Source: an uncultured bacterium
GTDB lineage: Bacteria > Babelota > Babeliae > Babelales > Babelaceae
NCBI GenBank assembly: GCA_963848965.1
Contig: CAWKFG010000004.1
Coordinates: 640,001-704,000 of the forward strand
Length of the DNA: 64,000 nucleotides
Reading direction: 5' to 3'
Made by a program: the position numbers and the translations under genes. Each line of letters begins with the position of its first letter. Within the stretch, counting starts at the first letter, position 1. A model generated the notes under the pieces. That model saw nothing but the letters and a program-made list of their open reading frames with translations, searched no databases and was not told where the DNA came from. This document shows positions 1 through 64,000 of this stretch, in pieces.

Positions 1-340
1 GGACTTGCCCCATTTGCACTCGAATATACTGAAGGCTTGCATCTGTAAGCTTTAAAAGTGCTATATCTAAGCTTGGATAAATATCCACCACAGTAACATC
101 AAGAGGGTAACCATCGATATACGCTATATTAACAGAGAGTCGAGCATCTGGTGGTAATGGAGCACCCTGTAGCAGCTGATGGCAGCTTGTAAGAATGTGT
201 CCTTCTTGATTAATAATAAAGCCAGTCCATCGTTGTTTTCTATCTTTTATGGAAGCTGTTATCTCTACTACAGCATTATGAGAAAATAAAGAAGTAGCAC
301 ATCCAAGAGCTATAAAAAGACTTAGTATATATATTTTCAT
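1..340 (-). CDS. Trypsin-like (S1/HtrA-type) serine protease, N-terminal part only; gene runs off the window edge
   Basis: Hand translation from ATG at 340: MKIYILSLFIALGCATSLFSHNAVVEITASIKDRKQRWTGFIINQEGHILTSCHQLL...DVTVVDIYPSLDIALLKL. This gives a signal peptide, a GFII..GHILT..H catalytic-His motif and a DIALLK catalytic-Asp motif. AAGGA RBS upstream. Not in the supplied ORF track. Confidence 0.75.
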   Translation of the reverse strand, partial: MKIYILSLFIALGCATSLFSHNAVVEITASIKDRKQRWTGFIINQEGHILTSCHQLLQGAPLPPDARLSVNIAYIDGYPLDVTVVDIYPSLDIALLKLTDASLQYIRVQMGQV

Positions 341-506
341 AGAATCCTTTATTATTAAGCATCTTTATTACTTTGTTCATTATTTCATTATAGTAATAAA
401 TAGAATATGGGCAAGTACCTCATGCCTTAGGGTAGCACATAAGATAAATCTCATTGGTACTTTTGACCACTAGGATGTTGGATCTTCCTGCAACGCTTTG
501 GCTTCC

Positions 507-3230
507 TTATTTAGAGAGAAAAGATGCGAATACTTTATAGGCTTTCGTCATTTCTTCGCGAAGCTCTAAACTTATAGGTTGACTCATAAGGAACTTAAAA
601 ATAGAACGCTTCGCATCATAGAGCGCTCTATGTAACGGAGTCAAACCACAAGCATCTTGTTCTTCTAGTGAAGCACCACATTTGACAAGATACTTTACTA
701 TCTTCTTTTTACCTGTACCTACTGCTTCATGTAAAGGGGTACTCCCCTTACTATTTTTATAATTTACATCTGCGCCAAGCATAATTATACGCTGTACTAA
801 GGATATGTCTACGATACTACATATTAAAAGCGTGTCTCCATAGCAGTCTTCACTATTAATAAACTGAAAAAACAAAGACCCAAAAAAGCTTGTAAGTGAA
901 TCTGTATCTTTCATAAGTAACTTTAATCTTGCAGAAACAGGCAAATAAAAAATAAGGAGATTAAATAGACTCTGATGGTCCTCCTGTGTTTGCTTGCTCA
1001 GCATTTCTACTGCTTTAATGAGTTTGTCTGTCTCTAAAGTAAGACAATATATTTTTTCACCAAGTCCTGTTACTCTTTCTTCAACGTTACCTTGTGCTTT
1101 TTCAATCAACAAATATGCTAAACGTTCATGTACTTTTGGTATAGCTAACCTTAAACTGCCTTTTTGTCTTTTATATTGTACTACTTCAGAACTTTTTTCA
1201 TTAAAGATCTTAAGTAAATCCTCATCGTTCTGTGCAAGCTCAAGGGCGGTATAACCTCTGTTATTGCATATATTTGCTGTAGCACCAGCTTCGAGCAGAA
1301 GTCTTATTATATTTTTATTTTTTAAATAAACTGCATAATGTAGAGGTGTATCACTACTCAGTTTATTAACACTATTTACAGAAGCATTGTATTGCAACAA
1401 AAGCCTTACCATATCTTCATTATCACGAACAATCGCTTCTCCGATAGGATAATCAGATTTTCCAGAGAACCCATCAGCAGAAGCCCCTTTTTCTAAAAGG
1501 AGCTTTACTATCGGTATACTACCCTTTGAAACAGCCATACCAAAAAATGGAAAAGAGCTTTCTTTCATTATAGCTATCCCTTTCATCTCACTTAATAAAA
1601 ATTGGAGCAAAGACACGTCATTCTTGACAATCGTTTGCTGAAGCATCTGTTCAACTAATTGTTTACACTCTGCCAGATCTGCTCCATACTCTATAAGTAA
1701 CTGTATAATAGTTTTATTGCCTGCGCGTAACGCATAAGAAAGAGGTGAATATCCTTCTCTGCTTTGTACATTAACCTGTGCACCAGAAGCCAAGAAAAGC
1801 TTTACTAAAAACTCATTACCACTAATAACTGCATGACATAAAGGATTTTCTTCATTTTCACTTAATCCTTGAGTAAGTGCCCCTTTTTCAAGCAATAATT
1901 GGCTAAGCTTGTTATTTTCGTAAGCAATTGCAGAAAGAAGAGGAGAATAACCATCTTCATCAAGTACATTTGGGGTTGCTCCGCTCTCAAGTAACAAATG
2001 TGCTATCTCCTCTTGATTAAATTCTATTGCTCTATGAAGTACACTACGGCCACCGACAGTGCGAGCTTCTATATCTTCTCCATGTCGTATAAGCCATTGA
2101 ATAGCTTCTTTATTGCCAAACTGAGCAGCTATATGAAGAGCTGTGATATTACCCAGTTTTTGAGCATTCTCATCATCACTTACAAGAAAATTTTTAAATG
2201 TAGGATCAAAGAGCGTATAAAAATAAGAATCATGAGCAGCAATAGCTAAGTAAAACTTTATGATTGGTAAAAACTTATCATACCATCTACACGTTTTAAG
2301 AAATGTAATAAAAACAGTAATTTGCGCAAGATTCAGAGAACTGGACGAAAGAATTTTTACTGCAATTTTTTGTGCCACAGAAAATTCTTTAATATGCTCA
2401 GTAAAAAAATTAAATTCCAGATTTGAGTTTTTAAAAAAACTATCATGCTCAAGAGCCACCTCTAATACAGTTGCTCCCTTGTTATTGATATTTGTTACAC
2501 GTGTTTCTTGAGCAATAAGAACTTTCATTACCTCCCAGGAGCCAGCAAGCGCTGCATAATGCAAAGGAGATGATCCTTGAGCATCAGAAGTCATGGTAGT
2601 TCTCTTAAATGACAAAAGAAATTGCGTTAACTCTTTATTGTTAAGGTAAGCCGCTATATGTAAAAGCGTTATATCTTCGTTTGAATATCCTATTTCATTA
2701 GTTACCCTTCTAAACGCACCCCTTAGCTCAACTGAATCAACATGCTCAAAGAATACTTTACTTTTTATTCGTGTAGTGGGCCCTTTTATATCTTGATAAG
2801 ACAACACCTGATTACACATAAGAGAAATAAATTTCAGATGTTTTAGAGAAACGCTTGTTTCTTTTTCAGTTGTAAGTAAGCAATTTCGAAGAACCTGACT
2901 TTTATCATGAGCAGATAGCTTACTAAAAATAATATACAAAGCAATCATCACAAAAACATCATCTTTTATTTCGATAGGTAATCTTTCTAAATGTTCGAAA
3001 CTTTTGTCAAATTCTACAGAGGGTATACCAGAAACTTTTAATGCGTTTTCTTTCAAAAAAGGTGTGGTATATGTCTGTGCAAGAGCATGTATAAGATACG
3101 TTCTTAAAGAAGTCCTGTTGTGTTCAAAGTGAATAAGTTCTTCAGGAGATTCATTTTGTAAAGGAACTGATACTTCCATAGCCCAGAGAGAACTTCCTAA
3201 AAATATAAAAAATACTTTTATGTTTAACAT
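507..3230 (-). CDS. Secreted ankyrin-repeat protein (907 aa)
   Basis: Many ANK motifs (TLLHIAA, SPLHYAA, TALHIAA, TPLHYAV, TPLHEAV); N-terminal signal peptide ending SLWA-ME. Confidence 0.92.
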   Translation of the reverse strand: MLNIKVFFIFLGSSLWAMEVSVPLQNESPEELIHFEHNRTSLRTYLIHALAQTYTTPFLKENALKVSGIPSVEFDKSFEHLERLPIEIKDDVFVMIALYIIFSKLSAHDKSQVLRNCLLTTEKETSVSLKHLKFISLMCNQVLSYQDIKGPTTRIKSKVFFEHVDSVELRGAFRRVTNEIGYSNEDITLLHIAAYLNNKELTQFLLSFKRTTMTSDAQGSSPLHYAALAGSWEVMKVLIAQETRVTNINNKGATVLEVALEHDSFFKNSNLEFNFFTEHIKEFSVAQKIAVKILSSSSLNLAQITVFITFLKTCRWYDKFLPIIKFYLAIAAHDSYFYTLFDPTFKNFLVSDDENAQKLGNITALHIAAQFGNKEAIQWLIRHGEDIEARTVGGRSVLHRAIEFNQEEIAHLLLESGATPNVLDEDGYSPLLSAIAYENNKLSQLLLEKGALTQGLSENEENPLCHAVISGNEFLVKLFLASGAQVNVQSREGYSPLSYALRAGNKTIIQLLIEYGADLAECKQLVEQMLQQTIVKNDVSLLQFLLSEMKGIAIMKESSFPFFGMAVSKGSIPIVKLLLEKGASADGFSGKSDYPIGEAIVRDNEDMVRLLLQYNASVNSVNKLSSDTPLHYAVYLKNKNIIRLLLEAGATANICNNRGYTALELAQNDEDLLKIFNEKSSEVVQYKRQKGSLRLAIPKVHERLAYLLIEKAQGNVEERVTGLGEKIYCLTLETDKLIKAVEMLSKQTQEDHQSLFNLLIFYLPVSARLKLLMKDTDSLTSFFGSLFFQFINSEDCYGDTLLICSIVDISLVQRIIMLGADVNYKNSKGSTPLHEAVGTGKKKIVKYLVKCGASLEEQDACGLTPLHRALYDAKRSIFKFLMSQPISLELREEMTKAYKVFASFLSK

Positions 3231-5308
3231 TGTGCCCTTTCAAGCACCTGTTGTGCTTCTGTCAAAAAGACGTCAGAGAAGCCTTCTTCTTGTAAGATTT
3301 TAAAGGTAATAATTTGATTGGATATCCCTTTTTCTAGCTTATACGGATAGTGGATCTTTTGCCCTTGTACGTCATCGACAGCTACTCTGTAATTAGCAAA
3401 GGTATCAGTCTCTTGTTCAAGCTTTGTAATAAGAGGAAAGTGAGTAGCAGTCACACAGATATTTTGTGGGCTTGTCCCTAACATTTTAAGCAACGTATAA
3501 GCAGCTGCTTGACCTTCTTGGTATGTTGTTCCATTAAACACCTCATCAACTGCTGTAAAAGCAAATTCATTTTCATTTAGTTTTTCAACTCGAGTGAATA
3601 ATTCTCGCGCCCGTAATACTCCTGCTTTAAAAAGAGAAAGATTCGCAGTAATATCATCGGTAATATTAAGATACGTAGTGATAGCAGTGAAAGGAGTAAA
3701 AGCAAGCTTTTGTGCTGGAGCAATACCAATACTTTGAGCCAGAATAATACTCATAATAATACCCTTGAGTACCGTAGATTTGCCTCCTGCATTTGGCCCT
3801 GTAATCACAGCATTATGCCGCTGCCCGTGCACTCCAAGTGCCAACGAACTTGGAATAACTTTTGTTGGTTCAATAAGAGGATTCCAAAAATTCTCTATCT
3901 CAAGCGAAGGATACGATACCTCTGTACGGTATTCGGGAAAGCAATAACATACTCGCTGGCGTTCAAATTCTTTGTAAAGTCGTGCTATAGACATATACAT
4001 ATCAAGTTCACCTACAGCAACAAGCAGGTCAATGAGCCCATCTTTATACTTATGTAAAAGTTTATAGGTAACTAATATTTTGCCAACGAATGAGAAAAAT
4101 GATGGTTCTCCCTTAAATGTGCTACTATCTAAAAGCTTTAATAACCGCTCTATTTCAGGAGCTAAAGGGTGCCCAGATAGAGCAGTTATATGTGGCAAAA
4201 GATTTTTGAGCGTTTGGTGAGAGTTGATAAGAGAAAATATCTTTTTTAACGTAGAAAAATAGGTAGCAACATATATTAACTTTTTTTGTAAGCACCTATT
4301 GAAAACAACATCAATATGAAGGCTCTGTTTAACCTTTGCAGCAACGAGACCTCCTGAAAGTCCTGCTGTAATATTTTCTCCTGCTTGAGTATATTTGTTA
4401 TCGTACAAAGAATTGATAATAAAATAAATAAACCCTGAGATACTTACCATACTTAAAGCACCTTTGATACCCAGCCAACTATTAACGTTTTTTACTACAA
4501 ATTTTTTCTCTTTTAACCAGGGATACTTACTTTCTAAAATAAGAGAGAGACCATACAGCGGTAATGTTACCGATCCTATAGTCATTAATATTCCTCGCGC
4601 TGCAGTTATAATAAAATCAAGTCTTTCTCGAGCATCACTAAAGAATTCATTAGTATCTAAAGCTGTCGCAAGATCTCTTAGAAATTTTATTCTTTCTTGA
4701 AATGGCATAGTAAAAAGATCTCGATCCAGACTGTGTTTAAATTTATCTTTTTCATCCCAAAAAGAAAAAAGAGCGTTTTCTGGTAGCGGTAACTCTTTTA
4801 AAAGCACATCAAGCTGCTCGAAAAGCACATCGTTTGCTACAAATTCTTTTACTACTTCTTGCTGCTTTAAGAGCTTTTCAGTAGTACTACATGGTTGAAT
4901 AATTTTTCGAAACAAGGTCAAGCGCCCTATCTCAGTTGAAGTTCTATCTACTTTTGCAGCTAAATAAAGCTGAGGATGAGAATGAGGGCCACAGAGCATT
5001 TCTAAGTCAAGCCAGGAACGCTCATCAAGAACAGACTCTATTGTAAGATTATGTTTTCTTTCATAATGCGATAACAAAGTAAATGCAAGGCGACGTTTTA
5101 CTTCACTCTTTGGATGTATATGCTCCTGTACCATATGCAGTAGCGTCTCATAAAATGCACTACTTTCTTCCTGTACCTTCTCTTCCTCTACAGTAATAAG
5201 CGATCTAAGATTTTCCTGCGCTATCTTGCTATAGAGAGTTTCTCCGCCATCATAGCCAAAAAGCGGGGTACATGCTACAAAACAAATGCTATATAGTAAG
5301 GTGTTCAT
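3224..5308 (-). CDS. MutS-related ATPase (domain V), with signal peptide and internal hydrophobic segments
   Basis: ITGPNAGGKST Walker A, YLNITDDI..SLF, AVDEVFNGT Walker B, VTATHF, YKLEKG; no recognisable mismatch-binding domain I. Confidence 0.88.
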   Translation of the reverse strand: MNTLLYSICFVACTPLFGYDGGETLYSKIAQENLRSLITVEEEKVQEESSAFYETLLHMVQEHIHPKSEVKRRLAFTLLSHYERKHNLTIESVLDERSWLDLEMLCGPHSHPQLYLAAKVDRTSTEIGRLTLFRKIIQPCSTTEKLLKQQEVVKEFVANDVLFEQLDVLLKELPLPENALFSFWDEKDKFKHSLDRDLFTMPFQERIKFLRDLATALDTNEFFSDARERLDFIITAARGILMTIGSVTLPLYGLSLILESKYPWLKEKKFVVKNVNSWLGIKGALSMVSISGFIYFIINSLYDNKYTQAGENITAGLSGGLVAAKVKQSLHIDVVFNRCLQKKLIYVATYFSTLKKIFSLINSHQTLKNLLPHITALSGHPLAPEIERLLKLLDSSTFKGEPSFFSFVGKILVTYKLLHKYKDGLIDLLVAVGELDMYMSIARLYKEFERQRVCYCFPEYRTEVSYPSLEIENFWNPLIEPTKVIPSSLALGVHGQRHNAVITGPNAGGKSTVLKGIIMSIILAQSIGIAPAQKLAFTPFTAITTYLNITDDITANLSLFKAGVLRARELFTRVEKLNENEFAFTAVDEVFNGTTYQEGQAAAYTLLKMLGTSPQNICVTATHFPLITKLEQETDTFANYRVAVDDVQGQKIHYPYKLEKGISNQIITFKILQEEGFSDVFLTEAQQVLERAQC

Positions 5309-5350
5309 TACTCTCTCCTCATGCTTCTTGTGTACTACATGCCTATGTTA

Positions 5351-6628
5351 TCAAAAACTCACCGTGAATGTAACACCAAGCGTATTAGCAAGGAGTGCTC
5401 GCTTACCATTAAAGCCCCACTTAAACCAGCCAAGAATTGAAGGAATAAGAGGACTTTTTGGTATATCACGAGCAAAATCATAACTAAGCCCTACAATAAA
5501 GCTATGTGCTGTCCAATCTTGAAGACTTTCAGCACCGTTAGCAATAAACGAGTCAACGCGATCATTACAGATAAAAAGTCTGTCTTCATTACGCTTGAGA
5601 TACTGATAATTAAGTTTTAACCGAGCTCCTCTGAAAAAATTACATGTTTCAAGAAAGATATTATATTGCTGACTAAAACCAAATTCTTTAAATGCTGTAG
5701 CTTTTGTTAAAAATAAAAGGTCTGTTTGATGACAATCAACTCGAATACGCCTATTTCTTGTATTACCAAAAAGGTACAAGAATTCTACATCAATACCGCC
5801 ACGCAAATAATGACAGAATGTTAAGTTTAGCCCTCCTGCAAACTGTAAGCCCCATGAACCATCATTTCCAAAAGGTAATGCTAAAATTTTATCTTCATCT
5901 GCTTTCTCACCAGTAGGAGCGCTTACTCCAAAGCGCAACTGAGTTTGAACATTAGTAAGCAAAGGCCGCGCTTGAGGAAAATCTTTTGTCCATGAAATTT
6001 GAGCAAGAAAATCTCCTATCCCTGTTCGTCTCCAACCTCGAACGCTTAATCCAGAAAGATCACAAACAAGCTGCGTAAAATCATCCTCTAGTCTATTTTC
6101 AAACACTTTATTATTCGACTTTTCTTTCCATCGTACATTAGTAAGCTCCATGGTATAAACAGGAAGAAAAAGACCACAAGTAATACCATGAGGAAAGTTA
6201 TAACGAGCAGCAAACATAAGATTGAGCGGTACCTTAAAGCAGCCTTTTGGAATAAAGAGACCTTGCGTACCATTTTCATCATGAATGTTAAAAAGTTGTG
6301 CTAACTGTCCTTGCCTTGATTGAATATCACATCCCTTGAATGCTGCAAGCACGTTCTGCTTATTTTGATAAATCTGAAGAACATTCACTTCTTTATCTTT
6401 GTCAGTTGAACATGTTCCTAATTGATCACATTCTTCATGGTCATCTTGAAAACCACGAATACTAAGAGCTCCTTCATATCCTACAGTAAATTGAAATGGA
6501 TGGCATGGATCTCTATCTGGAATTAAAAAAGGGTCTGAAGGTCTAAACAAGTTAATCGGTGGCAATGCGCTGCTTGCTATACTATAAAGTATGCTCAGCA
6601 GTATACTATATCGAACTAAACGTATCAT
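5351..6628 (-). CDS. Exported hypothetical protein, probable outer-membrane beta-barrel
   Basis: Signal peptide, amphipathic beta-strand pattern, GIGD..Q..W and FGVSAPTG motifs, C-terminal strand LGVTFTVSF ending in Phe. Confidence 0.6.
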   Translation of the reverse strand: MIRLVRYSILLSILYSIASSALPPINLFRPSDPFLIPDRDPCHPFQFTVGYEGALSIRGFQDDHEECDQLGTCSTDKDKEVNVLQIYQNKQNVLAAFKGCDIQSRQGQLAQLFNIHDENGTQGLFIPKGCFKVPLNLMFAARYNFPHGITCGLFLPVYTMELTNVRWKEKSNNKVFENRLEDDFTQLVCDLSGLSVRGWRRTGIGDFLAQISWTKDFPQARPLLTNVQTQLRFGVSAPTGEKADEDKILALPFGNDGSWGLQFAGGLNLTFCHYLRGGIDVEFLYLFGNTRNRRIRVDCHQTDLLFLTKATAFKEFGFSQQYNIFLETCNFFRGARLKLNYQYLKRNEDRLFICNDRVDSFIANGAESLQDWTAHSFIVGLSYDFARDIPKSPLIPSILGWFKWGFNGKRALLANTLGVTFTVSF

Positions 6629-6631
6629 GCT

Positions 6632-9562
6632 TTATCCTTGTATTCTTATACCAAAGTCACCTGACAGTAGCCAGCATCCGGTACCAGAGCAGTGTACCAG
6701 TTGACCTATAGAACGCGACTGATCTTCTTTTTCTAAAAATCTTATTCTTAATCCTCTTGCTGTACCGAGTATATGGCCACTACGTAAACGAGGCGCTAAT
6801 AATTCAAAAATAGGTTGTGTTTGACCATATGCACTGCGAGATACTGCAGTAAGTGCACCGTCAGTAACGATATAATTACGATAATCACTAAAATCAGCAA
6901 AAAATGTTTTTATATCCTTTATAAAGAAATCAGGATAAAGACAAACTGATGAATCTGTTACTTCTTCAGCATTAACATGTAAAGCTAAGCGGTATACTTG
7001 TGCTTGTGAAGTTCCTACATGAGCATTAAGAGCCCATACAGTTCCTCCTTGTGCAACAGTTTTTTCTGTATTATAAGGACTTATAGCAAATAACCTGCTT
7101 ATAGGACCTTCTTGGACGTTTGATCCAGCAGATTCTGGTAAAGGTACTAAGGTCCACCCAATATCAGTCTTGTCTTTTCTTATATCAACACCATTTCCCG
7201 AACGAAATAATCCATTACTTGTTGCAAGCAATGCCAATGGTCCAGAAATAATCATATCAGAAAACGAAGTTACTCCGCTCATTAGCTCTTTTGCAGCATG
7301 AGCAAGTACTACTCGTTCTAAAGTACTATTCTTTATCCCCTCTTGAGTAAGCATTACACGTTCAAGCGTTGTAGAGGTCAATACATATAAATAGTTACCT
7401 TGACTTACAAGCTTACGTACATTTTTATAAGTGCAGCACTTTTTAAATGCCATAAAAGGAGTAAGTCCTTCAAAGCCGTTCTTAAGAGTATCCCATCCAG
7501 AACCATCTATAGAAGCCTGTACCGCAATTCCTTCTGAACCCCCTACTACAAACCAACCTTGTGTTCCATCAAAGACAGTATTAACACAGGTTATGGGCCC
7601 AAGCTCTTGTAAAGCACCTCCTGAAAGTACCAATGTTTGTGCACCTGGCCTAAATAACGCTAAAGTGCCATCAATTGAACGATAGACATTCTTTTTATTA
7701 AACTCACAGGGCCCAAAACTCATATCTTTATCGCAACCTGTTTGCATAAGTACTACTTTTTGAAAGCCGGTGTATGCTGTCAGTGCAATACGCAATCCTT
7801 TAAAATTTGTAAATCCGTCACTTGTGTAAGGAAAATCAAAGATGCCCTGAACACCTCCTGCACTGCGCTTAAATTCTTTTGCAATAAACTTTTCAAGGGG
7901 CTGCACTATCTGGCCAGTACTCCACACTGTTCTTTCTACAGTACGCCCACCATGCACTATATAGGTAAAAACTCCTATATAAGGATCATAAGCAAATCCT
8001 TGTATTTTTTGTGCAGTATGAGCAGCACGTCGCCATGTAGTCCAGCCGCTAATCTTGCCTGTTTCATCAAATAAAGCCTGTGAATGAAAAATACCTGCCT
8101 GCATGTCCCCATCTTCAGCAACTGAGACGAAAATTGCATCATCAGAAACAGCGATATCTGTGATATCTCCTGGAAGTTCACTAAAAGCACCTACACGAGC
8201 TTCTGGTGAATGTGTAGTATAAAGGTCATCCGGCTGCTGTGCAAAATCTATAAATGCACGAGCTTCAAATACCTGTGGCTCTTGAGAGCTAAAGATAGTA
8301 ACCGGTTGCTTATTTTTAGAAGCTACTGTTCCATGGAACGCCGATTTAATATTATCTACTAAAGGAAGAGCAAAAACTTCACGTTTTGATGCCGTTCCCC
8401 CTACCACTATAAGATATCTTAAATGTGTTCTTGTTTGCATAGTACGTACTTTATGAATAGCACTACGGCTGTAAGCACCACGAGTACCTATAATTTTATC
8501 GAGTCCTTCTAAAGCACTATCAGGAACAATAGGAGTAAACACTAGTTTACCTTGTACAACTTGTCCTACTACAAGAGAACGTGCCCCATCATGAGCATGA
8601 GCTCCTGCTTGTACATCAAGACCAATATAAAGTCTTCCTAGACTTCTATCGTAAAACATATCTACAGCTGAACCAATTGCAGACACATCATGTTCAATTT
8701 TAACAGCGCTCGTTGTTTTATCTAGCGGAGCAGCTCTATTTCCTTGAAATGAGAACGTTCTTTCAATTTCAGGCTTCTTTGTGCCCCCTTGTGGCCCTGG
8801 TCTGCGATGATGCTGTTTTTTCTTAGGTTCTTCCTGCTGTTCTAGCTGATTTGGTGCTTTAACGATATATTCAGAAGTTCCCTTTTGAGCATCAAAAATA
8901 TCCCAAAAAAAGCGATTTTTTTTGTCTTTTATTTCCGATTTAAAGAATGCAAGAGCAATACCAGAACCATTACCATCGAAACCTCCCTGCTTATTTGCAA
9001 GAGCAACGAAAGCAGCCATCTCTTGTTGAGCTCCTCCCTCCATAGGCTCTACAGGCGCAGGCGCACTTGTAGTAACAGCAAGTACACGACCATTGGTATT
9101 TCTACGAGCATCTGCAAGAGGAAGAGAAGCTGTTACAACCACACGATTTACTTGAGGATTACTTTCATACATAAAATGATCAACACAATAAAGTGATGAG
9201 TCACCCTTTTTTACAACGATAGGCCGCATACCTAACATCGCTATATGAGCAATCGCAGCGCCATAGAGAGGATTATGCTGTCTCTTCTTATTATTAAGCA
9301 CTACATACCGCGGAGTAATACCAGTAAGCAATGGTATAGTTTTTCCTCTCTCTGTTACGGTAATTGCATAGGCATTATCTTTTATAGCCTCTTGAGCTCC
9401 AAAATAGCTGCGCCCATCAGGAATATAAAATGCATGCGATCCATTAGCATAAGAGAAGGTTTCTTCTGTATGTGTAGGATCAGTAAACAATTTTTCTGTT
9501 GCATAACTTATGGTACCTAATGAGTATATAAAAATAAAGGAAATAAGATGAATATATATCAT
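6632..9562 (-). CDS. Large exported hypothetical protein, beta-rich (possible beta-propeller)
   Basis: 976-aa ORF with signal peptide; short beta-strand blade-like motifs (ITDIAVSDDAIFVS, ALLATSNGLFRS, WFVVGGSEGIAV). Confidence 0.55.
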   Translation of the reverse strand: MIYIHLISFIFIYSLGTISYATEKLFTDPTHTEETFSYANGSHAFYIPDGRSYFGAQEAIKDNAYAITVTERGKTIPLLTGITPRYVVLNNKKRQHNPLYGAAIAHIAMLGMRPIVVKKGDSSLYCVDHFMYESNPQVNRVVVTASLPLADARRNTNGRVLAVTTSAPAPVEPMEGGAQQEMAAFVALANKQGGFDGNGSGIALAFFKSEIKDKKNRFFWDIFDAQKGTSEYIVKAPNQLEQQEEPKKKQHHRRPGPQGGTKKPEIERTFSFQGNRAAPLDKTTSAVKIEHDVSAIGSAVDMFYDRSLGRLYIGLDVQAGAHAHDGARSLVVGQVVQGKLVFTPIVPDSALEGLDKIIGTRGAYSRSAIHKVRTMQTRTHLRYLIVVGGTASKREVFALPLVDNIKSAFHGTVASKNKQPVTIFSSQEPQVFEARAFIDFAQQPDDLYTTHSPEARVGAFSELPGDITDIAVSDDAIFVSVAEDGDMQAGIFHSQALFDETGKISGWTTWRRAAHTAQKIQGFAYDPYIGVFTYIVHGGRTVERTVWSTGQIVQPLEKFIAKEFKRSAGGVQGIFDFPYTSDGFTNFKGLRIALTAYTGFQKVVLMQTGCDKDMSFGPCEFNKKNVYRSIDGTLALFRPGAQTLVLSGGALQELGPITCVNTVFDGTQGWFVVGGSEGIAVQASIDGSGWDTLKNGFEGLTPFMAFKKCCTYKNVRKLVSQGNYLYVLTSTTLERVMLTQEGIKNSTLERVVLAHAAKELMSGVTSFSDMIISGPLALLATSNGLFRSGNGVDIRKDKTDIGWTLVPLPESAGSNVQEGPISRLFAISPYNTEKTVAQGGTVWALNAHVGTSQAQVYRLALHVNAEEVTDSSVCLYPDFFIKDIKTFFADFSDYRNYIVTDGALTAVSRSAYGQTQPIFELLAPRLRSGHILGTARGLRIRFLEKEDQSRSIGQLVHCSGTGCWLLSGDFGIRIQG

Positions 9563-9730
9563 GAGCTGGCCCCTAGCGTAACCCGTAATTTTGTACGCTC
9601 AAAGTCTACACCAAAAAGAGAACTTTCACCAGGTCGAAAAGCATAAAAGAGCACCAGTTTTTTAAATATTAAAAATATGGTAATATTTAATTAAATAGAA
9701 AACGCTCTTTTTGCAAAAAGAGATTTTTAT

Positions 9731-11263
9731 ATGCATACTAAAATTTTTTCCGCTACTACTATTGGAGTACATACACATACCGTTGAGGTAGAAGTTGACC
9801 TTACGTATGGATTACTCCAATTTTTTATTGTAGGTCTTCCAGATACTGCTATTAAAGAAAGCAGGCAACGAGTACAAACAGCTTTAAAGAATTGCGACCT
9901 TAAACTCCCTGAACGTAAAATTACTGTCAATCTAGCACCTGCAGATCTTAAAAAAGAAGGTACTACCTTCGATCTTGCAATCGCGCTTGGTATTCTTCAT
10001 GCTGCTGGCACGGTTGCTATTGATCTGCTGTTTCTACAAGAAACGTTTTTTTTAGGTGAACTTTCACTCGATGGTACCATAAAACCAATTAAAGGAGCAT
10101 TACCTATTGCGTATGATGCACCTGCACTTGGCAAAAAGCGTGTTATACTCCCTCTACAAAATGCGCAAGAAGCAGCGTTACCAGGACATATAGAGGTTAT
10201 TGGAGTTCAAACATTACAGGAACTTCTTGGGTATTTACGCAAAGAGATTGTTCTTACTCCTACTCAAGCTGCTTGTCCTTCACAATTGACAAGAGAGATA
10301 AACAAAGATTTTCAGCAAGTAAAAGGACAAACCGTTGCAAAACGTGCATTACAAATTGCAGCTGCAGGACGCCATAATATTCTTTTTATAGGATCTCCAG
10401 GTTCTGGTAAAACAATGCTTGCAGAGCGTCTTTCTAGTATTATGCCACCGATGACGTTTGATGAAATTCTGCAAACAAGCAAAGTATATTCAATAAGCGG
10501 CAAACTTGATAAAAAACCACTTGTTACAGAACGGCCCTTTAGAAATCCACATCATACTATTTCACAAGCAGGATTAGTAGGAGGAGGTACCTACCCACAG
10601 CCAGGAGAAATCAGCTTAGCACACAATGGTATCCTCTTTTTAGACGAGCTTACAGAATTTAAGCGAGAAGTACTCGAAGTATTACGACAACCACTAGAAG
10701 AACAGACCGTATGTATTGCCAGAGCTCAACAAACAATACGCTTTCCTGCATCATTTATGCTTGTAGCAGCATTAAATCCTTGTCCCTGTGGATTTTTAGG
10801 AGACAAACGCAAACAATGTATATGTACTCAACAACAAGTTAAGCGATATGTCGCAAAAATTTCAGGACCTCTGCTTGATCGTATAGATCTTCAGGTACCT
10901 GTACCTTCAATTGATTATGATACAATTGTAGATACTACAGTACCACACACAAGTTCGCAAGAGCTGTATACCGCTGTCGAACAAGCAGTTGAGATACAAA
11001 GAACAAGAAACGAAGGCCTATGGAATGTACATTTACCTGCACAGATGATTGAAGTCCACTGCGCTCTATCACCATCGTGTAAAAGCTTAGTAAAAAAAGC
11101 ATTTGATAAATTGCATTTGACTATGCGCGGCTATCATAAGCTATTACGTATAACGCGCACTATTGCAGATCTAGAAAAAAGTGAAACCATTCAAGAACAT
11201 CACTTAAAAGAAGCCCTTTCTTATCGGTCTTTAGATCACTCATTAGAAAGAGAGACGCTATGA
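9731..11263 (+). CDS. comM: YifB/ComM family Mg-chelatase-like AAA+ ATPase
   Basis: IVGLPD..IKESR.RV, NLAPADLKKEG..FDL, GSPGSGKTMLA, RPFRNPHH, GEISLAHNGILFLDE, NPCPCG, SGPLLDRID. Confidence 0.95.
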   Translation: MHTKIFSATTIGVHTHTVEVEVDLTYGLLQFFIVGLPDTAIKESRQRVQTALKNCDLKLPERKITVNLAPADLKKEGTTFDLAIALGILHAAGTVAIDLLFLQETFFLGELSLDGTIKPIKGALPIAYDAPALGKKRVILPLQNAQEAALPGHIEVIGVQTLQELLGYLRKEIVLTPTQAACPSQLTREINKDFQQVKGQTVAKRALQIAAAGRHNILFIGSPGSGKTMLAERLSSIMPPMTFDEILQTSKVYSISGKLDKKPLVTERPFRNPHHTISQAGLVGGGTYPQPGEISLAHNGILFLDELTEFKREVLEVLRQPLEEQTVCIARAQQTIRFPASFMLVAALNPCPCGFLGDKRKQCICTQQQVKRYVAKISGPLLDRIDLQVPVPSIDYDTIVDTTVPHTSSQELYTAVEQAVEIQRTRNEGLWNVHLPAQMIEVHCALSPSCKSLVKKAFDKLHLTMRGYHKLLRITRTIADLEKSETIQEHHLKEALSYRSLDHSLERETL

Positions 11264-11631
11264 TAAGTGTTGGCATTGATGCAGTAGAAATAGAACGGTT
11301 TAAAGATTGGCATACTTATTCAGTAAAAAAGTTGCATCGCCTCTTTACAGAAAAAGAAATTGCCTATTGTATAAGTATTCCAGAAAAAGCTGCTGAACGT
11401 TTTGCTGTACGTTTTGCTGCTAAAGAAGCCTTTTACAAAGCTCTGAGCTCTCTTCATGAGACACCTTTGTCTTTTCTTAAAGTTTGTAAATACACTGAAG
11501 TACAAAAGAAACTACATGGAGCAGCTTTTCTTTCTGTTGATTGGAAAGCTTTAAGATTGGCTCCTTATGCTTTATCTTGTTCTCTTTCACATACAAATAC
11601 CACAGCTCTAGCAGTTGTCATTATGTCCTAA
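11260..11631 (+). CDS. acpS: Holo-[acyl-carrier-protein] synthase
   Basis: VGIDAVEIERF, FTEKE..YC, RFAAKEAFYKA, SLSH; ATGA overlap with comM. Confidence 0.92.
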   Translation: MISVGIDAVEIERFKDWHTYSVKKLHRLFTEKEIAYCISIPEKAAERFAVRFAAKEAFYKALSSLHETPLSFLKVCKYTEVQKKLHGAAFLSVDWKALRLAPYALSCSLSHTNTTALAVVIMS

Positions 11632-11742
11632 AACTCTCTATTAAAAAATAAATAGACTCATCTGCCAATAAATTATTGCTATTTTTTTATAATTTTTTGT
11701 ATTATAGAGTGTAGTTTAAATAATTTAATTAAGGAGCTATGT

Positions 11743-12636
11743 ATGTACTATATATTACTTTTTTTTACTCTTTTGGCACATATGGCACTTCAAGGCATGG
11801 AGCAGGAGCAAGGAATCAAAGGCTTTTTGAGTTTATTGTCTCCAGATTTAAAATCTGAACTTACAAAATACGCTGATACCAAGGTAGACCTTTTACCTAA
11901 AGAGCTTCAAGCAGAACTTGTTCAGTTCCTTGTGGGACGGGCTGCCCAACCATTTGTTAAGCTGGATTGGCAAGAGCTTATAGAACTTGCGCGTAATCTT
12001 AAACCCATTTTCTTGCAAGCAACAGATGCAAAGAAGATTGATCAGATTTTTTCCCAAGCGGGTTTTGGAATGCCTGAGAAAGGTAAAATCGCTGGTTCAG
12101 TAAAGTATGATATATATGGTGCTTATTTGATCGCTTCTGTTTTAAATATACCTGCAGTAACTGCGTGGTTAAAAGATCAATTGAAAAAGAGTGCAGAATG
12201 GACATGGAACGCGCAAAGCGTACTCGTAGATATCGTACGTGAACTGGGCAAGTTAAAGCAGGAAGGAGTAAAGGGGACAGTTCTTTCAGAAAAACAAAAA
12301 GAGCTTGTATCAACTTTAGAAAATAGTATAAAAACCCTCCTTGCACTAGGCGTCAATGTTAATAGTTATCATTCTCCACTGTACCCAGTTTCTCCCTTGG
12401 CAGCGGCAGCAGGTACTGCTGACTTTGAAACCGTACGTCTTTTAGTAAATCACGGTGCAAATGTAAATTATCATTATATACGAGAATCTGGGGTATCAAG
12501 ATATGACAGAGGACCTACTCCCTTAGAAACAGCCTTAATGGGTCAGCATGATGCAAGACAAAATCATCAAGAAGAGCTTGTAAAAAAGTTTGACGAAATC
12601 ATTAAGTACTTAAAGAGTAAAGGGGCTGTCGAATAA
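11743..12636 (+). CDS. Secreted protein with N-terminal F-box-like motifs and C-terminal ankyrin repeats
   Basis: Signal peptide ending ALQG-ME; LLPKELQAELVQFL; ANK repeats SPLAAAA..VRLLVNHGANVN and TPLETAL; AAGGAG RBS. Confidence 0.75.
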   Translation: MYYILLFFTLLAHMALQGMEQEQGIKGFLSLLSPDLKSELTKYADTKVDLLPKELQAELVQFLVGRAAQPFVKLDWQELIELARNLKPIFLQATDAKKIDQIFSQAGFGMPEKGKIAGSVKYDIYGAYLIASVLNIPAVTAWLKDQLKKSAEWTWNAQSVLVDIVRELGKLKQEGVKGTVLSEKQKELVSTLENSIKTLLALGVNVNSYHSPLYPVSPLAAAAGTADFETVRLLVNHGANVNYHYIRESGVSRYDRGPTPLETALMGQHDARQNHQEELVKKFDEIIKYLKSKGAVE

Positions 12637-12782
12637 AGCACATTGTTTAGGCCAAATTTCAAGGTATTACCGTAAGATTTGGCCATACTTTATTCCAATC
12701 TTCTAATTTTTTCATATATTTCGTAGAGCTACTTAAAAGTACAGCGCAAAATGACGACAATTTGTATACCCTTTTCTCTACC

Positions 12783-14558
12783 TTAGGCTGTTTTCTCTTT
12801 ACTTACAATAAAGCCTTTAACTATAAGCTGCAATAGAATAGCATTATCGTCTGTTTGTGCAATCTTTTTAATAAGGTCTATGCCTGGCCGCGCTCCTGCT
12901 TGTATAAGTCTATGAGCTAGTTCCTTATTTTCTTTCTTTAAAGCATAAGCAAGTGCTGATTTACCTTCTGCATCACAAATATTGATTGCTCTTTCTGCCT
13001 TTTCTAATTCTTGTTTAAGAGCAGCTTGTTTTACAGGATTTGTCTCTTGCTTTAAGAGAGTACTTATATCTTTTATTTTTCTTTCATAGGCTTGAGCAAG
13101 AAGTTGTACAGCATCTTTATGACCATACATAATAGCATATATTAACGCTGTACGACCCTGAGGATCTTGAGCATTAAGATACCATAATGGTATATCTACT
13201 CTTAGCAGCTGTTCTAATGCTTCTTTATGTCCAAGCATACTCGCCCACATTAGTACTGTCATATGAAAGCAGTGCGTATGATCACCCGTTTCTTTTTGTA
13301 GCAAATAGTGTGTTGAAGGGTTAACCTGACACAATCTGATGTATTTACTCTTTTCAAAACAATGCTCTCTATGCCATTGTGCATAAGATACCGGTTCACT
13401 TCTATAAAGATCTAGTACCGGTAGACTATAACAAGCGTTTAAAAGTAGTCGACTTTCTGCTGGAAGAGCACCAAAGCGCGGTACTCTATTCATATCATCA
13501 CGTGTAAACTTTGCTGAGTGCTTAAGAAGTAAAGCTACAACCTCTGGATCTGATGCTTGCATTAAAGCAGTTTCCATAGAAGCAGAATTGTCGCGCATAT
13601 TAACATCAGCTCCTGCCTCTATAAGCATTTCTGCCATTTGTCTAGATCCTTTACTTGCAGCAACCATTAAAGCACTTCTACCATTCTTATCCTGAATATC
13701 AACACGAGCACCACGAGTTATAAGTATCTTAGCTACTTGCTGATGACCATGTCTTACTGCCAGCTCTAAAGCACTAGTTCCAAATTCATCTTGAGCATTA
13801 ACATTTGCTCCTGCAGCTATTAGTAGCTCTGCGAGCTCTTCAAATCCCTTATCTCCTCCTTTTAGAATATCATGCTCTTTAAGACTATAACTTGCTGCTT
13901 CCATTAATGCAGGATCACCCTTACTACTTTGAGCATTAACATCAGCACCATGAGCTAGGAGTAATTTTACCACTTTTTTAAATCCATACCTTGTAGCAAT
14001 TCTTAAAGGTGATTCGCCATTACGATCTTCCACATTAACAAGGGCACCTGCCTTAAGAAGTATCTTTGTTATTTCTTCATCACCATCCCACATTGCAAAT
14101 AGTACAGCAGTTTGCCCATCACTATGAGCTTGTATGTTAACGTCTGCCTTTTGCTCTATCAATATATTTATTACTTCTTTATAGACACCCTTAGCACAAT
14201 ATTTCACCATAGATCTTACGGCATATATCAAAGCGGTCCAGCCATAAGTATCTTGAGCATTAACATGAGCACCGTGGGCTATAAGGAGCCTTACCAGCTC
14301 TTTGTGCCCCTTTTTTGCAGCTAGCAGAAGAGCAGTGCGTCCTTTATCATCAGATACCTCAATAGCAGCTCCTTTTTCTAAAAGCCTTAGAACTTCAATG
14401 CAATCTCCCCTTTGAGCAGTTTCTAATAAAGCTTTATCACTGCTATTTTCTCTTTTAACTCTCTTAGCTTGTATCTTTTCATCTTCGTACTCTCTTTTCA
14501 TTGCCTCTGTAGAGAGAAAGACACTTATACAACACAATGCAAAAAACACTTTATACAT
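12783..14558 (-). CDS. Secreted ankyrin-repeat protein (591 aa)
   Basis: Canonical ANK repeats (GRTALLLAA, GWTALIYAV, GESPLRIA, GRSALMVAA); signal peptide ending STEA-MKR. Confidence 0.93.
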   Translation of the reverse strand: MYKVFFALCCISVFLSTEAMKREYEDEKIQAKRVKRENSSDKALLETAQRGDCIEVLRLLEKGAAIEVSDDKGRTALLLAAKKGHKELVRLLIAHGAHVNAQDTYGWTALIYAVRSMVKYCAKGVYKEVINILIEQKADVNIQAHSDGQTAVLFAMWDGDEEITKILLKAGALVNVEDRNGESPLRIATRYGFKKVVKLLLAHGADVNAQSSKGDPALMEAASYSLKEHDILKGGDKGFEELAELLIAAGANVNAQDEFGTSALELAVRHGHQQVAKILITRGARVDIQDKNGRSALMVAASKGSRQMAEMLIEAGADVNMRDNSASMETALMQASDPEVVALLLKHSAKFTRDDMNRVPRFGALPAESRLLLNACYSLPVLDLYRSEPVSYAQWHREHCFEKSKYIRLCQVNPSTHYLLQKETGDHTHCFHMTVLMWASMLGHKEALEQLLRVDIPLWYLNAQDPQGRTALIYAIMYGHKDAVQLLAQAYERKIKDISTLLKQETNPVKQAALKQELEKAERAINICDAEGKSALAYALKKENKELAHRLIQAGARPGIDLIKKIAQTDDNAILLQLIVKGFIVSKEKTA

Positions 14559-14732
14559 AATTTACCTTTTAATAAAATTAAATCTTATTAACCAATTATA
14601 ATAAATTTTCAAAAATAGTATATTCATAAAATATAAGAAAGCCCTCTCAAGAGCTTATTTTTTCCCCTTTTGCAAAAAGGCAAAACAGCTCTTATTCTAA
14701 AACGCTCAATATGTCGATATACAGCAAAAAAT

Positions 14733-14760
14733 TTGACAAATCATAAAAATCATTTAAACT
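14733..14760 (+). promoter_or_regulatory. Putative sigma70 promoter for tRNA-fMet
   Basis: TTGACA (14733-38), 16-nt spacer, TAAACT (14755-60), 44 nt upstream of the tRNA. Confidence 0.55.
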
Positions 14761-14804
14761 TAGTAATGTATAGGTAATACACCTAGAAAATTCAAAAGAT
14801 TCAT

Positions 14805-14881
<77 letters not shown>

Positions 14882-14918
14882 ATTTCTCTTCCTTAATGAT
14901 ACATCTTTAGGAATTACA

Positions 14919-15488
14919 GTGAAAAACTCACTTCTTTTTGTTACTACAAATACTGGTAAATTTGAAGAAGTTACACGCTGGATCAATCAACTAAATCCAA
15001 CTATTATACTTGAACAAGCTTCTTTAGATATCTCAGAACCCCAAAGTCTTGATATCCATACAGTTGCCCTTGCAAAAGCGCAAGAGGCCTGGAAACTCCT
15101 AAAAAAACCACTTCTTATAGATGATGGTGGTATCTACATTGAAAAGTATAATAACTTTCCGGGAACGCTTGCTAAATATGTGTTTGAAGGGATAGGACTT
15201 GAAGGTATATGGACACTGGCTAAAGAAGATCCACGTACCTACTTTTTAAGCTGTCTTACCTATCTTGAACATCCATGCTCTTACCAATTTTTTGAAGGAA
15301 GATGTTATGGAAAGCTCATTGAGCCTCAACATGAAGTAAAAAGTAAGCACTTGCCTTATACTGAGATTTTTATACCTGATGGTAGTACAAAAACACTTTC
15401 AGAGCTTCGTGGTACAGAAGAAGAAAAAGCATTTCACCACAGGTTTAAAGCACTACAAGTACTTCTTTCTTGGCTTAAACATCATTAA
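14919..15488 (+). CDS. Ham1/RdgB-family non-canonical purine NTP pyrophosphatase
   Basis: FVTTNTGKFEE, EPQ..A..KA..A, IDDGG.YI...FPG...K, IFIPDG..KT.SE, HR near C-terminus; GTG start. Confidence 0.88.
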   Translation: MKNSLLFVTTNTGKFEEVTRWINQLNPTIILEQASLDISEPQSLDIHTVALAKAQEAWKLLKKPLLIDDGGIYIEKYNNFPGTLAKYVFEGIGLEGIWTLAKEDPRTYFLSCLTYLEHPCSYQFFEGRCYGKLIEPQHEVKSKHLPYTEIFIPDGSTKTLSELRGTEEEKAFHHRFKALQVLLSWLKHH

Positions 15489-15919
15489 CTACGATGAAGA
15501 GATAAAAATTTATCAGCCATTCGTAATATTTGTTGAGCATTCGTATAGGTTAACTGCTTAACTGCTTCACGAAGAGGAAGCCACTTAAAATATAAGTGTT
15601 CTGACGAAAGAGTTACCTCTTTTGTAGAAGCTTTTCCTACAAAGTAAGTTACTGTTTTATATACAAGCTCATTAGTATGATCTTTAAAAATGTAGGATAA
15701 TTTTTGCTCAAAGCCTGGATGTACTTCTACCGTTAATCCAGTTTCTTCACGAAGTTCCCTTACTGCAGCTTCTTCATTGGTTTCTGAACTTTCTAACTTC
15801 CCTTTAGGAAGATCCCAATAGCCTCGTCGTGAATGTAAAATAAGATAATTACGCTGAATCTGGTCATTAACTATCTCATTATAATAGGTAATAATACCTG
15901 CTGAATATTCGTTTTTCAT
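15485..15919 (-). CDS. Nudix hydrolase, Ap4A-hydrolase-like
   Basis: SAGII, WDLPKG and Nudix box GKLESSETNEEAAVRELREETGL, LSSEH...WL. Confidence 0.9.
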   Translation of the reverse strand: MKNEYSAGIITYYNEIVNDQIQRNYLILHSRRGYWDLPKGKLESSETNEEAAVRELREETGLTVEVHPGFEQKLSYIFKDHTNELVYKTVTYFVGKASTKEVTLSSEHLYFKWLPLREAVKQLTYTNAQQILRMADKFLSLHRS

Positions 15920-16003
15920 GATTGTCCGCTGTAATCAAAAGTTTATGACATTGAGTAGTTAGTATACCAATGCAAAACAGAGTGATCAACAGCTCTATTG
16001 TTT

Positions 16004-16426
16004 TTATACAGCATGTTGCTCTAAAAACTGGTCTGCTTTACTTACAGCCTCTCTATCTTTTTCATACGTCAAATGTATAACAGCATCATGAAGAGCAAGC
16101 CACTTAAAATCTTCATGTTCATCAGACAGCACAACATCAGTACTCAAAGCCCGTCCTACAAAGAAGGTAACCTCTTTGCGTATAAGCTGCCGAGATTTAT
16201 CTCTAAAAATATAGGAATGAGATTCTTCAAACCCAGAGCGGACTTGAGCTTCAAGTCCAGTTTCCTCTTTAAGCTCACGATGAGCTGCCTGTATCTTTGT
16301 TTCACCATGTTCTACTCTTCCTTTAGGAAGTCCCCAATATTGTGGATGGTAACACAAGATAAGATACTTTCGTATCCCATCAATTTCGTGATACACAATA
16401 ATGCCAGCTGAATACTCTTGTTTCAT
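16004..16426 (-). CDS. Nudix hydrolase, Ap4A-hydrolase-like (tandem paralog)
   Basis: SAGIIVY, WGLPKGRVEHGETKIQAAHRELKEETGL, LSDEH..FKWL. Confidence 0.9.
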   Translation of the reverse strand: MKQEYSAGIIVYHEIDGIRKYLILCYHPQYWGLPKGRVEHGETKIQAAHRELKEETGLEAQVRSGFEESHSYIFRDKSRQLIRKEVTFFVGRALSTDVVLSDEHEDFKWLALHDAVIHLTYEKDREAVSKADQFLEQHAV

Positions 16427-16445
16427 GTTTAAACCTTAATTATTA

Positions 16446-17354
16446 TTATGTTAGCAAAGCAGTAGTAATATAGCTCCCATCCTCAGATGGTATCATCATA
16501 CGAATAACGTTTGCTAGCATTTTCCATTGCCCAAGCTTTCGTGCTAACCATAAAGTTCTAGCAGGTACCTTTATAGGGTTGTTTGCCTCTCTTGGGAGCA
16601 TATGAAGCATATCATTAAAGATTCCTAAATTTTCAGATCGTAGAGCATGATCAAGCGCACAATCTTCACTATCATCTTTAAGATAGAGCCCATTACCACT
16701 TTTAGGTATAAGGAGACGCGCTATATCAAAATTTTTGCATAACAGTGCATACATAAGCGCTGTATAACCGTATTTATCTTGTGCATTCACAAACCATTGA
16801 GGGCATGTATCAACAATTGCTTGCACTACATCTCCATCTCCCATAATACTTGCCCACATAAGCACCGTTTGTTTACAACTCGTTCTTTCATACATTCCTT
16901 GAATACAGCTGTTAATTACATCATTTGATGTTTTATAGTTCTTAAACTCAGGAGATTGAAAGACATTAACAAGATAACACACAAAGGGATATTGATGCAA
17001 AGAAGATTGAATCTGGTTACAACTATCAAACGATGAACAGTCTAAGCCGTATGAGACAAGATAAGCAAGTATATCAATCTTCTGATAAGCTATAATATTA
17101 GTAAACCAATCAACAGGAACCGTATTAAGATCAATTTTTACATACTTAAGAAGAATAGCAAGAGGCTCTAGTCTACCAAAGAGAAGTGATTTGATAAATA
17201 TATGCCACATAGCAGCGTCAGACGTAATTTTTAACTTAATCACCTTTTCAAGAGTATCATTATTTGCATATAAAAGAAGCTCTTCTACTGCTCGCTCAGA
17301 AAGAGGCACCCCTAGGTCTATAAGAAAGCAGACAAAACCTTCTCTTTTTTTCAA
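16446..17354 (-). CDS. Ankyrin-repeat protein, C-terminal half of a frameshift-split gene
   Basis: Carries the family C-terminal module QTVLMWASIMG...PQWFVNAQDKYGYTALMYA; weak TTG start and no signal peptide; the frame stays open upstream into the end of 17378..18619. Confidence 0.75.
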   Translation of the reverse strand: MKKREGFVCFLIDLGVPLSERAVEELLLYANNDTLEKVIKLKITSDAAMWHIFIKSLLFGRLEPLAILLKYVKIDLNTVPVDWFTNIIAYQKIDILAYLVSYGLDCSSFDSCNQIQSSLHQYPFVCYLVNVFQSPEFKNYKTSNDVINSCIQGMYERTSCKQTVLMWASIMGDGDVVQAIVDTCPQWFVNAQDKYGYTALMYALLCKNFDIARLLIPKSGNGLYLKDDSEDCALDHALRSENLGIFNDMLHMLPREANNPIKVPARTLWLARKLGQWKMLANVIRMMIPSEDGSYITTALLT

Positions 17355-17377
17355 TACAGCCTCTTCTAATACTTGAG

Positions 17378-18619
17378 TTAAATCTCTGGAGAAGCATTAC
17401 AAGCTTTTGACTGTAAAAGAAGTTGCATAATTTGCGATGTACTATTTCCCAATACTTCTAATGCTTCTCGGATATCAGATCTAATAACTTCAGCGGCTCG
17501 ACGAGTATGAGTAGGAGGTACCAAAGAAATTTTTGCACCTGCTTGTATCAATCTTTGAATTATTCTCTTATCTCTTATCTTTACTGCTTCTATAAGAGCA
17601 TCTCCCTGTTTTACGTTTACTTGTGCTCCCGCTTTTATAAGCTCATCAACAACGTACAAATGCCCGCCTTTTATTGCAGCACACAAAACATATCCTTCAT
17701 GCACTTTGCCAACATAATTAATATCTGCGCCAGCTGTAATAAGCAGCTTTACTGCATTTATATGTCCTCGAGAAGCTGCATGCGTAACAGCACTTATATA
17801 ATCGTGTGAGATCCCATTCGGATTTGCTCCATAATCAAGTAATTTTTGTATAACTTCAACGGAACCTCCACGTGCTGCATATGCAAGAGCTTGGTTATGC
17901 GAGTCTCTAACATCAACACCCTTTTTAATAAGCCTTTCTACAAGGTCAACATCACCTAGTAAAGCAGCATAATTAAGAAACGTTTCTTCTTCGTCTTGTG
18001 GAATCTCTTTAATACGATCCATAAATAGTTTTACAAGCTCCTTATATCCTTTAAAGGCAGCTCTACCAATAGCAGTCCAATGCTCTGTATCTGTAACATT
18101 AAGTAAAGCACCTGCTTCTAAAAGAGCCAAAGCTGTCTCTAAATATCCATATTGAGCAGCTTCTATAAGAGCAAGCGAAAGTTCTCTTTTATTAACTTGT
18201 TTTCCATATGCTTGTATAAGCATTAAAACAATTTCAGTATATCCACGAGCAGCTGCATAGAGCAAAGCAGTAAACCTATTATTTTTAGCATCTATGGTAG
18301 CATGTCGTTCTAAAAGCAAAGAAACAAGGGCCTTATGTCCATAGCGTGCAGCAACCATTAAAGGTGTATCGTTATCACTATTAAGACTATCAACAGATAT
18401 ACCGGTATCAAGCATTTTCTGCACTTCTTCAACATTGCCCTGCACAATTCTTTTAAATAGTTTATCTTGAAGAGCTATATACCGTTGATAGTATACAGAG
18501 CGTACTCTATCATAATCCGAATCTTCACCTGAATCTTCATCGCTTGAATACTCCATACAAATACTAGAGAAACAAATAGTTATTACTAATAAAAAAGCAA
18601 GAAATTGTTTTGAATTCAT
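17378..18619 (-). CDS. Secreted ankyrin-repeat protein, N-terminal half of a frameshift-split gene
   Basis: Signal peptide ending SSIC-ME, acidic tract, ANK repeats (DTPLMVAA, FTALLYAA, QALAYAA). Confidence 0.85.
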   Translation of the reverse strand: MNSKQFLAFLLVITICFSSICMEYSSDEDSGEDSDYDRVRSVYYQRYIALQDKLFKRIVQGNVEEVQKMLDTGISVDSLNSDNDTPLMVAARYGHKALVSLLLERHATIDAKNNRFTALLYAAARGYTEIVLMLIQAYGKQVNKRELSLALIEAAQYGYLETALALLEAGALLNVTDTEHWTAIGRAAFKGYKELVKLFMDRIKEIPQDEEETFLNYAALLGDVDLVERLIKKGVDVRDSHNQALAYAARGGSVEVIQKLLDYGANPNGISHDYISAVTHAASRGHINAVKLLITAGADINYVGKVHEGYVLCAAIKGGHLYVVDELIKAGAQVNVKQGDALIEAVKIRDKRIIQRLIQAGAKISLVPPTHTRRAAEVIRSDIREALEVLGNSTSQIMQLLLQSKACNASPEI

Positions 18620-18749
18620 ACACCAACCTATTGCGATATAAAGTTATAGATGTATCTTACGATAAAGCAAACAAAAAATATAGATAAAGACTCACAAAAT
18701 CTTTTAAAGATTCCGTATGACGAGTTCTATATACAATCTTTAGTATAAG

Positions 18750-20366
18750 TTACTCTAAAAAATGCAGCGCTATCTTAAACTGCCGCCGTAAGAGGTATAA
18801 AGCTCCAAAGAATGCAAGGGACAAAGGTCCTATCCACAGCCAAAGCCCTATGCTATGCAAAAGAAATTCACTATACTGCGGGACAAGAAATTCAATACCT
18901 TTTACTATTACTTTATATGTAAGATAAAAAGGAAGAGAAACCACTGCCAGTTGTCCCAAATACCTCAAAATAAAGAGAAGGAAATTATTGGTATATAAAG
19001 CAAAATTAAATTTATAGCGCAAAACAAGAATAAAAAGAATTGACTGAACTACTGCAGAAAGCGGTGTAGCAATAGCAATACCAAGTGCTCCTAAATAAGG
19101 AACAAACAGACGATTTAAGAGAAAGTTAATAAGCGCTCCTATAAATGTAATAAACGTAGGAAGTAACGTTTCATGCATCGAATAGTAGATACTTAAAATT
19201 ACTTTGTTTAAAGAGAAAAAGAAAAGACCTAGTAAAAAAGCCTGCAATAGAAGTCCTGCTTCTTGTGCTTGTTCTAAAGAAAAATTTCCTGCAATCTTAT
19301 AAAAGATAGTATAGAAAATATCATAAGAAAAAAAGCTCATTAAAAGCATTACTGGAGCAGTTACCCATAAAATAAATTTAGCAGATTCTAATAAATAAAA
19401 ACTTAATCGCTTAGGTGCATACGTAGTTATACGTGAAAAATGGGGAAGCAAAATAGAAGAAAATGCTACAGCAAATGCACCAAGAGCTATTGTCATAAAA
19501 CGTGAAGATAAATTAAGCAATGTTACAGAGCCTGCTGGCAAATCTGAAGCAAATCGAGCGTCAATTAAGAGATTAATTTCTACAGCACTCACACTTATAA
19601 GTGCAGGAAAGAATTTTACCATTACTTCTTTAAAATACTGCCAGGCAATAGCATCAGGCCACAAAAAGCGAAATTTAAGCTTTAGATAAACAATTAAGTA
19701 GACAAGTAATTGTATGAGTGCCCCAAACAGAAGAAAGTAAGCAAAATATTCTACTGGTAATCCATATCTAATTGCTATTATAAGGCCCCCTATATACACA
19801 ACGTTCAATAATGCAGGGCCCCAGGAAGGCACTGTAAAATGATGCTTTGCTTGCATAGCCCCAGCAAGTAATGCTCCACTAAAAATAAATAAAATAAAAA
19901 AGATAAGAATACGAATAAGATTGATTGCAGTTACTAATTCAACTGTTTTATGCATAAAACCAGGAGCAAAGAGCAAAATAACAAGGTGCGGAAAAAAAAG
20001 TACAATGATGCACAACAGTATAATTACTGAGCCTATTACCATATGAGTAAGTGTTAAAAGCTTACTTGCTTCATCTTCATTCTCATTTCTCATTATTTTA
20101 ACAAGTGTAGGAACAAAAGCTGCGCTTAACGCACCTTCTGCAAATATTTTGCGCAACACATTAGGAATCTTAAACGCTATATTAAAGGCATCAGACAAAG
20201 CACCTACTCCAAGATATTTCACTTGCAGCACTTCACGTGCTATACCTAAAAACTTACTTAAAAGAAGTGAACTTCCTACCTGTACTGTTTTTTTTAGAAT
20301 AGATTTTTTGTGTAACCGTGTTTGCATAAACCCTAAAAACCCGTATATCTTTTTATTTTTAAGCAT
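18750..20366 (-). CDS. murJ: Lipid II flippase MurJ (MviN)
   Basis: SKFLGIARE, SDAFNIAFKIPNVLRKIFAEGALSAAFVP, D..FAS.L..GSV; multi-pass membrane protein; true start may be ATG 20327. Confidence 0.95.
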   Translation of the reverse strand: MLKNKKIYGFLGFMQTRLHKKSILKKTVQVGSSLLLSKFLGIAREVLQVKYLGVGALSDAFNIAFKIPNVLRKIFAEGALSAAFVPTLVKIMRNENEDEASKLLTLTHMVIGSVIILLCIIVLFFPHLVILLFAPGFMHKTVELVTAINLIRILIFFILFIFSGALLAGAMQAKHHFTVPSWGPALLNVVYIGGLIIAIRYGLPVEYFAYFLLFGALIQLLVYLIVYLKLKFRFLWPDAIAWQYFKEVMVKFFPALISVSAVEINLLIDARFASDLPAGSVTLLNLSSRFMTIALGAFAVAFSSILLPHFSRITTYAPKRLSFYLLESAKFILWVTAPVMLLMSFFSYDIFYTIFYKIAGNFSLEQAQEAGLLLQAFLLGLFFFSLNKVILSIYYSMHETLLPTFITFIGALINFLLNRLFVPYLGALGIAIATPLSAVVQSILFILVLRYKFNFALYTNNFLLFILRYLGQLAVVSLPFYLTYKVIVKGIEFLVPQYSEFLLHSIGLWLWIGPLSLAFFGALYLLRRQFKIALHFLE

Positions 20367-20465
20367 AGCAAAATACCTATATTTGTAAAAAAGGCGTTAT
20401 TTTATTGCTTTTTGAATTTTTTAATATTTATACTAAAGATAAAGGAGACCGTAGCAAGGATTGTC

Positions 20466-23400
20466 ATGCGTTTTAAAAGTGCCATCTTACTAATAAGCAT
20501 AAGCTTTACACTATCGGTGTTACCGTATGATGTAACATTAGTAGGATCTTTGCAATTTGGTGATGGTCTTGGCAGATTAGCAATAGGACTTATTGAACAT
20601 TTACATAAGAAAGCATCTATTAACTTTATTCCTTCACGTGGTAACGTTAACCTTCTAGATGTTCCTGACGTTGTTAAAAACATTATCGAAAATGAAGATA
20701 GAAATCCTGGCAATGTAGCACTGCTCCTCGATCCTTTATGGCATCTTTCATACACAGCAGCCTATTTTGTACCGCGCTCACCTATAAAGATTGCTTATTC
20801 AATGCTTGAATCTACTGCAATTCCTGAACGCTGGGTTGAACTTCTTAATAATGAGTTTGACGCAGTCGTTGTTCCTGACAAGTTTTATGTTAACGTGTAT
20901 GAGAATTCGGGTGTTAAGATACCTATTTTTGTTCTTCCTACAGGTCTTTATTTAGAAGAATTTTTAGAACAACCGCTCAAAACATGTGCAGGAAAACCAT
21001 TTACCTTTGGTATGTCTGCAGGCTTTTGGCCGCATAAAAACCACCAGCTTCTTCTAGAAGCATTTATTCAAGAGTTTGGCAATTGTCCTGAAGTACAGCT
21101 TAAACTGCATGGCCGCTTTGGTGACCCTGCTATACAAAATGCACTTATACAAAGAATACAAAAGTCAGGTAACACCAATATCTCTTTTCAAACAAAATTA
21201 TTTTCACGTAAAGAGTATTTAGACTTTGTAAAATCATTTGATTGCTATGCTTTTCTTTCACGAGGTGAAGGGTTCTCTAATACCCCTCGTGAAGCAATGG
21301 CACTCGGTATTCCATGTATTTTAAGCAATAACACTGCTCATACAACTATTTGTAACACAGGTCTTGTATACAGTGTACCTGCATCTATTCGAACTCCTGC
21401 AGATTATCGTCCCTTTTTTGGAAGCTTTTGTGGAGAGCAGTTTCAGTGTTCACTCACCGATGTACGTAAAGCATTACGCGATGTGTATGAACATTATCAA
21501 AAGCATTTACAAAAAGCAGCACAAGCTCGTGCTTGGGTAAAGCAGTATTTATACCCTCAGCTTGCAGATAAATATCTTTCTCTTTTAAAGCCCAAGAAAG
21601 TCCTTTTAGGTACTACTAACACTATTACCGACTGGGGGTTAATCACCACCTCAAAAAAACTTTACAATAAATACCAAGCTCTTATTAGAAAGTCTTTACC
21701 TCTACAAAAGACAAATCTTTCATTGTGTGCCATAAAAACACCGCATGATTCTTCTCTATCTTCTTATTTCTTGAATCTGCTACAGTCTCTTTCTTGCGCA
21801 TTTACTTTACTAGAATCACAAACATTTTTAGGAACAGCTGCAGAATTCTTTAAACATGAGCTGAAAGCACTTGAACAAGGAAAGAAAAAAGATTCTCTTA
21901 TACTCATTAATAATATACGTCTTTGTGATGATAAGCTTTCACCGCTTAAGCATCCTACACTCGGTGGGTATCCATCACTCCAAGAGATCAAACAGCTGCT
22001 TAAAGCTATTAATCCTTGCTATAAGGTAATTACCATAGGCGACACTTTAATTGCCTATCCTCCAACAGCAAACTTACAACCATCATGTATCGCTCAAGCA
22101 TGTACCATTAGTCGATTTTACGATGGTATAACTATTCCTATAAGCACTGTCTTGAAAGCAGAAAAATGTATTGCTCATGCACGAGGAGCTGAGCGCTTTT
22201 TTCTTCAAAAGCTTTTTGCAACTTGCTGCACCTATGAAGAAACTGTTAAATATGGTGTGGGGCGTCATTATATTTTGTGGTATGGTCTTATGGCATTCCA
22301 TGAAAGACGGTACAGTGACGCGTATATCCTCTTTACCAATGCATATAATCATGGCCTTACTCATTGGCGTATCGCATGGTATTTAGCACAAGCAGCTTAT
22401 AAAGCTGGATTTTTAAATAATGCACAGTATCATATACAAGAAGCATTAAAGCAAGCTCCTGACTATAAAGAACTTAAAGAGCTTCGCAATACAATTATAC
22501 AAGCTCAACACGAACGTTCAAAATGCGCAAGATATTCTCCCTATGACCTTACAATACTTGGTGTTATCCGCTATGCAGACGGGTTAGGTCGATTACCCAT
22601 TGGTATGATTGATATGCTGTATGATAAACTAAAAATAAACTTTATAAATTCAAGAATTAATAAGTTTGCATGTTTTGATGATGTTTCAGAAGCCGTAAAG
22701 GCTGTTGCCAAAGACATACAAAGGCGACCAGGCAAAGTAGCTCTCTTTTGTGACCTTCTTTGGGTAAATTATGATAAACCATATCTTTTTATACCGTCAA
22801 GCACCATTAAAATAGCATATACTATGGTTGAATCATCTGCAGTACTAGTTCAATGGGTAGAGATACTTAATAGTTATTTTGATGCAGCAGTTGTTCCTGA
22901 TGAATCGCTTGTTGAAGTATATAAGCAATCTGGAGTAAAAATACCCGTTTTTGTCTTACCATGTCCTTTGTACCTTGAAGAATTTTTAGCAAAAGAGCCA
23001 AAAAAGCAACAGAGTAAGCCCTTTGTATTTGGCATTTCTGCCGGCTTCTGGCCACGTAAAAATCAAAAAATGGTCATAAAAGCATTTATCAAAGAGTTTG
23101 GTAATCGACACGATGTACAGCTTAAGCTTCACGGCAGGTTTGGCGAAGAGCCTCCTAAAAAAGAGCTCTTGGATCTCATTAAAAAACATACAGTAACAAA
23201 CATTGAGTTTATTGAAAAAAGCTTTACAAGAGCAGAGTATCTTTCTTTTATGGCTTCACTTGATTGCTACGTTTTTCTCTCTAAAGGAGAAGGTTTTTCT
23301 ATTACTCCTCGTGAAGCTCTAGCACTAGGAATTCCGTGCATTGTTTCTTATAATACAGCACAAAAAACTATTTGTGCTACAGGCTATGTACGCAGTGTGC

Positions 23401-23714
23401 CCTCTTGTATAAAAGAGCCTTCATATTATTCTCATGTTGGAACGCATGTAGGATACGAATTTAACTGTACGTTAAATGATGCACGAAAAGCATTGCGCGA
23501 TGTATATGATAACTATAAGCTTTATCTTCAAAAAGCTCGACAAGGAAGAGAATGGGTCAAACAATACCATTATACCAATCTTAAGCAAAAATTCCTTTCT
23601 TTAGTAAGGCCTCAATCTGTTCTACTTTCAGATCGTAATAGCATTGAAGATACGTATATCGCTACTACTTCAAGGGAACTTTACGAAAAGTATATTTTTT
23701 TAGGTATTCCTTAA
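20466..23714 (+). CDS. Tandem GT-B (family 4-like) glycosyltransferase with central linker/TPR-like region
   Basis: Two homologous domains each containing DGLGRL, YS/TM.ES, KN, and DCY.FLS.GEGFS.TPREA.ALGIPCI. ATG 20466 with AAGGA RBS preferred over TTG 20412. Signal-peptide-like N-terminus. Confidence 0.85.
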   Translation: MRFKSAILLISISFTLSVLPYDVTLVGSLQFGDGLGRLAIGLIEHLHKKASINFIPSRGNVNLLDVPDVVKNIIENEDRNPGNVALLLDPLWHLSYTAAYFVPRSPIKIAYSMLESTAIPERWVELLNNEFDAVVVPDKFYVNVYENSGVKIPIFVLPTGLYLEEFLEQPLKTCAGKPFTFGMSAGFWPHKNHQLLLEAFIQEFGNCPEVQLKLHGRFGDPAIQNALIQRIQKSGNTNISFQTKLFSRKEYLDFVKSFDCYAFLSRGEGFSNTPREAMALGIPCILSNNTAHTTICNTGLVYSVPASIRTPADYRPFFGSFCGEQFQCSLTDVRKALRDVYEHYQKHLQKAAQARAWVKQYLYPQLADKYLSLLKPKKVLLGTTNTITDWGLITTSKKLYNKYQALIRKSLPLQKTNLSLCAIKTPHDSSLSSYFLNLLQSLSCAFTLLESQTFLGTAAEFFKHELKALEQGKKKDSLILINNIRLCDDKLSPLKHPTLGGYPSLQEIKQLLKAINPCYKVITIGDTLIAYPPTANLQPSCIAQACTISRFYDGITIPISTVLKAEKCIAHARGAERFFLQKLFATCCTYEETVKYGVGRHYILWYGLMAFHERRYSDAYILFTNAYNHGLTHWRIAWYLAQAAYKAGFLNNAQYHIQEALKQAPDYKELKELRNTIIQAQHERSKCARYSPYDLTILGVIRYADGLGRLPIGMIDMLYDKLKINFINSRINKFACFDDVSEAVKAVAKDIQRRPGKVALFCDLLWVNYDKPYLFIPSSTIKIAYTMVESSAVLVQWVEILNSYFDAAVVPDESLVEVYKQSGVKIPVFVLPCPLYLEEFLAKEPKKQQSKPFVFGISAGFWPRKNQKMVIKAFIKEFGNRHDVQLKLHGRFGEEPPKKELLDLIKKHTVTNIEFIEKSFTRAEYLSFMASLDCYVFLSKGEGFSITPREALALGIPCIVSYNTAQKTICATGYVRSVPSCIKEPSYYSHVGTHVGYEFNCTLNDARKALRDVYDNYKLYLQKARQGREWVKQYHYTNLKQKFLSLVRPQSVLLSDRNSIEDTYIATTSRELYEKYIFLGIP

Positions 23715-23832
23715 GGAAAATTCTTCTTTTTCCTTATAAATCAAGAGAAATTATTGACTTATTAAGTTTTATATTTGTATTTTCAATATAAGAAAATATA
23801 AAGTATATAATATTTAAAGGAAAGGAAAAGTC

Positions 23833-24255
23833 ATGACAAAACTTACATTAGCATTACTTTTTAGCGTTACAGCATATGTTGCGGTACAAGCTATGAACAA
23901 TGACAATAATACAAGCGGAACAACTAGCACAGAGATGACCGGTACTACATCTGGAACAACTGGTACAGCAGATGCAGGTATGACATCAACTATAGGCGCA
24001 CATGGTACAACTGGTACAGAAATGACCGGTGCTTATGGTATGACAGGCGTTGGTGCTACAGGAAGTTATGGAACAACCGGAACAACAGCCGCTGGTATGA
24101 CAGGCGCAGATGTAACAGCAACTACGGGCACAGCTACTACAGCAGATGATACAACAGGATCAACAGCTACTGGTACAGCTGCCGATACAGGTACAACAGA
24201 AACAACAACTGGTACAGGTCAAACTGCTGGTGGTACAGGATCTGGGGCAGCATAA
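23833..24255 (+). CDS. Secreted Thr/Gly/Ala-rich low-complexity protein
   Basis: Signal peptide ending AVQA-MN; repeated TTGT/GMTG motifs; AAGGA RBS. Confidence 0.8.
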   Translation: MTKLTLALLFSVTAYVAVQAMNNDNNTSGTTSTEMTGTTSGTTGTADAGMTSTIGAHGTTGTEMTGAYGMTGVGATGSYGTTGTTAAGMTGADVTATTGTATTADDTTGSTATGTAADTGTTETTTGTGQTAGGTGSGAA

Positions 24256-24333
24256 GCTCTAAAAACTTTTAATGCCCATTATATCAAGCCTCTTCTTGTT
24301 TATTGGGCATTATTTCAATAAAAAAGGAAGACT

Positions 24334-24522
24334 ATGAAAAAAGTTATTTTGTCACTAGTATGCAGTATAACAGCCTCTTTAGCACTACAAGCTATGGAAC
24401 CAGCTCATAGAGGAGCATATGGTACAGTTCCCCCTGCAACGGGAGTTTATGGAGCAACAGGTGGTGAAGTACGCGGTACTCAGATGAGCAAAGATTTTTG
24501 GACCAATTGGTTTGAGTCTTAA
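24334..24522 (+). CDS. Small secreted protein related to the upstream Thr/Gly-rich protein
   Basis: Signal peptide MKKVILSLVCSITASLALQA-ME; GAYG/GVYG motifs shared with neighbour; AAGGAAG RBS. Confidence 0.65.
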   Translation: MKKVILSLVCSITASLALQAMEPAHRGAYGTVPPATGVYGATGGEVRGTQMSKDFWTNWFES

Positions 24523-24541
24523 TACTAGATTTTCCAAGTTC

Positions 24542-24572
24542 AAAGGTCTCATGTAAGCATGAGGCCTTTTTT
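24542..24572. terminator. Bidirectional intrinsic terminator
   Basis: AAAGGTCTCATG-TAAG-CATGAGGCCTTT stem-loop followed by a T run, between convergent genes. Confidence 0.7.
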
Positions 24573-25257
24573 ATGACTGTATAAGCACCCCATTATGCAA
24601 TTTAAGCACTTTATCTTTCGCAGCTATAATCAAAGAATCATGAGAAGCAATGATAAGCCCCATCTGCCATTCTTTTTGACATGTTCGTAATAGCTCTACA
24701 ATTTCTTTCCCTGTATGCTCATCAAGATGAGCTGTCGGCTCATCTGCTAATAGAAATAGTGGTTTATTAAAAAGCGCTCGCGCAATAGCAACTCGTTGTT
24801 GTTCTCCTCCAGAAAGAGTAGTTGGCACTCGAGAAGCTTTTGAATCAAGTCCTACGCACGATAGTAAATATAAAGCCCTCTGTTGAGCTTGTTTATATGA
24901 CTGGCCTTCAATGAGGCCCTTAAGCATAACATTTTCAATAACTGAAAGTTCATCAATAAGATACGGAGACTGGAATATAAATCCAATAGAACGATTAAGA
25001 AACTCTTGTTTTTGCTTTTTACTAAGCTCTGTAATATCACAGCCATTAAAGTAAATAGAACCTTGTGTAGGTACATCTAAACCAGCAAGAAGATGTAAGA
25101 GGGTAGATTTTCCTGTTCCTGATATGCCAGTTACTATATAGGTCTCATTTTGTTCAAATAGTATAGTAATATTCTGCAATATTGGTACAAGAGCGGTACC
25201 TTGTTTAAACGATTTAGATAGCCCTTTAAGCTCTAAGCTGTATGGTCTATAATCCAT
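24571..25257 (-). CDS. lolD: ABC transporter ATP-binding protein, LolD-like
   Basis: GISGTGKSTLLHLLAGLD.PT.G, IGFIFQ, LSGGEQQRVAIARAL, LLADEPT..LD, SHD. Confidence 0.75.
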   Translation of the reverse strand: MDYRPYSLELKGLSKSFKQGTALVPILQNITILFEQNETYIVTGISGTGKSTLLHLLAGLDVPTQGSIYFNGCDITELSKKQKQEFLNRSIGFIFQSPYLIDELSVIENVMLKGLIEGQSYKQAQQRALYLLSCVGLDSKASRVPTTLSGGEQQRVAIARALFNKPLFLLADEPTAHLDEHTGKEIVELLRTCQKEWQMGLIIASHDSLIIAAKDKVLKLHNGVLIQS

Positions 25258-25396
25258 AATAAGCCCTAAAATAAAAGAGTTTTTCGCCTCTCTTTAATGT
25301 ACCCTGAAATGTTACAATTGGAAAGTGTTGTGTTTAGTCTTTGACCTCAGCTAGAATCAAGATAAGGGAACAAATAACCACTGAAGGGGGAGTGTA

Positions 25397-27772
25397 ATGA
25401 AGCCACTAACTAAATCACTTTACGATACAATACCAGACATGCTCCCAGTTGTGCCAACGATGGATGTCGTGGTATTTCCTAATCAGATTGTACCACTTTT
25501 AGTCCTTGATGAGCGTATTATAAACGGGATTAATAAAGCTTTACAAGAAGAATCTAAGTTGGTACTCTTGCTTGCTTCTAAAAAGCAGTCTGATACACAC
25601 CAGGGAGCAATTGGTACAAAGGACTTGTACAAGGTAGGAACTGTTGCATCGGTTATGCGACTTATCAAGATACCTGAAGGAGGCATAAAAATTCTCGTGC
25701 AAGGAATTGCTAAAGCTTCAGTTGCTGATATTGTTGCAGAAAACGATATACTACAGGCTGATGTAGAGCCAGTTATATTTGAAGATTCTGCACAAAGTTC
25801 TGAAGTAATCGCTCAACTTAAAAACATAAAAGATGTAGCTGAGCGTATTTCAAGTGCAGGACATGCATTAAGTCCAGATTTCCACATTATCCTTACAAAG
25901 ATGCATGATCCAGAAAAAATAGCTGACTTTATTTTGTCTCATCTAAACTTACGTGTAGACCAAGCACAAGAGCTTCTTGAAGCACGTACACACAAAGATT
26001 TTCTTGAAGGGCTCTATAAGCAACTGTCTAAAGAGCTTGAAGTAAGTGAGATTCAAGAAAACATTAAAAATCGTGCTCGTGACTCTATGAATAAATCTCA
26101 GAAAGAGTTTTATTTACGAGAGCAATTACGGGCTATTAAAAAAGAGCTTGGTGAAGACGAATCTGATGATGTTGACCGTATGCGCAGCAAAGCAGCAGAG
26201 TTACCATTACCAGATGATGTGCGTACTGAAGTGCAAAGACAGCTTAATCGCCTTGAAAAAACATCTCCTGATTCTATGGAAGCTGCAGTTACTAGGAGCC
26301 ATCTTGAATGGATTTTAGCATTACCGTGGGGCAAAGAAACTACAGATAACTTAGATATTGCACGTGCAAAAACGATCTTAGATGAAGATCATTATGGCCT
26401 CAAGGAAATTAAAGAGCGCATTTTAGACTTTATCTCTATTCGGCAACTCAAAGGAGATAGTTATTCACCTATTCTTTGTTTTGCAGGACCTCCAGGAACA
26501 GGTAAGACATCACTTGGCAAATCGATTGCTCGAAGCCTTGGAAGAAAATTCTTCAGAGTTTCATTAGGTGGCGTAAAAGATGAAGCTGAAATACGAGGAC
26601 ATAGAAGAACGTATGTTGGCGCTATGCCTGGCCGCTTTATCCAGGGTATTAGAAAATCTGGGTCATATAATCCTGTCATTATCATAGATGAGCTTGACAA
26701 AATAGGTGCGGATTTTAGAGGAGATCCATCAGCTGCGATGCTTGAAGTACTTGATCCGCAACAGAACAAGAGCTTTTATGATAACTATTTAGGGATACCT
26801 TTTGATCTTTCTAAAGTGCTCTTTATTGCAACTGCAAATAACATAGAGACTCTGTCAGAGCCATTAAAAGATAGAATGGAAATTATTAATCTTGCCGGCT
26901 ATACTCTAGAAGAAAAGCTTGAGATAGCACAGCGCTATTTAATAAAAAAAGCGAAGGAAGAATCTGGACTTCAAGATCAGCCTCTTACCTTTACTCCTGA
27001 TACGCTTACTGATATCATTACTAATTATACGCGAGAAGCAGGTGTTCGCGAATTAGAACGACTTATTAAAAAGTTATGTTCTAAAGCAGCACGTGCTCTT
27101 GTAGAAAAAGGTGAAACCCTTTCATTTACTTCTGATACGATTGAACTCTATCTCGGGCCACGCAAGTTTGGACAAATAGATGCCTATAATGAAAATCATG
27201 TAGGTATAACAAATGGTCTTGCATGGACAGCATACGGCGGAGAGATTATTCGTATCGAAGCAGTAGTAATGCCAGGAAAAGGAAAACTTATACTTACAGG
27301 ATCTCTTGGTAATGTTATGAAAGAATCTGCAGAAGCAGCTCGGAGTTATGCTCGTGCACATGCACAAGAGTTTAACATTGATCCAAAAATGTTTACGCAG
27401 TATGATCTTCATATTCATGTACCTGGTGGCGGAATACCAAAAGATGGTCCATCTGCTGGAGTAACATTACTCTCTTCCATTTTATCTGCACTTACTGGCC
27501 GTCCTATAGACGCTCGGTATGCAATGACTGGAGAGCTTAACCTGCGAGGAAACATTATGCCTATTGGTGGCGTAAAAGAAAAGATTCTTGCAGCAAAAAG
27601 GAACCAAGTTCCTCATGTAATATTACCGCATAAGAACAAAAGCGATCTTGTCGGTGCAGAAGATATTACAATAGGAATTGAAGTTATTTGGGTAAATCAT
27701 GCAGATGAAGTATTAAGTAAAGTACTTTTGCCACTTGAAGGAGATACCAAAAAGGATTTAGGTCGACATTAA
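25397..27772 (+). CDS. lon: ATP-dependent Lon protease
   Basis: LON N-domain, GPPGTGKTSLG, RGHRRTYVGAMPG, DELDK, GLAWT, PKDGPSAG (catalytic Ser), GGVKEK (catalytic Lys). Confidence 0.98.
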   Translation: MKPLTKSLYDTIPDMLPVVPTMDVVVFPNQIVPLLVLDERIINGINKALQEESKLVLLLASKKQSDTHQGAIGTKDLYKVGTVASVMRLIKIPEGGIKILVQGIAKASVADIVAENDILQADVEPVIFEDSAQSSEVIAQLKNIKDVAERISSAGHALSPDFHIILTKMHDPEKIADFILSHLNLRVDQAQELLEARTHKDFLEGLYKQLSKELEVSEIQENIKNRARDSMNKSQKEFYLREQLRAIKKELGEDESDDVDRMRSKAAELPLPDDVRTEVQRQLNRLEKTSPDSMEAAVTRSHLEWILALPWGKETTDNLDIARAKTILDEDHYGLKEIKERILDFISIRQLKGDSYSPILCFAGPPGTGKTSLGKSIARSLGRKFFRVSLGGVKDEAEIRGHRRTYVGAMPGRFIQGIRKSGSYNPVIIIDELDKIGADFRGDPSAAMLEVLDPQQNKSFYDNYLGIPFDLSKVLFIATANNIETLSEPLKDRMEIINLAGYTLEEKLEIAQRYLIKKAKEESGLQDQPLTFTPDTLTDIITNYTREAGVRELERLIKKLCSKAARALVEKGETLSFTSDTIELYLGPRKFGQIDAYNENHVGITNGLAWTAYGGEIIRIEAVVMPGKGKLILTGSLGNVMKESAEAARSYARAHAQEFNIDPKMFTQYDLHIHVPGGGIPKDGPSAGVTLLSSILSALTGRPIDARYAMTGELNLRGNIMPIGGVKEKILAAKRNQVPHVILPHKNKSDLVGAEDITIGIEVIWVNHADEVLSKVLLPLEGDTKKDLGRH

Positions 27773-28860
27773 TGCATAAGATACTTGTACTTGGAAGTGC
27801 AACACAAGATATTTTTATTATGTATGAAGGTGCAGAAACTCTGCACCTTCAATCAAAAAAGGGCTCTCGCTCTTTTTTGATTTTAGAAGCTGGCATCAAA
27901 GCTAATGTGGAACAGCTTTTTTATGCAACCGGAGGAGGAGCTACAAATACTGCTGTCTCTTTTAAACGGCTTGGCTTACAAGCTATTCCTTGCTTTAAAC
28001 TAGGAACTGACACTGCAGGTACTTTTATTGTAGAATCGCTTAAAAAAGAAAATCTTGATCTTTCTCATATTAGTACCTCATCTACTGTTGATACTGCACG
28101 CTCCTTTATTATTCCTACACCTGAAAAGAATCATGCAGCACTCTGTTACCGAGGAGCCCAGACAGGACTTACTCACCACGATATACCATTTGAAAGTTTA
28201 CATACCTATCGCTGCCTCTACATCTCATCACTTTCTGGAAGTTCTTTACAGCTTTTACCAACTATTGCTCAAAAGGCCAAAAAGCTTGGTATTCTTGTTG
28301 CTACTAATCCAGGAGTTCAACAAATTACAAGTGAACATGCTGAGCTTTTTAGAGCACTTTCTTCTCTTGATATTCTTATTTTGAATGCTCATGAAGCACG
28401 ACTTTTTATGGAAGCACTCCTTAATCAGGTAACCATACAAGGAACTTCTTCTACAGACGCTTCATTACCCCCTCTTTTGCACTTTTTTATTGAATATAAA
28501 AGTGTTCGCTATTCACTTTTTGATTATTTTAAAGTACTTATATCGCGAGGGGTAGGTACAGTAATAGTAACTGATGGAGTTCGCGGAGTATATGTAGGAA
28601 CAGCGTCCGCTGTTTATTTTCATCCAAGTATTCCTACTTCTGTTCTTACTGCAGTAGGAGCAGGAGATGCTTTTGGTTCTAGCTTTGTAGGATCACTCAT
28701 TGTAGGAAAATCCCTTGAAGAAGCATTAGTATCTGGGGTAATTAATGCATCATCTGTTATAAGCTATGTAGATACAAAAACAGGATTACTTTCTTTGAAA
28801 GAGCTTGAAACTCGAGTAAGAGAGCTAGGATTTACACAACTCCAAAAATTTGCATTATAA
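27772..28860 (+). CDS. PfkB-family carbohydrate/nucleoside kinase
   Basis: GSATQD, TGGGATNTAV, LNAHEA, VTDG..G, GAGDAFGS; TAATG coupling to lon. Confidence 0.9.
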   Translation: MHKILVLGSATQDIFIMYEGAETLHLQSKKGSRSFLILEAGIKANVEQLFYATGGGATNTAVSFKRLGLQAIPCFKLGTDTAGTFIVESLKKENLDLSHISTSSTVDTARSFIIPTPEKNHAALCYRGAQTGLTHHDIPFESLHTYRCLYISSLSGSSLQLLPTIAQKAKKLGILVATNPGVQQITSEHAELFRALSSLDILILNAHEARLFMEALLNQVTIQGTSSTDASLPPLLHFFIEYKSVRYSLFDYFKVLISRGVGTVIVTDGVRGVYVGTASAVYFHPSIPTSVLTAVGAGDAFGSSFVGSLIVGKSLEEALVSGVINASSVISYVDTKTGLLSLKELETRVRELGFTQLQKFAL

Positions 28861-28936
28861 ACCTGAAGTACTTAAAGAAAAGATTCGCTGTAGAACTCTT
28901 TTATACACTTAGTTACTGGTATTTTCTTGTAAATTA

Positions 28937-28973
28937 TAACACTTACTGTTATAAATTATAACAGTAAGTGTTA
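28937..28973. terminator. Perfect 18-bp inverted repeat, likely bidirectional terminator
   Basis: TAACACTTACTGTTATAA-A-TTATAACAGTAAGTGTTA followed by CTTTTTT, between convergent genes. Confidence 0.65.
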
Positions 28974-28997
28974 CTTTTTTAAACGTGCCTCTTTCTT

Positions 28998-30998
28998 TTA
29001 CATCACTGATGTAAGCCACTCAATATATCTTTCTCGTTTTTGTGGATCTCCGAACCACCAGTCATTTTTACCTTTAACAAGTTTGAAGGTGCGATGGAAT
29101 GTATGATCATCTTGTTCAATGAGGCCTACATGATAGTTGGTAAATTCACCATTGGTTTCTTCTTCTAAGTGTGCTGGTCGTTCAAAGTGAGTAGCAATAA
29201 TACACATACTTTCTGGTATATGTGCTATAGCTTTACCAAATCTATGAAGACGAACAGAGCCTTCTGCTTCCATAGTACCCTTAAATACTTCATCCATAAC
29301 AGTAAAGCTCAGTTGCCCTTCCTTAAGTCCTGTAAGTACAGCAAGTGTTTCGTCAACACGCTTTTTCTCAGCCATAAAGGTAGATTGACCTACAGCAAGA
29401 TCTTCTTTAATGTTAGCATAGCTATTAAGCTTGTTAAAGATTGTTATACGAGCTTTACGTGCAGGAGCTATGCCAAACGTCTGTGCTAGAATCATTGAAT
29501 ATGCTACGGATTTCATGAAGGTAGATTTACCGCCACCATGAGGGCCTGTAAGCATAATGTTATGAGCATGTTCTGGTTTGCCAAAGGTGATAGTCTCTGT
29601 AACTGCTAACTTGCTATCAAGCAACGGATTCCATACATTAACAAGCTCTACATACGGAGTTTTATTGTCTACAAACTCTACAAAAGAAAACTCTACTCTC
29701 TTATCTTTATGCTCTTTTATGACATGAGCAACAGATAGATATGCTTCTAACTCACCCGCAGCTTCAAGTATATCAACAAAGAGATCTTTAACTTCATGAA
29801 GTAGCGTGTGAGCGGCAAGTACTTTTCCTAAATTAGAGTACCATTGTGCTTTATGTTCAAATACAGGATCATTCAGTAACGTTATAAGCTTGTCTAAATC
29901 ACCTGAAAGACGATACGGATTCTCTATAAATATCTCTAACTTCTTAAATGCTTTAATACCTGCAATAAGACCTTTGTGCGGAGAGACTACTTCATATATC
30001 TTTGTTAAAGCACCTATAATCTCTCTTATACTCCGCATACGTTCATGAAGAGTATACGTTATGTAGTTAGTAAGTTTAACTTCATCATGCAATTTCTTCA
30101 GCATAAAAATGCCTAATGCATCAGCAATGCCTCCGACACCCAAAGAAAAGAGAGTTGCACCAAGAGGAGAAAAAGCTTTCACAGACCTCTCTCTAAAAGT
30201 GTAATTAGCTGCATCGTACGTAGTTTCTGTACGTCTTGCGAAAAATGGATAAACGTGCAAGAAAGCCATACCTGCTAAGAATTCTACAGTAGCTAAGCCA
30301 GCTCCTACTAAATTAAGTGTTCTTACTGTTTGTAAGGCGCCTGGCTTTGTGTTAAATCGGGAAAACCAGCCTTTAGGAAAATAAACGCGCATAGTAAGCA
30401 TAGGATCTAACTGAGCAGAAGGGCCCCACAGATGGAGAAGGTTGCTTTCATGTTCTCCTATAAGTTTGAAAGCATTATTCAAAGATTCTGCAGTATGTTT
30501 ATTGTCTATGAGTGTTTTCACCATGTTTTGCCGTTGGGTTAATAGAGCCTTATCTACTTGAGGTTCTGCAATCATACGAGCGAGAACTGCTGAACCAAAA
30601 GTAGTTTGAGTTTTATTAACTTGAGAGAATAAGTTGAGCTTCTTGCTATTTTCGGATCCGCAAATAACGTTCAACTCATGTAATACATATGGCTCAATAA
30701 CATTTACTGTTTTTTGTAATTGTCCTTGACGTGCAAGCAAATTGAATACAATTTCTTTCTTATGATTAGAGCTTAGAGGCTTGATCATCTCACTGACCTT
30801 CTCTTTATCACTCTTTTCTTCTTTCTTTTCACCTTGCGTAGTAAGTACTGGCTTTACTACATGATCTTCTGCTTCTAGGACCAAATTACCAACGGTGATA
30901 TACAACGATTCAGGCTTTGAGCTTTCTTCATTTTCACAAAAACTAATAGCGCTCCACAAGAGAGTCGTCCATACTACACTTTGTAATCTCTGTAACAT
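28998..30998 (-). CDS. Second MutS-related domain-V ATPase with signal peptide and transmembrane segments
   Basis: LTGPHGGGKSTFMK, STFMAE, MDEVFKGT, IATHF; ATG 30998 with GGAGG RBS preferred over the track start 31052. Confidence 0.88.
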   Translation of the reverse strand: MLQRLQSVVWTTLLWSAISFCENEESSKPESLYITVGNLVLEAEDHVVKPVLTTQGEKKEEKSDKEKVSEMIKPLSSNHKKEIVFNLLARQGQLQKTVNVIEPYVLHELNVICGSENSKKLNLFSQVNKTQTTFGSAVLARMIAEPQVDKALLTQRQNMVKTLIDNKHTAESLNNAFKLIGEHESNLLHLWGPSAQLDPMLTMRVYFPKGWFSRFNTKPGALQTVRTLNLVGAGLATVEFLAGMAFLHVYPFFARRTETTYDAANYTFRERSVKAFSPLGATLFSLGVGGIADALGIFMLKKLHDEVKLTNYITYTLHERMRSIREIIGALTKIYEVVSPHKGLIAGIKAFKKLEIFIENPYRLSGDLDKLITLLNDPVFEHKAQWYSNLGKVLAAHTLLHEVKDLFVDILEAAGELEAYLSVAHVIKEHKDKRVEFSFVEFVDNKTPYVELVNVWNPLLDSKLAVTETITFGKPEHAHNIMLTGPHGGGKSTFMKSVAYSMILAQTFGIAPARKARITIFNKLNSYANIKEDLAVGQSTFMAEKKRVDETLAVLTGLKEGQLSFTVMDEVFKGTMEAEGSVRLHRFGKAIAHIPESMCIIATHFERPAHLEEETNGEFTNYHVGLIEQDDHTFHRTFKLVKGKNDWWFGDPQKRERYIEWLTSVM

Positions 30999-31100
30999 TC
31001 TGTCCTCCACAGTCTTAATCCATTGTCTTTCTTCTAGAATATCCAAAAGCACATTTTATGCAAAAGCTACGCATCTCTGCATTCACACAAGCTGCTTATT

Positions 31101-33069
<1,969 letters not shown>

Positions 33070-33071
33070 GC

Positions 33072-33314
33072 ATGAACTTTACGCTTATTGGTCCTACAAG
33101 TTCGCAGACATTAGAAGTAAAATGGCTTGAAGTACAGACATTGCAAGGCAACTTTGTTATCAAGCCTGGCCATGCTCCTATGATTATTATTCTTGCTCCT
33201 AATAAAGAGATAAGTATGGAATTGAAAGATGGCTCTACAACGGTTATGACTGTTGTAGGTGGAATGTTAGAAGTTACACGAACAGATGTTACCTTATTGT
33301 TAACTCATGAATAA
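33072..33314 (+). CDS. atpC: ATP synthase epsilon subunit (N-terminal beta-sandwich only, 80 aa)
   Basis: T..GNF.I.PGHAPM, V.GGMLEV; immediately downstream of atpD. Confidence 0.88.
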   Translation: MNFTLIGPTSSQTLEVKWLEVQTLQGNFVIKPGHAPMIIILAPNKEISMELKDGSTTVMTVVGGMLEVTRTDVTLLLTHE

Positions 33315-34902
33315 TATACTTGGTCATATTGTATCTGGATCACTTGCAGATGGGCTTATTATGAGAGTGAGTCCCCATGCGAATCTTGAAACGTTAAAAA
33401 CAGGAAAGTTTGTTTCAATTCATGGTGATCATAATAAATTTTTCTGTCTGATTACTGATTTAAAGCTTGAAGTTACACATCCTGATATTCTGTTATTCCC
33501 TCCATCGCATGAAGAAACACTTTTAAAGCAGGCACTGAAAACTAAAGATATGTATGCGACAGCTGTATTAAGGCCTATGCTTATGTTGAATGAAGAGAAG
33601 CCATTACCGGTAAAGACAATTCCGCCTCATTTTGCACCAGTAAAAGAAGCAACTGAGCAGGATATTGCTCATATTTTTGGTGATGAAAAAGAGCCGAGTA
33701 AACGGTACTTTACTATTGGTTGTCCACTTGATATGGAAGCTCCTGTCTGTCTTGATCTAGAGCGGCTTACAGAGCGAAGTAATGGCATTTTTGGAAAAAC
33801 GGGTACCGGTAAAACGTTTTTAACGAGGCTCGTTCTTGCAGGATTGGTACACAATGATAAAGCAGTAAATCTTATTTTTGATATGCATAGTGAATATGGG
33901 CTGCAAGCACGTAAAGAAGGATCTCATAATTCATTTGTTAAAGGGCTTAAAACGCTGTTTCCAGATAGGGTTGTAATATTTTCGCTTGATCCTGCATCTA
34001 CACGTAGACGTGGCGGTATGCCCGATGTTGAACTCACAGTATCTTATAGCTCTATTGCAGTAGAAGATATTATATCGCTTGATACTGAGCTTAATTTGCA
34101 TCCTACAGCGTATGAAGCTGCCTATTTAATTGCTGCAAAGTACAAGAAAAAGTGGCTTGAAGTATTTTTAGCAAGTGGGGACCGGCTTAAAGAGTTTGCT
34201 CAAGAGATTGGGGCACATCCAGAATCTATAGCAGCACTGTATAGAAAGTTGAAAACGATTGAACGGTTACCGTTCTTGCGAGTGTCAGAAGAGCAGAACG
34301 ATGTTATTGATAGAATGATAGAGTATATCGATAGAGGTATCTCTATTATTATTGAATTTGGCAATTTTACTTCAACGTTCTGTTATTTGTTGATTGCTAA
34401 TATCATAACAAGGCGCATTCACAGTTTGTATATGCAAAAAACTGAACATTTTTTAGGGACACAACGTAAGCAGGATGAGCCTAAAAAGTTGATGATAACT
34501 ATAGAAGAAGCACATAAATTTTTAAATCCGCAGGCTGCTCGACAAACGATTTTTGGCACTATTGCACGAGAAATGCGAAAATATTATGTTTCGTTGTTGG
34601 TAGTAGATCAGCGCCCTTCTGGCATAGATGCTGAAGTTCTGTCTCAAATTGGAACAAAGATTATTGCACAGCTCAATGATGAAAAAGATATACAAGCAGT
34701 ACTTAATGGTGTGAGCAATTCGTCGCAACTTCGTTCAGTACTTGCAGGTTTGGAGACAAAGAAACAAGTAGTGCTTTTAGGTCATGCTGTTGCAATGCCT
34801 GTTGTCATTCAAACACGTGAGTATGACGAAAAGTTTTACAAAGCAGTAATGCAGCCAGTACATGTTAAAGGCATTGACGAGCTTGTAAATGAGCTTTTTT
34901 AA
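33307..34902 (+). CDS. HerA-like ATPase (HAS-barrel plus HerA/FtsK-type P-loop domain)
   Basis: N-terminal LGHIVSGSL...GKFV.I, GIFGKTGTGKT, IFDMHSEYG, ITIEEAH, IAREMRKY, DQRPS. Confidence 0.88.
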   Translation: MNNILGHIVSGSLADGLIMRVSPHANLETLKTGKFVSIHGDHNKFFCLITDLKLEVTHPDILLFPPSHEETLLKQALKTKDMYATAVLRPMLMLNEEKPLPVKTIPPHFAPVKEATEQDIAHIFGDEKEPSKRYFTIGCPLDMEAPVCLDLERLTERSNGIFGKTGTGKTFLTRLVLAGLVHNDKAVNLIFDMHSEYGLQARKEGSHNSFVKGLKTLFPDRVVIFSLDPASTRRRGGMPDVELTVSYSSIAVEDIISLDTELNLHPTAYEAAYLIAAKYKKKWLEVFLASGDRLKEFAQEIGAHPESIAALYRKLKTIERLPFLRVSEEQNDVIDRMIEYIDRGISIIIEFGNFTSTFCYLLIANIITRRIHSLYMQKTEHFLGTQRKQDEPKKLMITIEEAHKFLNPQAARQTIFGTIAREMRKYYVSLLVVDQRPSGIDAEVLSQIGTKIIAQLNDEKDIQAVLNGVSNSSQLRSVLAGLETKKQVVLLGHAVAMPVVIQTREYDEKFYKAVMQPVHVKGIDELVNELF

Positions 34903-35010
34903 AGGTATAATAACAATAATAGTCAATATATCGTATAGTTTTGCAAGCCTATGCTTGCTGAGTATATTTCTCTTACAAAATAAGGGAATATTATACATAA
35001 GGGGAACCAC

Positions 35011-36159
35011 ATGAAAGTAACATTTAAGCATATACTTACCATTGTATTGCTTATTCTTGGTACAAAAATACTCATCGGTTTTACATTCTTCAATGGTAAA
35101 AAAGTAATCAAAGAAGAAATTGTTGAATATACGCATACATTAATACCGGGAAGCACTGTAGAGATAAGCAACAGACTTGGTGACATTTCTATTTCTGGGT
35201 GGAATAAAGATACTATTTATGTTAAAGCAATAAAGAAGGCACCTCAAGATGAGCTTGCAGGTATTAAAATAGAAACGTACTTTACTGATAAGCAGGCACG
35301 AATTGTAACGCTTGGAAAAAGTTCAGAAAGCACACGATACTCAATCTCTTTTTTTTCATTCAATTTTTCAAAAGAAACCACTTCTACGCAAGTCGATTAT
35401 ATTGTCAAAGTACCTTATGACGCTCTTTTAAAATCTATAGCTACTAAAAATGGTGATATTATTATAAAAGATATAGATAATGTGGTTAATGCAACAACCG
35501 CTTTGGGAACCATAAAGGCTGAAAATATAAAAAAGGAGCTTTCTTTAAAATCGCAAAACGGTGATATAACATGCACTACAGTTGGAGGCCCTGTCGTTAT
35601 TGAAACAGCTCGGGGTGCTGTATCTGTTAAAGATGCCCTTTTATCGCTTACTATACATACAAGCAATGGTGATGTAAAAGTAGTACATAGTAAAGGACCA
35701 CTTACTGTTGGAACGGCACTAGGAAGTATAACTGGTTCTGATATTGAAAATGCAACCTTCCTTACAACAAAAAATGGCAATATAGAGCTTGAGCATAGAC
35801 ATGGACCTCTTACAGTAAGTACTGTACGAGGAAACGTAAAAGTACACAAACTTGATGGTCCTTCTACTATAAGTGCTACTAATGGAGATGTCTCTCTTAC
35901 ACAGCAAAGTCTTTCTAACACAAAGAAGATAGATATTCAGACTGTGCGTGGCTCCATTAAGCTTACTTTGCCAAAAACAGCTCAAGCTTCTCTACAAGCA
36001 AAAGCTCTTTCAGGAACTGTTAAGCTTACTCACTTTGATACAGCTCTTTTTAAAGAAAAGAGCTCTCGTGAAATTGAAGCTTTTATAGGAGGAAAAGAGA
36101 TACAAGAACCAAAGATTGTTCTTCAAACAACCAATGGTTCTATTACTGTCGGCTCTTGA
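35011..36159 (+). CDS. DUF4097/putative-adhesin-type beta-strand repeat protein
   Basis: N-terminal hydrophobic anchor; repeated T.NGDI/T..G.I motifs about every 19 aa; ends TTNGSITV. Confidence 0.75.
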   Translation: MKVTFKHILTIVLLILGTKILIGFTFFNGKKVIKEEIVEYTHTLIPGSTVEISNRLGDISISGWNKDTIYVKAIKKAPQDELAGIKIETYFTDKQARIVTLGKSSESTRYSISFFSFNFSKETTSTQVDYIVKVPYDALLKSIATKNGDIIIKDIDNVVNATTALGTIKAENIKKELSLKSQNGDITCTTVGGPVVIETARGAVSVKDALLSLTIHTSNGDVKVVHSKGPLTVGTALGSITGSDIENATFLTTKNGNIELEHRHGPLTVSTVRGNVKVHKLDGPSTISATNGDVSLTQQSLSNTKKIDIQTVRGSIKLTLPKTAQASLQAKALSGTVKLTHFDTALFKEKSSREIEAFIGGKEIQEPKIVLQTTNGSITVGS

Positions 36160-36165
36160 AAGTAC

Positions 36166-38319
36166 TCAACTCTTTTGTTGGTTACCAAAAAGAGTACTCC
36201 ACGTTTCTTTAAGAGAAAGAAGCAACCGGGTTCCACTAGGTAATTTTTGATAATAAGCATCAAGTATCTGTACAATTTCGGGTCTTTCATACGTCTGAGC
36301 ATACATGAGTGCTGTATAACCATAGATATCTCGAGTAGTAATATACTCTAGGGAAGGCGCTTGTTCGAGGATGCAGTTTACTATGTATGTATTTTTAAAT
36401 ATACAAGCCCATATTAAGAGCGTTTGGTGAAGCTCATTACATGAAGAAGTAAAATCGCGTTGCAGATGCATCTGACAATACTGTCTTGTATTTTCAAGGT
36501 ATGCTTGTACATCATCTCTTTGAAGCAATTTTAAAAGCAAGCACAAATCTTTGTATCTCTTTTCTCTCTTCAGTTTTGTAAAGGTATTATACAGTTCAAT
36601 ATCCATAATATCTTCGCGACCAACAATACCAGCTTCTTTATCAAGTAAAAGTGTTGCTATGTCAAGAGCATCTAAAGCTGCTGCATATGATAAAGCGCTT
36701 TTACCATCCTTATCAAACATGTCTATATGTGCTCCAGCAGATAAAAGAAATTCTACAAAGGGCTTATTTTTATGTTTTACTGCATACATTAAAGCTGTTT
36801 TACCACTTCTCCCTTTACCATTAATGTCTACTCCTAGTCTCACTAGATGTTTCACAATATGTGCTTTATTAGCGCTAGAATATTTTAAAAATTCGGTATT
36901 TCTATGCCTTTGCTGTGTAAGATCTTTGCCTAAAACTCTGTGCATAATTGCTCGATTGCCTACTCTCAGAGCTAAGCTTACAGGAGTTTCTCCTCTTTGA
37001 TCTTCACTATCAATAGAGGCACCATGTTCTATAAGAATATCTACAAGCTCTTTCCATTCTGCTTCTATTGCAATCATGAGCGGCGTTTTGCCATCTTCAT
37101 CAGGGGTATCACAGCTGATCCCTCGTTTTATAAGAAATTGTATCATATTCTTTTTGGCTTCGCTTTTCTCAACTCGTTCCCTAAGAAGATTTTCATCTTC
37201 AGTAGGTAGATCTAAAAGAAAGTTTTCCTTCTCTTTAGATACGCTACGTGGTGTATATTTTAATATACACATTTGATCTCGAAGAACGCGTACTACCAGT
37301 GGTTCCGACTGCGCATGAAGATCTGCACCTAACTGTAGCATCATAGCTACTAAAGGGATGTGCCCACAAAATATGCCCACTGTTAAAACTGAATTGCGCT
37401 CTTGCGATGTTCTTGCCAGCACTGCTGCTAGATCTGCATTACCTTTTTCAGCAGCATACATAAGAGCTTCTTTGCGGTTATGTAATGGTACATGATCAAC
37501 AAGCAAAAGTGCTATGTCCTTATTGCCTTGAACTACTGCTGATGTTAAGGCTTTTTCTGCTCTTACATCAAAACTCATAAGATTTCTAACGTGTTCAATC
37601 TGTCCTTTATACACCGCTCTCTTTAAAGCTTCTTCTACAGTACTGGTCATATCATAGGCATAAGGAGAATGTAGTTGCGACAGTTTCGCTACAATGCGCT
37701 TATGTCCTGCTTTTGCAGCACAAGTAAGAGCCGTATCTCCATCTAAAGACTTAATTGTACTCTCTGCTCCTGCCATAAGCAGTAAATCTACAACAGATTC
37801 ATGCCCTTTTTGAGCAGCAAGCATTAATGGTGTTACCCAAGAATCACCATAGTGGCAGCTTTCATCTACGCTTACAGTATGCATTAAAATTTCTTTTACT
37901 GCGCTTGCATCACCTTTTCCGACTGCAGTCATGAGCTGTGCTTGCAAAGATTTGCTCTGATAGGCATATGAGCCTCTATTATCAAAAACATCGTTAAAAA
38001 GCCTTTGGGTATCAACAGATCTACTTGCAAGTATTTCTAAAGCTCTATGCTGCTCAAAGCTACCCTTTTGCACTACCTCAATGAATGACTTACCGTGTAA
38101 AATGCTTGTAAGCTGCTCATTATCCTTTTTTTGTAACGCTCTCTCTAAAGCTTGTATATTGTGCTCATACGCATGCAAGAGAATACCACGACACTTGTCC
38201 ATGCGCTCTCCTCTCTCTTTTGTATAGTTTAGACAGCGTGGTAATGTGTGCTTTGTCTTTTCCATACCATAAGAAAGAGAGGTAAAAGTAATGAATAAAG
38301 CTACGATTTTCGTAACCAT
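36166..38319 (-). CDS. Secreted ankyrin-repeat protein (717 aa)
   Basis: Signal peptide ending LSYG-ME; ANK repeats TPLMLAA, GKTPLMIA, GKTALMYAV; AAGGAG RBS. Confidence 0.92.
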   Translation of the reverse strand: MVTKIVALFITFTSLSYGMEKTKHTLPRCLNYTKERGERMDKCRGILLHAYEHNIQALERALQKKDNEQLTSILHGKSFIEVVQKGSFEQHRALEILASRSVDTQRLFNDVFDNRGSYAYQSKSLQAQLMTAVGKGDASAVKEILMHTVSVDESCHYGDSWVTPLMLAAQKGHESVVDLLLMAGAESTIKSLDGDTALTCAAKAGHKRIVAKLSQLHSPYAYDMTSTVEEALKRAVYKGQIEHVRNLMSFDVRAEKALTSAVVQGNKDIALLLVDHVPLHNRKEALMYAAEKGNADLAAVLARTSQERNSVLTVGIFCGHIPLVAMMLQLGADLHAQSEPLVVRVLRDQMCILKYTPRSVSKEKENFLLDLPTEDENLLRERVEKSEAKKNMIQFLIKRGISCDTPDEDGKTPLMIAIEAEWKELVDILIEHGASIDSEDQRGETPVSLALRVGNRAIMHRVLGKDLTQQRHRNTEFLKYSSANKAHIVKHLVRLGVDINGKGRSGKTALMYAVKHKNKPFVEFLLSAGAHIDMFDKDGKSALSYAAALDALDIATLLLDKEAGIVGREDIMDIELYNTFTKLKREKRYKDLCLLLKLLQRDDVQAYLENTRQYCQMHLQRDFTSSCNELHQTLLIWACIFKNTYIVNCILEQAPSLEYITTRDIYGYTALMYAQTYERPEIVQILDAYYQKLPSGTRLLLSLKETWSTLFGNQQKS

Positions 38320-38340
38320 AATAAGCTCCTTTCATTGAGT

Positions 38341-41300
38341 TTATAGAAGATAAGGAACAATTCCTTGATTTGCCTCTTTAGCACGTTCACTTGCTAAAAA
38401 CAGAAGTGCCCGTAGTATTTTTAAATTGTCTTGCTCTGCAGCAAGCTTTATTGCTCGAGCTATAGGCCGTGCTCCTTGGCCAAAAAGAGCACTTACTAAC
38501 GCTTCATCGCCTATAGATACTGCATAACATAAAGCAGTGTTACCTTTATTATCCTTCAGATGTATCCCGTTATCACAATATCGTGTAAGCAGTCGAGCAA
38601 CTTCAGTATGACCGTATAATGTTGCATACATTAAAGCCGTTCTTCCTAAGCAGTCTTGTGCATTAATAGAGCATTGAAGAACCGCCATTTGCAAGAATAA
38701 TTTTACGACTTCACTGTGCCCTACCATAGATGCCCACATAAGCACTGTTTGATTCTTAGTATTTTTTTGAGGCCTTGAATTTGCATGAGGAATATAATGT
38801 AAAGGATTAGCAAGATATGCTTGCATATCCTTTGCTTGAAGTAATTTTAAAAGCTCTAGGAGATGCTCATATCTTTCATAAAGATGTACTAAGGTACTAG
38901 CCTTTTCTTTGGATAGCACAGCTATGCGTCCTTTTATGGTTACCAATTTATCTTCAACGGCTGTACAACAGGAGTTATTTTCTTCCCTTTTTAAGAATAT
39001 ACGTGCTTCTATCGAATCTTGTGCTATAAGGTGTATTGCTGTCTCTATTTGATTATTACTTATAGCTGCTTTGAAAGCTGTTATGACAGTACCTACAGGA
39101 AGATGCTTTAGAAGAAGCTCTACTACTTGTGTTTGCCCTTGACATGCAGCAAGCATTATTGCGGTTCTTTGATAATTATCACGTGTGTGAAGAGATACCT
39201 CTCTTTCTAAAAACATCTGAACCGCTTCATAGTGACCGCTTTCTGCAGCAAGCATAAGACCTGTAGACCCATTACTATCCACCGTATTATTCATATCTAT
39301 ATGTGTATCAGAAAGCTCTTTTATGATCGATATCTTACCCACTGTGCAGGCCTGAAGAAAAAGAGCTTTTAAAGCAGCTCTTTTATCATGTTCATTTTCA
39401 AGTTTTTCTATAAGACCGAAGAGTATGTTCATCCGATCAAGTTTCAATGGTTTCAGAGCTGTAATTAAAGCAGCAACGTCCTGCCTATTGTTAATTTTGC
39501 TCTCTCTTTCAGAATGTAAAAGCATTAAAACAATTGCTTCATGGCCATTATGTACAGCTTGCATCAACGCTGTAAATCCTGCTTGATTACGAATAGTACT
39601 ATCTGCTTTATGAGCCAAAAGCGTTTCTACTACTTCCTTGTGACCATAGAAAGCAGCATAGAGTAATGCTGTATTTCTATCATTACATTGTGCGTTAATA
39701 TCAGCACCTCGAGCTATTAACAATCTAGCAATTTCGTTATGCCCACGTAAAGCAGCATACATAAGAAGCGTTTTACCTTTTTCATCTCTAATAGTGCTAT
39801 CTACACCAGCATCAAGCAGCAAGAGAACTATTTCTTTAAAGCCATAGTATACAGCTTCTGTCAAAGCACTTGCACAGCACCTGTTATGCACATTAATACC
39901 ATTTTTCAAAAGTAATACTACTAGCTCTTTGTATCCTCTTTCTACCGCTTTCATAAAAATTTGCACGAGTATATTATCAGAAAGTTTCTGTACTAAGCCA
40001 TCTGCGATTACCGTTTCTAAAAATGCCGTATTACGGCTGCTCATAGCATGAGAGAAAACATAGTACAACGTAGATGCTTTATCTACACTATGTTCAATGA
40101 TCTTTCTTACTATGCTGTTAAAGTTTTTATTTATCGCCTCTTTTAAGAGAGCACAGTCATCTTTACTGTCTATAGCAATGGGATCCCTTTGGTGTACCAG
40201 TACTTCTACTAACTCTTCATCATTCCTTTTTATAGCCTCTAATAACGGAACATTACCATAAGCACGTACAGAGATCCCCTGATCCATTAAGAGTTTTACA
40301 GCTTCGGGACAGCCATACTGAGCAGCTAGATGTAAAGCTTTTTTACCAAGCTCACTTTGAACATCTATAGCAACTCTATTTTTTAGAAATACTTCTACAA
40401 CTCGAGCATGGTTATTGTTAACTGCGCAGCTCAATGGAGAACGGTTCCAATAATTTTTAGCAGTAACGTCTGCACCATGAGCAAAGAGTGTTTCTACTAC
40501 ATCCTCATGTCCATGTTCTGCTGCACAGAATAAGGAAGTTTCTCCTAAGCTATTGCAAATATTAACATCTGCCCCTCCTTTTAGTAACAGCTCTACCACA
40601 TCTTTATGACCATTTTCTGCCGCACTTGCCAATACCGTACTATATCTGCTCTCAGTTTTTGCATTACTATCTGCTCCTCTATCGCAAAGCATTCGTACAA
40701 TATCATAGTATCCACCTGCAGCAGCCAGTAACAGGGGAGTACTAGTTCCTTGGACATTAACATTGGCACCTTTTTCTACAAGTACTGCAGCAACTTGCAG
40801 ATGGTTAGTCCTAAGAGCTACAATTAATGCAGTATCTTTTTTACTATTTTGACAATCAATAGCTGCACCGTGTTCTACAAGTAGAATTGCCACTTCTTTA
40901 TGCCCATGACGTGCTGCATAAAATAAAGGCGTATTTCCTTTTTTATCTGTAGCATTAACATGTGCACCATGTTTTATAAGCATATCTACTACTTCAATTG
41001 AACTTCCTTGTGCAGCATACATAAGTGCAGTTATACCTGCTGCATCTATCGCATTACTATCTGCCCCTCTATGCAACAAAAGTTCTACTACTTTTTTACA
41101 GCTTCCTTGAACAGCTACAAAAAGGAGCTTATGCAGTTTCTTTACATCACAGTTTATTATCTTTACCAGCTCCTTATCTTCTGCTAACTCGAGCAATAAA
41201 GCAGCTGCTTCTAAGCAATCGTATTTTACTAAAGATAGGAGGCACTGCTTTTTATAATCATCTGAAAGAGTAATAATGTGATGGACAATCAGTTCTCTAG

Positions 41301-42858
41301 ACTCTTTTGGTGCGTCTTTTATAGCAGTCGCCAACTCATTGCTATACAATACGACATCTATTTTTATCTCTGCTCCTTTGTTGAGTAGTATCTCAACTAT
41401 TTCTCTATGATTTTTCTTTGAAGCATAATCTAAGGCAGTTGTACTTCTACCCAAGTGATCTTTTGAACGTACTTGAGCTCCTTTTTGTAAGAGTAATGTT
41501 ACAAGCTCTTTATTTCCTTTCACGGCTGCACACATCAAAGGTGTTTTACCACTAGAATCTTTCATGTTAACATGTGCGCCTCTTGCAAGAAGCTTTTCAG
41601 CTAAAACAGCTCGACCACCCATAACCGCTGCTAGCAAAGCTATATTCAAAAGAGTTTTATCGCCAGGTTGAGAATTGAGTATAGCACCCACTGGTAGTGA
41701 ACAATATAATCTTTGTTCTATAGTACCATTGCTAGCACAATCTTTTTCATTAAAATTTTTATCTAATTTTAATAACTTTTCTACAAGTGCTATACGGCCC
41801 TCCTGCGCAGCTCCAACTACTGCAAGTGCTAACGCTAGTCTTTTATGAGAACTTCTTTGTATAATAGTATAGATAAAGTCTTCAGATCCCCATTTTGCAA
41901 TTTCTGTAAGCACAGTAGTACGAATATCATAATTTTCGTTCATATAATCTGCACCGCGCTCTATAAGAAATTGTGCAACCTCTTTATGTCCATTTAAAGC
42001 AGCACAGAGAAGAGCAGGTTCACCAAAAATCTCTGTGCCATTAACTTTTGCTCTGTTTTCTACAAGAAACTTTACTGCTTCAAGATTACCAGTTTCAGCA
42101 ACTCTCATGAGCGCAGTTTTATTATTATAACATGTACGTTCCCAATAAGAAGTATTACACTGTAAAAGAGATATAATTGCTCCTTTACATCCAGCTTTTA
42201 TAGCCTCTTCTAAAAGAGCATAGAACTGTTCAAAGTTAATTTCTATTTGTAAAAAACTATTTTTCTTATGCGTTTCTGCTTCTTTTGAACTTCTTTCTAA
42301 AAGCAGAATAACTACTGTATAGTGATTATTTTTTAATGCCAACTCAAGAGCGGTATCACCTTCAGTATCGCGGGTGGTACTATCTGCACCAAGATCCAAC
42401 AGCTTCTCTACTAATTTTATTTTTCCTCCTGCAGCAGCTTTAAGTAAAGCAGTGCCTAAAGCTTGTTTTTTATTTTTACTGCTCTTTATAAAAGCAAGCA
42501 CAAGGTCTTCATAACCATTATAAGCAGCAGCACTCAGCGCAGTATCTCCAGTTTTATTACATAACGCACTATTTGCACCTTTTTCTTTAAGAAAAAATGC
42601 TGTTTCGCACTGGCCTGCTTTTATAGCAAAAAGCAACGGAGTATTGCCTTCCTCATCTTGACTATTTATGTCAGCACCTATAGCAGTAAGCCTCTTTATC
42701 TGCTCAATATCTCCTTCTTTTGCAGCATTTCTTATGTGTTTGTGTATTTCCTTGAATGGATCATCAAGTTTAAATACCTTAAAGACCTTAGGAGGTCTAT
42801 TCATACTAGAGGCAGGGAAAGCACAAAGGAGTGGGAGAAGGATTAAAAAATATACCAT
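38341..42858 (-). CDS. Large secreted ankyrin-repeat protein (~1505 aa)
   Basis: Dozens of ANK repeats; ATG 42858 gives signal peptide MVYFLILLPLLCAFPASS-MN. Confidence 0.92.
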   Translation of the reverse strand: MVYFLILLPLLCAFPASSMNRPPKVFKVFKLDDPFKEIHKHIRNAAKEGDIEQIKRLTAIGADINSQDEEGNTPLLFAIKAGQCETAFFLKEKGANSALCNKTGDTALSAAAYNGYEDLVLAFIKSSKNKKQALGTALLKAAAGGKIKLVEKLLDLGADSTTRDTEGDTALELALKNNHYTVVILLLERSSKEAETHKKNSFLQIEINFEQFYALLEEAIKAGCKGAIISLLQCNTSYWERTCYNNKTALMRVAETGNLEAVKFLVENRAKVNGTEIFGEPALLCAALNGHKEVAQFLIERGADYMNENYDIRTTVLTEIAKWGSEDFIYTIIQRSSHKRLALALAVVGAAQEGRIALVEKLLKLDKNFNEKDCASNGTIEQRLYCSLPVGAILNSQPGDKTLLNIALLAAVMGGRAVLAEKLLARGAHVNMKDSSGKTPLMCAAVKGNKELVTLLLQKGAQVRSKDHLGRSTTALDYASKKNHREIVEILLNKGAEIKIDVVLYSNELATAIKDAPKESRELIVHHIITLSDDYKKQCLLSLVKYDCLEAAALLLELAEDKELVKIINCDVKKLHKLLFVAVQGSCKKVVELLLHRGADSNAIDAAGITALMYAAQGSSIEVVDMLIKHGAHVNATDKKGNTPLFYAARHGHKEVAILLVEHGAAIDCQNSKKDTALIVALRTNHLQVAAVLVEKGANVNVQGTSTPLLLAAAGGYYDIVRMLCDRGADSNAKTESRYSTVLASAAENGHKDVVELLLKGGADVNICNSLGETSLFCAAEHGHEDVVETLFAHGADVTAKNYWNRSPLSCAVNNNHARVVEVFLKNRVAIDVQSELGKKALHLAAQYGCPEAVKLLMDQGISVRAYGNVPLLEAIKRNDEELVEVLVHQRDPIAIDSKDDCALLKEAINKNFNSIVRKIIEHSVDKASTLYYVFSHAMSSRNTAFLETVIADGLVQKLSDNILVQIFMKAVERGYKELVVLLLKNGINVHNRCCASALTEAVYYGFKEIVLLLLDAGVDSTIRDEKGKTLLMYAALRGHNEIARLLIARGADINAQCNDRNTALLYAAFYGHKEVVETLLAHKADSTIRNQAGFTALMQAVHNGHEAIVLMLLHSERESKINNRQDVAALITALKPLKLDRMNILFGLIEKLENEHDKRAALKALFLQACTVGKISIIKELSDTHIDMNNTVDSNGSTGLMLAAESGHYEAVQMFLEREVSLHTRDNYQRTAIMLAACQGQTQVVELLLKHLPVGTVITAFKAAISNNQIETAIHLIAQDSIEARIFLKREENNSCCTAVEDKLVTIKGRIAVLSKEKASTLVHLYERYEHLLELLKLLQAKDMQAYLANPLHYIPHANSRPQKNTKNQTVLMWASMVGHSEVVKLFLQMAVLQCSINAQDCLGRTALMYATLYGHTEVARLLTRYCDNGIHLKDNKGNTALCYAVSIGDEALVSALFGQGARPIARAIKLAAEQDNLKILRALLFLASERAKEANQGIVPYLL

Positions 42859-43213
42859 TTCAGCCCTTTCTTTTTTAATCATAGAAAAAGGTACTGTGCT
42901 ATACAATTACTATAGTTCTTATCAAACAGGTTTATTATATAGAAAGAACTGAAAACTACAAGAGTTAATTATTTATAGCGCCAATTAAGACTATCGCTTA
43001 TTGATACAGCTATTAGGGATACTTTTTTTATGCAACAAAAATTCTTTTGGCATGAAAGGAGCACATAGCAACACGTTATAACCTTATGCCACCGTTCTTT
43101 TAAGCGTAGGTAAAAGATTCTGCACTATTCTTTATAAAGTAGTGCTTCTCTTCTTCTATTGCTTGAAAGAAAAGGCACCTCTATATTCTCTAATAATCCT
43201 TAAAAACTAGATT

Positions 43214-46200
43214 TTACTTAAAAATAGCTGGAAGATCTTTAAGCTTAAACAAAATACGAATAACAATGTCACTCCGCCCTTGTGCTGCTGCTATTTTAAG
43301 TGCAAGTGCAGCTTTTCTTTTATCTGTAGAGAGCCTTGCATTTGCTTTCAAAAGATCATTAATGAGGTTAAGATTCCCTTTTGTAACTGCATAGAACAAT
43401 GCTGTATTGCCTTGAGTATCAGAAAGATTTATGCCAGAAAGCGCTAAAGCTTTCTTTTGTGCTTCTAGGTCATCTTTATAAAGCTCTGCTATACGCTCAC
43501 TATCTTGCATATACCACTTAAGTAATATTTGAACACATTCAGTATGACCATAGAGAATTGCATAATGTAATGCTGTACGCCCATAGATATCCTGTGCATT
43601 AATGAACCACTGCGGCATATCACTTTCTATAAACTGTCGTACTACTTTAGCATGACCAAATATGCAAGCCAGCATAAGTGGCGTTTGCAGTAAAAGATTA
43701 CGTGTGCGTTTTCCTTCTTTATATGTTTTTAGGTAATCAGCACATAATTGCTCTTTTTCTATAAGATAGCTTTGAAGTTCTCCTGTATCTAATAGCTTGA
43801 TAAGAAATAAGAGCTCTTCATGGCGCTCTTTTGCTAAAGACTGCATAAAATTATTTGGTCCTTGGGCCCTAGAGTTCATCAAGAGTTTCCCTAATTCATG
43901 CTGAAGTTTAGTTTTCAAGCTTTCAAGATTGAGAAACTCCGTTGACATGTCTTTTGATCCTGCAAGCAATGCAAACGATTCAAGAGCACATATTCGTACT
44001 GCATAATCAAAAACAGTGTAATTAACAGGATTCTTTTTAGTAATAAGAGCACCATGAGAAAGCAGAATTTTTATTATATCTGGAGCATTACCACAGACAG
44101 CTGTCATCAAAGAAGTTCTATCTTCAACAATATCATTAACATCTGCACCTAATGTAATAAGTTGCTCTATCAATGCTTTCTGTTTACCCTTAATTGCTTC
44201 ATGTAAAGCAAGCGATAAAGCAAATTGTCTATTTAAATGTACATCTACAAGCAGTGGCACAACCTTATGAATGCCTCTAAAAGCAGCAACTCTTATTGCA
44301 GCTTGTAGAGTACTTTCCGCTATCTTATCAGAGGCCGTAAGCAAAAGCTTTACAAGAGTTTCATCTGCTTTTTTTGCTGCAAGAGAAAGTGCAGTTTCAC
44401 TCTTTCTATCCCACAGGTTAATGTCTACACCATACTTGAGCAAAAGCTCTACGACAGGTATGTGTTCATTAATAACTGCGCGCATTAAGGAAGTTCTTTT
44501 TTGAGCATCCTGAGCATTTCTATCAGTACCCTGTCTTATAAGGTCTTCGACCGCTGTTGCATCTCCTCGAGCAGCAGCTTCTAAGAGCGCCTGTTGCTTT
44601 TGATATTTACCTGAAAGCATTTCTTCAAGCATATGCACTATGGTTTCGTGACCATTCTTTTTGGCATAAAAAAGAGCTGTATAGTTATGAGCATCTTGCA
44701 ACGTAACATCTGCACCAGCCTCTAGCAAAGTTTTAACACATGCTTCATGGCCCTTTTCTGCTGCTAACATTAAAGGAGTCCGCTTGTCTCTCAATGTTTG
44801 GTCATTGACAGAACCTCCTTGAGCTAAAAATAGCTGTAAAAGTTTCAGCTTACCCAAATGTGCAGCAAACAACGTTGCGTTATTACGAGCTTCTTGAGTA
44901 TGAGCACTTCTATTTATAAGAAGCTTAATCATTTCTTCATGCTCTTCTTTTACTGCAGTACCAATCGTAATTCTATCAATAGATGCACCAGCATCAAGAA
45001 GTACCTTTACTATTTCAATGTTGCCTGTTCTTACAGCTACATCTAAACAGGAACCATTTTTAGTTCGATTATTAACAAAAGATCCTGCTTTTAGTAATAA
45101 TTCTATAAGTTCCTTGTTACCTGATTCTATAGCATGCATAAGCCCAGTTTTGCCTTGCTCACTAGCTGCAAGTATATTAACGCCTTGAAGTAGAGTGCGC
45201 ACTTTGGAAATATCACCTTGAACAGCTGCTTCAAAGAATGCTTTTTGACGATCCATCTTTCGTTGACCAGTTATCTCGACTAAAGATGTAAATCTTTCTT
45301 CGCAACCTATTTTTTTTGCAAGTGCAAAACAATCTTGACCTGCTGAATCCTTACCTGCTGGCTGTGCTCCTGCGTCTAATAATGCTTCAACTATTTCCCA
45401 TGATGTATCCTCTAAAGCTTTCATAAGAAGTGGTACCTTACGTTGAGGATCTGCTGCAGTAATTGTCCTATCTGATCGAGCTCCTTGTGCTAGAAGCGTT
45501 TTAATCAGAAAAGAGCTCTTTTTTAATCTCACAGCATAATCAAGTGCAGCGTCAAGAGCTTGCTGCCTAGTTTCATGTGCTTGTATAAGCATGAGTACTA
45601 TTTCTTCATGCCCTTCTGATACAGCAGCGTATAAAGCATCACCATCACTATTTTTAGCGCCTTTTTGTAAGAGTAACTGAACAGCTTCCTTGTGCCCTAC
45701 TCGAGCCGCTTGTGAGAGAGCACTTTGACCCTTAGAAGTTTTCAGATCTATAGCCAGCCCTTTTTCAAGTAAGAGCCTTATAACGTCAAGATTTCCTCCG
45801 TCTCCTGCGAATATAAGAGCATTTACATCACCCTCAGAGGAATGCATCGTATGGGGACATCCTTTTTCTAAAAAGAATTGAACAAGCTCAAGCGAGCCTG
45901 CATCTGTTGCCATAAAAAGAGGGTTATTCTCTGCATGTTCAGAGGTATATAATAACTGCCAAACTTTCTTTTTATCATTGATCATTCTTTTTACAAGGCT
46001 TACATTATTTTTACTAATAGCACCCCTTAAAGCATGTGCATGAATCTCAATTTGTTCAGACTGCTTTTTATTACTTATTTTCATAAACTTAGTAACAAGT
46101 ATCTCGTTACCCCACGCTGCAGCATGTTGAATAGCACGTCTAAGATCCAGTTGCTTAAGCTTGTTGCTATCACACTTGCTTACTATAAATTCTACTAAAG

Positions 46201-48286
46201 ATTCGTTATTCTGTTTTGCTGCATATTCAAGTGCTTGAGACAAATAAAAACTATGAAAATTATCGTGCTCAAGTAAAAGTGTAATTACATCGATATTACC
46301 ACCTTCTATTGCATATTCAAGTACAGTCTTACCTTGTTTATCAGTAACATCACAATGCCTATCTTGAGTAAAATAGTATTTAATAAGTGGTATATCTGCT
46401 TTAGCACACGCTTGAATAAAAGCTTCATCAACATCTTTCATTTGATTAACTTTATCTTCTAATAGTTTTTCAATAGTGCTGTACCCTTTTGTTTTTGCTA
46501 TTGTAAGCACATCACTATTATTAGTAGAGACGAAAGGTGATGCTCCTTTATCTAATAAAAGCTTTGAAATATCAGTATGCCCCTTTTGTACAGCATACCA
46601 TAACAGCAAATTCAGCCCACTATCTTTATCTGCCCATTCAGTAAGCAAAAGCCTTACTACTTCGGTATGCCCATTATGTACTGCTTTATCAAGAGCAGAC
46701 TTCTTTACATCTGATGGTATCTCTTCTTTATTTTCAAGTAACAGTTTAACTATATCTGCATGACCACCAGCTGCAGCGACGATGAGAGGACTTCTGTATC
46801 GTTCGTCCCTTACATTAATTATCATATTCTGCTTAAGCAATTGCTGAACCAAAGAATAGTCTCCTTGAGCACTTGCTTCAACAAACTCTGTTTGCTGCTT
46901 TTCCTGTTTAACTTGAGCCTCTTCTACGAGCTTCACTATCTCCTTATAGCCTCTTTTCTCTGCTTTCCTAAGAGCATAACTGCAATGTATAACAGCTTGA
47001 TTACAAAGATTTGTTTGAAGGAGGAGCTCCACCATATCCTTATGCCCTGCTTTTATAGCAATCTCTAAAGCATTATAGGTACGGGAACCAGCTTGATCTA
47101 GATAAACCTTTGCTCCAAGTCCTAATAACTTTTTTGCAAGAGTGAGATTGTTTCTAGAAGCAGCTCCGAGAAGAGCACACGTATAAGCTTTTTTCTTATC
47201 AAGAGCCTTTTCACATAAGAGATCTAATAAATCACTACGATCTAATTCAGCAAGAGCTGTAAGAGGCGCTGCATTTTTTTGAAGAAATTTACTTTTACAA
47301 GAATATAACAATTCATCTGTTATATAGGGTAACAAGAGAGGAATAAGATTCGTATGCTCTTGTCTAACTGCTTCTACAAAAGCTTCTGCTATACTATGCT
47401 GATTTCTATTGTTTACGTGAGAAAGAAACTCTTTTACCCAACGCTCTCTATTATGTTTTGCAGCAATAACAAGAGGAGCTCTTACCTGACTCTTTTTAGA
47501 ATGCCATAATGCACCTCGTTCTAGAAGAAACTGCACAGTATCATCATGGCCTCCTTCAAGAGCAGCTGTTAACGGCAGACGATAGCCTGTAGTATGGCTA
47601 TTAATATCAGCTTTATTTTGCAAAAGCACTTCAATAAGAGTAGTATGTCCAAAATAAGCAGCTCCTATCAGCGGGCTTACAAAAAACCTTTTTAGTGTAG
47701 AATCATCTTCAACAATGCTTGAGATACTTGTTAAAAACGCACCTTTGGCTGCATAATCTACATCTGCCCCTTGTTCTATAAGAAACTGCGCTATCTCTTT
47801 ATGTCCACATACACATGCTACTATAAGAGCTTGTGAAATAATCCACTCTTTGATCTCTGAACTTTTGCTGTAAATAGTTTTCACAAGCTCACTATCACCT
47901 ATTTCTACAGCGTACGTAAGTGCAGTATTATTAAAGCTATCTTTCTCATCTATCTGTGAATTCTCACTGTTAATAATCTTTAGAGCAAGCTCTTTATTCT
48001 TCTGCCTGAGCGCCTCTATAAGTGGTGTTGTTTGACCTTGAGAAAGAACTGCTTTCTGTCTCTTTTTAGGAAGCTTTTGGCTCTTCTGCTTTGTATCCTT
48101 GTTTTTTATTGCAGCTTTTTTACGCTTTGTTCCGTTTGCACGAGGTATAGGATCTACAACATGTTCAGGCTCTGCATCAGAAGAAGAGCTATACTGTTGA
48201 CTGGTTTCTTCATAAGTCCTTTTCATACAGCAAAGCTCTTCTACGCAAAAGCCTATACCTAGTACTATAAACAGTAGTAATTTCAT
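43214..48286 (-). CDS. Giant secreted ankyrin-repeat protein, paralog A (1690 aa)
   Basis: Signal peptide ending ELCC-MKR, basic tract, ANK array, C-terminus IRILFKLKDLPAIFK. Confidence 0.93.
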   Translation of the reverse strand: MKLLLFIVLGIGFCVEELCCMKRTYEETSQQYSSSSDAEPEHVVDPIPRANGTKRKKAAIKNKDTKQKSQKLPKKRQKAVLSQGQTTPLIEALRQKNKELALKIINSENSQIDEKDSFNNTALTYAVEIGDSELVKTIYSKSSEIKEWIISQALIVACVCGHKEIAQFLIEQGADVDYAAKGAFLTSISSIVEDDSTLKRFFVSPLIGAAYFGHTTLIEVLLQNKADINSHTTGYRLPLTAALEGGHDDTVQFLLERGALWHSKKSQVRAPLVIAAKHNRERWVKEFLSHVNNRNQHSIAEAFVEAVRQEHTNLIPLLLPYITDELLYSCKSKFLQKNAAPLTALAELDRSDLLDLLCEKALDKKKAYTCALLGAASRNNLTLAKKLLGLGAKVYLDQAGSRTYNALEIAIKAGHKDMVELLLQTNLCNQAVIHCSYALRKAEKRGYKEIVKLVEEAQVKQEKQQTEFVEASAQGDYSLVQQLLKQNMIINVRDERYRSPLIVAAAGGHADIVKLLLENKEEIPSDVKKSALDKAVHNGHTEVVRLLLTEWADKDSGLNLLLWYAVQKGHTDISKLLLDKGASPFVSTNNSDVLTIAKTKGYSTIEKLLEDKVNQMKDVDEAFIQACAKADIPLIKYYFTQDRHCDVTDKQGKTVLEYAIEGGNIDVITLLLEHDNFHSFYLSQALEYAAKQNNESLVEFIVSKCDSNKLKQLDLRRAIQHAAAWGNEILVTKFMKISNKKQSEQIEIHAHALRGAISKNNVSLVKRMINDKKKVWQLLYTSEHAENNPLFMATDAGSLELVQFFLEKGCPHTMHSSEGDVNALIFAGDGGNLDVIRLLLEKGLAIDLKTSKGQSALSQAARVGHKEAVQLLLQKGAKNSDGDALYAAVSEGHEEIVLMLIQAHETRQQALDAALDYAVRLKKSSFLIKTLLAQGARSDRTITAADPQRKVPLLMKALEDTSWEIVEALLDAGAQPAGKDSAGQDCFALAKKIGCEERFTSLVEITGQRKMDRQKAFFEAAVQGDISKVRTLLQGVNILAASEQGKTGLMHAIESGNKELIELLLKAGSFVNNRTKNGSCLDVAVRTGNIEIVKVLLDAGASIDRITIGTAVKEEHEEMIKLLINRSAHTQEARNNATLFAAHLGKLKLLQLFLAQGGSVNDQTLRDKRTPLMLAAEKGHEACVKTLLEAGADVTLQDAHNYTALFYAKKNGHETIVHMLEEMLSGKYQKQQALLEAAARGDATAVEDLIRQGTDRNAQDAQKRTSLMRAVINEHIPVVELLLKYGVDINLWDRKSETALSLAAKKADETLVKLLLTASDKIAESTLQAAIRVAAFRGIHKVVPLLVDVHLNRQFALSLALHEAIKGKQKALIEQLITLGADVNDIVEDRTSLMTAVCGNAPDIIKILLSHGALITKKNPVNYTVFDYAVRICALESFALLAGSKDMSTEFLNLESLKTKLQHELGKLLMNSRAQGPNNFMQSLAKERHEELLFLIKLLDTGELQSYLIEKEQLCADYLKTYKEGKRTRNLLLQTPLMLACIFGHAKVVRQFIESDMPQWFINAQDIYGRTALHYAILYGHTECVQILLKWYMQDSERIAELYKDDLEAQKKALALSGINLSDTQGNTALFYAVTKGNLNLINDLLKANARLSTDKRKAALALKIAAAQGRSDIVIRILFKLKDLPAIFK

Positions 48287-48315
48287 GTAGTTTCCTTACC
48301 TACAAAAGCACGCAA

Positions 48316-51300
48316 CTATTTAAAAATAGCTGGAAGGTCTTTAAGCTTAAACAAAATACGAATAACAATGTCACTCCACCCTTGTGCGGCTGCTATTTTA
48401 AGAGCAAGTGCTGCTTTTCTTTCATCTGTAGAAAGCCTTGCATTTATTTTTAAAAGCTCATTAACAAGCTTTAGATCTCCCTTTGTAATAGCATAAAATA
48501 ATGCTGTATTACCTTGATTATCAGAGAGATTTATACCTGAAAGCGCAAGAACTTTCTTCAGCGCTTCTTCATTATTTTTGTGCAGCTCTTTTATACGCTC
48601 ATTATCTACCGTATACCACTTAAGTAATAGTTGAACACACTCAGTATGACCATAAAGAATAGCATAGTGTAGTGCTGTACGGCCATAGGCATCCTGCGCA
48701 TTTATAAACCACTGTGGCATAGCGCTCTCTATAAACTGCTGCACAATGTCAGCATGGCCAAACATACATGCCCACATAAATGGCGTTTGTAAAAACTCAT
48801 TCCGAGCACATTTTTCTTCTTCTAGATATACTCGTATGTATTCAGAGCAAAAGGAAGCTTTATCCTTAAGATATACTTTAATGTCTGGTACTCCTAGTAA
48901 ATGAATAAAAAGTAACATCTCTTCATAATTTTGCTTTATCAAGAACTCTAAGAATCCGCCTAATCCCTGTTTCTTTGATGCTATAAGATGCTCTCCTATT
49001 TTTTGCTGAAGTTGAATTTTAAAAATTTGTTGTCCTGCTACTACTAATTCAAAAGAAGGATTTTCAGATCCCATAAGAAGAGCAAGCGCTTCAAGCGATC
49101 CTGCTTCTGTAGCACTATCAAAAGCAGTGAACCCTCGGTTGTTTCTATAGTTAATAGCAGCCTTATGAGCAAGTAAAAGCTTTATCATATCAGTAGTATT
49201 AACAGAAGCTGCCCTCATCAAAGGAGTTCTTTCTTCAACAACGCTATTAACATCTGCTTTTACATCTATAAGCTGCTCTACCAATGCTTTCTTTTGACCA
49301 CTTACTGCTGCATGTAAAGCAAGAGAAGCTGCTTGTACTGTATCTGTATGAACAGCCAATAGCGCTTTTACAATCTCATCTAATCCCTGTAGAGCAGCTA
49401 TTTGTAATGCACGCTCTAACGTTTGAGCTGTTACCTTATCAGGAAATGCTATAAGTAGCTGTACTAAAGTGCTATCTGCTTTCTCAACAGCAAGAGACAG
49501 TGCTGTATCGCTACCACCTTTATCTATGAGATTAATGTTAGCACCTTCTCTTACTAAGAGCTCTATTACCTCTTTATGTCCATGAGCAACTGCATGCATT
49601 AAAGCTGTTCTTCCTTGAGCATCATGTGCATCTTTATCGACTCCTTGTATAAGCAAGTCTTGCACTAATTCTCTGTCTCCTTGTTTAGCTGCCTCAAATA
49701 ATGCTCGTTGTTTTTGGTATTTATCTGAAAGTGCTTCTTCGAGCATACGTACTATCGTTTCATGACCATTCTTTCTTGCATATGCAAGAGCATCTAACTT
49801 TTCATCATCTTGCAACGTTGCATCTGCACGTGCATCAAGAAGAAGCTCTACACACTTTTCATGCCCTTTTCCAGCTGCCATCATTAAAGGTGTTCTATTT
49901 TGAGGACTTCTTGCATTAATATGTGCCCCTTGGTTTAACAATAACATCATTAACTCGTGCTTATTAAATGCGGCAGTAGCATCTAATGCCCAGTTACGCG
50001 CTTGTTGTTGATCTTGGCTATCATGTATAAGAAGCTGTAATATTCTTTGATTACCTTGACTTACTGCCATACCAATAGACTTAGCATCTACTTGAGCACC
50101 GGCACGTAGAAGAGCATTTACAATTGCTTCATTCTCTCTTTGCGTAGCAATACTTAAGGCTGAAATACCATTTTTAGTTCGAATATTTACTAACTCTCCT
50201 GATCGAGCAACCAATTCTACAAGCTCTCTACTTCCACTTGTTACAGCGTACATAAGGACTGTTTTGCCTTGCTCATCTGTTTGTTGTATATCTGCACCTT
50301 GTAAAATGAGTTCTTGCACAGAAGCTGTGTCGCCCTTAGCAGCTGCTTGTAATAATGCTTTTTGGCGCGCTGCCTTTTTATCACTCACAGTTGCTATTAT
50401 CTTTGATAATGTATCTTCCCACCCTTTACTTTTTGCCAGAGTAAAGCAATCTTGGCCTCTCGCATCTTTCGTAGAGGGGTTTGCACCAACATCTAAGAGA
50501 AATTGAACGATATCCCAATAACCGCGCTCGATAGCAAGCATAAGAATAGTTTTTCCCTCTCTCATTCTTGTTTCTAGACGTACACCTTGTAAAAGAAGTT
50601 TACGTAGAACAGAAGCATGTTTTCTATGCATTACTGAAGTTATAAAAGCTGCATCCAGAATATTTTGTCTAGTAGGACTTATGTCTATAAGAAACTGTAC
50701 AATATCTTCATGACCTCCTTTTACTGCCTCCGTAAGGGCCGTATGAATATTTTTAGCTCCCTTATTAATAAGAAGTTCTACAGCAGCTCTGTGTCCTGCT
50801 TGAGCTGCATACGTAAGAGCAGAATCGCCAGTACTAGTAACATCATCTATATTTATACCTTCTTTAAGTAAACGCTCTATAACGTCAGTATGCCCTCCTT
50901 GTGCAGCACTCATAAGTACTGTCATCTTTGGATCTTTTACCGCAGGAGCTCGCAGAACTGGAGAGACAGGTAGGCGAGGATATACAGCCGAATAATGAGG
51001 TACAGTCAGTGAACATCCTTTTTCTAAAAATAAATCTACTAATTCCAGTGATCCTACACGAGCAGCAATAAAAAGAGGATTTTTATCTACTTCTTGCGAT
51101 CTAAAAAGCGAATCCCAACTTCCTGCTATACCACTTAGTAGCTTATGCACAAGAGAAACATTCTTAGCACGAACAGCGGTACATAACGCATATTCACGAA
51201 GAGTCGCTTTATCATGAGCTCCTTTTACTAACTTTATAATGAGCTGTACCATCTTTTCATTGCCGCTTGTTACTGCAGTTTCAACAAAAGGTCTCATGTT

Positions 51301-53607
51301 ATTACTAGTAAGCGTACCACATTTGCCCAGTATAAATGTTACTAAAGGCTCATTACCCTTTTCTATTGCAAGCTTCAACCCACGATAGATCTTTTGTTTA
51401 TGTACTTTATGCTTTAACAAGAGCTCTATTACCTCTTTGTGCTCATATTCTGCTGCTAGCTCGCAAGCTGTTCTATTATTTTCATCACACGCATCACCAT
51501 CAATATCTTGCGTAAGATACTGCTGTATTGTTGGCATATCTGCTTCTGCACATGCTTTAAGAAATGCTCCTTCAACTTCTTTAACTTTAAGAAGCTTTTC
51601 TTTAAGAAATGCGACAAGGGCTGCATGGCCCTTCTCTTGTGCCCACGCAAGAGCATCTTTTCCATTTGTGTCTTTAAGCGTAAGAGAGGCTCCTTTGGAT
51701 TCTAGAAGCCGCACTACTTCTTCATGTCCATTTATCACCGCATGAATTAATGGAGTAAAATTAGTGTACATTCCTGTTTGTACATACGTCCTTTGAGGAC
51801 TATATGGCATAGGAACTGGTACACCATATGGCGATATTCCATCCTTAGCTACCATAAAGGCATACCCATTATTAGAATTTGTATTTAGCTTAGTATCCCG
51901 AACATTACTATCAGCTCCTGCTTGAATAAGAAGCTCTACTATTTGAGCATGCCCATTCTGTGCAGCAAGTAAAAGAGCTCCATTGATATTTACAGCATCC
52001 TTTTCAGTTTCAAGCAATAGTTTAACTATTTCTTTATTTCCATTACCTGCAGCAAGCATTAAAGGGTTCTTACCTTGTTTATCTTTTATATCAATACCTA
52101 CTTTTTGACTAATTAGCTGATGCACTAAGGCGTCATCTCCAGTAGAGCTTGCTTCAAGCAACTTTTGTTGTCGCTCTTGTTGCTGAGCAATCCCCTCTTC
52201 AAGCACCTTTGCTAGCTCTTCATCTCCTTTTTCTCGTGCACGCGAAATACTATATGTACAATTCTGAATATCTTCAATGTGCGCACCAGCTTGAAGAAGT
52301 AGTTTTATCATATCTACATTTTTTATATCTATAGCTTTTGAAAGAGGAACATCATGATAGGAGTACCTACCTTGAACCTTCTCGTACCCATTAACATTTG
52401 CTCCTCGTTTTATGAGTTTTTCTGCAAGTACTTTATTGTTAGCAGAAACAGCACCTATTAATGCATAGGTATATGCCTTATTTTTATCAAGAGCTTTTTC
52501 AAATAAGAGTTCAAGAATGTCTTCTTTTCCTAGTTCACCGAGAAATGTAAGAGCTGCTGGTGAGTTTCTAGGACGAGCACCTTGTACAGTCATATAAAGC
52601 ATCTCATCAGTTATATGTGGCATCAAAGTATCTGTAAGATGCATATGTTTATATCTAATACATTCAACAAGAGCTCGTATAATATCTCTTTGGTTTTTAT
52701 TTTTCTGATGTGGTAAAAACTCTTGCACCCAACGATCGCGATTATACATTGCTGCAACTATAAGAGGGGCCTTTACTTGATTATTTTTTGGTAGAATATG
52801 CGCTCCACGTTTAAGAAGAAGCTCTACAAGATCATCATGTCCACTTTCAAGAGCAGCTGTTAAAGGAACACGCTGACCCTGACCGTTAATGTTAATGTCT
52901 GCATTTTTGTTAAGCAGTAATTCAACAATAGCAAGGTGCCCAAAATAAGCAGCAACTAACAATGGGCTTGTGATAGACATTCTAAATTTACTAACACTTT
53001 CCTCATCAATAGCGTAAATACCTGAGAGGAACAATCCTTTTTCGCAGAAATCAACATCAGCTCTGTGTGTTATAAGAAACTCTGCTATATCTTTGTGGCC
53101 ACAAGCACAAGCTACTATAAGTGCTCTTGAAATTGTAGACCCTGAAAGAATTTTATCATATACAAGCTTTACAAGCTCAATGTCACCAGTTTCTGCAGCA
53201 TATACTAAAGCCGTATTTTCAAATGCATCAGCAGCAGAAACATCAACGCCACTTTCTACAAGAGCTGTAACTTCCTCTCTATTTTTATCTTTTACCATTT
53301 TCATTAAAGGAGTAACTGTAGCATCTTTAGCAGGAAATCGTACGTTCTTAGATTTTTTTCGAGAAGGCTTTTTAACTTTAGCAGAGGATTTTTTACCTTT
53401 TTCTTTTACCTTATCTCGCGTTCGCTTTTTACCTCGCTGCTGCTTTACTGGCTCTTCGCTTGGCGAGTCACTCACCTCATCAGCTTGTTCCATTTCTCTA
53501 TCAGAGGTATCATGCTCTTCGCTTTCTTCCGATAACTTTCGTTTCATACCTACTATGGTTTCTGTACATAAACCAACAAATAACGTTACTAATAATAATT
53601 TTTTCAT
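48316..53607 (-). CDS. Giant secreted ankyrin-repeat protein, paralog B (~1763 aa)
   Basis: ATG 53607 (AAGGA RBS) gives MKKLLLVTLFVGLCTETIVG-MKRK; ANK array; C-terminus IRILFKLKDLPAIFK. Confidence 0.93.
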   Translation of the reverse strand: MKKLLLVTLFVGLCTETIVGMKRKLSEESEEHDTSDREMEQADEVSDSPSEEPVKQQRGKKRTRDKVKEKGKKSSAKVKKPSRKKSKNVRFPAKDATVTPLMKMVKDKNREEVTALVESGVDVSAADAFENTALVYAAETGDIELVKLVYDKILSGSTISRALIVACACGHKDIAEFLITHRADVDFCEKGLFLSGIYAIDEESVSKFRMSITSPLLVAAYFGHLAIVELLLNKNADININGQGQRVPLTAALESGHDDLVELLLKRGAHILPKNNQVKAPLIVAAMYNRDRWVQEFLPHQKNKNQRDIIRALVECIRYKHMHLTDTLMPHITDEMLYMTVQGARPRNSPAALTFLGELGKEDILELLFEKALDKNKAYTYALIGAVSANNKVLAEKLIKRGANVNGYEKVQGRYSYHDVPLSKAIDIKNVDMIKLLLQAGAHIEDIQNCTYSISRAREKGDEELAKVLEEGIAQQQERQQKLLEASSTGDDALVHQLISQKVGIDIKDKQGKNPLMLAAGNGNKEIVKLLLETEKDAVNINGALLLAAQNGHAQIVELLIQAGADSNVRDTKLNTNSNNGYAFMVAKDGISPYGVPVPMPYSPQRTYVQTGMYTNFTPLIHAVINGHEEVVRLLESKGASLTLKDTNGKDALAWAQEKGHAALVAFLKEKLLKVKEVEGAFLKACAEADMPTIQQYLTQDIDGDACDENNRTACELAAEYEHKEVIELLLKHKVHKQKIYRGLKLAIEKGNEPLVTFILGKCGTLTSNNMRPFVETAVTSGNEKMVQLIIKLVKGAHDKATLREYALCTAVRAKNVSLVHKLLSGIAGSWDSLFRSQEVDKNPLFIAARVGSLELVDLFLEKGCSLTVPHYSAVYPRLPVSPVLRAPAVKDPKMTVLMSAAQGGHTDVIERLLKEGINIDDVTSTGDSALTYAAQAGHRAAVELLINKGAKNIHTALTEAVKGGHEDIVQFLIDISPTRQNILDAAFITSVMHRKHASVLRKLLLQGVRLETRMREGKTILMLAIERGYWDIVQFLLDVGANPSTKDARGQDCFTLAKSKGWEDTLSKIIATVSDKKAARQKALLQAAAKGDTASVQELILQGADIQQTDEQGKTVLMYAVTSGSRELVELVARSGELVNIRTKNGISALSIATQRENEAIVNALLRAGAQVDAKSIGMAVSQGNQRILQLLIHDSQDQQQARNWALDATAAFNKHELMMLLLNQGAHINARSPQNRTPLMMAAGKGHEKCVELLLDARADATLQDDEKLDALAYARKNGHETIVRMLEEALSDKYQKQRALFEAAKQGDRELVQDLLIQGVDKDAHDAQGRTALMHAVAHGHKEVIELLVREGANINLIDKGGSDTALSLAVEKADSTLVQLLIAFPDKVTAQTLERALQIAALQGLDEIVKALLAVHTDTVQAASLALHAAVSGQKKALVEQLIDVKADVNSVVEERTPLMRAASVNTTDMIKLLLAHKAAINYRNNRGFTAFDSATEAGSLEALALLMGSENPSFELVVAGQQIFKIQLQQKIGEHLIASKKQGLGGFLEFLIKQNYEEMLLFIHLLGVPDIKVYLKDKASFCSEYIRVYLEEEKCARNEFLQTPFMWACMFGHADIVQQFIESAMPQWFINAQDAYGRTALHYAILYGHTECVQLLLKWYTVDNERIKELHKNNEEALKKVLALSGINLSDNQGNTALFYAITKGDLKLVNELLKINARLSTDERKAALALKIAAAQGWSDIVIRILFKLKDLPAIFK

Positions 53608-53686
53608 ATACATCCTTAAAACGGTAGTAATAGACAAAACACAGACTTTAGAGGCTTCGCCGAATAGTTGTTATAACACCTAAACT

Positions 53687-56600
53687 TTACTTAAAAATAG
53701 CAGGTTGTTCCTTAAGGTAAAAAAGGATCCGAATTACAACATCACTATACCCTTGCACTGCTGCTATTTTAAGAGCAAGTGCAGCTTTAGTTTCACTTGT
53801 AGCAAGCTTTGCATTAAGCTTAAAGAGCTCATTGACAAGATTAAGGTTCCCTTTAATAATTGCATAGAATAATGCTGTATTACCCTGGCTATCCGTAAGA
53901 TTTATACCTAAACAGTCAAGAGCTTTCTTCAACGCTTCAGGATTATCCTTATATACCTCGTTTATACGTTCTACCTCTTGTGTATACCACTTAAGTAATG
54001 TTTGAACACATTCAGTATGACCATACAAAATGGCATAATGTAAAGCAGTACGGCCATAGACATCTTGAGCATTTATAAACCAGCGCGGCATTTCACTTTC
54101 TATAAACTGTTGCACAATATGAGCATGACCAAACATACATGCCCATATAAGAGGTGTTTGTAAAAGCCCATTACGTGTACATTTTCCTTGCTCTTTATAC
54201 ACTTTTATATACTCAGTGCAATAAGCATCCTTATTTTCAAAATAGTCCTTCTTAACATAACCTGGGAAGGATTTTTTTACTATTCTCAAAAGCAGTGCTA
54301 TCTCTTCAAGTTTCAGCCTTTTAAGGGCTTCTTTATAGTCAGAGCCATTAATTCTTGATTCTTCAAGATAAGAATCTAACCGCGAGTGAATTTTATTTTG
54401 TATATCAGCATCATTATTTATGAGGTCAGGCACATTAGGGCTTGCTCCTATAAGGATTGCAAATGATTCGAGCCCCAGTACTGCTACAGCACGAGTTAAA
54501 CTTGATATATTATGAGCATTTCTTTTATTTACATGAGCACCATGAGAAAGTAAAAGTTTTACCATCTCCGTATCGTTGTTAGTTGTAGCAACCATAAGAG
54601 GAGTATCTCCATAGGCCACATTGACATCTGCTCCTAGTTCTATAAGCTGTTTTACCAATTCTTTCTTTTGTCCCCCTACTGCTGTAGTTAAAGCAATAGC
54701 ACAAGCATGTGCCTTATTTGGATGAGCATTTATAAGCAAAGATACAATTTCACTATGTCCTTCATAGCTCGCACTATCTAATGCAGGCTTAAGAATTACT
54801 GTAGGAAGTCTGTCAGGAAAAGCAAGTAGAAGTTTTACTAAAGCTGTATGTGCCTTTTGTGTAGCAATCGAAAGGGCAGTATTACCAGCTAGATTTCTTA
54901 TAGCAATTTGAGCACCCTCTCTAAGCAATAGCTCTACTACTTCATTATGCTCATTAGTAACTGCATGCATTAAAGCTGTTTTTCCTTGTCTATCTTGAAC
55001 GTTCTTGTCTACTCCTTGAGCAAGTAATTCTTTTACTTCAGAAAGATTTCCTTGAACACTTGCTTCAAGAAATGCTTGTTGCATTTGGTACTTTTCTGAA
55101 AGCGCTTCTTCAAGCATACGCACTATAGCTTCATTGCCATTCGTCTTTGCATAAGAGAGAGCATCTACTCCTTTATCATCTTTTAATGTCACATCTGCAC
55201 GTCCATCAAGAAGAACTCGAGCACAGTCATCATAGCCTCTCATAGCAGCTATTATTAATGGTGTTCTCTGATACAGAGATCGTGTATTAACATCTGCTCT
55301 TAGTTTTAAAAGACTTGTTATAATAGCAGGCTTATTGCATTCAGTAGCATAACATAGCGCTAGATTACAAGCTTGTTGCTCATCTTCACTTTTTTGTATA
55401 AGTAATCGAAGGAGAGGACCATTATCTTGCCTTACGGCTTTACTAATTGCCACAATGTTTATATGGCTTCCAGCATTAATAAGATATTTTACAAGCTCTT
55501 CATGCCCTCTTTCTACGGCAAAGCTTAAAGCAGTCATACTATCTTTAGATTGTCCGTTAATAGACAAACCCGCTTGTGTAATAAGTAGTTCTACAAGCTC
55601 TCTATTGCCGCTTGCAGCAGCATACATAAGAGCATTTATTCCTGATGAATCTACACATTGGGCATTCACACCTTGCGTAATAAACTTCTTAACTTTTGCT
55701 ACATCACCTTGAGCAGCCGCTTGCAAGAAATGGTTTTCTAATGCTGCTCTTTTTTGAGCTACCTCTTTCCTGAGTTCAGCTTTCCTTTGCTCTATTTCTC
55801 GCACAGAAGCCATAAATTTTTCTTCATAGCCACTATTTTTTGCATAGGCAAATGCATCTAAACCTTTACCATCTTTTGCGTAAGGATTTGCACCTGCTTC
55901 TAAAAGAAAAGCCGCTACATCCCATTTTTTAGCGCCAAGAGCAAGCATAAGAGCAGTTCTTTCAGTTTTTGCTTCTTTTAGTTCTAAATGAGGAACCTGA
56001 GCGTGCAATTTCTTTACAAGCATAAGTTTACCAGTGGCTACAGCAGCAAAAAATGCTGTGCTAAGGACTGCAGGTCTTTCTCTATTTGCGTCAATAAGAA
56101 TTTGCAGGATTTCTTCATGTCCACCTTGTACTGCAGCTGAGAGAACCTTGGAGGTAATGCTTGCTCCCTTACTTATAAGAAGTTGTACAATTTCCTTCTT
56201 CCCTGCTTGTACAGCATTTTCAAGAGCTTTAGATGTGCTTTGAGCACCTTTATCCAAAAGAAGCTGTAGGACATCTTTTCTTCCTACACTAGCAGTAACT
56301 GAGAGAGCAGTTTCACCTTCTTTATTTGAAGTATTTATAGGTATACCCTTTGCAAGCAAGAATTCTACAAGGTGTATGTGTCCTTCTTGTGCAGCAAGCA
56401 TAAGAGCATTCATATGAGGCTGTACTTGTGTCTCAGATCCGATAAAGGAAGAAACCCCAGATGCCTTATCTTCTGAAAAAACAGTAAGTGGACATCCTTT
56501 TTCTAAAAAGAATTCTACGAGCTCAAGTGACCCTGCATATGTTGCAATAAGCAATGGATTATTATACGTAGATTGATAGAAATCTATCCAATATTTCCCT

Positions 56601-58945
56601 TTTTTATCATTAAGTATTTTCTTTACGAAAGCAACATTACGAGCTTTAATTGAAGCATATAAAGCACGTTCTGTAAGACCTCGCTTATACCACCTATCAG
56701 AAGTCTGCTTAATAAACAGATTCACTATCCCTGCGTGGCCATGAGCTGCAGCACTATCCACAGCATCTGCAAGAGTATCCATTGATAGCTTATTCTTATA
56801 GGCATTAAGAAGAAGTTTTACCATATTCTCATCACCTTTTGCAGCTACAAGCTTTAATGCCTTTGAAAGATTGCGTTCATGAGCATCATTTTCTAATAAG
56901 AGAGCTACTATATTAGTATGTTTGTGCTCTACAGCAAGCTCGAGTCCTGTTTTTCCTTGCTCATCTACTATCTCACTATTTATTGGATCGCCAAATAAGC
57001 GTGTTACTTCCTCTTTATTTCCTTGAGTACATGCATCTAAAAAAGTAGCATGAGCTTTTTTATCTTCAGCAGCTTTTGCTTCAAGTAGTGCTTCAATTGT
57101 CTTATTCCCTTTTTCTTTTGCCCACGTTAAAGCACTTTTGCCACGTATATCTTGAAGCAGCGTATCAGCTTTATAAGCCAATAAAAGCTTTGTTGTTTCT
57201 TCATGACCATTAATCACTGCATGAATCAAAGGAGTAAAGTTACATGATTCCCTTCCAGAGGAGTTCCAAGGCTCTGGCTTCCAGTCTCTGGCATTCACGT
57301 CAGCTCCTGCATTAAGAAGGATTTTTACAATATCTGTATGACCTTGAGCTGCAGCAAGCATAAGGCTCTTATTCAAGTAGTGTCTGTTTTCTAAGTAGTA
57401 ACTACTTTTGCCTTCAAGTAACATGGTAACTATTTCTGCACGTCCATTCTTTGTAGCAATCATTAAAGGTGTTCTATGTTGAGCATCCATTATAGTAGCG
57501 TCTGCTCCTTGTTTAAGCAGTTCTTGTACTGCAACACCATCACCCTTTGTACAGCTTTCAAAAAGCTCTTCAGTCTTTGCTCTGGCATTTTCAAGAAGAG
57601 CTAGTACCTCTTTATGGCCTTTTGCTCTTGCAAGATCAAAAACATTCTCCCAACTTGGACCTACATTCACTTTTGCTCCAGCCTGCAAAAGAAATGTTAC
57701 CATATCTGTATGTCCAGCTCTTACTGCTTCTCTTAAGGGGGAATCATCATAGCCGCTAACATGTGCGCCACGCTCTATAAGCTTTTCTGCAAGTATCTTA
57801 TTATTGACTGCAGCAGCTCCTGCAAGAGCACATGTACATGCTTGAGTTTTATTAGTAGCCTTATTCATAAGTACGTCAAGAAGCTCTTCATTTCCTAATC
57901 GAGCAACTTCTTTAATAAGCGAGCTTGAACCAAGTTGATAGAGCATACCATCAGTTATAGAGGGCATAAAAATGTCGAGAAGGCTTTTATGTCCTTGCTC
58001 AAGAGCAGTTATAAATCCATTAATAATATCTCCTGGATTTACGTTTTTTGATCTTGAAAGAATCTTTTTAACCCATTTTTCGCGGTTATACCGCGCTGCA
58101 ACAACAAGAGCAGCTTCTATTTTACCTGTTCCTTCAACACGAGCACCTGCCTCTAACAAATATTCTATAATATCATCATTTCCACGCTCAAGAGCAACAA
58201 GTAATGGAGTAAAATTACCTGTACGACGAAGGTCAGTATTTGCTCTATGTTCTAATAACAATTTGACAAGGGCTTTATGTCCATAATAAGCAGCAAGCAA
58301 TAAAGGATATACTTGACACTTTCCAAATCTTTTCATGCTTTCTGCATCAATGCTTTCAATATATGTAAGGAAAAATCCTCCTTCTAAGCAATCTACACGA
58401 GCTTTGTTGGCTATAAGGAATTCTGCTATCTCTTTATGTCCGCAAGCAGCTGCTACAACCAAAGCTTTGTCTGATGATTTTTTTGCCAAAGGACTTTTAT
58501 CATACACTAATTTTACAAGATCTAAGTCCCCAGTCTCTACAGCGTATATCAAGGCTGTATTTTTAAATTTATCAACAATATCTGCATGAGTTCCGCTGTC
58601 AAAAATACTTCTTACTTGCTCTGTATTTTTGTCTTTTATCGCTTTTATTAAAGGAGTTGTAGCAGTACCTTTAGTAGGCGATGAAGCTTTTTTAGATCTC
58701 TTTTTAGAAGGCTTTTCTATCTTTTCAACTGCATTGCTATTTTTTGATTTATCTCGGGTTCTTTTCGCACTTTGTTGTAAAGGTTTATCGTCTGAAGAAT
58801 CACCTGATCCGCTCTTTTGGTCAATTTCCATATCAGAGGCTTGATCTCTTTGCTCTTCACTTTCTTCTGAACGGCTGCGCTTCATGCAAAGTATATCCCC
58901 TACAAAGAAGCCTATAAGTAATGGTAGCAATAATAACTTTTTCAT
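53687..58945 (-). CDS. Giant secreted ankyrin-repeat protein, paralog C (1752 aa)
   Basis: Signal peptide ending DILC-MKR; ANK array; C-terminus IRILFYLKEQPAIFK. Confidence 0.93.
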   Translation of the reverse strand: MKKLLLLPLLIGFFVGDILCMKRSRSEESEEQRDQASDMEIDQKSGSGDSSDDKPLQQSAKRTRDKSKNSNAVEKIEKPSKKRSKKASSPTKGTATTPLIKAIKDKNTEQVRSIFDSGTHADIVDKFKNTALIYAVETGDLDLVKLVYDKSPLAKKSSDKALVVAAACGHKEIAEFLIANKARVDCLEGGFFLTYIESIDAESMKRFGKCQVYPLLLAAYYGHKALVKLLLEHRANTDLRRTGNFTPLLVALERGNDDIIEYLLEAGARVEGTGKIEAALVVAARYNREKWVKKILSRSKNVNPGDIINGFITALEQGHKSLLDIFMPSITDGMLYQLGSSSLIKEVARLGNEELLDVLMNKATNKTQACTCALAGAAAVNNKILAEKLIERGAHVSGYDDSPLREAVRAGHTDMVTFLLQAGAKVNVGPSWENVFDLARAKGHKEVLALLENARAKTEELFESCTKGDGVAVQELLKQGADATIMDAQHRTPLMIATKNGRAEIVTMLLEGKSSYYLENRHYLNKSLMLAAAQGHTDIVKILLNAGADVNARDWKPEPWNSSGRESCNFTPLIHAVINGHEETTKLLLAYKADTLLQDIRGKSALTWAKEKGNKTIEALLEAKAAEDKKAHATFLDACTQGNKEEVTRLFGDPINSEIVDEQGKTGLELAVEHKHTNIVALLLENDAHERNLSKALKLVAAKGDENMVKLLLNAYKNKLSMDTLADAVDSAAAHGHAGIVNLFIKQTSDRWYKRGLTERALYASIKARNVAFVKKILNDKKGKYWIDFYQSTYNNPLLIATYAGSLELVEFFLEKGCPLTVFSEDKASGVSSFIGSETQVQPHMNALMLAAQEGHIHLVEFLLAKGIPINTSNKEGETALSVTASVGRKDVLQLLLDKGAQSTSKALENAVQAGKKEIVQLLISKGASITSKVLSAAVQGGHEEILQILIDANRERPAVLSTAFFAAVATGKLMLVKKLHAQVPHLELKEAKTERTALMLALGAKKWDVAAFLLEAGANPYAKDGKGLDAFAYAKNSGYEEKFMASVREIEQRKAELRKEVAQKRAALENHFLQAAAQGDVAKVKKFITQGVNAQCVDSSGINALMYAAASGNRELVELLITQAGLSINGQSKDSMTALSFAVERGHEELVKYLINAGSHINIVAISKAVRQDNGPLLRLLIQKSEDEQQACNLALCYATECNKPAIITSLLKLRADVNTRSLYQRTPLIIAAMRGYDDCARVLLDGRADVTLKDDKGVDALSYAKTNGNEAIVRMLEEALSEKYQMQQAFLEASVQGNLSEVKELLAQGVDKNVQDRQGKTALMHAVTNEHNEVVELLLREGAQIAIRNLAGNTALSIATQKAHTALVKLLLAFPDRLPTVILKPALDSASYEGHSEIVSLLINAHPNKAHACAIALTTAVGGQKKELVKQLIELGADVNVAYGDTPLMVATTNNDTEMVKLLLSHGAHVNKRNAHNISSLTRAVAVLGLESFAILIGASPNVPDLINNDADIQNKIHSRLDSYLEESRINGSDYKEALKRLKLEEIALLLRIVKKSFPGYVKKDYFENKDAYCTEYIKVYKEQGKCTRNGLLQTPLIWACMFGHAHIVQQFIESEMPRWFINAQDVYGRTALHYAILYGHTECVQTLLKWYTQEVERINEVYKDNPEALKKALDCLGINLTDSQGNTALFYAIIKGNLNLVNELFKLNAKLATSETKAALALKIAAVQGYSDVVIRILFYLKEQPAIFK

Positions 58946-59022
58946 GCATATCCTATAAAACTAATACTCATGACAACTACAGAAAAATTTCACAATAAAC
59001 AATTTGTAGCTGCTTAAATTTT

Positions 59023-59057
59023 ATTTGTCATTTTACTACAAAATGACAAATTTGCAA
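59023..59057 (-). promoter_or_regulatory. Putative promoter with overlapping 12-bp inverted repeat upstream of the giant ankyrin array
   Basis: ATTTGTCATTTT-ACTAC-AAAATGACAAAT (59023-51); on the minus strand TTGCAA (59057-52), 16 nt, TAAAAT (59035-30). Confidence 0.45.
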
Positions 59058-59131
59058 ATAATATTTTAGTGCTCGCATTGCTTTAACCACATCTTCGACA
59101 AAAAAAATAGCGATTTAAAATGTTCGTAGTT

Positions 59132-60550
59132 CTAGAAGGGAAGTAGTTTTCCTATCATATGTGCAAAGCAAACAGTACCTGTTAATAAAGATGTAGTAAG
59201 AGGTGTTGCAGCAGAAGTATTAACAGTTTTATTGACAGGAGAATAGGTAAGAGCAAGAGTAGTAGCTGAAGTTGGGCGAGTAGTTACAACAGGGGTATGT
59301 GTAGATGCGTAAGAGACACAGGCAGGAGATTTGCCTACTGTATAATGGGATTTTTGTAAGCTGTGGTGTGAGTTACCAAGCAAACGAGATAGGCCGCTTA
59401 CAACGGCTCCTGATAGAAAAGGATTATCTGATTTTACTTTATGATCTTGCGAATGGGAAAAATATGAAGCACTACTCGTAGCCGCCTGAGGCGTAAAAGA
59501 GAAGAGTGTGCCTGCTTTTTTCATTGCAGAAAAGTTTTCTCCTTGTGCAGTTTGCTTTTCAAGCTCTTTTACTTTGTGGGTCATCTGCTCTAATTCTGCA
59601 GCAAGCTTTTGCTCTCGCCAGTAGGTAGTGGTGATAACATAATTATATACTATCTCAAGCGCCTTAAGTACATTTTGCGCGTCCTCTATAAGAGCTTCCT
59701 GAGCAGGCAAAAATAGCTCTCTTTGCGTATCTTGAGTAAAGGCTAAAGTAGCTGTAAGTTTCTCAATCTCTTCGTGCAAACTTTGAGCATACTGTACAAA
59801 GGGAAACTTCTCTTCTTTATAGAGAGAACCAATGTAGGTATTGAGCATATCTAAAGAAAGTTCTCTTTCTAAAGCCTGAAGCTCAAACGCATGTTTTTCT
59901 CGATAGGCAAAAGTCATTAGCACTTGTACATGAATAAAATCTCTTTGCTTGTGAATAACATGCACCCATTGTATAAATTGTTGTTGAAAGAGCTCAAGCT
60001 GTTTAAACAGTTGTTTTGCTTCTTCAAAAAGACATTTTCTTTGTTCCCATCTTTTGAGGTTCTCTTCCATTTGTTGAATATAATTGTGCACCTCACTGCT
60101 ATCTTGCTGTAACCGCTTTTCATATGCTTCTAAAGAACCATCATATGATTGTAATAGGTTAGACCAATAAATATACGGTCGTACGTCCAGGGTAAGATAT
60201 TCTTGTTCTGCTCTATAGTGTTTCTGTAATTTTTCAATAAAAGAGCTCAGCTCTAAAATATACTCTTCATCATCTTGCGCTCTTTTAATCTCATTTTTAA
60301 GCTTTTCAATTTCGTTATGTGCATAGTTCGCCTGATCGGCAAGCCGTCCTTCGAGTTCCCTTTTTTGTCCTACTCTTTGACGCCATTCTTTTAAAGCCCA
60401 GCAAGATGATAGTAGTGTAACTCCAGCAAGTAGTGGCTTAGTATAAGAACTTTTATCGATTTCAGACCAGGTAGGAACATTCCAAGCACTAAGCGGTTGT
60501 AGCACAAAAAAAGTAAGACCTGTTACTATGATTTTTTTAGATAACACCAT
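59132..60550 (-). CDS. Exported/membrane-anchored coiled-coil protein with Ser/Thr-rich tail
   Basis: Signal peptide ending LSA-WN, second hydrophobic segment, heptad-rich body; paralog of 61748..62953. Confidence 0.75.
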   Translation of the reverse strand: MVLSKKIIVTGLTFFVLQPLSAWNVPTWSEIDKSSYTKPLLAGVTLLSSCWALKEWRQRVGQKRELEGRLADQANYAHNEIEKLKNEIKRAQDDEEYILELSSFIEKLQKHYRAEQEYLTLDVRPYIYWSNLLQSYDGSLEAYEKRLQQDSSEVHNYIQQMEENLKRWEQRKCLFEEAKQLFKQLELFQQQFIQWVHVIHKQRDFIHVQVLMTFAYREKHAFELQALERELSLDMLNTYIGSLYKEEKFPFVQYAQSLHEEIEKLTATLAFTQDTQRELFLPAQEALIEDAQNVLKALEIVYNYVITTTYWREQKLAAELEQMTHKVKELEKQTAQGENFSAMKKAGTLFSFTPQAATSSASYFSHSQDHKVKSDNPFLSGAVVSGLSRLLGNSHHSLQKSHYTVGKSPACVSYASTHTPVVTTRPTSATTLALTYSPVNKTVNTSAATPLTTSLLTGTVCFAHMIGKLLPF

Positions 60551-60702
60551 GAGATCCCCTTACAAAAGAGTTACGCCATCTTTTAAAGATTAAATAAATA
60601 TCAAATAAAAGCAAAAGCCCTCTAATCTGTACAATAACAAATATTGCCTTTCTATGCCTTCGTAGTCTAAAGTAGGAGAAAGTTTTACTCTGTGAGAGGA
60701 CT

Positions 60703-61746
60703 ATGATGCAGACTTCTTTTCTTATTAAAGCGAACCTTATTTTTCTCTTTATTTTCTTTTTCGTGCTTGCCCTCGTATTTGGCAAACCTCTTTTTGTGCC
60801 ACTGACTTTTGCAGCTCTTTTTGCGTTACTGATACTTCCTCTTTGCAGAAAGCTTGAAATATGGGGCCTTAAAAGAGGCTTTGCAAGCCTATTGAGTATC
60901 TTCATTCTTATTGTTCCGCTTATCATACTCATTGGGTTAGGTACCCACCAGATTACAGAGCTCACTGCTTCATTTAAGCTTTTTAAGAACCAGGCAACGA
61001 CTACATTAGATACTATTCAAAATTTTATTCAGAATTTTCTAGGAGCATCTCTACAAAAGCACATAGAGCATATAAAGTCGCAACTTTCTTCATTTATGCA
61101 TATAGCAGAAGCTTCTTTAAAGGACCTAGTTATTAATGCTTTAAAAGTGGCTGCAGTAACAATCCTTACTCTTGTCTATACGTTCTTTTTCTTATATTAC
61201 AGAGAAAAACTCAAAACATTTCTTTTGCAAATAATAAGCAGACAAGAACATAGCAATGTAAGAGCGGTAATAACTGAAATTCAAACTATGGTATCTCATT
61301 ACTTATTTGGTATTCTTACTGTAATGTTTATTCTTGCTCTTCTTAATACACTTGGACTCTCTCTTATAGGAGTTAAATATGCATTGCTGCTAGGACCCTT
61401 AGCTGCTTTTCTTAATGTTATACCTTATATTGGAACAGCTATAGGAAGTACGATACCACTTATAGTAAACTTTTTAAACGGCGGGTCATGGTATTCTACG
61501 CTTGCAATTATAGTACTTTTTACTTTGGTACAGCTTCTTGATAGCCATGTACTTACACCAACCATTATTGGACCACGGATGCAAGTCAATCCTTTAGCTG
61601 TTATTACCATAGCAGCAATAGGCGCTCTTCTATGGGGTATACCAGGAATTATTCTGTTTATACCATTACTTGGCATCATAAAAATTATATTCGAGCACAT
61701 TCCTCAATTACAACCGTATGCCTATCTTATAAGTAACAGACAATAG
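60703..61746 (+). CDS. AI-2E (PerM/UPF0118) family membrane transporter
   Basis: PL.FA.LFA.L..P, LNVIPYIG, QLLDSHVLTP.IIG, NPL, LWGIPG.ILFIPL. Confidence 0.9.
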   Translation: MMQTSFLIKANLIFLFIFFFVLALVFGKPLFVPLTFAALFALLILPLCRKLEIWGLKRGFASLLSIFILIVPLIILIGLGTHQITELTASFKLFKNQATTTLDTIQNFIQNFLGASLQKHIEHIKSQLSSFMHIAEASLKDLVINALKVAAVTILTLVYTFFFLYYREKLKTFLLQIISRQEHSNVRAVITEIQTMVSHYLFGILTVMFILALLNTLGLSLIGVKYALLLGPLAAFLNVIPYIGTAIGSTIPLIVNFLNGGSWYSTLAIIVLFTLVQLLDSHVLTPTIIGPRMQVNPLAVITIAAIGALLWGIPGIILFIPLLGIIKIIFEHIPQLQPYAYLISNRQ

Positions 61747-61747
61747 A

Positions 61748-62953
61748 CTATTTACGAGTATAAGAAATATAGTGCTGTGCTTGTAAAGAGTTAATATCGC
61801 GCCGCAGTGAATGAACTTTATCGCCAAGCTGTGAGCACAAAGATTGAATATCATCTTGAACTCTCGTTGATCGCTCAAGCTTGGTATTTAACGTTTGATA
61901 CTGGGACTGTAGCTTGCTTAGCTCTTTTTGGAAAGTAACCTCATTGCTTGTTACTTGCTTTTCTATCTGATCAATTTGACTACGCATATGCGTCCATTCT
62001 GAAAGAAACTCTTGTTCTTTGAAAAAAGGAGTTGCACGCACATGGCTACGTACCACTTTAAAAGCAGTATATAATGAATGAGCATACTCTATAAGGCGCT
62101 GTTGAAAACTACTTGATTGCATTTCATCTATAGAAGACAGCACTTTTTCAAGACGAGCACCTTCTCTTTCAAGCTCAGTCTCATATGCTACATAAGGAAA
62201 TTTTTCAGTCTCATACAATGCAGCTATACGATCACTAAGCAGCCCTAAAACGCTTTCATCGCCAAGAGCTTTATATTCAAATGTATAACGAGCGCTGTAT
62301 TCTGAAGTCACCAATGCTTTAAGAGCAAAAAAGCCTTTTTGCTGCTTACTTATATGAATAAGCTGACGTAAAAAGTTGCTTAAAGTTTCAAAATGCACAA
62401 TAAGCTCTTGGCCTTTTATGTGTAGGTAAAGAGATTGCTTTACTCTCCATTCGTTTATTTTTTCACTGAGCTCTTTGTGATGCTTTTCAACAACTGAAAG
62501 CTCTTTTTGTAACATCTCTTCAAAATGGTCAAAACTCGAAGCCGTTCGCTTGGCAGAGTTTTCAAAAAACTCTATAAGTAGCTGTATATCCTCATTGACC
62601 AACGTTTCTTTAGAAAGAATGTCCTCTACAGGTGCGCAGAGGTTTTGAACTTTTTCAACACATTCTGTCTTTTCAACTAAAAAGTATTCATCCTCTTGCA
62701 ATGCCTTCATCTCATCAGTAAGCTTTTTAATTTGTGTGTTAGCTTGCACTTTCTGTTGGCAAAGCTGGCCCTCAAGCTCTTTCTTTTGAGATGTACGCTG
62801 GCACCATTCTTTTATTGCCCAACCAGTTGACAAAAGAGCTGCTCCAGCTGCAAGCGATGTAGCATGTTGCATCTTAGATATATTCCATGCATGTATTTGA
62901 GTACCTAAAAAAGAGATACTGGTTGTAAGGACTATTGTTTTAGTTGAAACCAT
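61748..62953 (-). CDS. Exported/membrane-anchored coiled-coil protein
   Basis: Signal peptide ending IHA-WN; LLSTGWAIKEW.QR..QKKELEG.L and LY..EKFP.V.Y shared with 59132..60550. Confidence 0.75.
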   Translation of the reverse strand: MVSTKTIVLTTSISFLGTQIHAWNISKMQHATSLAAGAALLSTGWAIKEWCQRTSQKKELEGQLCQQKVQANTQIKKLTDEMKALQEDEYFLVEKTECVEKVQNLCAPVEDILSKETLVNEDIQLLIEFFENSAKRTASSFDHFEEMLQKELSVVEKHHKELSEKINEWRVKQSLYLHIKGQELIVHFETLSNFLRQLIHISKQQKGFFALKALVTSEYSARYTFEYKALGDESVLGLLSDRIAALYETEKFPYVAYETELEREGARLEKVLSSIDEMQSSSFQQRLIEYAHSLYTAFKVVRSHVRATPFFKEQEFLSEWTHMRSQIDQIEKQVTSNEVTFQKELSKLQSQYQTLNTKLERSTRVQDDIQSLCSQLGDKVHSLRRDINSLQAQHYISYTRK

Positions 62954-63026
62954 ACTTTGCCCCTTATAGAAACAGAACCCATTATTATTTAATAATAAAG
63001 TATTTTACAAAGAACACAAAAGCCTT

Positions 63027-63800
63027 CTAGTACTTATAATAGTATCCTGTAGGAGGCAAAGGAGTAGTTGGCCATTTATCGGCAAGAATAATTTTGCGCC
63101 TATTAAAAACTTCTAAAGTGCTTACTTTAAAAGTGGTACACAGAAAGTCTATATAACGTTTAATTTCAGAACCTTCTTGTATAGGTGAATTCATATTATC
63201 AAAAATATATAATCCTCTATGGGACCCATCTTTTTGCACAAGTGAGACTAGAATACAATGATCTTCTCCCTTTGCAAATACGTGGCATACAAAGTGAATA
63301 CAGTATAACTTCTTTCCTTCAAGCTCTTTTTTAAGTTCTGTGAGCAGCGCTTGCTCTCTTTTGGTTATCGCACGCTCAAGAAGCCGTTGTACTTCATAAT
63401 CTGGTATATCTGCACGGATAGTAATAGTTGTTGGGCTATTAAGAAGAGGTGCAATTTTACCTCCACCATTATTTAAATAGACAATGTTTTGTAATTTGCA
63501 CTGTGTTGCAAGCTTTTCTATATCCATATTTGAAATACCATCACGAGGACCCTTATGGGTTCTACGTATAAAAGCAGTACACAACTCATTAAATTGTTTA
63601 AAATTGCTATAAGAGTTTTTAAATCCTAACGTATTTTCTAGGTTACATGCGTTAAACAATGCATTATAACCGCATGACCATTCATCTATTTGATGAGCTT
63701 GCATATGATATACAGCCTTTGAAGAGATACTTGATGGTACTGGCATATATTTCGCTTGTACAGTAAAGCATGAAAGGACTAGAAGCGCCCACATAAGCAT
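63027..63800 (-). CDS. Secreted hypothetical protein, candidate papain-fold cysteine protease
   Basis: Signal peptide; Q37..WSC43GYNAL, H181CILV, YIFD201N in papain-like order. Confidence 0.55.
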   Translation of the reverse strand: MLMWALLVLSCFTVQAKYMPVPSSISSKAVYHMQAHQIDEWSCGYNALFNACNLENTLGFKNSYSNFKQFNELCTAFIRRTHKGPRDGISNMDIEKLATQCKLQNIVYLNNGGGKIAPLLNSPTTITIRADIPDYEVQRLLERAITKREQALLTELKKELEGKKLYCIHFVCHVFAKGEDHCILVSLVQKDGSHRGLYIFDNMNSPIQEGSEIKRYIDFLCTTFKVSTLEVFNRRKIILADKWPTTPLPPTGYYYKY

Positions 63801-64000
63801 AAAGACCCCTTTGTTAGAATGTGTAAGATAAGCGCCATTTAGTTTATGTGCTTTTTTAAGTTATGCAACTGGGCTCTCTACAAAGGCTTCTATTAGATAG
63901 GACACCGTGTGTATGTCATTGTAATGCATGGCATTCAATTTTGAAGGCAATGAAAGGTGCAGCTTTATAAAGCTGCACTCTTTACTATATTATTTTACAG

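Follow-up and report, generated by a model that had tools for sequence, protein, structure and literature searches.

Results

Eleven leader-bearing proteins in the window

The window analysed here (64,000 nucleotides of DNA from an uncultured bacterium of the family Babelaceae) contains eleven genes whose products share one N-terminal design. Each starts with ATG and encodes a hydrophobic leader of 17-21 residues that ends in Ala, Gly, Ser or Cys and is followed by Met at residue 18-22, with Glu, Lys or Asn as the next residue. Eight of them match the Pfam ankyrin family Ank_2 strongly (E 1e-47 to 1e-179). On the minus strand, the signal peptide and the Met codon occupy 3177..3230 in the 907-aa ankyrin protein at 507-3230 (17-aa signal peptide, Met18, SLWA-ME, the hyphen marking the end of the leader), 14499..14558 in the 591-aa protein at 12783-14558 (Met20, STEA-MK), 18554..18619 in the 413-aa protein at 17378-18619 (Met22, SSIC-ME), 38263..38319 in the 717-aa protein at 36166-38319 (Met19, LSYG-ME), 42802..42858 in the ~1505-aa protein at 38341-42858 (Met19, PASS-MN), 48224..48286 in the 1690-aa protein at 43214-48286 (Met21, ELCC-MK), 53545..53607 in the ~1763-aa protein at 48316-53607 (Met21, TIVG-MK) and 58883..58945 in the 1752-aa protein at 53687-58945 (Met21, DILC-MK).

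The other three are encoded on the plus strand. The 297-aa protein at 11743-12636 (signal peptide and Met19 codon at 11743..11799, ALQG-ME) has a weak ankyrin match, and two small Thr/Gly-rich proteins have no family: the 140-aa protein at 23833-24255 (23833..23895, Met21, AVQA-MN) and the 62-aa protein at 24334-24522 (24334..24396, Met21, ALQA-ME). Since the protein at 11743-12636 has no homologue but itself in a collection of 5.8 billion proteins, its Met is not traceable through orthologues.

All eleven N-termini listed by an earlier sequence-only reading of the window were borne out at their start coordinates. The longest open reading frames of the genes starting at 42858 and 53607 open at an upstream TTG (42906 and 53637, respectively), but it is the ATG, not the TTG, that has an AGG-type ribosome-binding site before it, and such a site lies ahead of the first ATG in all 11 genes. 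Because Met makes up 1.7% of residues, 11 of 11 by chance is impossible.

Other exported proteins of the window have a leader without the Met: the MutS-like protein (MutS_V) at 3224..5308 on the minus strand, in which the leader is followed by Tyr (PLFG-YDG), and the proteins at 5351-6628, 6632-9562, 35011-36159, 59132-60550, 61748-62953 and 63027-63800. The sequence-only reading had held that the other exported proteins here lack the Met, which is correct inside the window; elsewhere in this genome, longer MutS-like paralogues carry it.

The Met adjoins the predicted cleavage site genome-wide

We surveyed the whole genome (1.73 Mb, 1574 ORFs, 88.7% complete) and found a hydrophobic leader followed by [ASGCT]-Met in 308 of the 1574 ORFs, about a fifth of the genes. 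The strict motif [ASGC]-M-[EQDNK] was present in 228 of 834 hydrophobic N-termini, and in a composition-normalised test of this motif Met scored 16.4, against a median of 0.52 for other residues. Among ORFs with hydrophobic N-termini, the Met frequency was 6-9% at residues 19-22 and about 2% elsewhere.

Cleavage sites were all predicted with crude in-house heuristics. With a predictor that takes no account of the +1 residue, Met occupied +1 in 150 of 518 predicted signal peptides, a 17-fold excess over the 1.7% background. This supports the proposal that the Met directly follows the signal peptide, as it lies exactly where the (-3,-1) rule puts signal peptidase I cleavage.

The leaders themselves are ordinary. 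A logo of 338 leaders is Lys-rich after the start Met and rich in Leu, Ile and Phe from -15 to -7; position -1 is Ala, Ser or Gly in 68%, position -3 is Leu, Ile, Ser, Thr, Ala or Val, and the length is sharply peaked, with the following Met at residues 19-22. The consensus reads [L/I/T/V]-[Y/Q/F]-[A/S/G] before the cleavage site and M-[E/Q/K]-[K/P/R/Q]-[E/D/A] after it. Residues -1, -2 and -3 are alike in the Met and non-Met leader classes. With their positive charge near the start, hydrophobic core, length of ~20 and small residues at both -1 and -3, the leaders have the hallmarks of Sec/signal peptidase I export, and the genome encodes the peptidase: its one LepB gene is the single Peptidase_S26 match (G000:C1:323737-324447, G000 being this genome; E 6.7e-36). 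The lipobox of lipoproteins is absent from the carriers, in which +1 is Met rather than Cys and -2 is mostly Tyr, Gln or Phe rather than Ala or Ser. Elsewhere in the proteome there are typical lipoboxes, one of them on an OmpA-family protein (LLVPAC-K).

The upstream ATG is the translation start

Of the upstream starts, 74% have a Shine-Dalgarno 4-mer ahead of them. For the internal ATGs that encode the Met the figure is 3.3%, which is below the 18% found before random deep internal Met codons. Thus, translation of the carriers starts at the upstream ATG. The sequence-only reading had also raised the possibility that the Met is an alternative internal start, and the search for a ribosome-binding site before it speaks against this.

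Residues after the Met

In the carriers, the residue after the Met is Glu in 45%, Gln in 14% and Lys in 10%, while residue 2 of the cytoplasmic proteins of this genome is Lys in 16%, Ser in 9%, Ile in 9% and Glu in 7%. A hydrophobic residue follows the Met in 3% of cases; in non-Met signal peptides the same position is hydrophobic in 22%. The stretch of 20 residues after it is also more polar in the Met class than in the non-Met class (p about 1e-11).

A NatB-type N-terminus is Met followed by Asp, Glu, Asn or Gln. The idea that the mature proteins resemble NatB substrates fits only in part: 112 of the 150 predicted signal peptides with +1 Met continue with one of these residues (Glu 78, Gln 26, Asn 5, Asp 3). 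It is weakened by the vast excess of Glu and Gln over Asp and Asn, for which NatB specificity provides no reason; Asp and Asn are in fact below background frequency after the +1 Met, and Lys accounts for 20 of the 150 cases.

Protein classes with and without the Met

The Met was present in 109 of 121 leader-bearing ankyrin proteins and absent from 12. Envelope housekeeping proteins behaved differently: in a set of 15 (Omp85 x2, OmpA, secretin x3, SBP_bac_3 x4, S41 and Trypsin_2 x4), 14 had no Met and one was ambiguous, and OEP, TamB, YfiO, NamZ and Cu-oxidase proteins likewise lacked it. The expected enrichment of the Met in effector-like over envelope housekeeping proteins is therefore strong. 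Two further claims of the sequence-only reading went too far. The generalisation to every effector-like protein is contradicted by exported WD40, Macro and MutS-like proteins and the 12 ankyrin proteins of this genome that lack the Met, and a restriction to ankyrin and low-complexity proteins is wrong, since non-ankyrin proteins account for 199 of the 308 carriers. A Pfam scan of 34 non-ankyrin carriers left 21 without a family, and the remainder matched DnaJ, zf-C2H2, WD40, PLD, ADP-ribosylglycohydrolase and similar families. Ankyrin proteins, together with other eukaryote-like proteins and fast-evolving ORFans, thus make up most of the Met class, from which envelope housekeeping proteins are excluded.

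All-against-all BLAST, which covered non-ankyrin proteins only, separated 186 non-ankyrin carriers into 145 components, 105 of them singletons. This rules out descent of the carriers from one ancestral gene.

Orthologues and paralogues

We compared homologues of individual proteins. Among 10 signal-bearing homologues of DUF6829, the Met lies exactly at the junction in 7 and one residue later in 1, with variable neighbours. One leaderless DUF6829 homologue (P0003) starts at the very Met that follows the signal peptide of its relatives; other leaderless homologues, fungal ones included, start ~5-33 residues from the same conserved motif. The DUF6829 copy of this genome has the ancestral Met in an internal position and a second Met-Glu directly after its own signal peptide. 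For the MutS-like protein of the window, 0 of 18 homologues outside this genome had the Met. The ADP-ribosylglycohydrolase gene occurs in 7 of 81 genomes, this one counted, and the homologues in 5 other genomes have a leader without the Met, which argues against universality of the rule.

Among 174 paralogue pairs with a Met-class member, some of whose partners are misclassified by the leader heuristic, 89 were Met/Met, 55 paired with a Met-less leader and 30 with a leaderless protein. Thus, the presence or absence of the Met is stable within orthologue groups and often changes between distant paralogues.

Spread of the rule over Babeliales

To follow the rule in other genomes, we used a whole-genome DNA proxy, of whose matches 67 of 83 were in frame. 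Over 151 Babeliales genomes the median was 20 matches per Mb, compared with 2.7 for the reversed pattern, and E. coli K-12 had 8 per Mb. This genome, with 48 per Mb, ranks 11th of 151, and 16 of the 151 genomes are E. coli-like with fewer than 10 per Mb. The proxy superseded 100-kb samples around the Lon gene of 12 relatives, which are too small and housekeeping-rich; in these samples Met was the top-enriched residue in 6 relatives and without signal in 6, among them G043 (0 of 56 with Met) and G034 (0 of 58), both run through the identical pipeline. The ankyrin proteins of G056 mostly have the junction YA-AQE, with Met in about 1 of 16. Taken together, the rule is present across the order Babeliales, but its strength is very different between genomes, and some of them show it weakly or not at all. 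This variation argues against a universally required tag.

LepB is present in one copy in this genome, G002 and G003 and in two copies in G010, G013, G014 and G004. The two-LepB genomes do not stand out, and an extra, dedicated signal peptidase was rejected on this ground.

Discussion

The carriers very probably combine ordinary Sec-type signal peptides with a lineage-specific rule that places Met first in the mature protein of one large class. The sole signal peptidase I of the genome would cut directly before the Met, and the mature protein would start with Met, usually then Glu or Gln, and continue with a polar leader of ~20 residues. We infer that selection maintains the Met: no other residue is invariant across more than 100 unrelated families, and Met status is constant within orthologue groups. 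The carriers are mostly fast-evolving proteins probably aimed at the host, and in our preferred reading the Met would define how the mature forms of proteins exported from the bacterium to the host begin. In the eukaryotic N-degron system, Met with a non-hydrophobic second residue would count as stabilising and host-like, and host enzymes might acetylate such an N-terminus. Equally, the Met could be read by a hypothetical second export step across the outer membrane. Ala, Ser, Gly, Thr and Val at +1 are likewise stabilising in eukaryotes, so host stability alone leaves the choice of Met unexplained; nor does it explain the preference for Glu over Asp. It is conceivable, though we hold it only tentatively, that the Met-Glx N-terminus is an address label that sets proteins bound for the host apart from those of the envelope. 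Its reader would be a second-step translocator, a vesicle-loading step or the host N-terminal machinery, through N-degron avoidance or acetylation.

We also considered, and rejected, a route in which bacterial enzymes take off the Met and then form pyroglutamate. No glutaminyl cyclase (PF05096 and PF04389, 0 matches) and no M28 peptidase were found in this genome, which is 88.7% complete, and its two M24 peptidases have no signal-like leader near the start.

The Met might instead be the functionless leftover of an old start codon, the carriers being former cytoplasmic or foreign ORFs (of eukaryotic or viral origin) that gained a signal-peptide extension directly upstream of their ATG. The eukaryote-like domains in many carriers agree with this, and the DUF6829 family offers a case of this kind, as P0003 begins exactly at the post-signal Met of its relatives and the other leaderless homologues, including fungal ones, start within ~5-33 residues of the conserved motif. 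We nevertheless consider a fossil start unlikely: Glu (45%) and Gln (14%) follow the Met, far from the 7% of Glu at residue 2 of cytoplasmic proteins; the old ribosome-binding site is gone (3.3% Shine-Dalgarno) while the ATG is retained; the Met is the sole invariant residue over 145 unrelated components; and it does not align with the starts of leaderless or Met-less relatives (alpha/beta-hydrolase-like, TrxB-like and ADP-ribosylglycohydrolase proteins). In addition, the DUF6829 copy of this genome has a second Met-Glu after its signal peptide, with the ancestral Met lying further inside. Internal initiation at the Met, yielding an isoform that has no leader and stays in the bacterial cytoplasm, could draw on the in-frame ATG lying in a U-rich, probably unstructured stretch and on one database homologue annotated from that Met. 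It is very improbable given a Shine-Dalgarno frequency of 3.3%, lower than at random internal Met codons (18%) and true starts (74%), and there is no evident use for cytoplasmic copies of ~300 host-type proteins.

It is also rather improbable, a little more so than a fossil start, that the signal peptidase I or Sec machinery of this lineage simply works best on substrates with Met at P1' and Glx at P2', a feature then selected in abundant, rapidly exported proteins. The exact P1' position of the Met, the standard residues at -3 to -1 and a strength that differs by lineage, as an enzyme preference might, all fit such a processing preference. However, the one LepB must also cut many non-Met substrates, including the 14 clear envelope proteins, LepB copy number does not track the rule, and Met status goes with the orthologue group rather than with the genome. 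An ORF-calling artefact, in which the Met is the true start and the "signal peptide" merely AT-rich upstream DNA translated by chance, is hardly credible. AT-rich DNA does translate into peptides rich in Phe, Leu, Ile and Lys, but the leader length is sharply peaked (Met at 19-22), the leaders begin Lys-rich and have a hydrophobic core with small -1 and -3 residues, and a Shine-Dalgarno sequence lies before the upstream ATG; the DNA-proxy matches are mostly in frame (67 of 83), and the identical pipeline gives no Met signal in G043 (0/56) and G034 (0/58).

The classical (-3,-1) rule of von Heijne for Sec/signal peptidase I substrates sets no strong constraint at +1, in contrast to the Met found here in at least 29% of predicted signal peptides against a background of 1.7%. 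Beyond the Q-rule of Bacteroidetes, no further rule that governs +1 of Sec substrates throughout a lineage is known to us. Under the Q-rule, signal peptidase I substrates have Gln at +1, which is cyclised to pyroglutamate (PMC5837995, PMC10653852), and most such substrates are covered, periplasmic ones included, with 59-77% in Porphyromonas (PMC5837995). The two rules are alike in being phylum-level +1 biases of Sec/signal peptidase I substrates found by sequence statistics, and protection of the mature N-terminus has been proposed for both. They differ in that Met occupies +1 in 150 and Gln in 25 of the 518 predicted signal peptides of this genome, that no glutaminyl cyclase was found in it by PF05096 and PF04389 (88.7% completeness), and that a modification of the Met is neither known nor predicted. 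Moreover, the Met rule skips envelope housekeeping proteins (14 of 15 without) and marks an effector-like class.

For two cultivated Dependentiae with Sec-dependent ankyrin secretomes, signal peptides are reported on 44% of the coding sequences and 78% of the ankyrin proteins of Chromulinavorax destructans (PMC6561590) and on 79 of 126 ankyrin proteins of Babela massiliensis (PMC4378268), ankyrin secretomes with a large signal-peptide fraction, as here. No cleavage-site residue rule was found in the main-text passages of PMC4378268 and PMC6561590, and no published description of the Met rule was found in the passages covered, which do not extend to the first TM6 genome (McLean et al. 2013). 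No type III, IV or VI injection system is known from the phylum, whose secretion core is reported to be a type II system with duplicated secretins (PMC4776705). There is a precedent in single bacterial proteins whose fate in the eukaryotic cytosol is set by the residue exposed upon signal-peptide removal; the present case differs in that it would be a proteome-wide design rule, with arrival in the host cytosol only putative.

Dependentiae are widespread protist parasites, almost none of them cultivated, with hundreds of ankyrin and ORFan proteins. Unlike the Q-rule, the Met rule is class-specific and would split the exported proteome into a host-directed and a housekeeping part. It would serve as a practical effector predictor, flag a risk of systematic gene-start errors in annotations, and make secretion in this phylum experimentally approachable. 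If the Met-Glx N-terminus is indeed an address label, the effectors of an entire uncultured phylum could be predicted from a single residue.

Results

The sequence-only reading had listed 11 proteins of the window with a Met right after the leader. All 11 N-termini are present in the window sequence, each at the start coordinate assigned to it. In each of the 11 genes an AGG-type ribosome-binding site stands before the ATG start, and the encoded hydrophobic leader of 17-21 residues ends in A, G, S or C. The Met occupies one of residues 18-22, and the residue after it is E, K or N. Eight of the proteins are strong ankyrin-repeat proteins, one has a weak ankyrin match, and two are small Thr/Gly-rich proteins without a family.

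Elsewhere in the window, an ankyrin protein at 16446-17354 (minus strand; Ank_2, E 2e-18) has a TTG start and no leader, sits immediately downstream of 17378-18619, an ankyrin gene with a leader, and may be a truncated or separately started ankyrin copy. The adjacent ORFs 15485-15919 and 16004-16426 (both minus strand) are paralogues of ~140 residues each with similar N-termini (MKNEYSAGII.. and MKQEYSAGII..). The gene at 20412-23714 (plus strand) encodes a 1100-residue protein with a hydrophobic N-terminal segment and a GT4 glycosyltransferase domain at residues 863-983.

The entire source genome (G000; 1.73 Mb, 5 contigs, 37% G+C; its relatives are about 1 Mb) was then represented by 1574 non-overlapping ORFs of at least 60 residues. 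A hydrophobic N-terminus is present in 704 of the ORFs; in these, Met accounts for 6.2-8.8% of residues 19-22 and about 2-3% of adjacent positions, and ORFs lacking a hydrophobic N-terminus have no such peak. With a crude home-made predictor, which places the cleavage site by the hydrophobic core and by residues -1 and -3 and is blind to the +1 residue, Met was found at +1 in 150 of 518 predicted signal peptides (29%, against a background of 1.7%), a 17-fold enrichment, while no other residue exceeded 1.6-fold. The strict motif [ASGC]-M-[EQDNK] occurs in 228 of 834 hydrophobic N-termini, with a composition-normalised score of 16.4 for Met against a median of 0.52 for other residues. Under a looser definition the pattern is present in 308 ORFs (20% of all), and carriers make up 13-50% in each 100-kb bin holding at least 20 hydrophobic N-termini. 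Contig C3 (9.5 kb) has ORF N-termini identical to those at C1:389653-391685 (C1:389-392 kb) and probably represents a duplicate or an alternative assembly of that region, so a few of the genome-wide counts contain duplicates. The earlier observation is confirmed, and its reach is much wider than had been stated.

A logo of 338 leaders aligned on the Met has L/I/S/T at -3, Y/F/L at -2 and A/S/G at -1 (68%); beyond the Met follow E (38%), Q or K, then K/P/Q/R, and E thereafter. Overall, the residue after Met is E in 45%, Q in 14% and K in 10% of cases, with D (3%) and N (4%) at or below background, and residue 2 of the cytoplasmic proteins is K in 16%, S in 9%, I in 9% and E in 7%. A hydrophobic residue directly follows the Met in only 3% of carriers versus 22% at the corresponding site in signal peptides without Met. 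Over its first 20 mature residues the Met class is more hydrophilic and has a higher share of polar residues (p about 1e-11), with no difference in hydropathy between the two classes deeper in the protein.

The sequence-only reading had also allowed that the post-leader Met is an alternative start. In the Met set, 74% of the first starts have a Shine-Dalgarno-like 4-mer 4-18 nt upstream, as do 72% of those of other signal-peptide genes, but such a 4-mer precedes only 3.3% of the internal ATGs, below the 18% for random deep internal Met codons. Likewise, G enrichment at -11 to -7 is seen at the first start but is absent upstream of the internal ATG. The internal ATG is therefore not a second start driven by a ribosome-binding site, and this option was rejected. 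We also used a DNA proxy, ATGAAR, 42-57 bases, KSN-ATG-SAR, which stands for a Met-Lys start, 14-19 codons and small-Met-Glu/Gln. It has 83 matches in the source genome, whereas control codons in place of the ATG gave 25-57 despite 2-4 times more codon choices; 67 of the 83 are in frame, compared with about a third or fewer of the control matches. The Shine-Dalgarno signals at the first starts and the in-frame matches together indicate that the leaders are translated. The genome has one signal peptidase I gene, and residues -3 to -1 are the same in the Met and non-Met classes. Taken together, the leaders of the Met class are of the Sec/signal peptidase I type and translated from the upstream ATG, and cleavage at the predicted site would leave Met-Glx as the new N-terminus in a defined protein class.

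Of the 141 ankyrin proteins found by a local profile search, 121 bear leaders, and 109 of these carry the Met. Another 199 carriers are non-ankyrin. When 186 of the latter (at least 110 residues) were compared by BLAST, they fell into 145 components, 105 of them singletons; inheritance from a single ancestor therefore cannot explain the pattern. A Pfam scan covered non-ankyrin proteins of at least 100 residues without later membrane segments in 464 kb (the window and 20 loci). No family was assigned to 21 of the 34 carriers; the others matched DnaJ, zf-C2H2, WD40, pyridine-nucleotide oxidoreductase, DUF1653, DUF6829, CPT-like kinase, PLD and ADP-ribosylglycohydrolase, with weak ankyrin matches and a weak HSP20 match. 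The 61 non-carriers from the same regions, which include a few cytoplasmic enzymes wrongly taken up by the leader heuristic, comprise classical envelope proteins (SBP_bac_3, OEP/TolC, TamB, YfiO/BamD, NamZ, multicopper oxidase) as well as three WD40 proteins, Macro, AAA, MutS-like, DUF2608 and several hydrolases. Whole-genome family searches added 15 envelope proteins (two Omp85, OmpA, three secretins, four SBP_bac_3, peptidase S41, four Trypsin_2), 14 of which lack the Met; the exception, one Omp85 (...YSC|MLFT), does not have the Met-polar motif. The suggested contrast between effector-like and housekeeping proteins is thus real, although the Met is not obligatory for all exported eukaryote-like proteins, since some WD40, Macro and MutS-like members lack it.

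Met status is a property of both the protein and the genome. Ten DUF6829 homologues have signal peptides, including the source-genome copy at L013:2017-3435 (G000:C4:442017-443435), to which the others are 37-53% identical. The Met is exactly at the junction in seven of the ten and one residue later in another, while the neighbouring residues vary (ME.., ML.., MI.., MS..). Conversely, for the exported MutS-like protein (window 3224-5308), the Met is absent from all 18 database homologues that lie outside the source genome; the only carriers are two longer paralogues, both within the source genome. Met or non-Met status is kept within the DUF6829 and MutS-like orthologue groups. Among distant paralogues it changes frequently, with 89 Met/Met pairs versus 85 mixed, the latter partly classification noise.

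The exported MutS domain III + V family (window 3224-5308 and 28998-31052, both minus strand, and further paralogues in the genome; hydrophobic leaders on all 18 outside homologues) is a DNA-mismatch-type ATPase exported from the cytoplasm, which is odd. Besides bacterial homologues at 50-53% identity, DUF6829 includes proteins with names from black-yeast fungi (Exophiala, Cladophialophora, Capronia, Fonsecaea; 30-36% identity), perhaps a sign of gene exchange between these parasites and eukaryotes.

Among ankyrin proteins of other genomes whose N-termini could be read, the Met is carried by 8/8 in G002, 5/6 in G003, 3/3 in G025, 10/13 in G055 and 4/9 in G010, by about 1/16 in G056 (mostly ...YA|AQE), and by 0/1, 0/2 and 0/1 in G013, G015 and G016. 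In five other genomes, the leaders of ADP-ribosylglycohydrolase homologues are followed not by Met but by Q, S, A, Y or N. Because the DNA proxy varies with the number of exported proteins and with base composition, its density is a rough ranking and not a rate: the median over 151 Babeliales genomes is 20 per Mb versus 2.7 for the reversed pattern, and the source genome ranks 11th with 48. Three families (f10, f17, f18) are uniformly high at 31-63 per Mb, except for one 64%-complete f17 genome (25), and 16 of the 151 genomes fall below 10 (E. coli K-12, 8). The weak-rule lineages and the mixed, partly noisy paralogue pairs indicate that the constraint is not absolute. Many leaders at loci L082-L088 and in database homologues P0081, P0083, P0084, P0089 and P0012 end in ...A|Q or ...G|Q; they belong to the same families in other genomes, some possibly not Dependentiae, and hint at a Gln preference at +1 where the Met rule is lacking.

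In the source genome, which is 88.7% complete, family searches turned up neither type of glutaminyl cyclase nor an M28 peptidase, and a signal-like leader is lacking near the start of both its M24 peptidases. LepB copy number is unrelated to the occurrence of the Met rule among the genomes compared. Three secretin genes lie side by side at G000:C4:764526-774999 (C4:764-775 kb), and PMC4776705 lists, as core to the phylum, a type II system carrying gspD in two copies. The stretch C4:625-628 kb, some 12-15 kb before the window, encodes type IV pilin-like leaders (...GFTLIELM...). A GNAT-family acetyltransferase at L015:15730-16554 (G000:C4:495730-496554; weak match, E 4e-5) has a hydrophobic leader without the Met rule; an exported acetyltransferase would be of interest with regard to N-terminal modification.

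Discussion

The Met rule is a +1 rule for Sec signal peptides that is specific to the lineage and to a class of proteins. Its closest published analogue is the Bacteroidetes Q-rule, likewise a lineage-wide +1 residue, in which Gln follows most signal peptidase I cleavage sites, periplasmic proteins included, and is cyclised by glutaminyl cyclase (PMC5837995). Unlike the Q-rule, the pattern here uses Met, is class-specific, and occurs in a genome in which no cyclase was found. The cultivated Dependentiae Babela massiliensis (PMC4378268) and Chromulinavorax destructans (PMC6561590) have many signal peptides on ankyrin proteins, and the available text of neither report gives a residue rule at the cleavage site; the words 'signal' and 'methionine' are absent from that of the comparative TM6 paper (PMC4776705). 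In a literature search that covered passages of main texts, we found no published description of the Met rule.

Neither chance nor shared ancestry can account for a pattern so widespread and so specific, and we infer that the Met is under selection. The main rival is that the Met is the remnant of a former start codon, to which a leader was later joined. One DUF6829 case fits, in that a leaderless homologue begins at the aligned Met. However, the Met-Glu bias contradicts this explanation, any former ribosome-binding site has been lost before the internal ATG, and in other families the Met is not aligned with leaderless starts.

We favor a role of the mature N-terminus, which would act after the protein has left the cytoplasm. 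Of the interpretation as an export or host-mimicry tag, the predicted cut next to the Met and the effector-like contrast stand, while the internal-start option falls. Met is a stabilising N-terminal residue in the eukaryotic N-degron system when a non-hydrophobic residue comes next, and K, Q, E, D, L, F and Y, which are common behind bacterial leaders (the non-Met class of the source genome served as our comparison), are destabilising. The N-end rule has reportedly acted on a secreted bacterial protein in the host cytosol. That hydrophobic residues hardly ever follow the Met fits such a reading. On the other hand, the choice of Met over Ala/Ser/Gly and of E/Q over D/N is unexplained by it and points to a more specific recognition, for which the reader may be a bacterial second-step export factor, a vesicle-loading factor, or a host enzyme.
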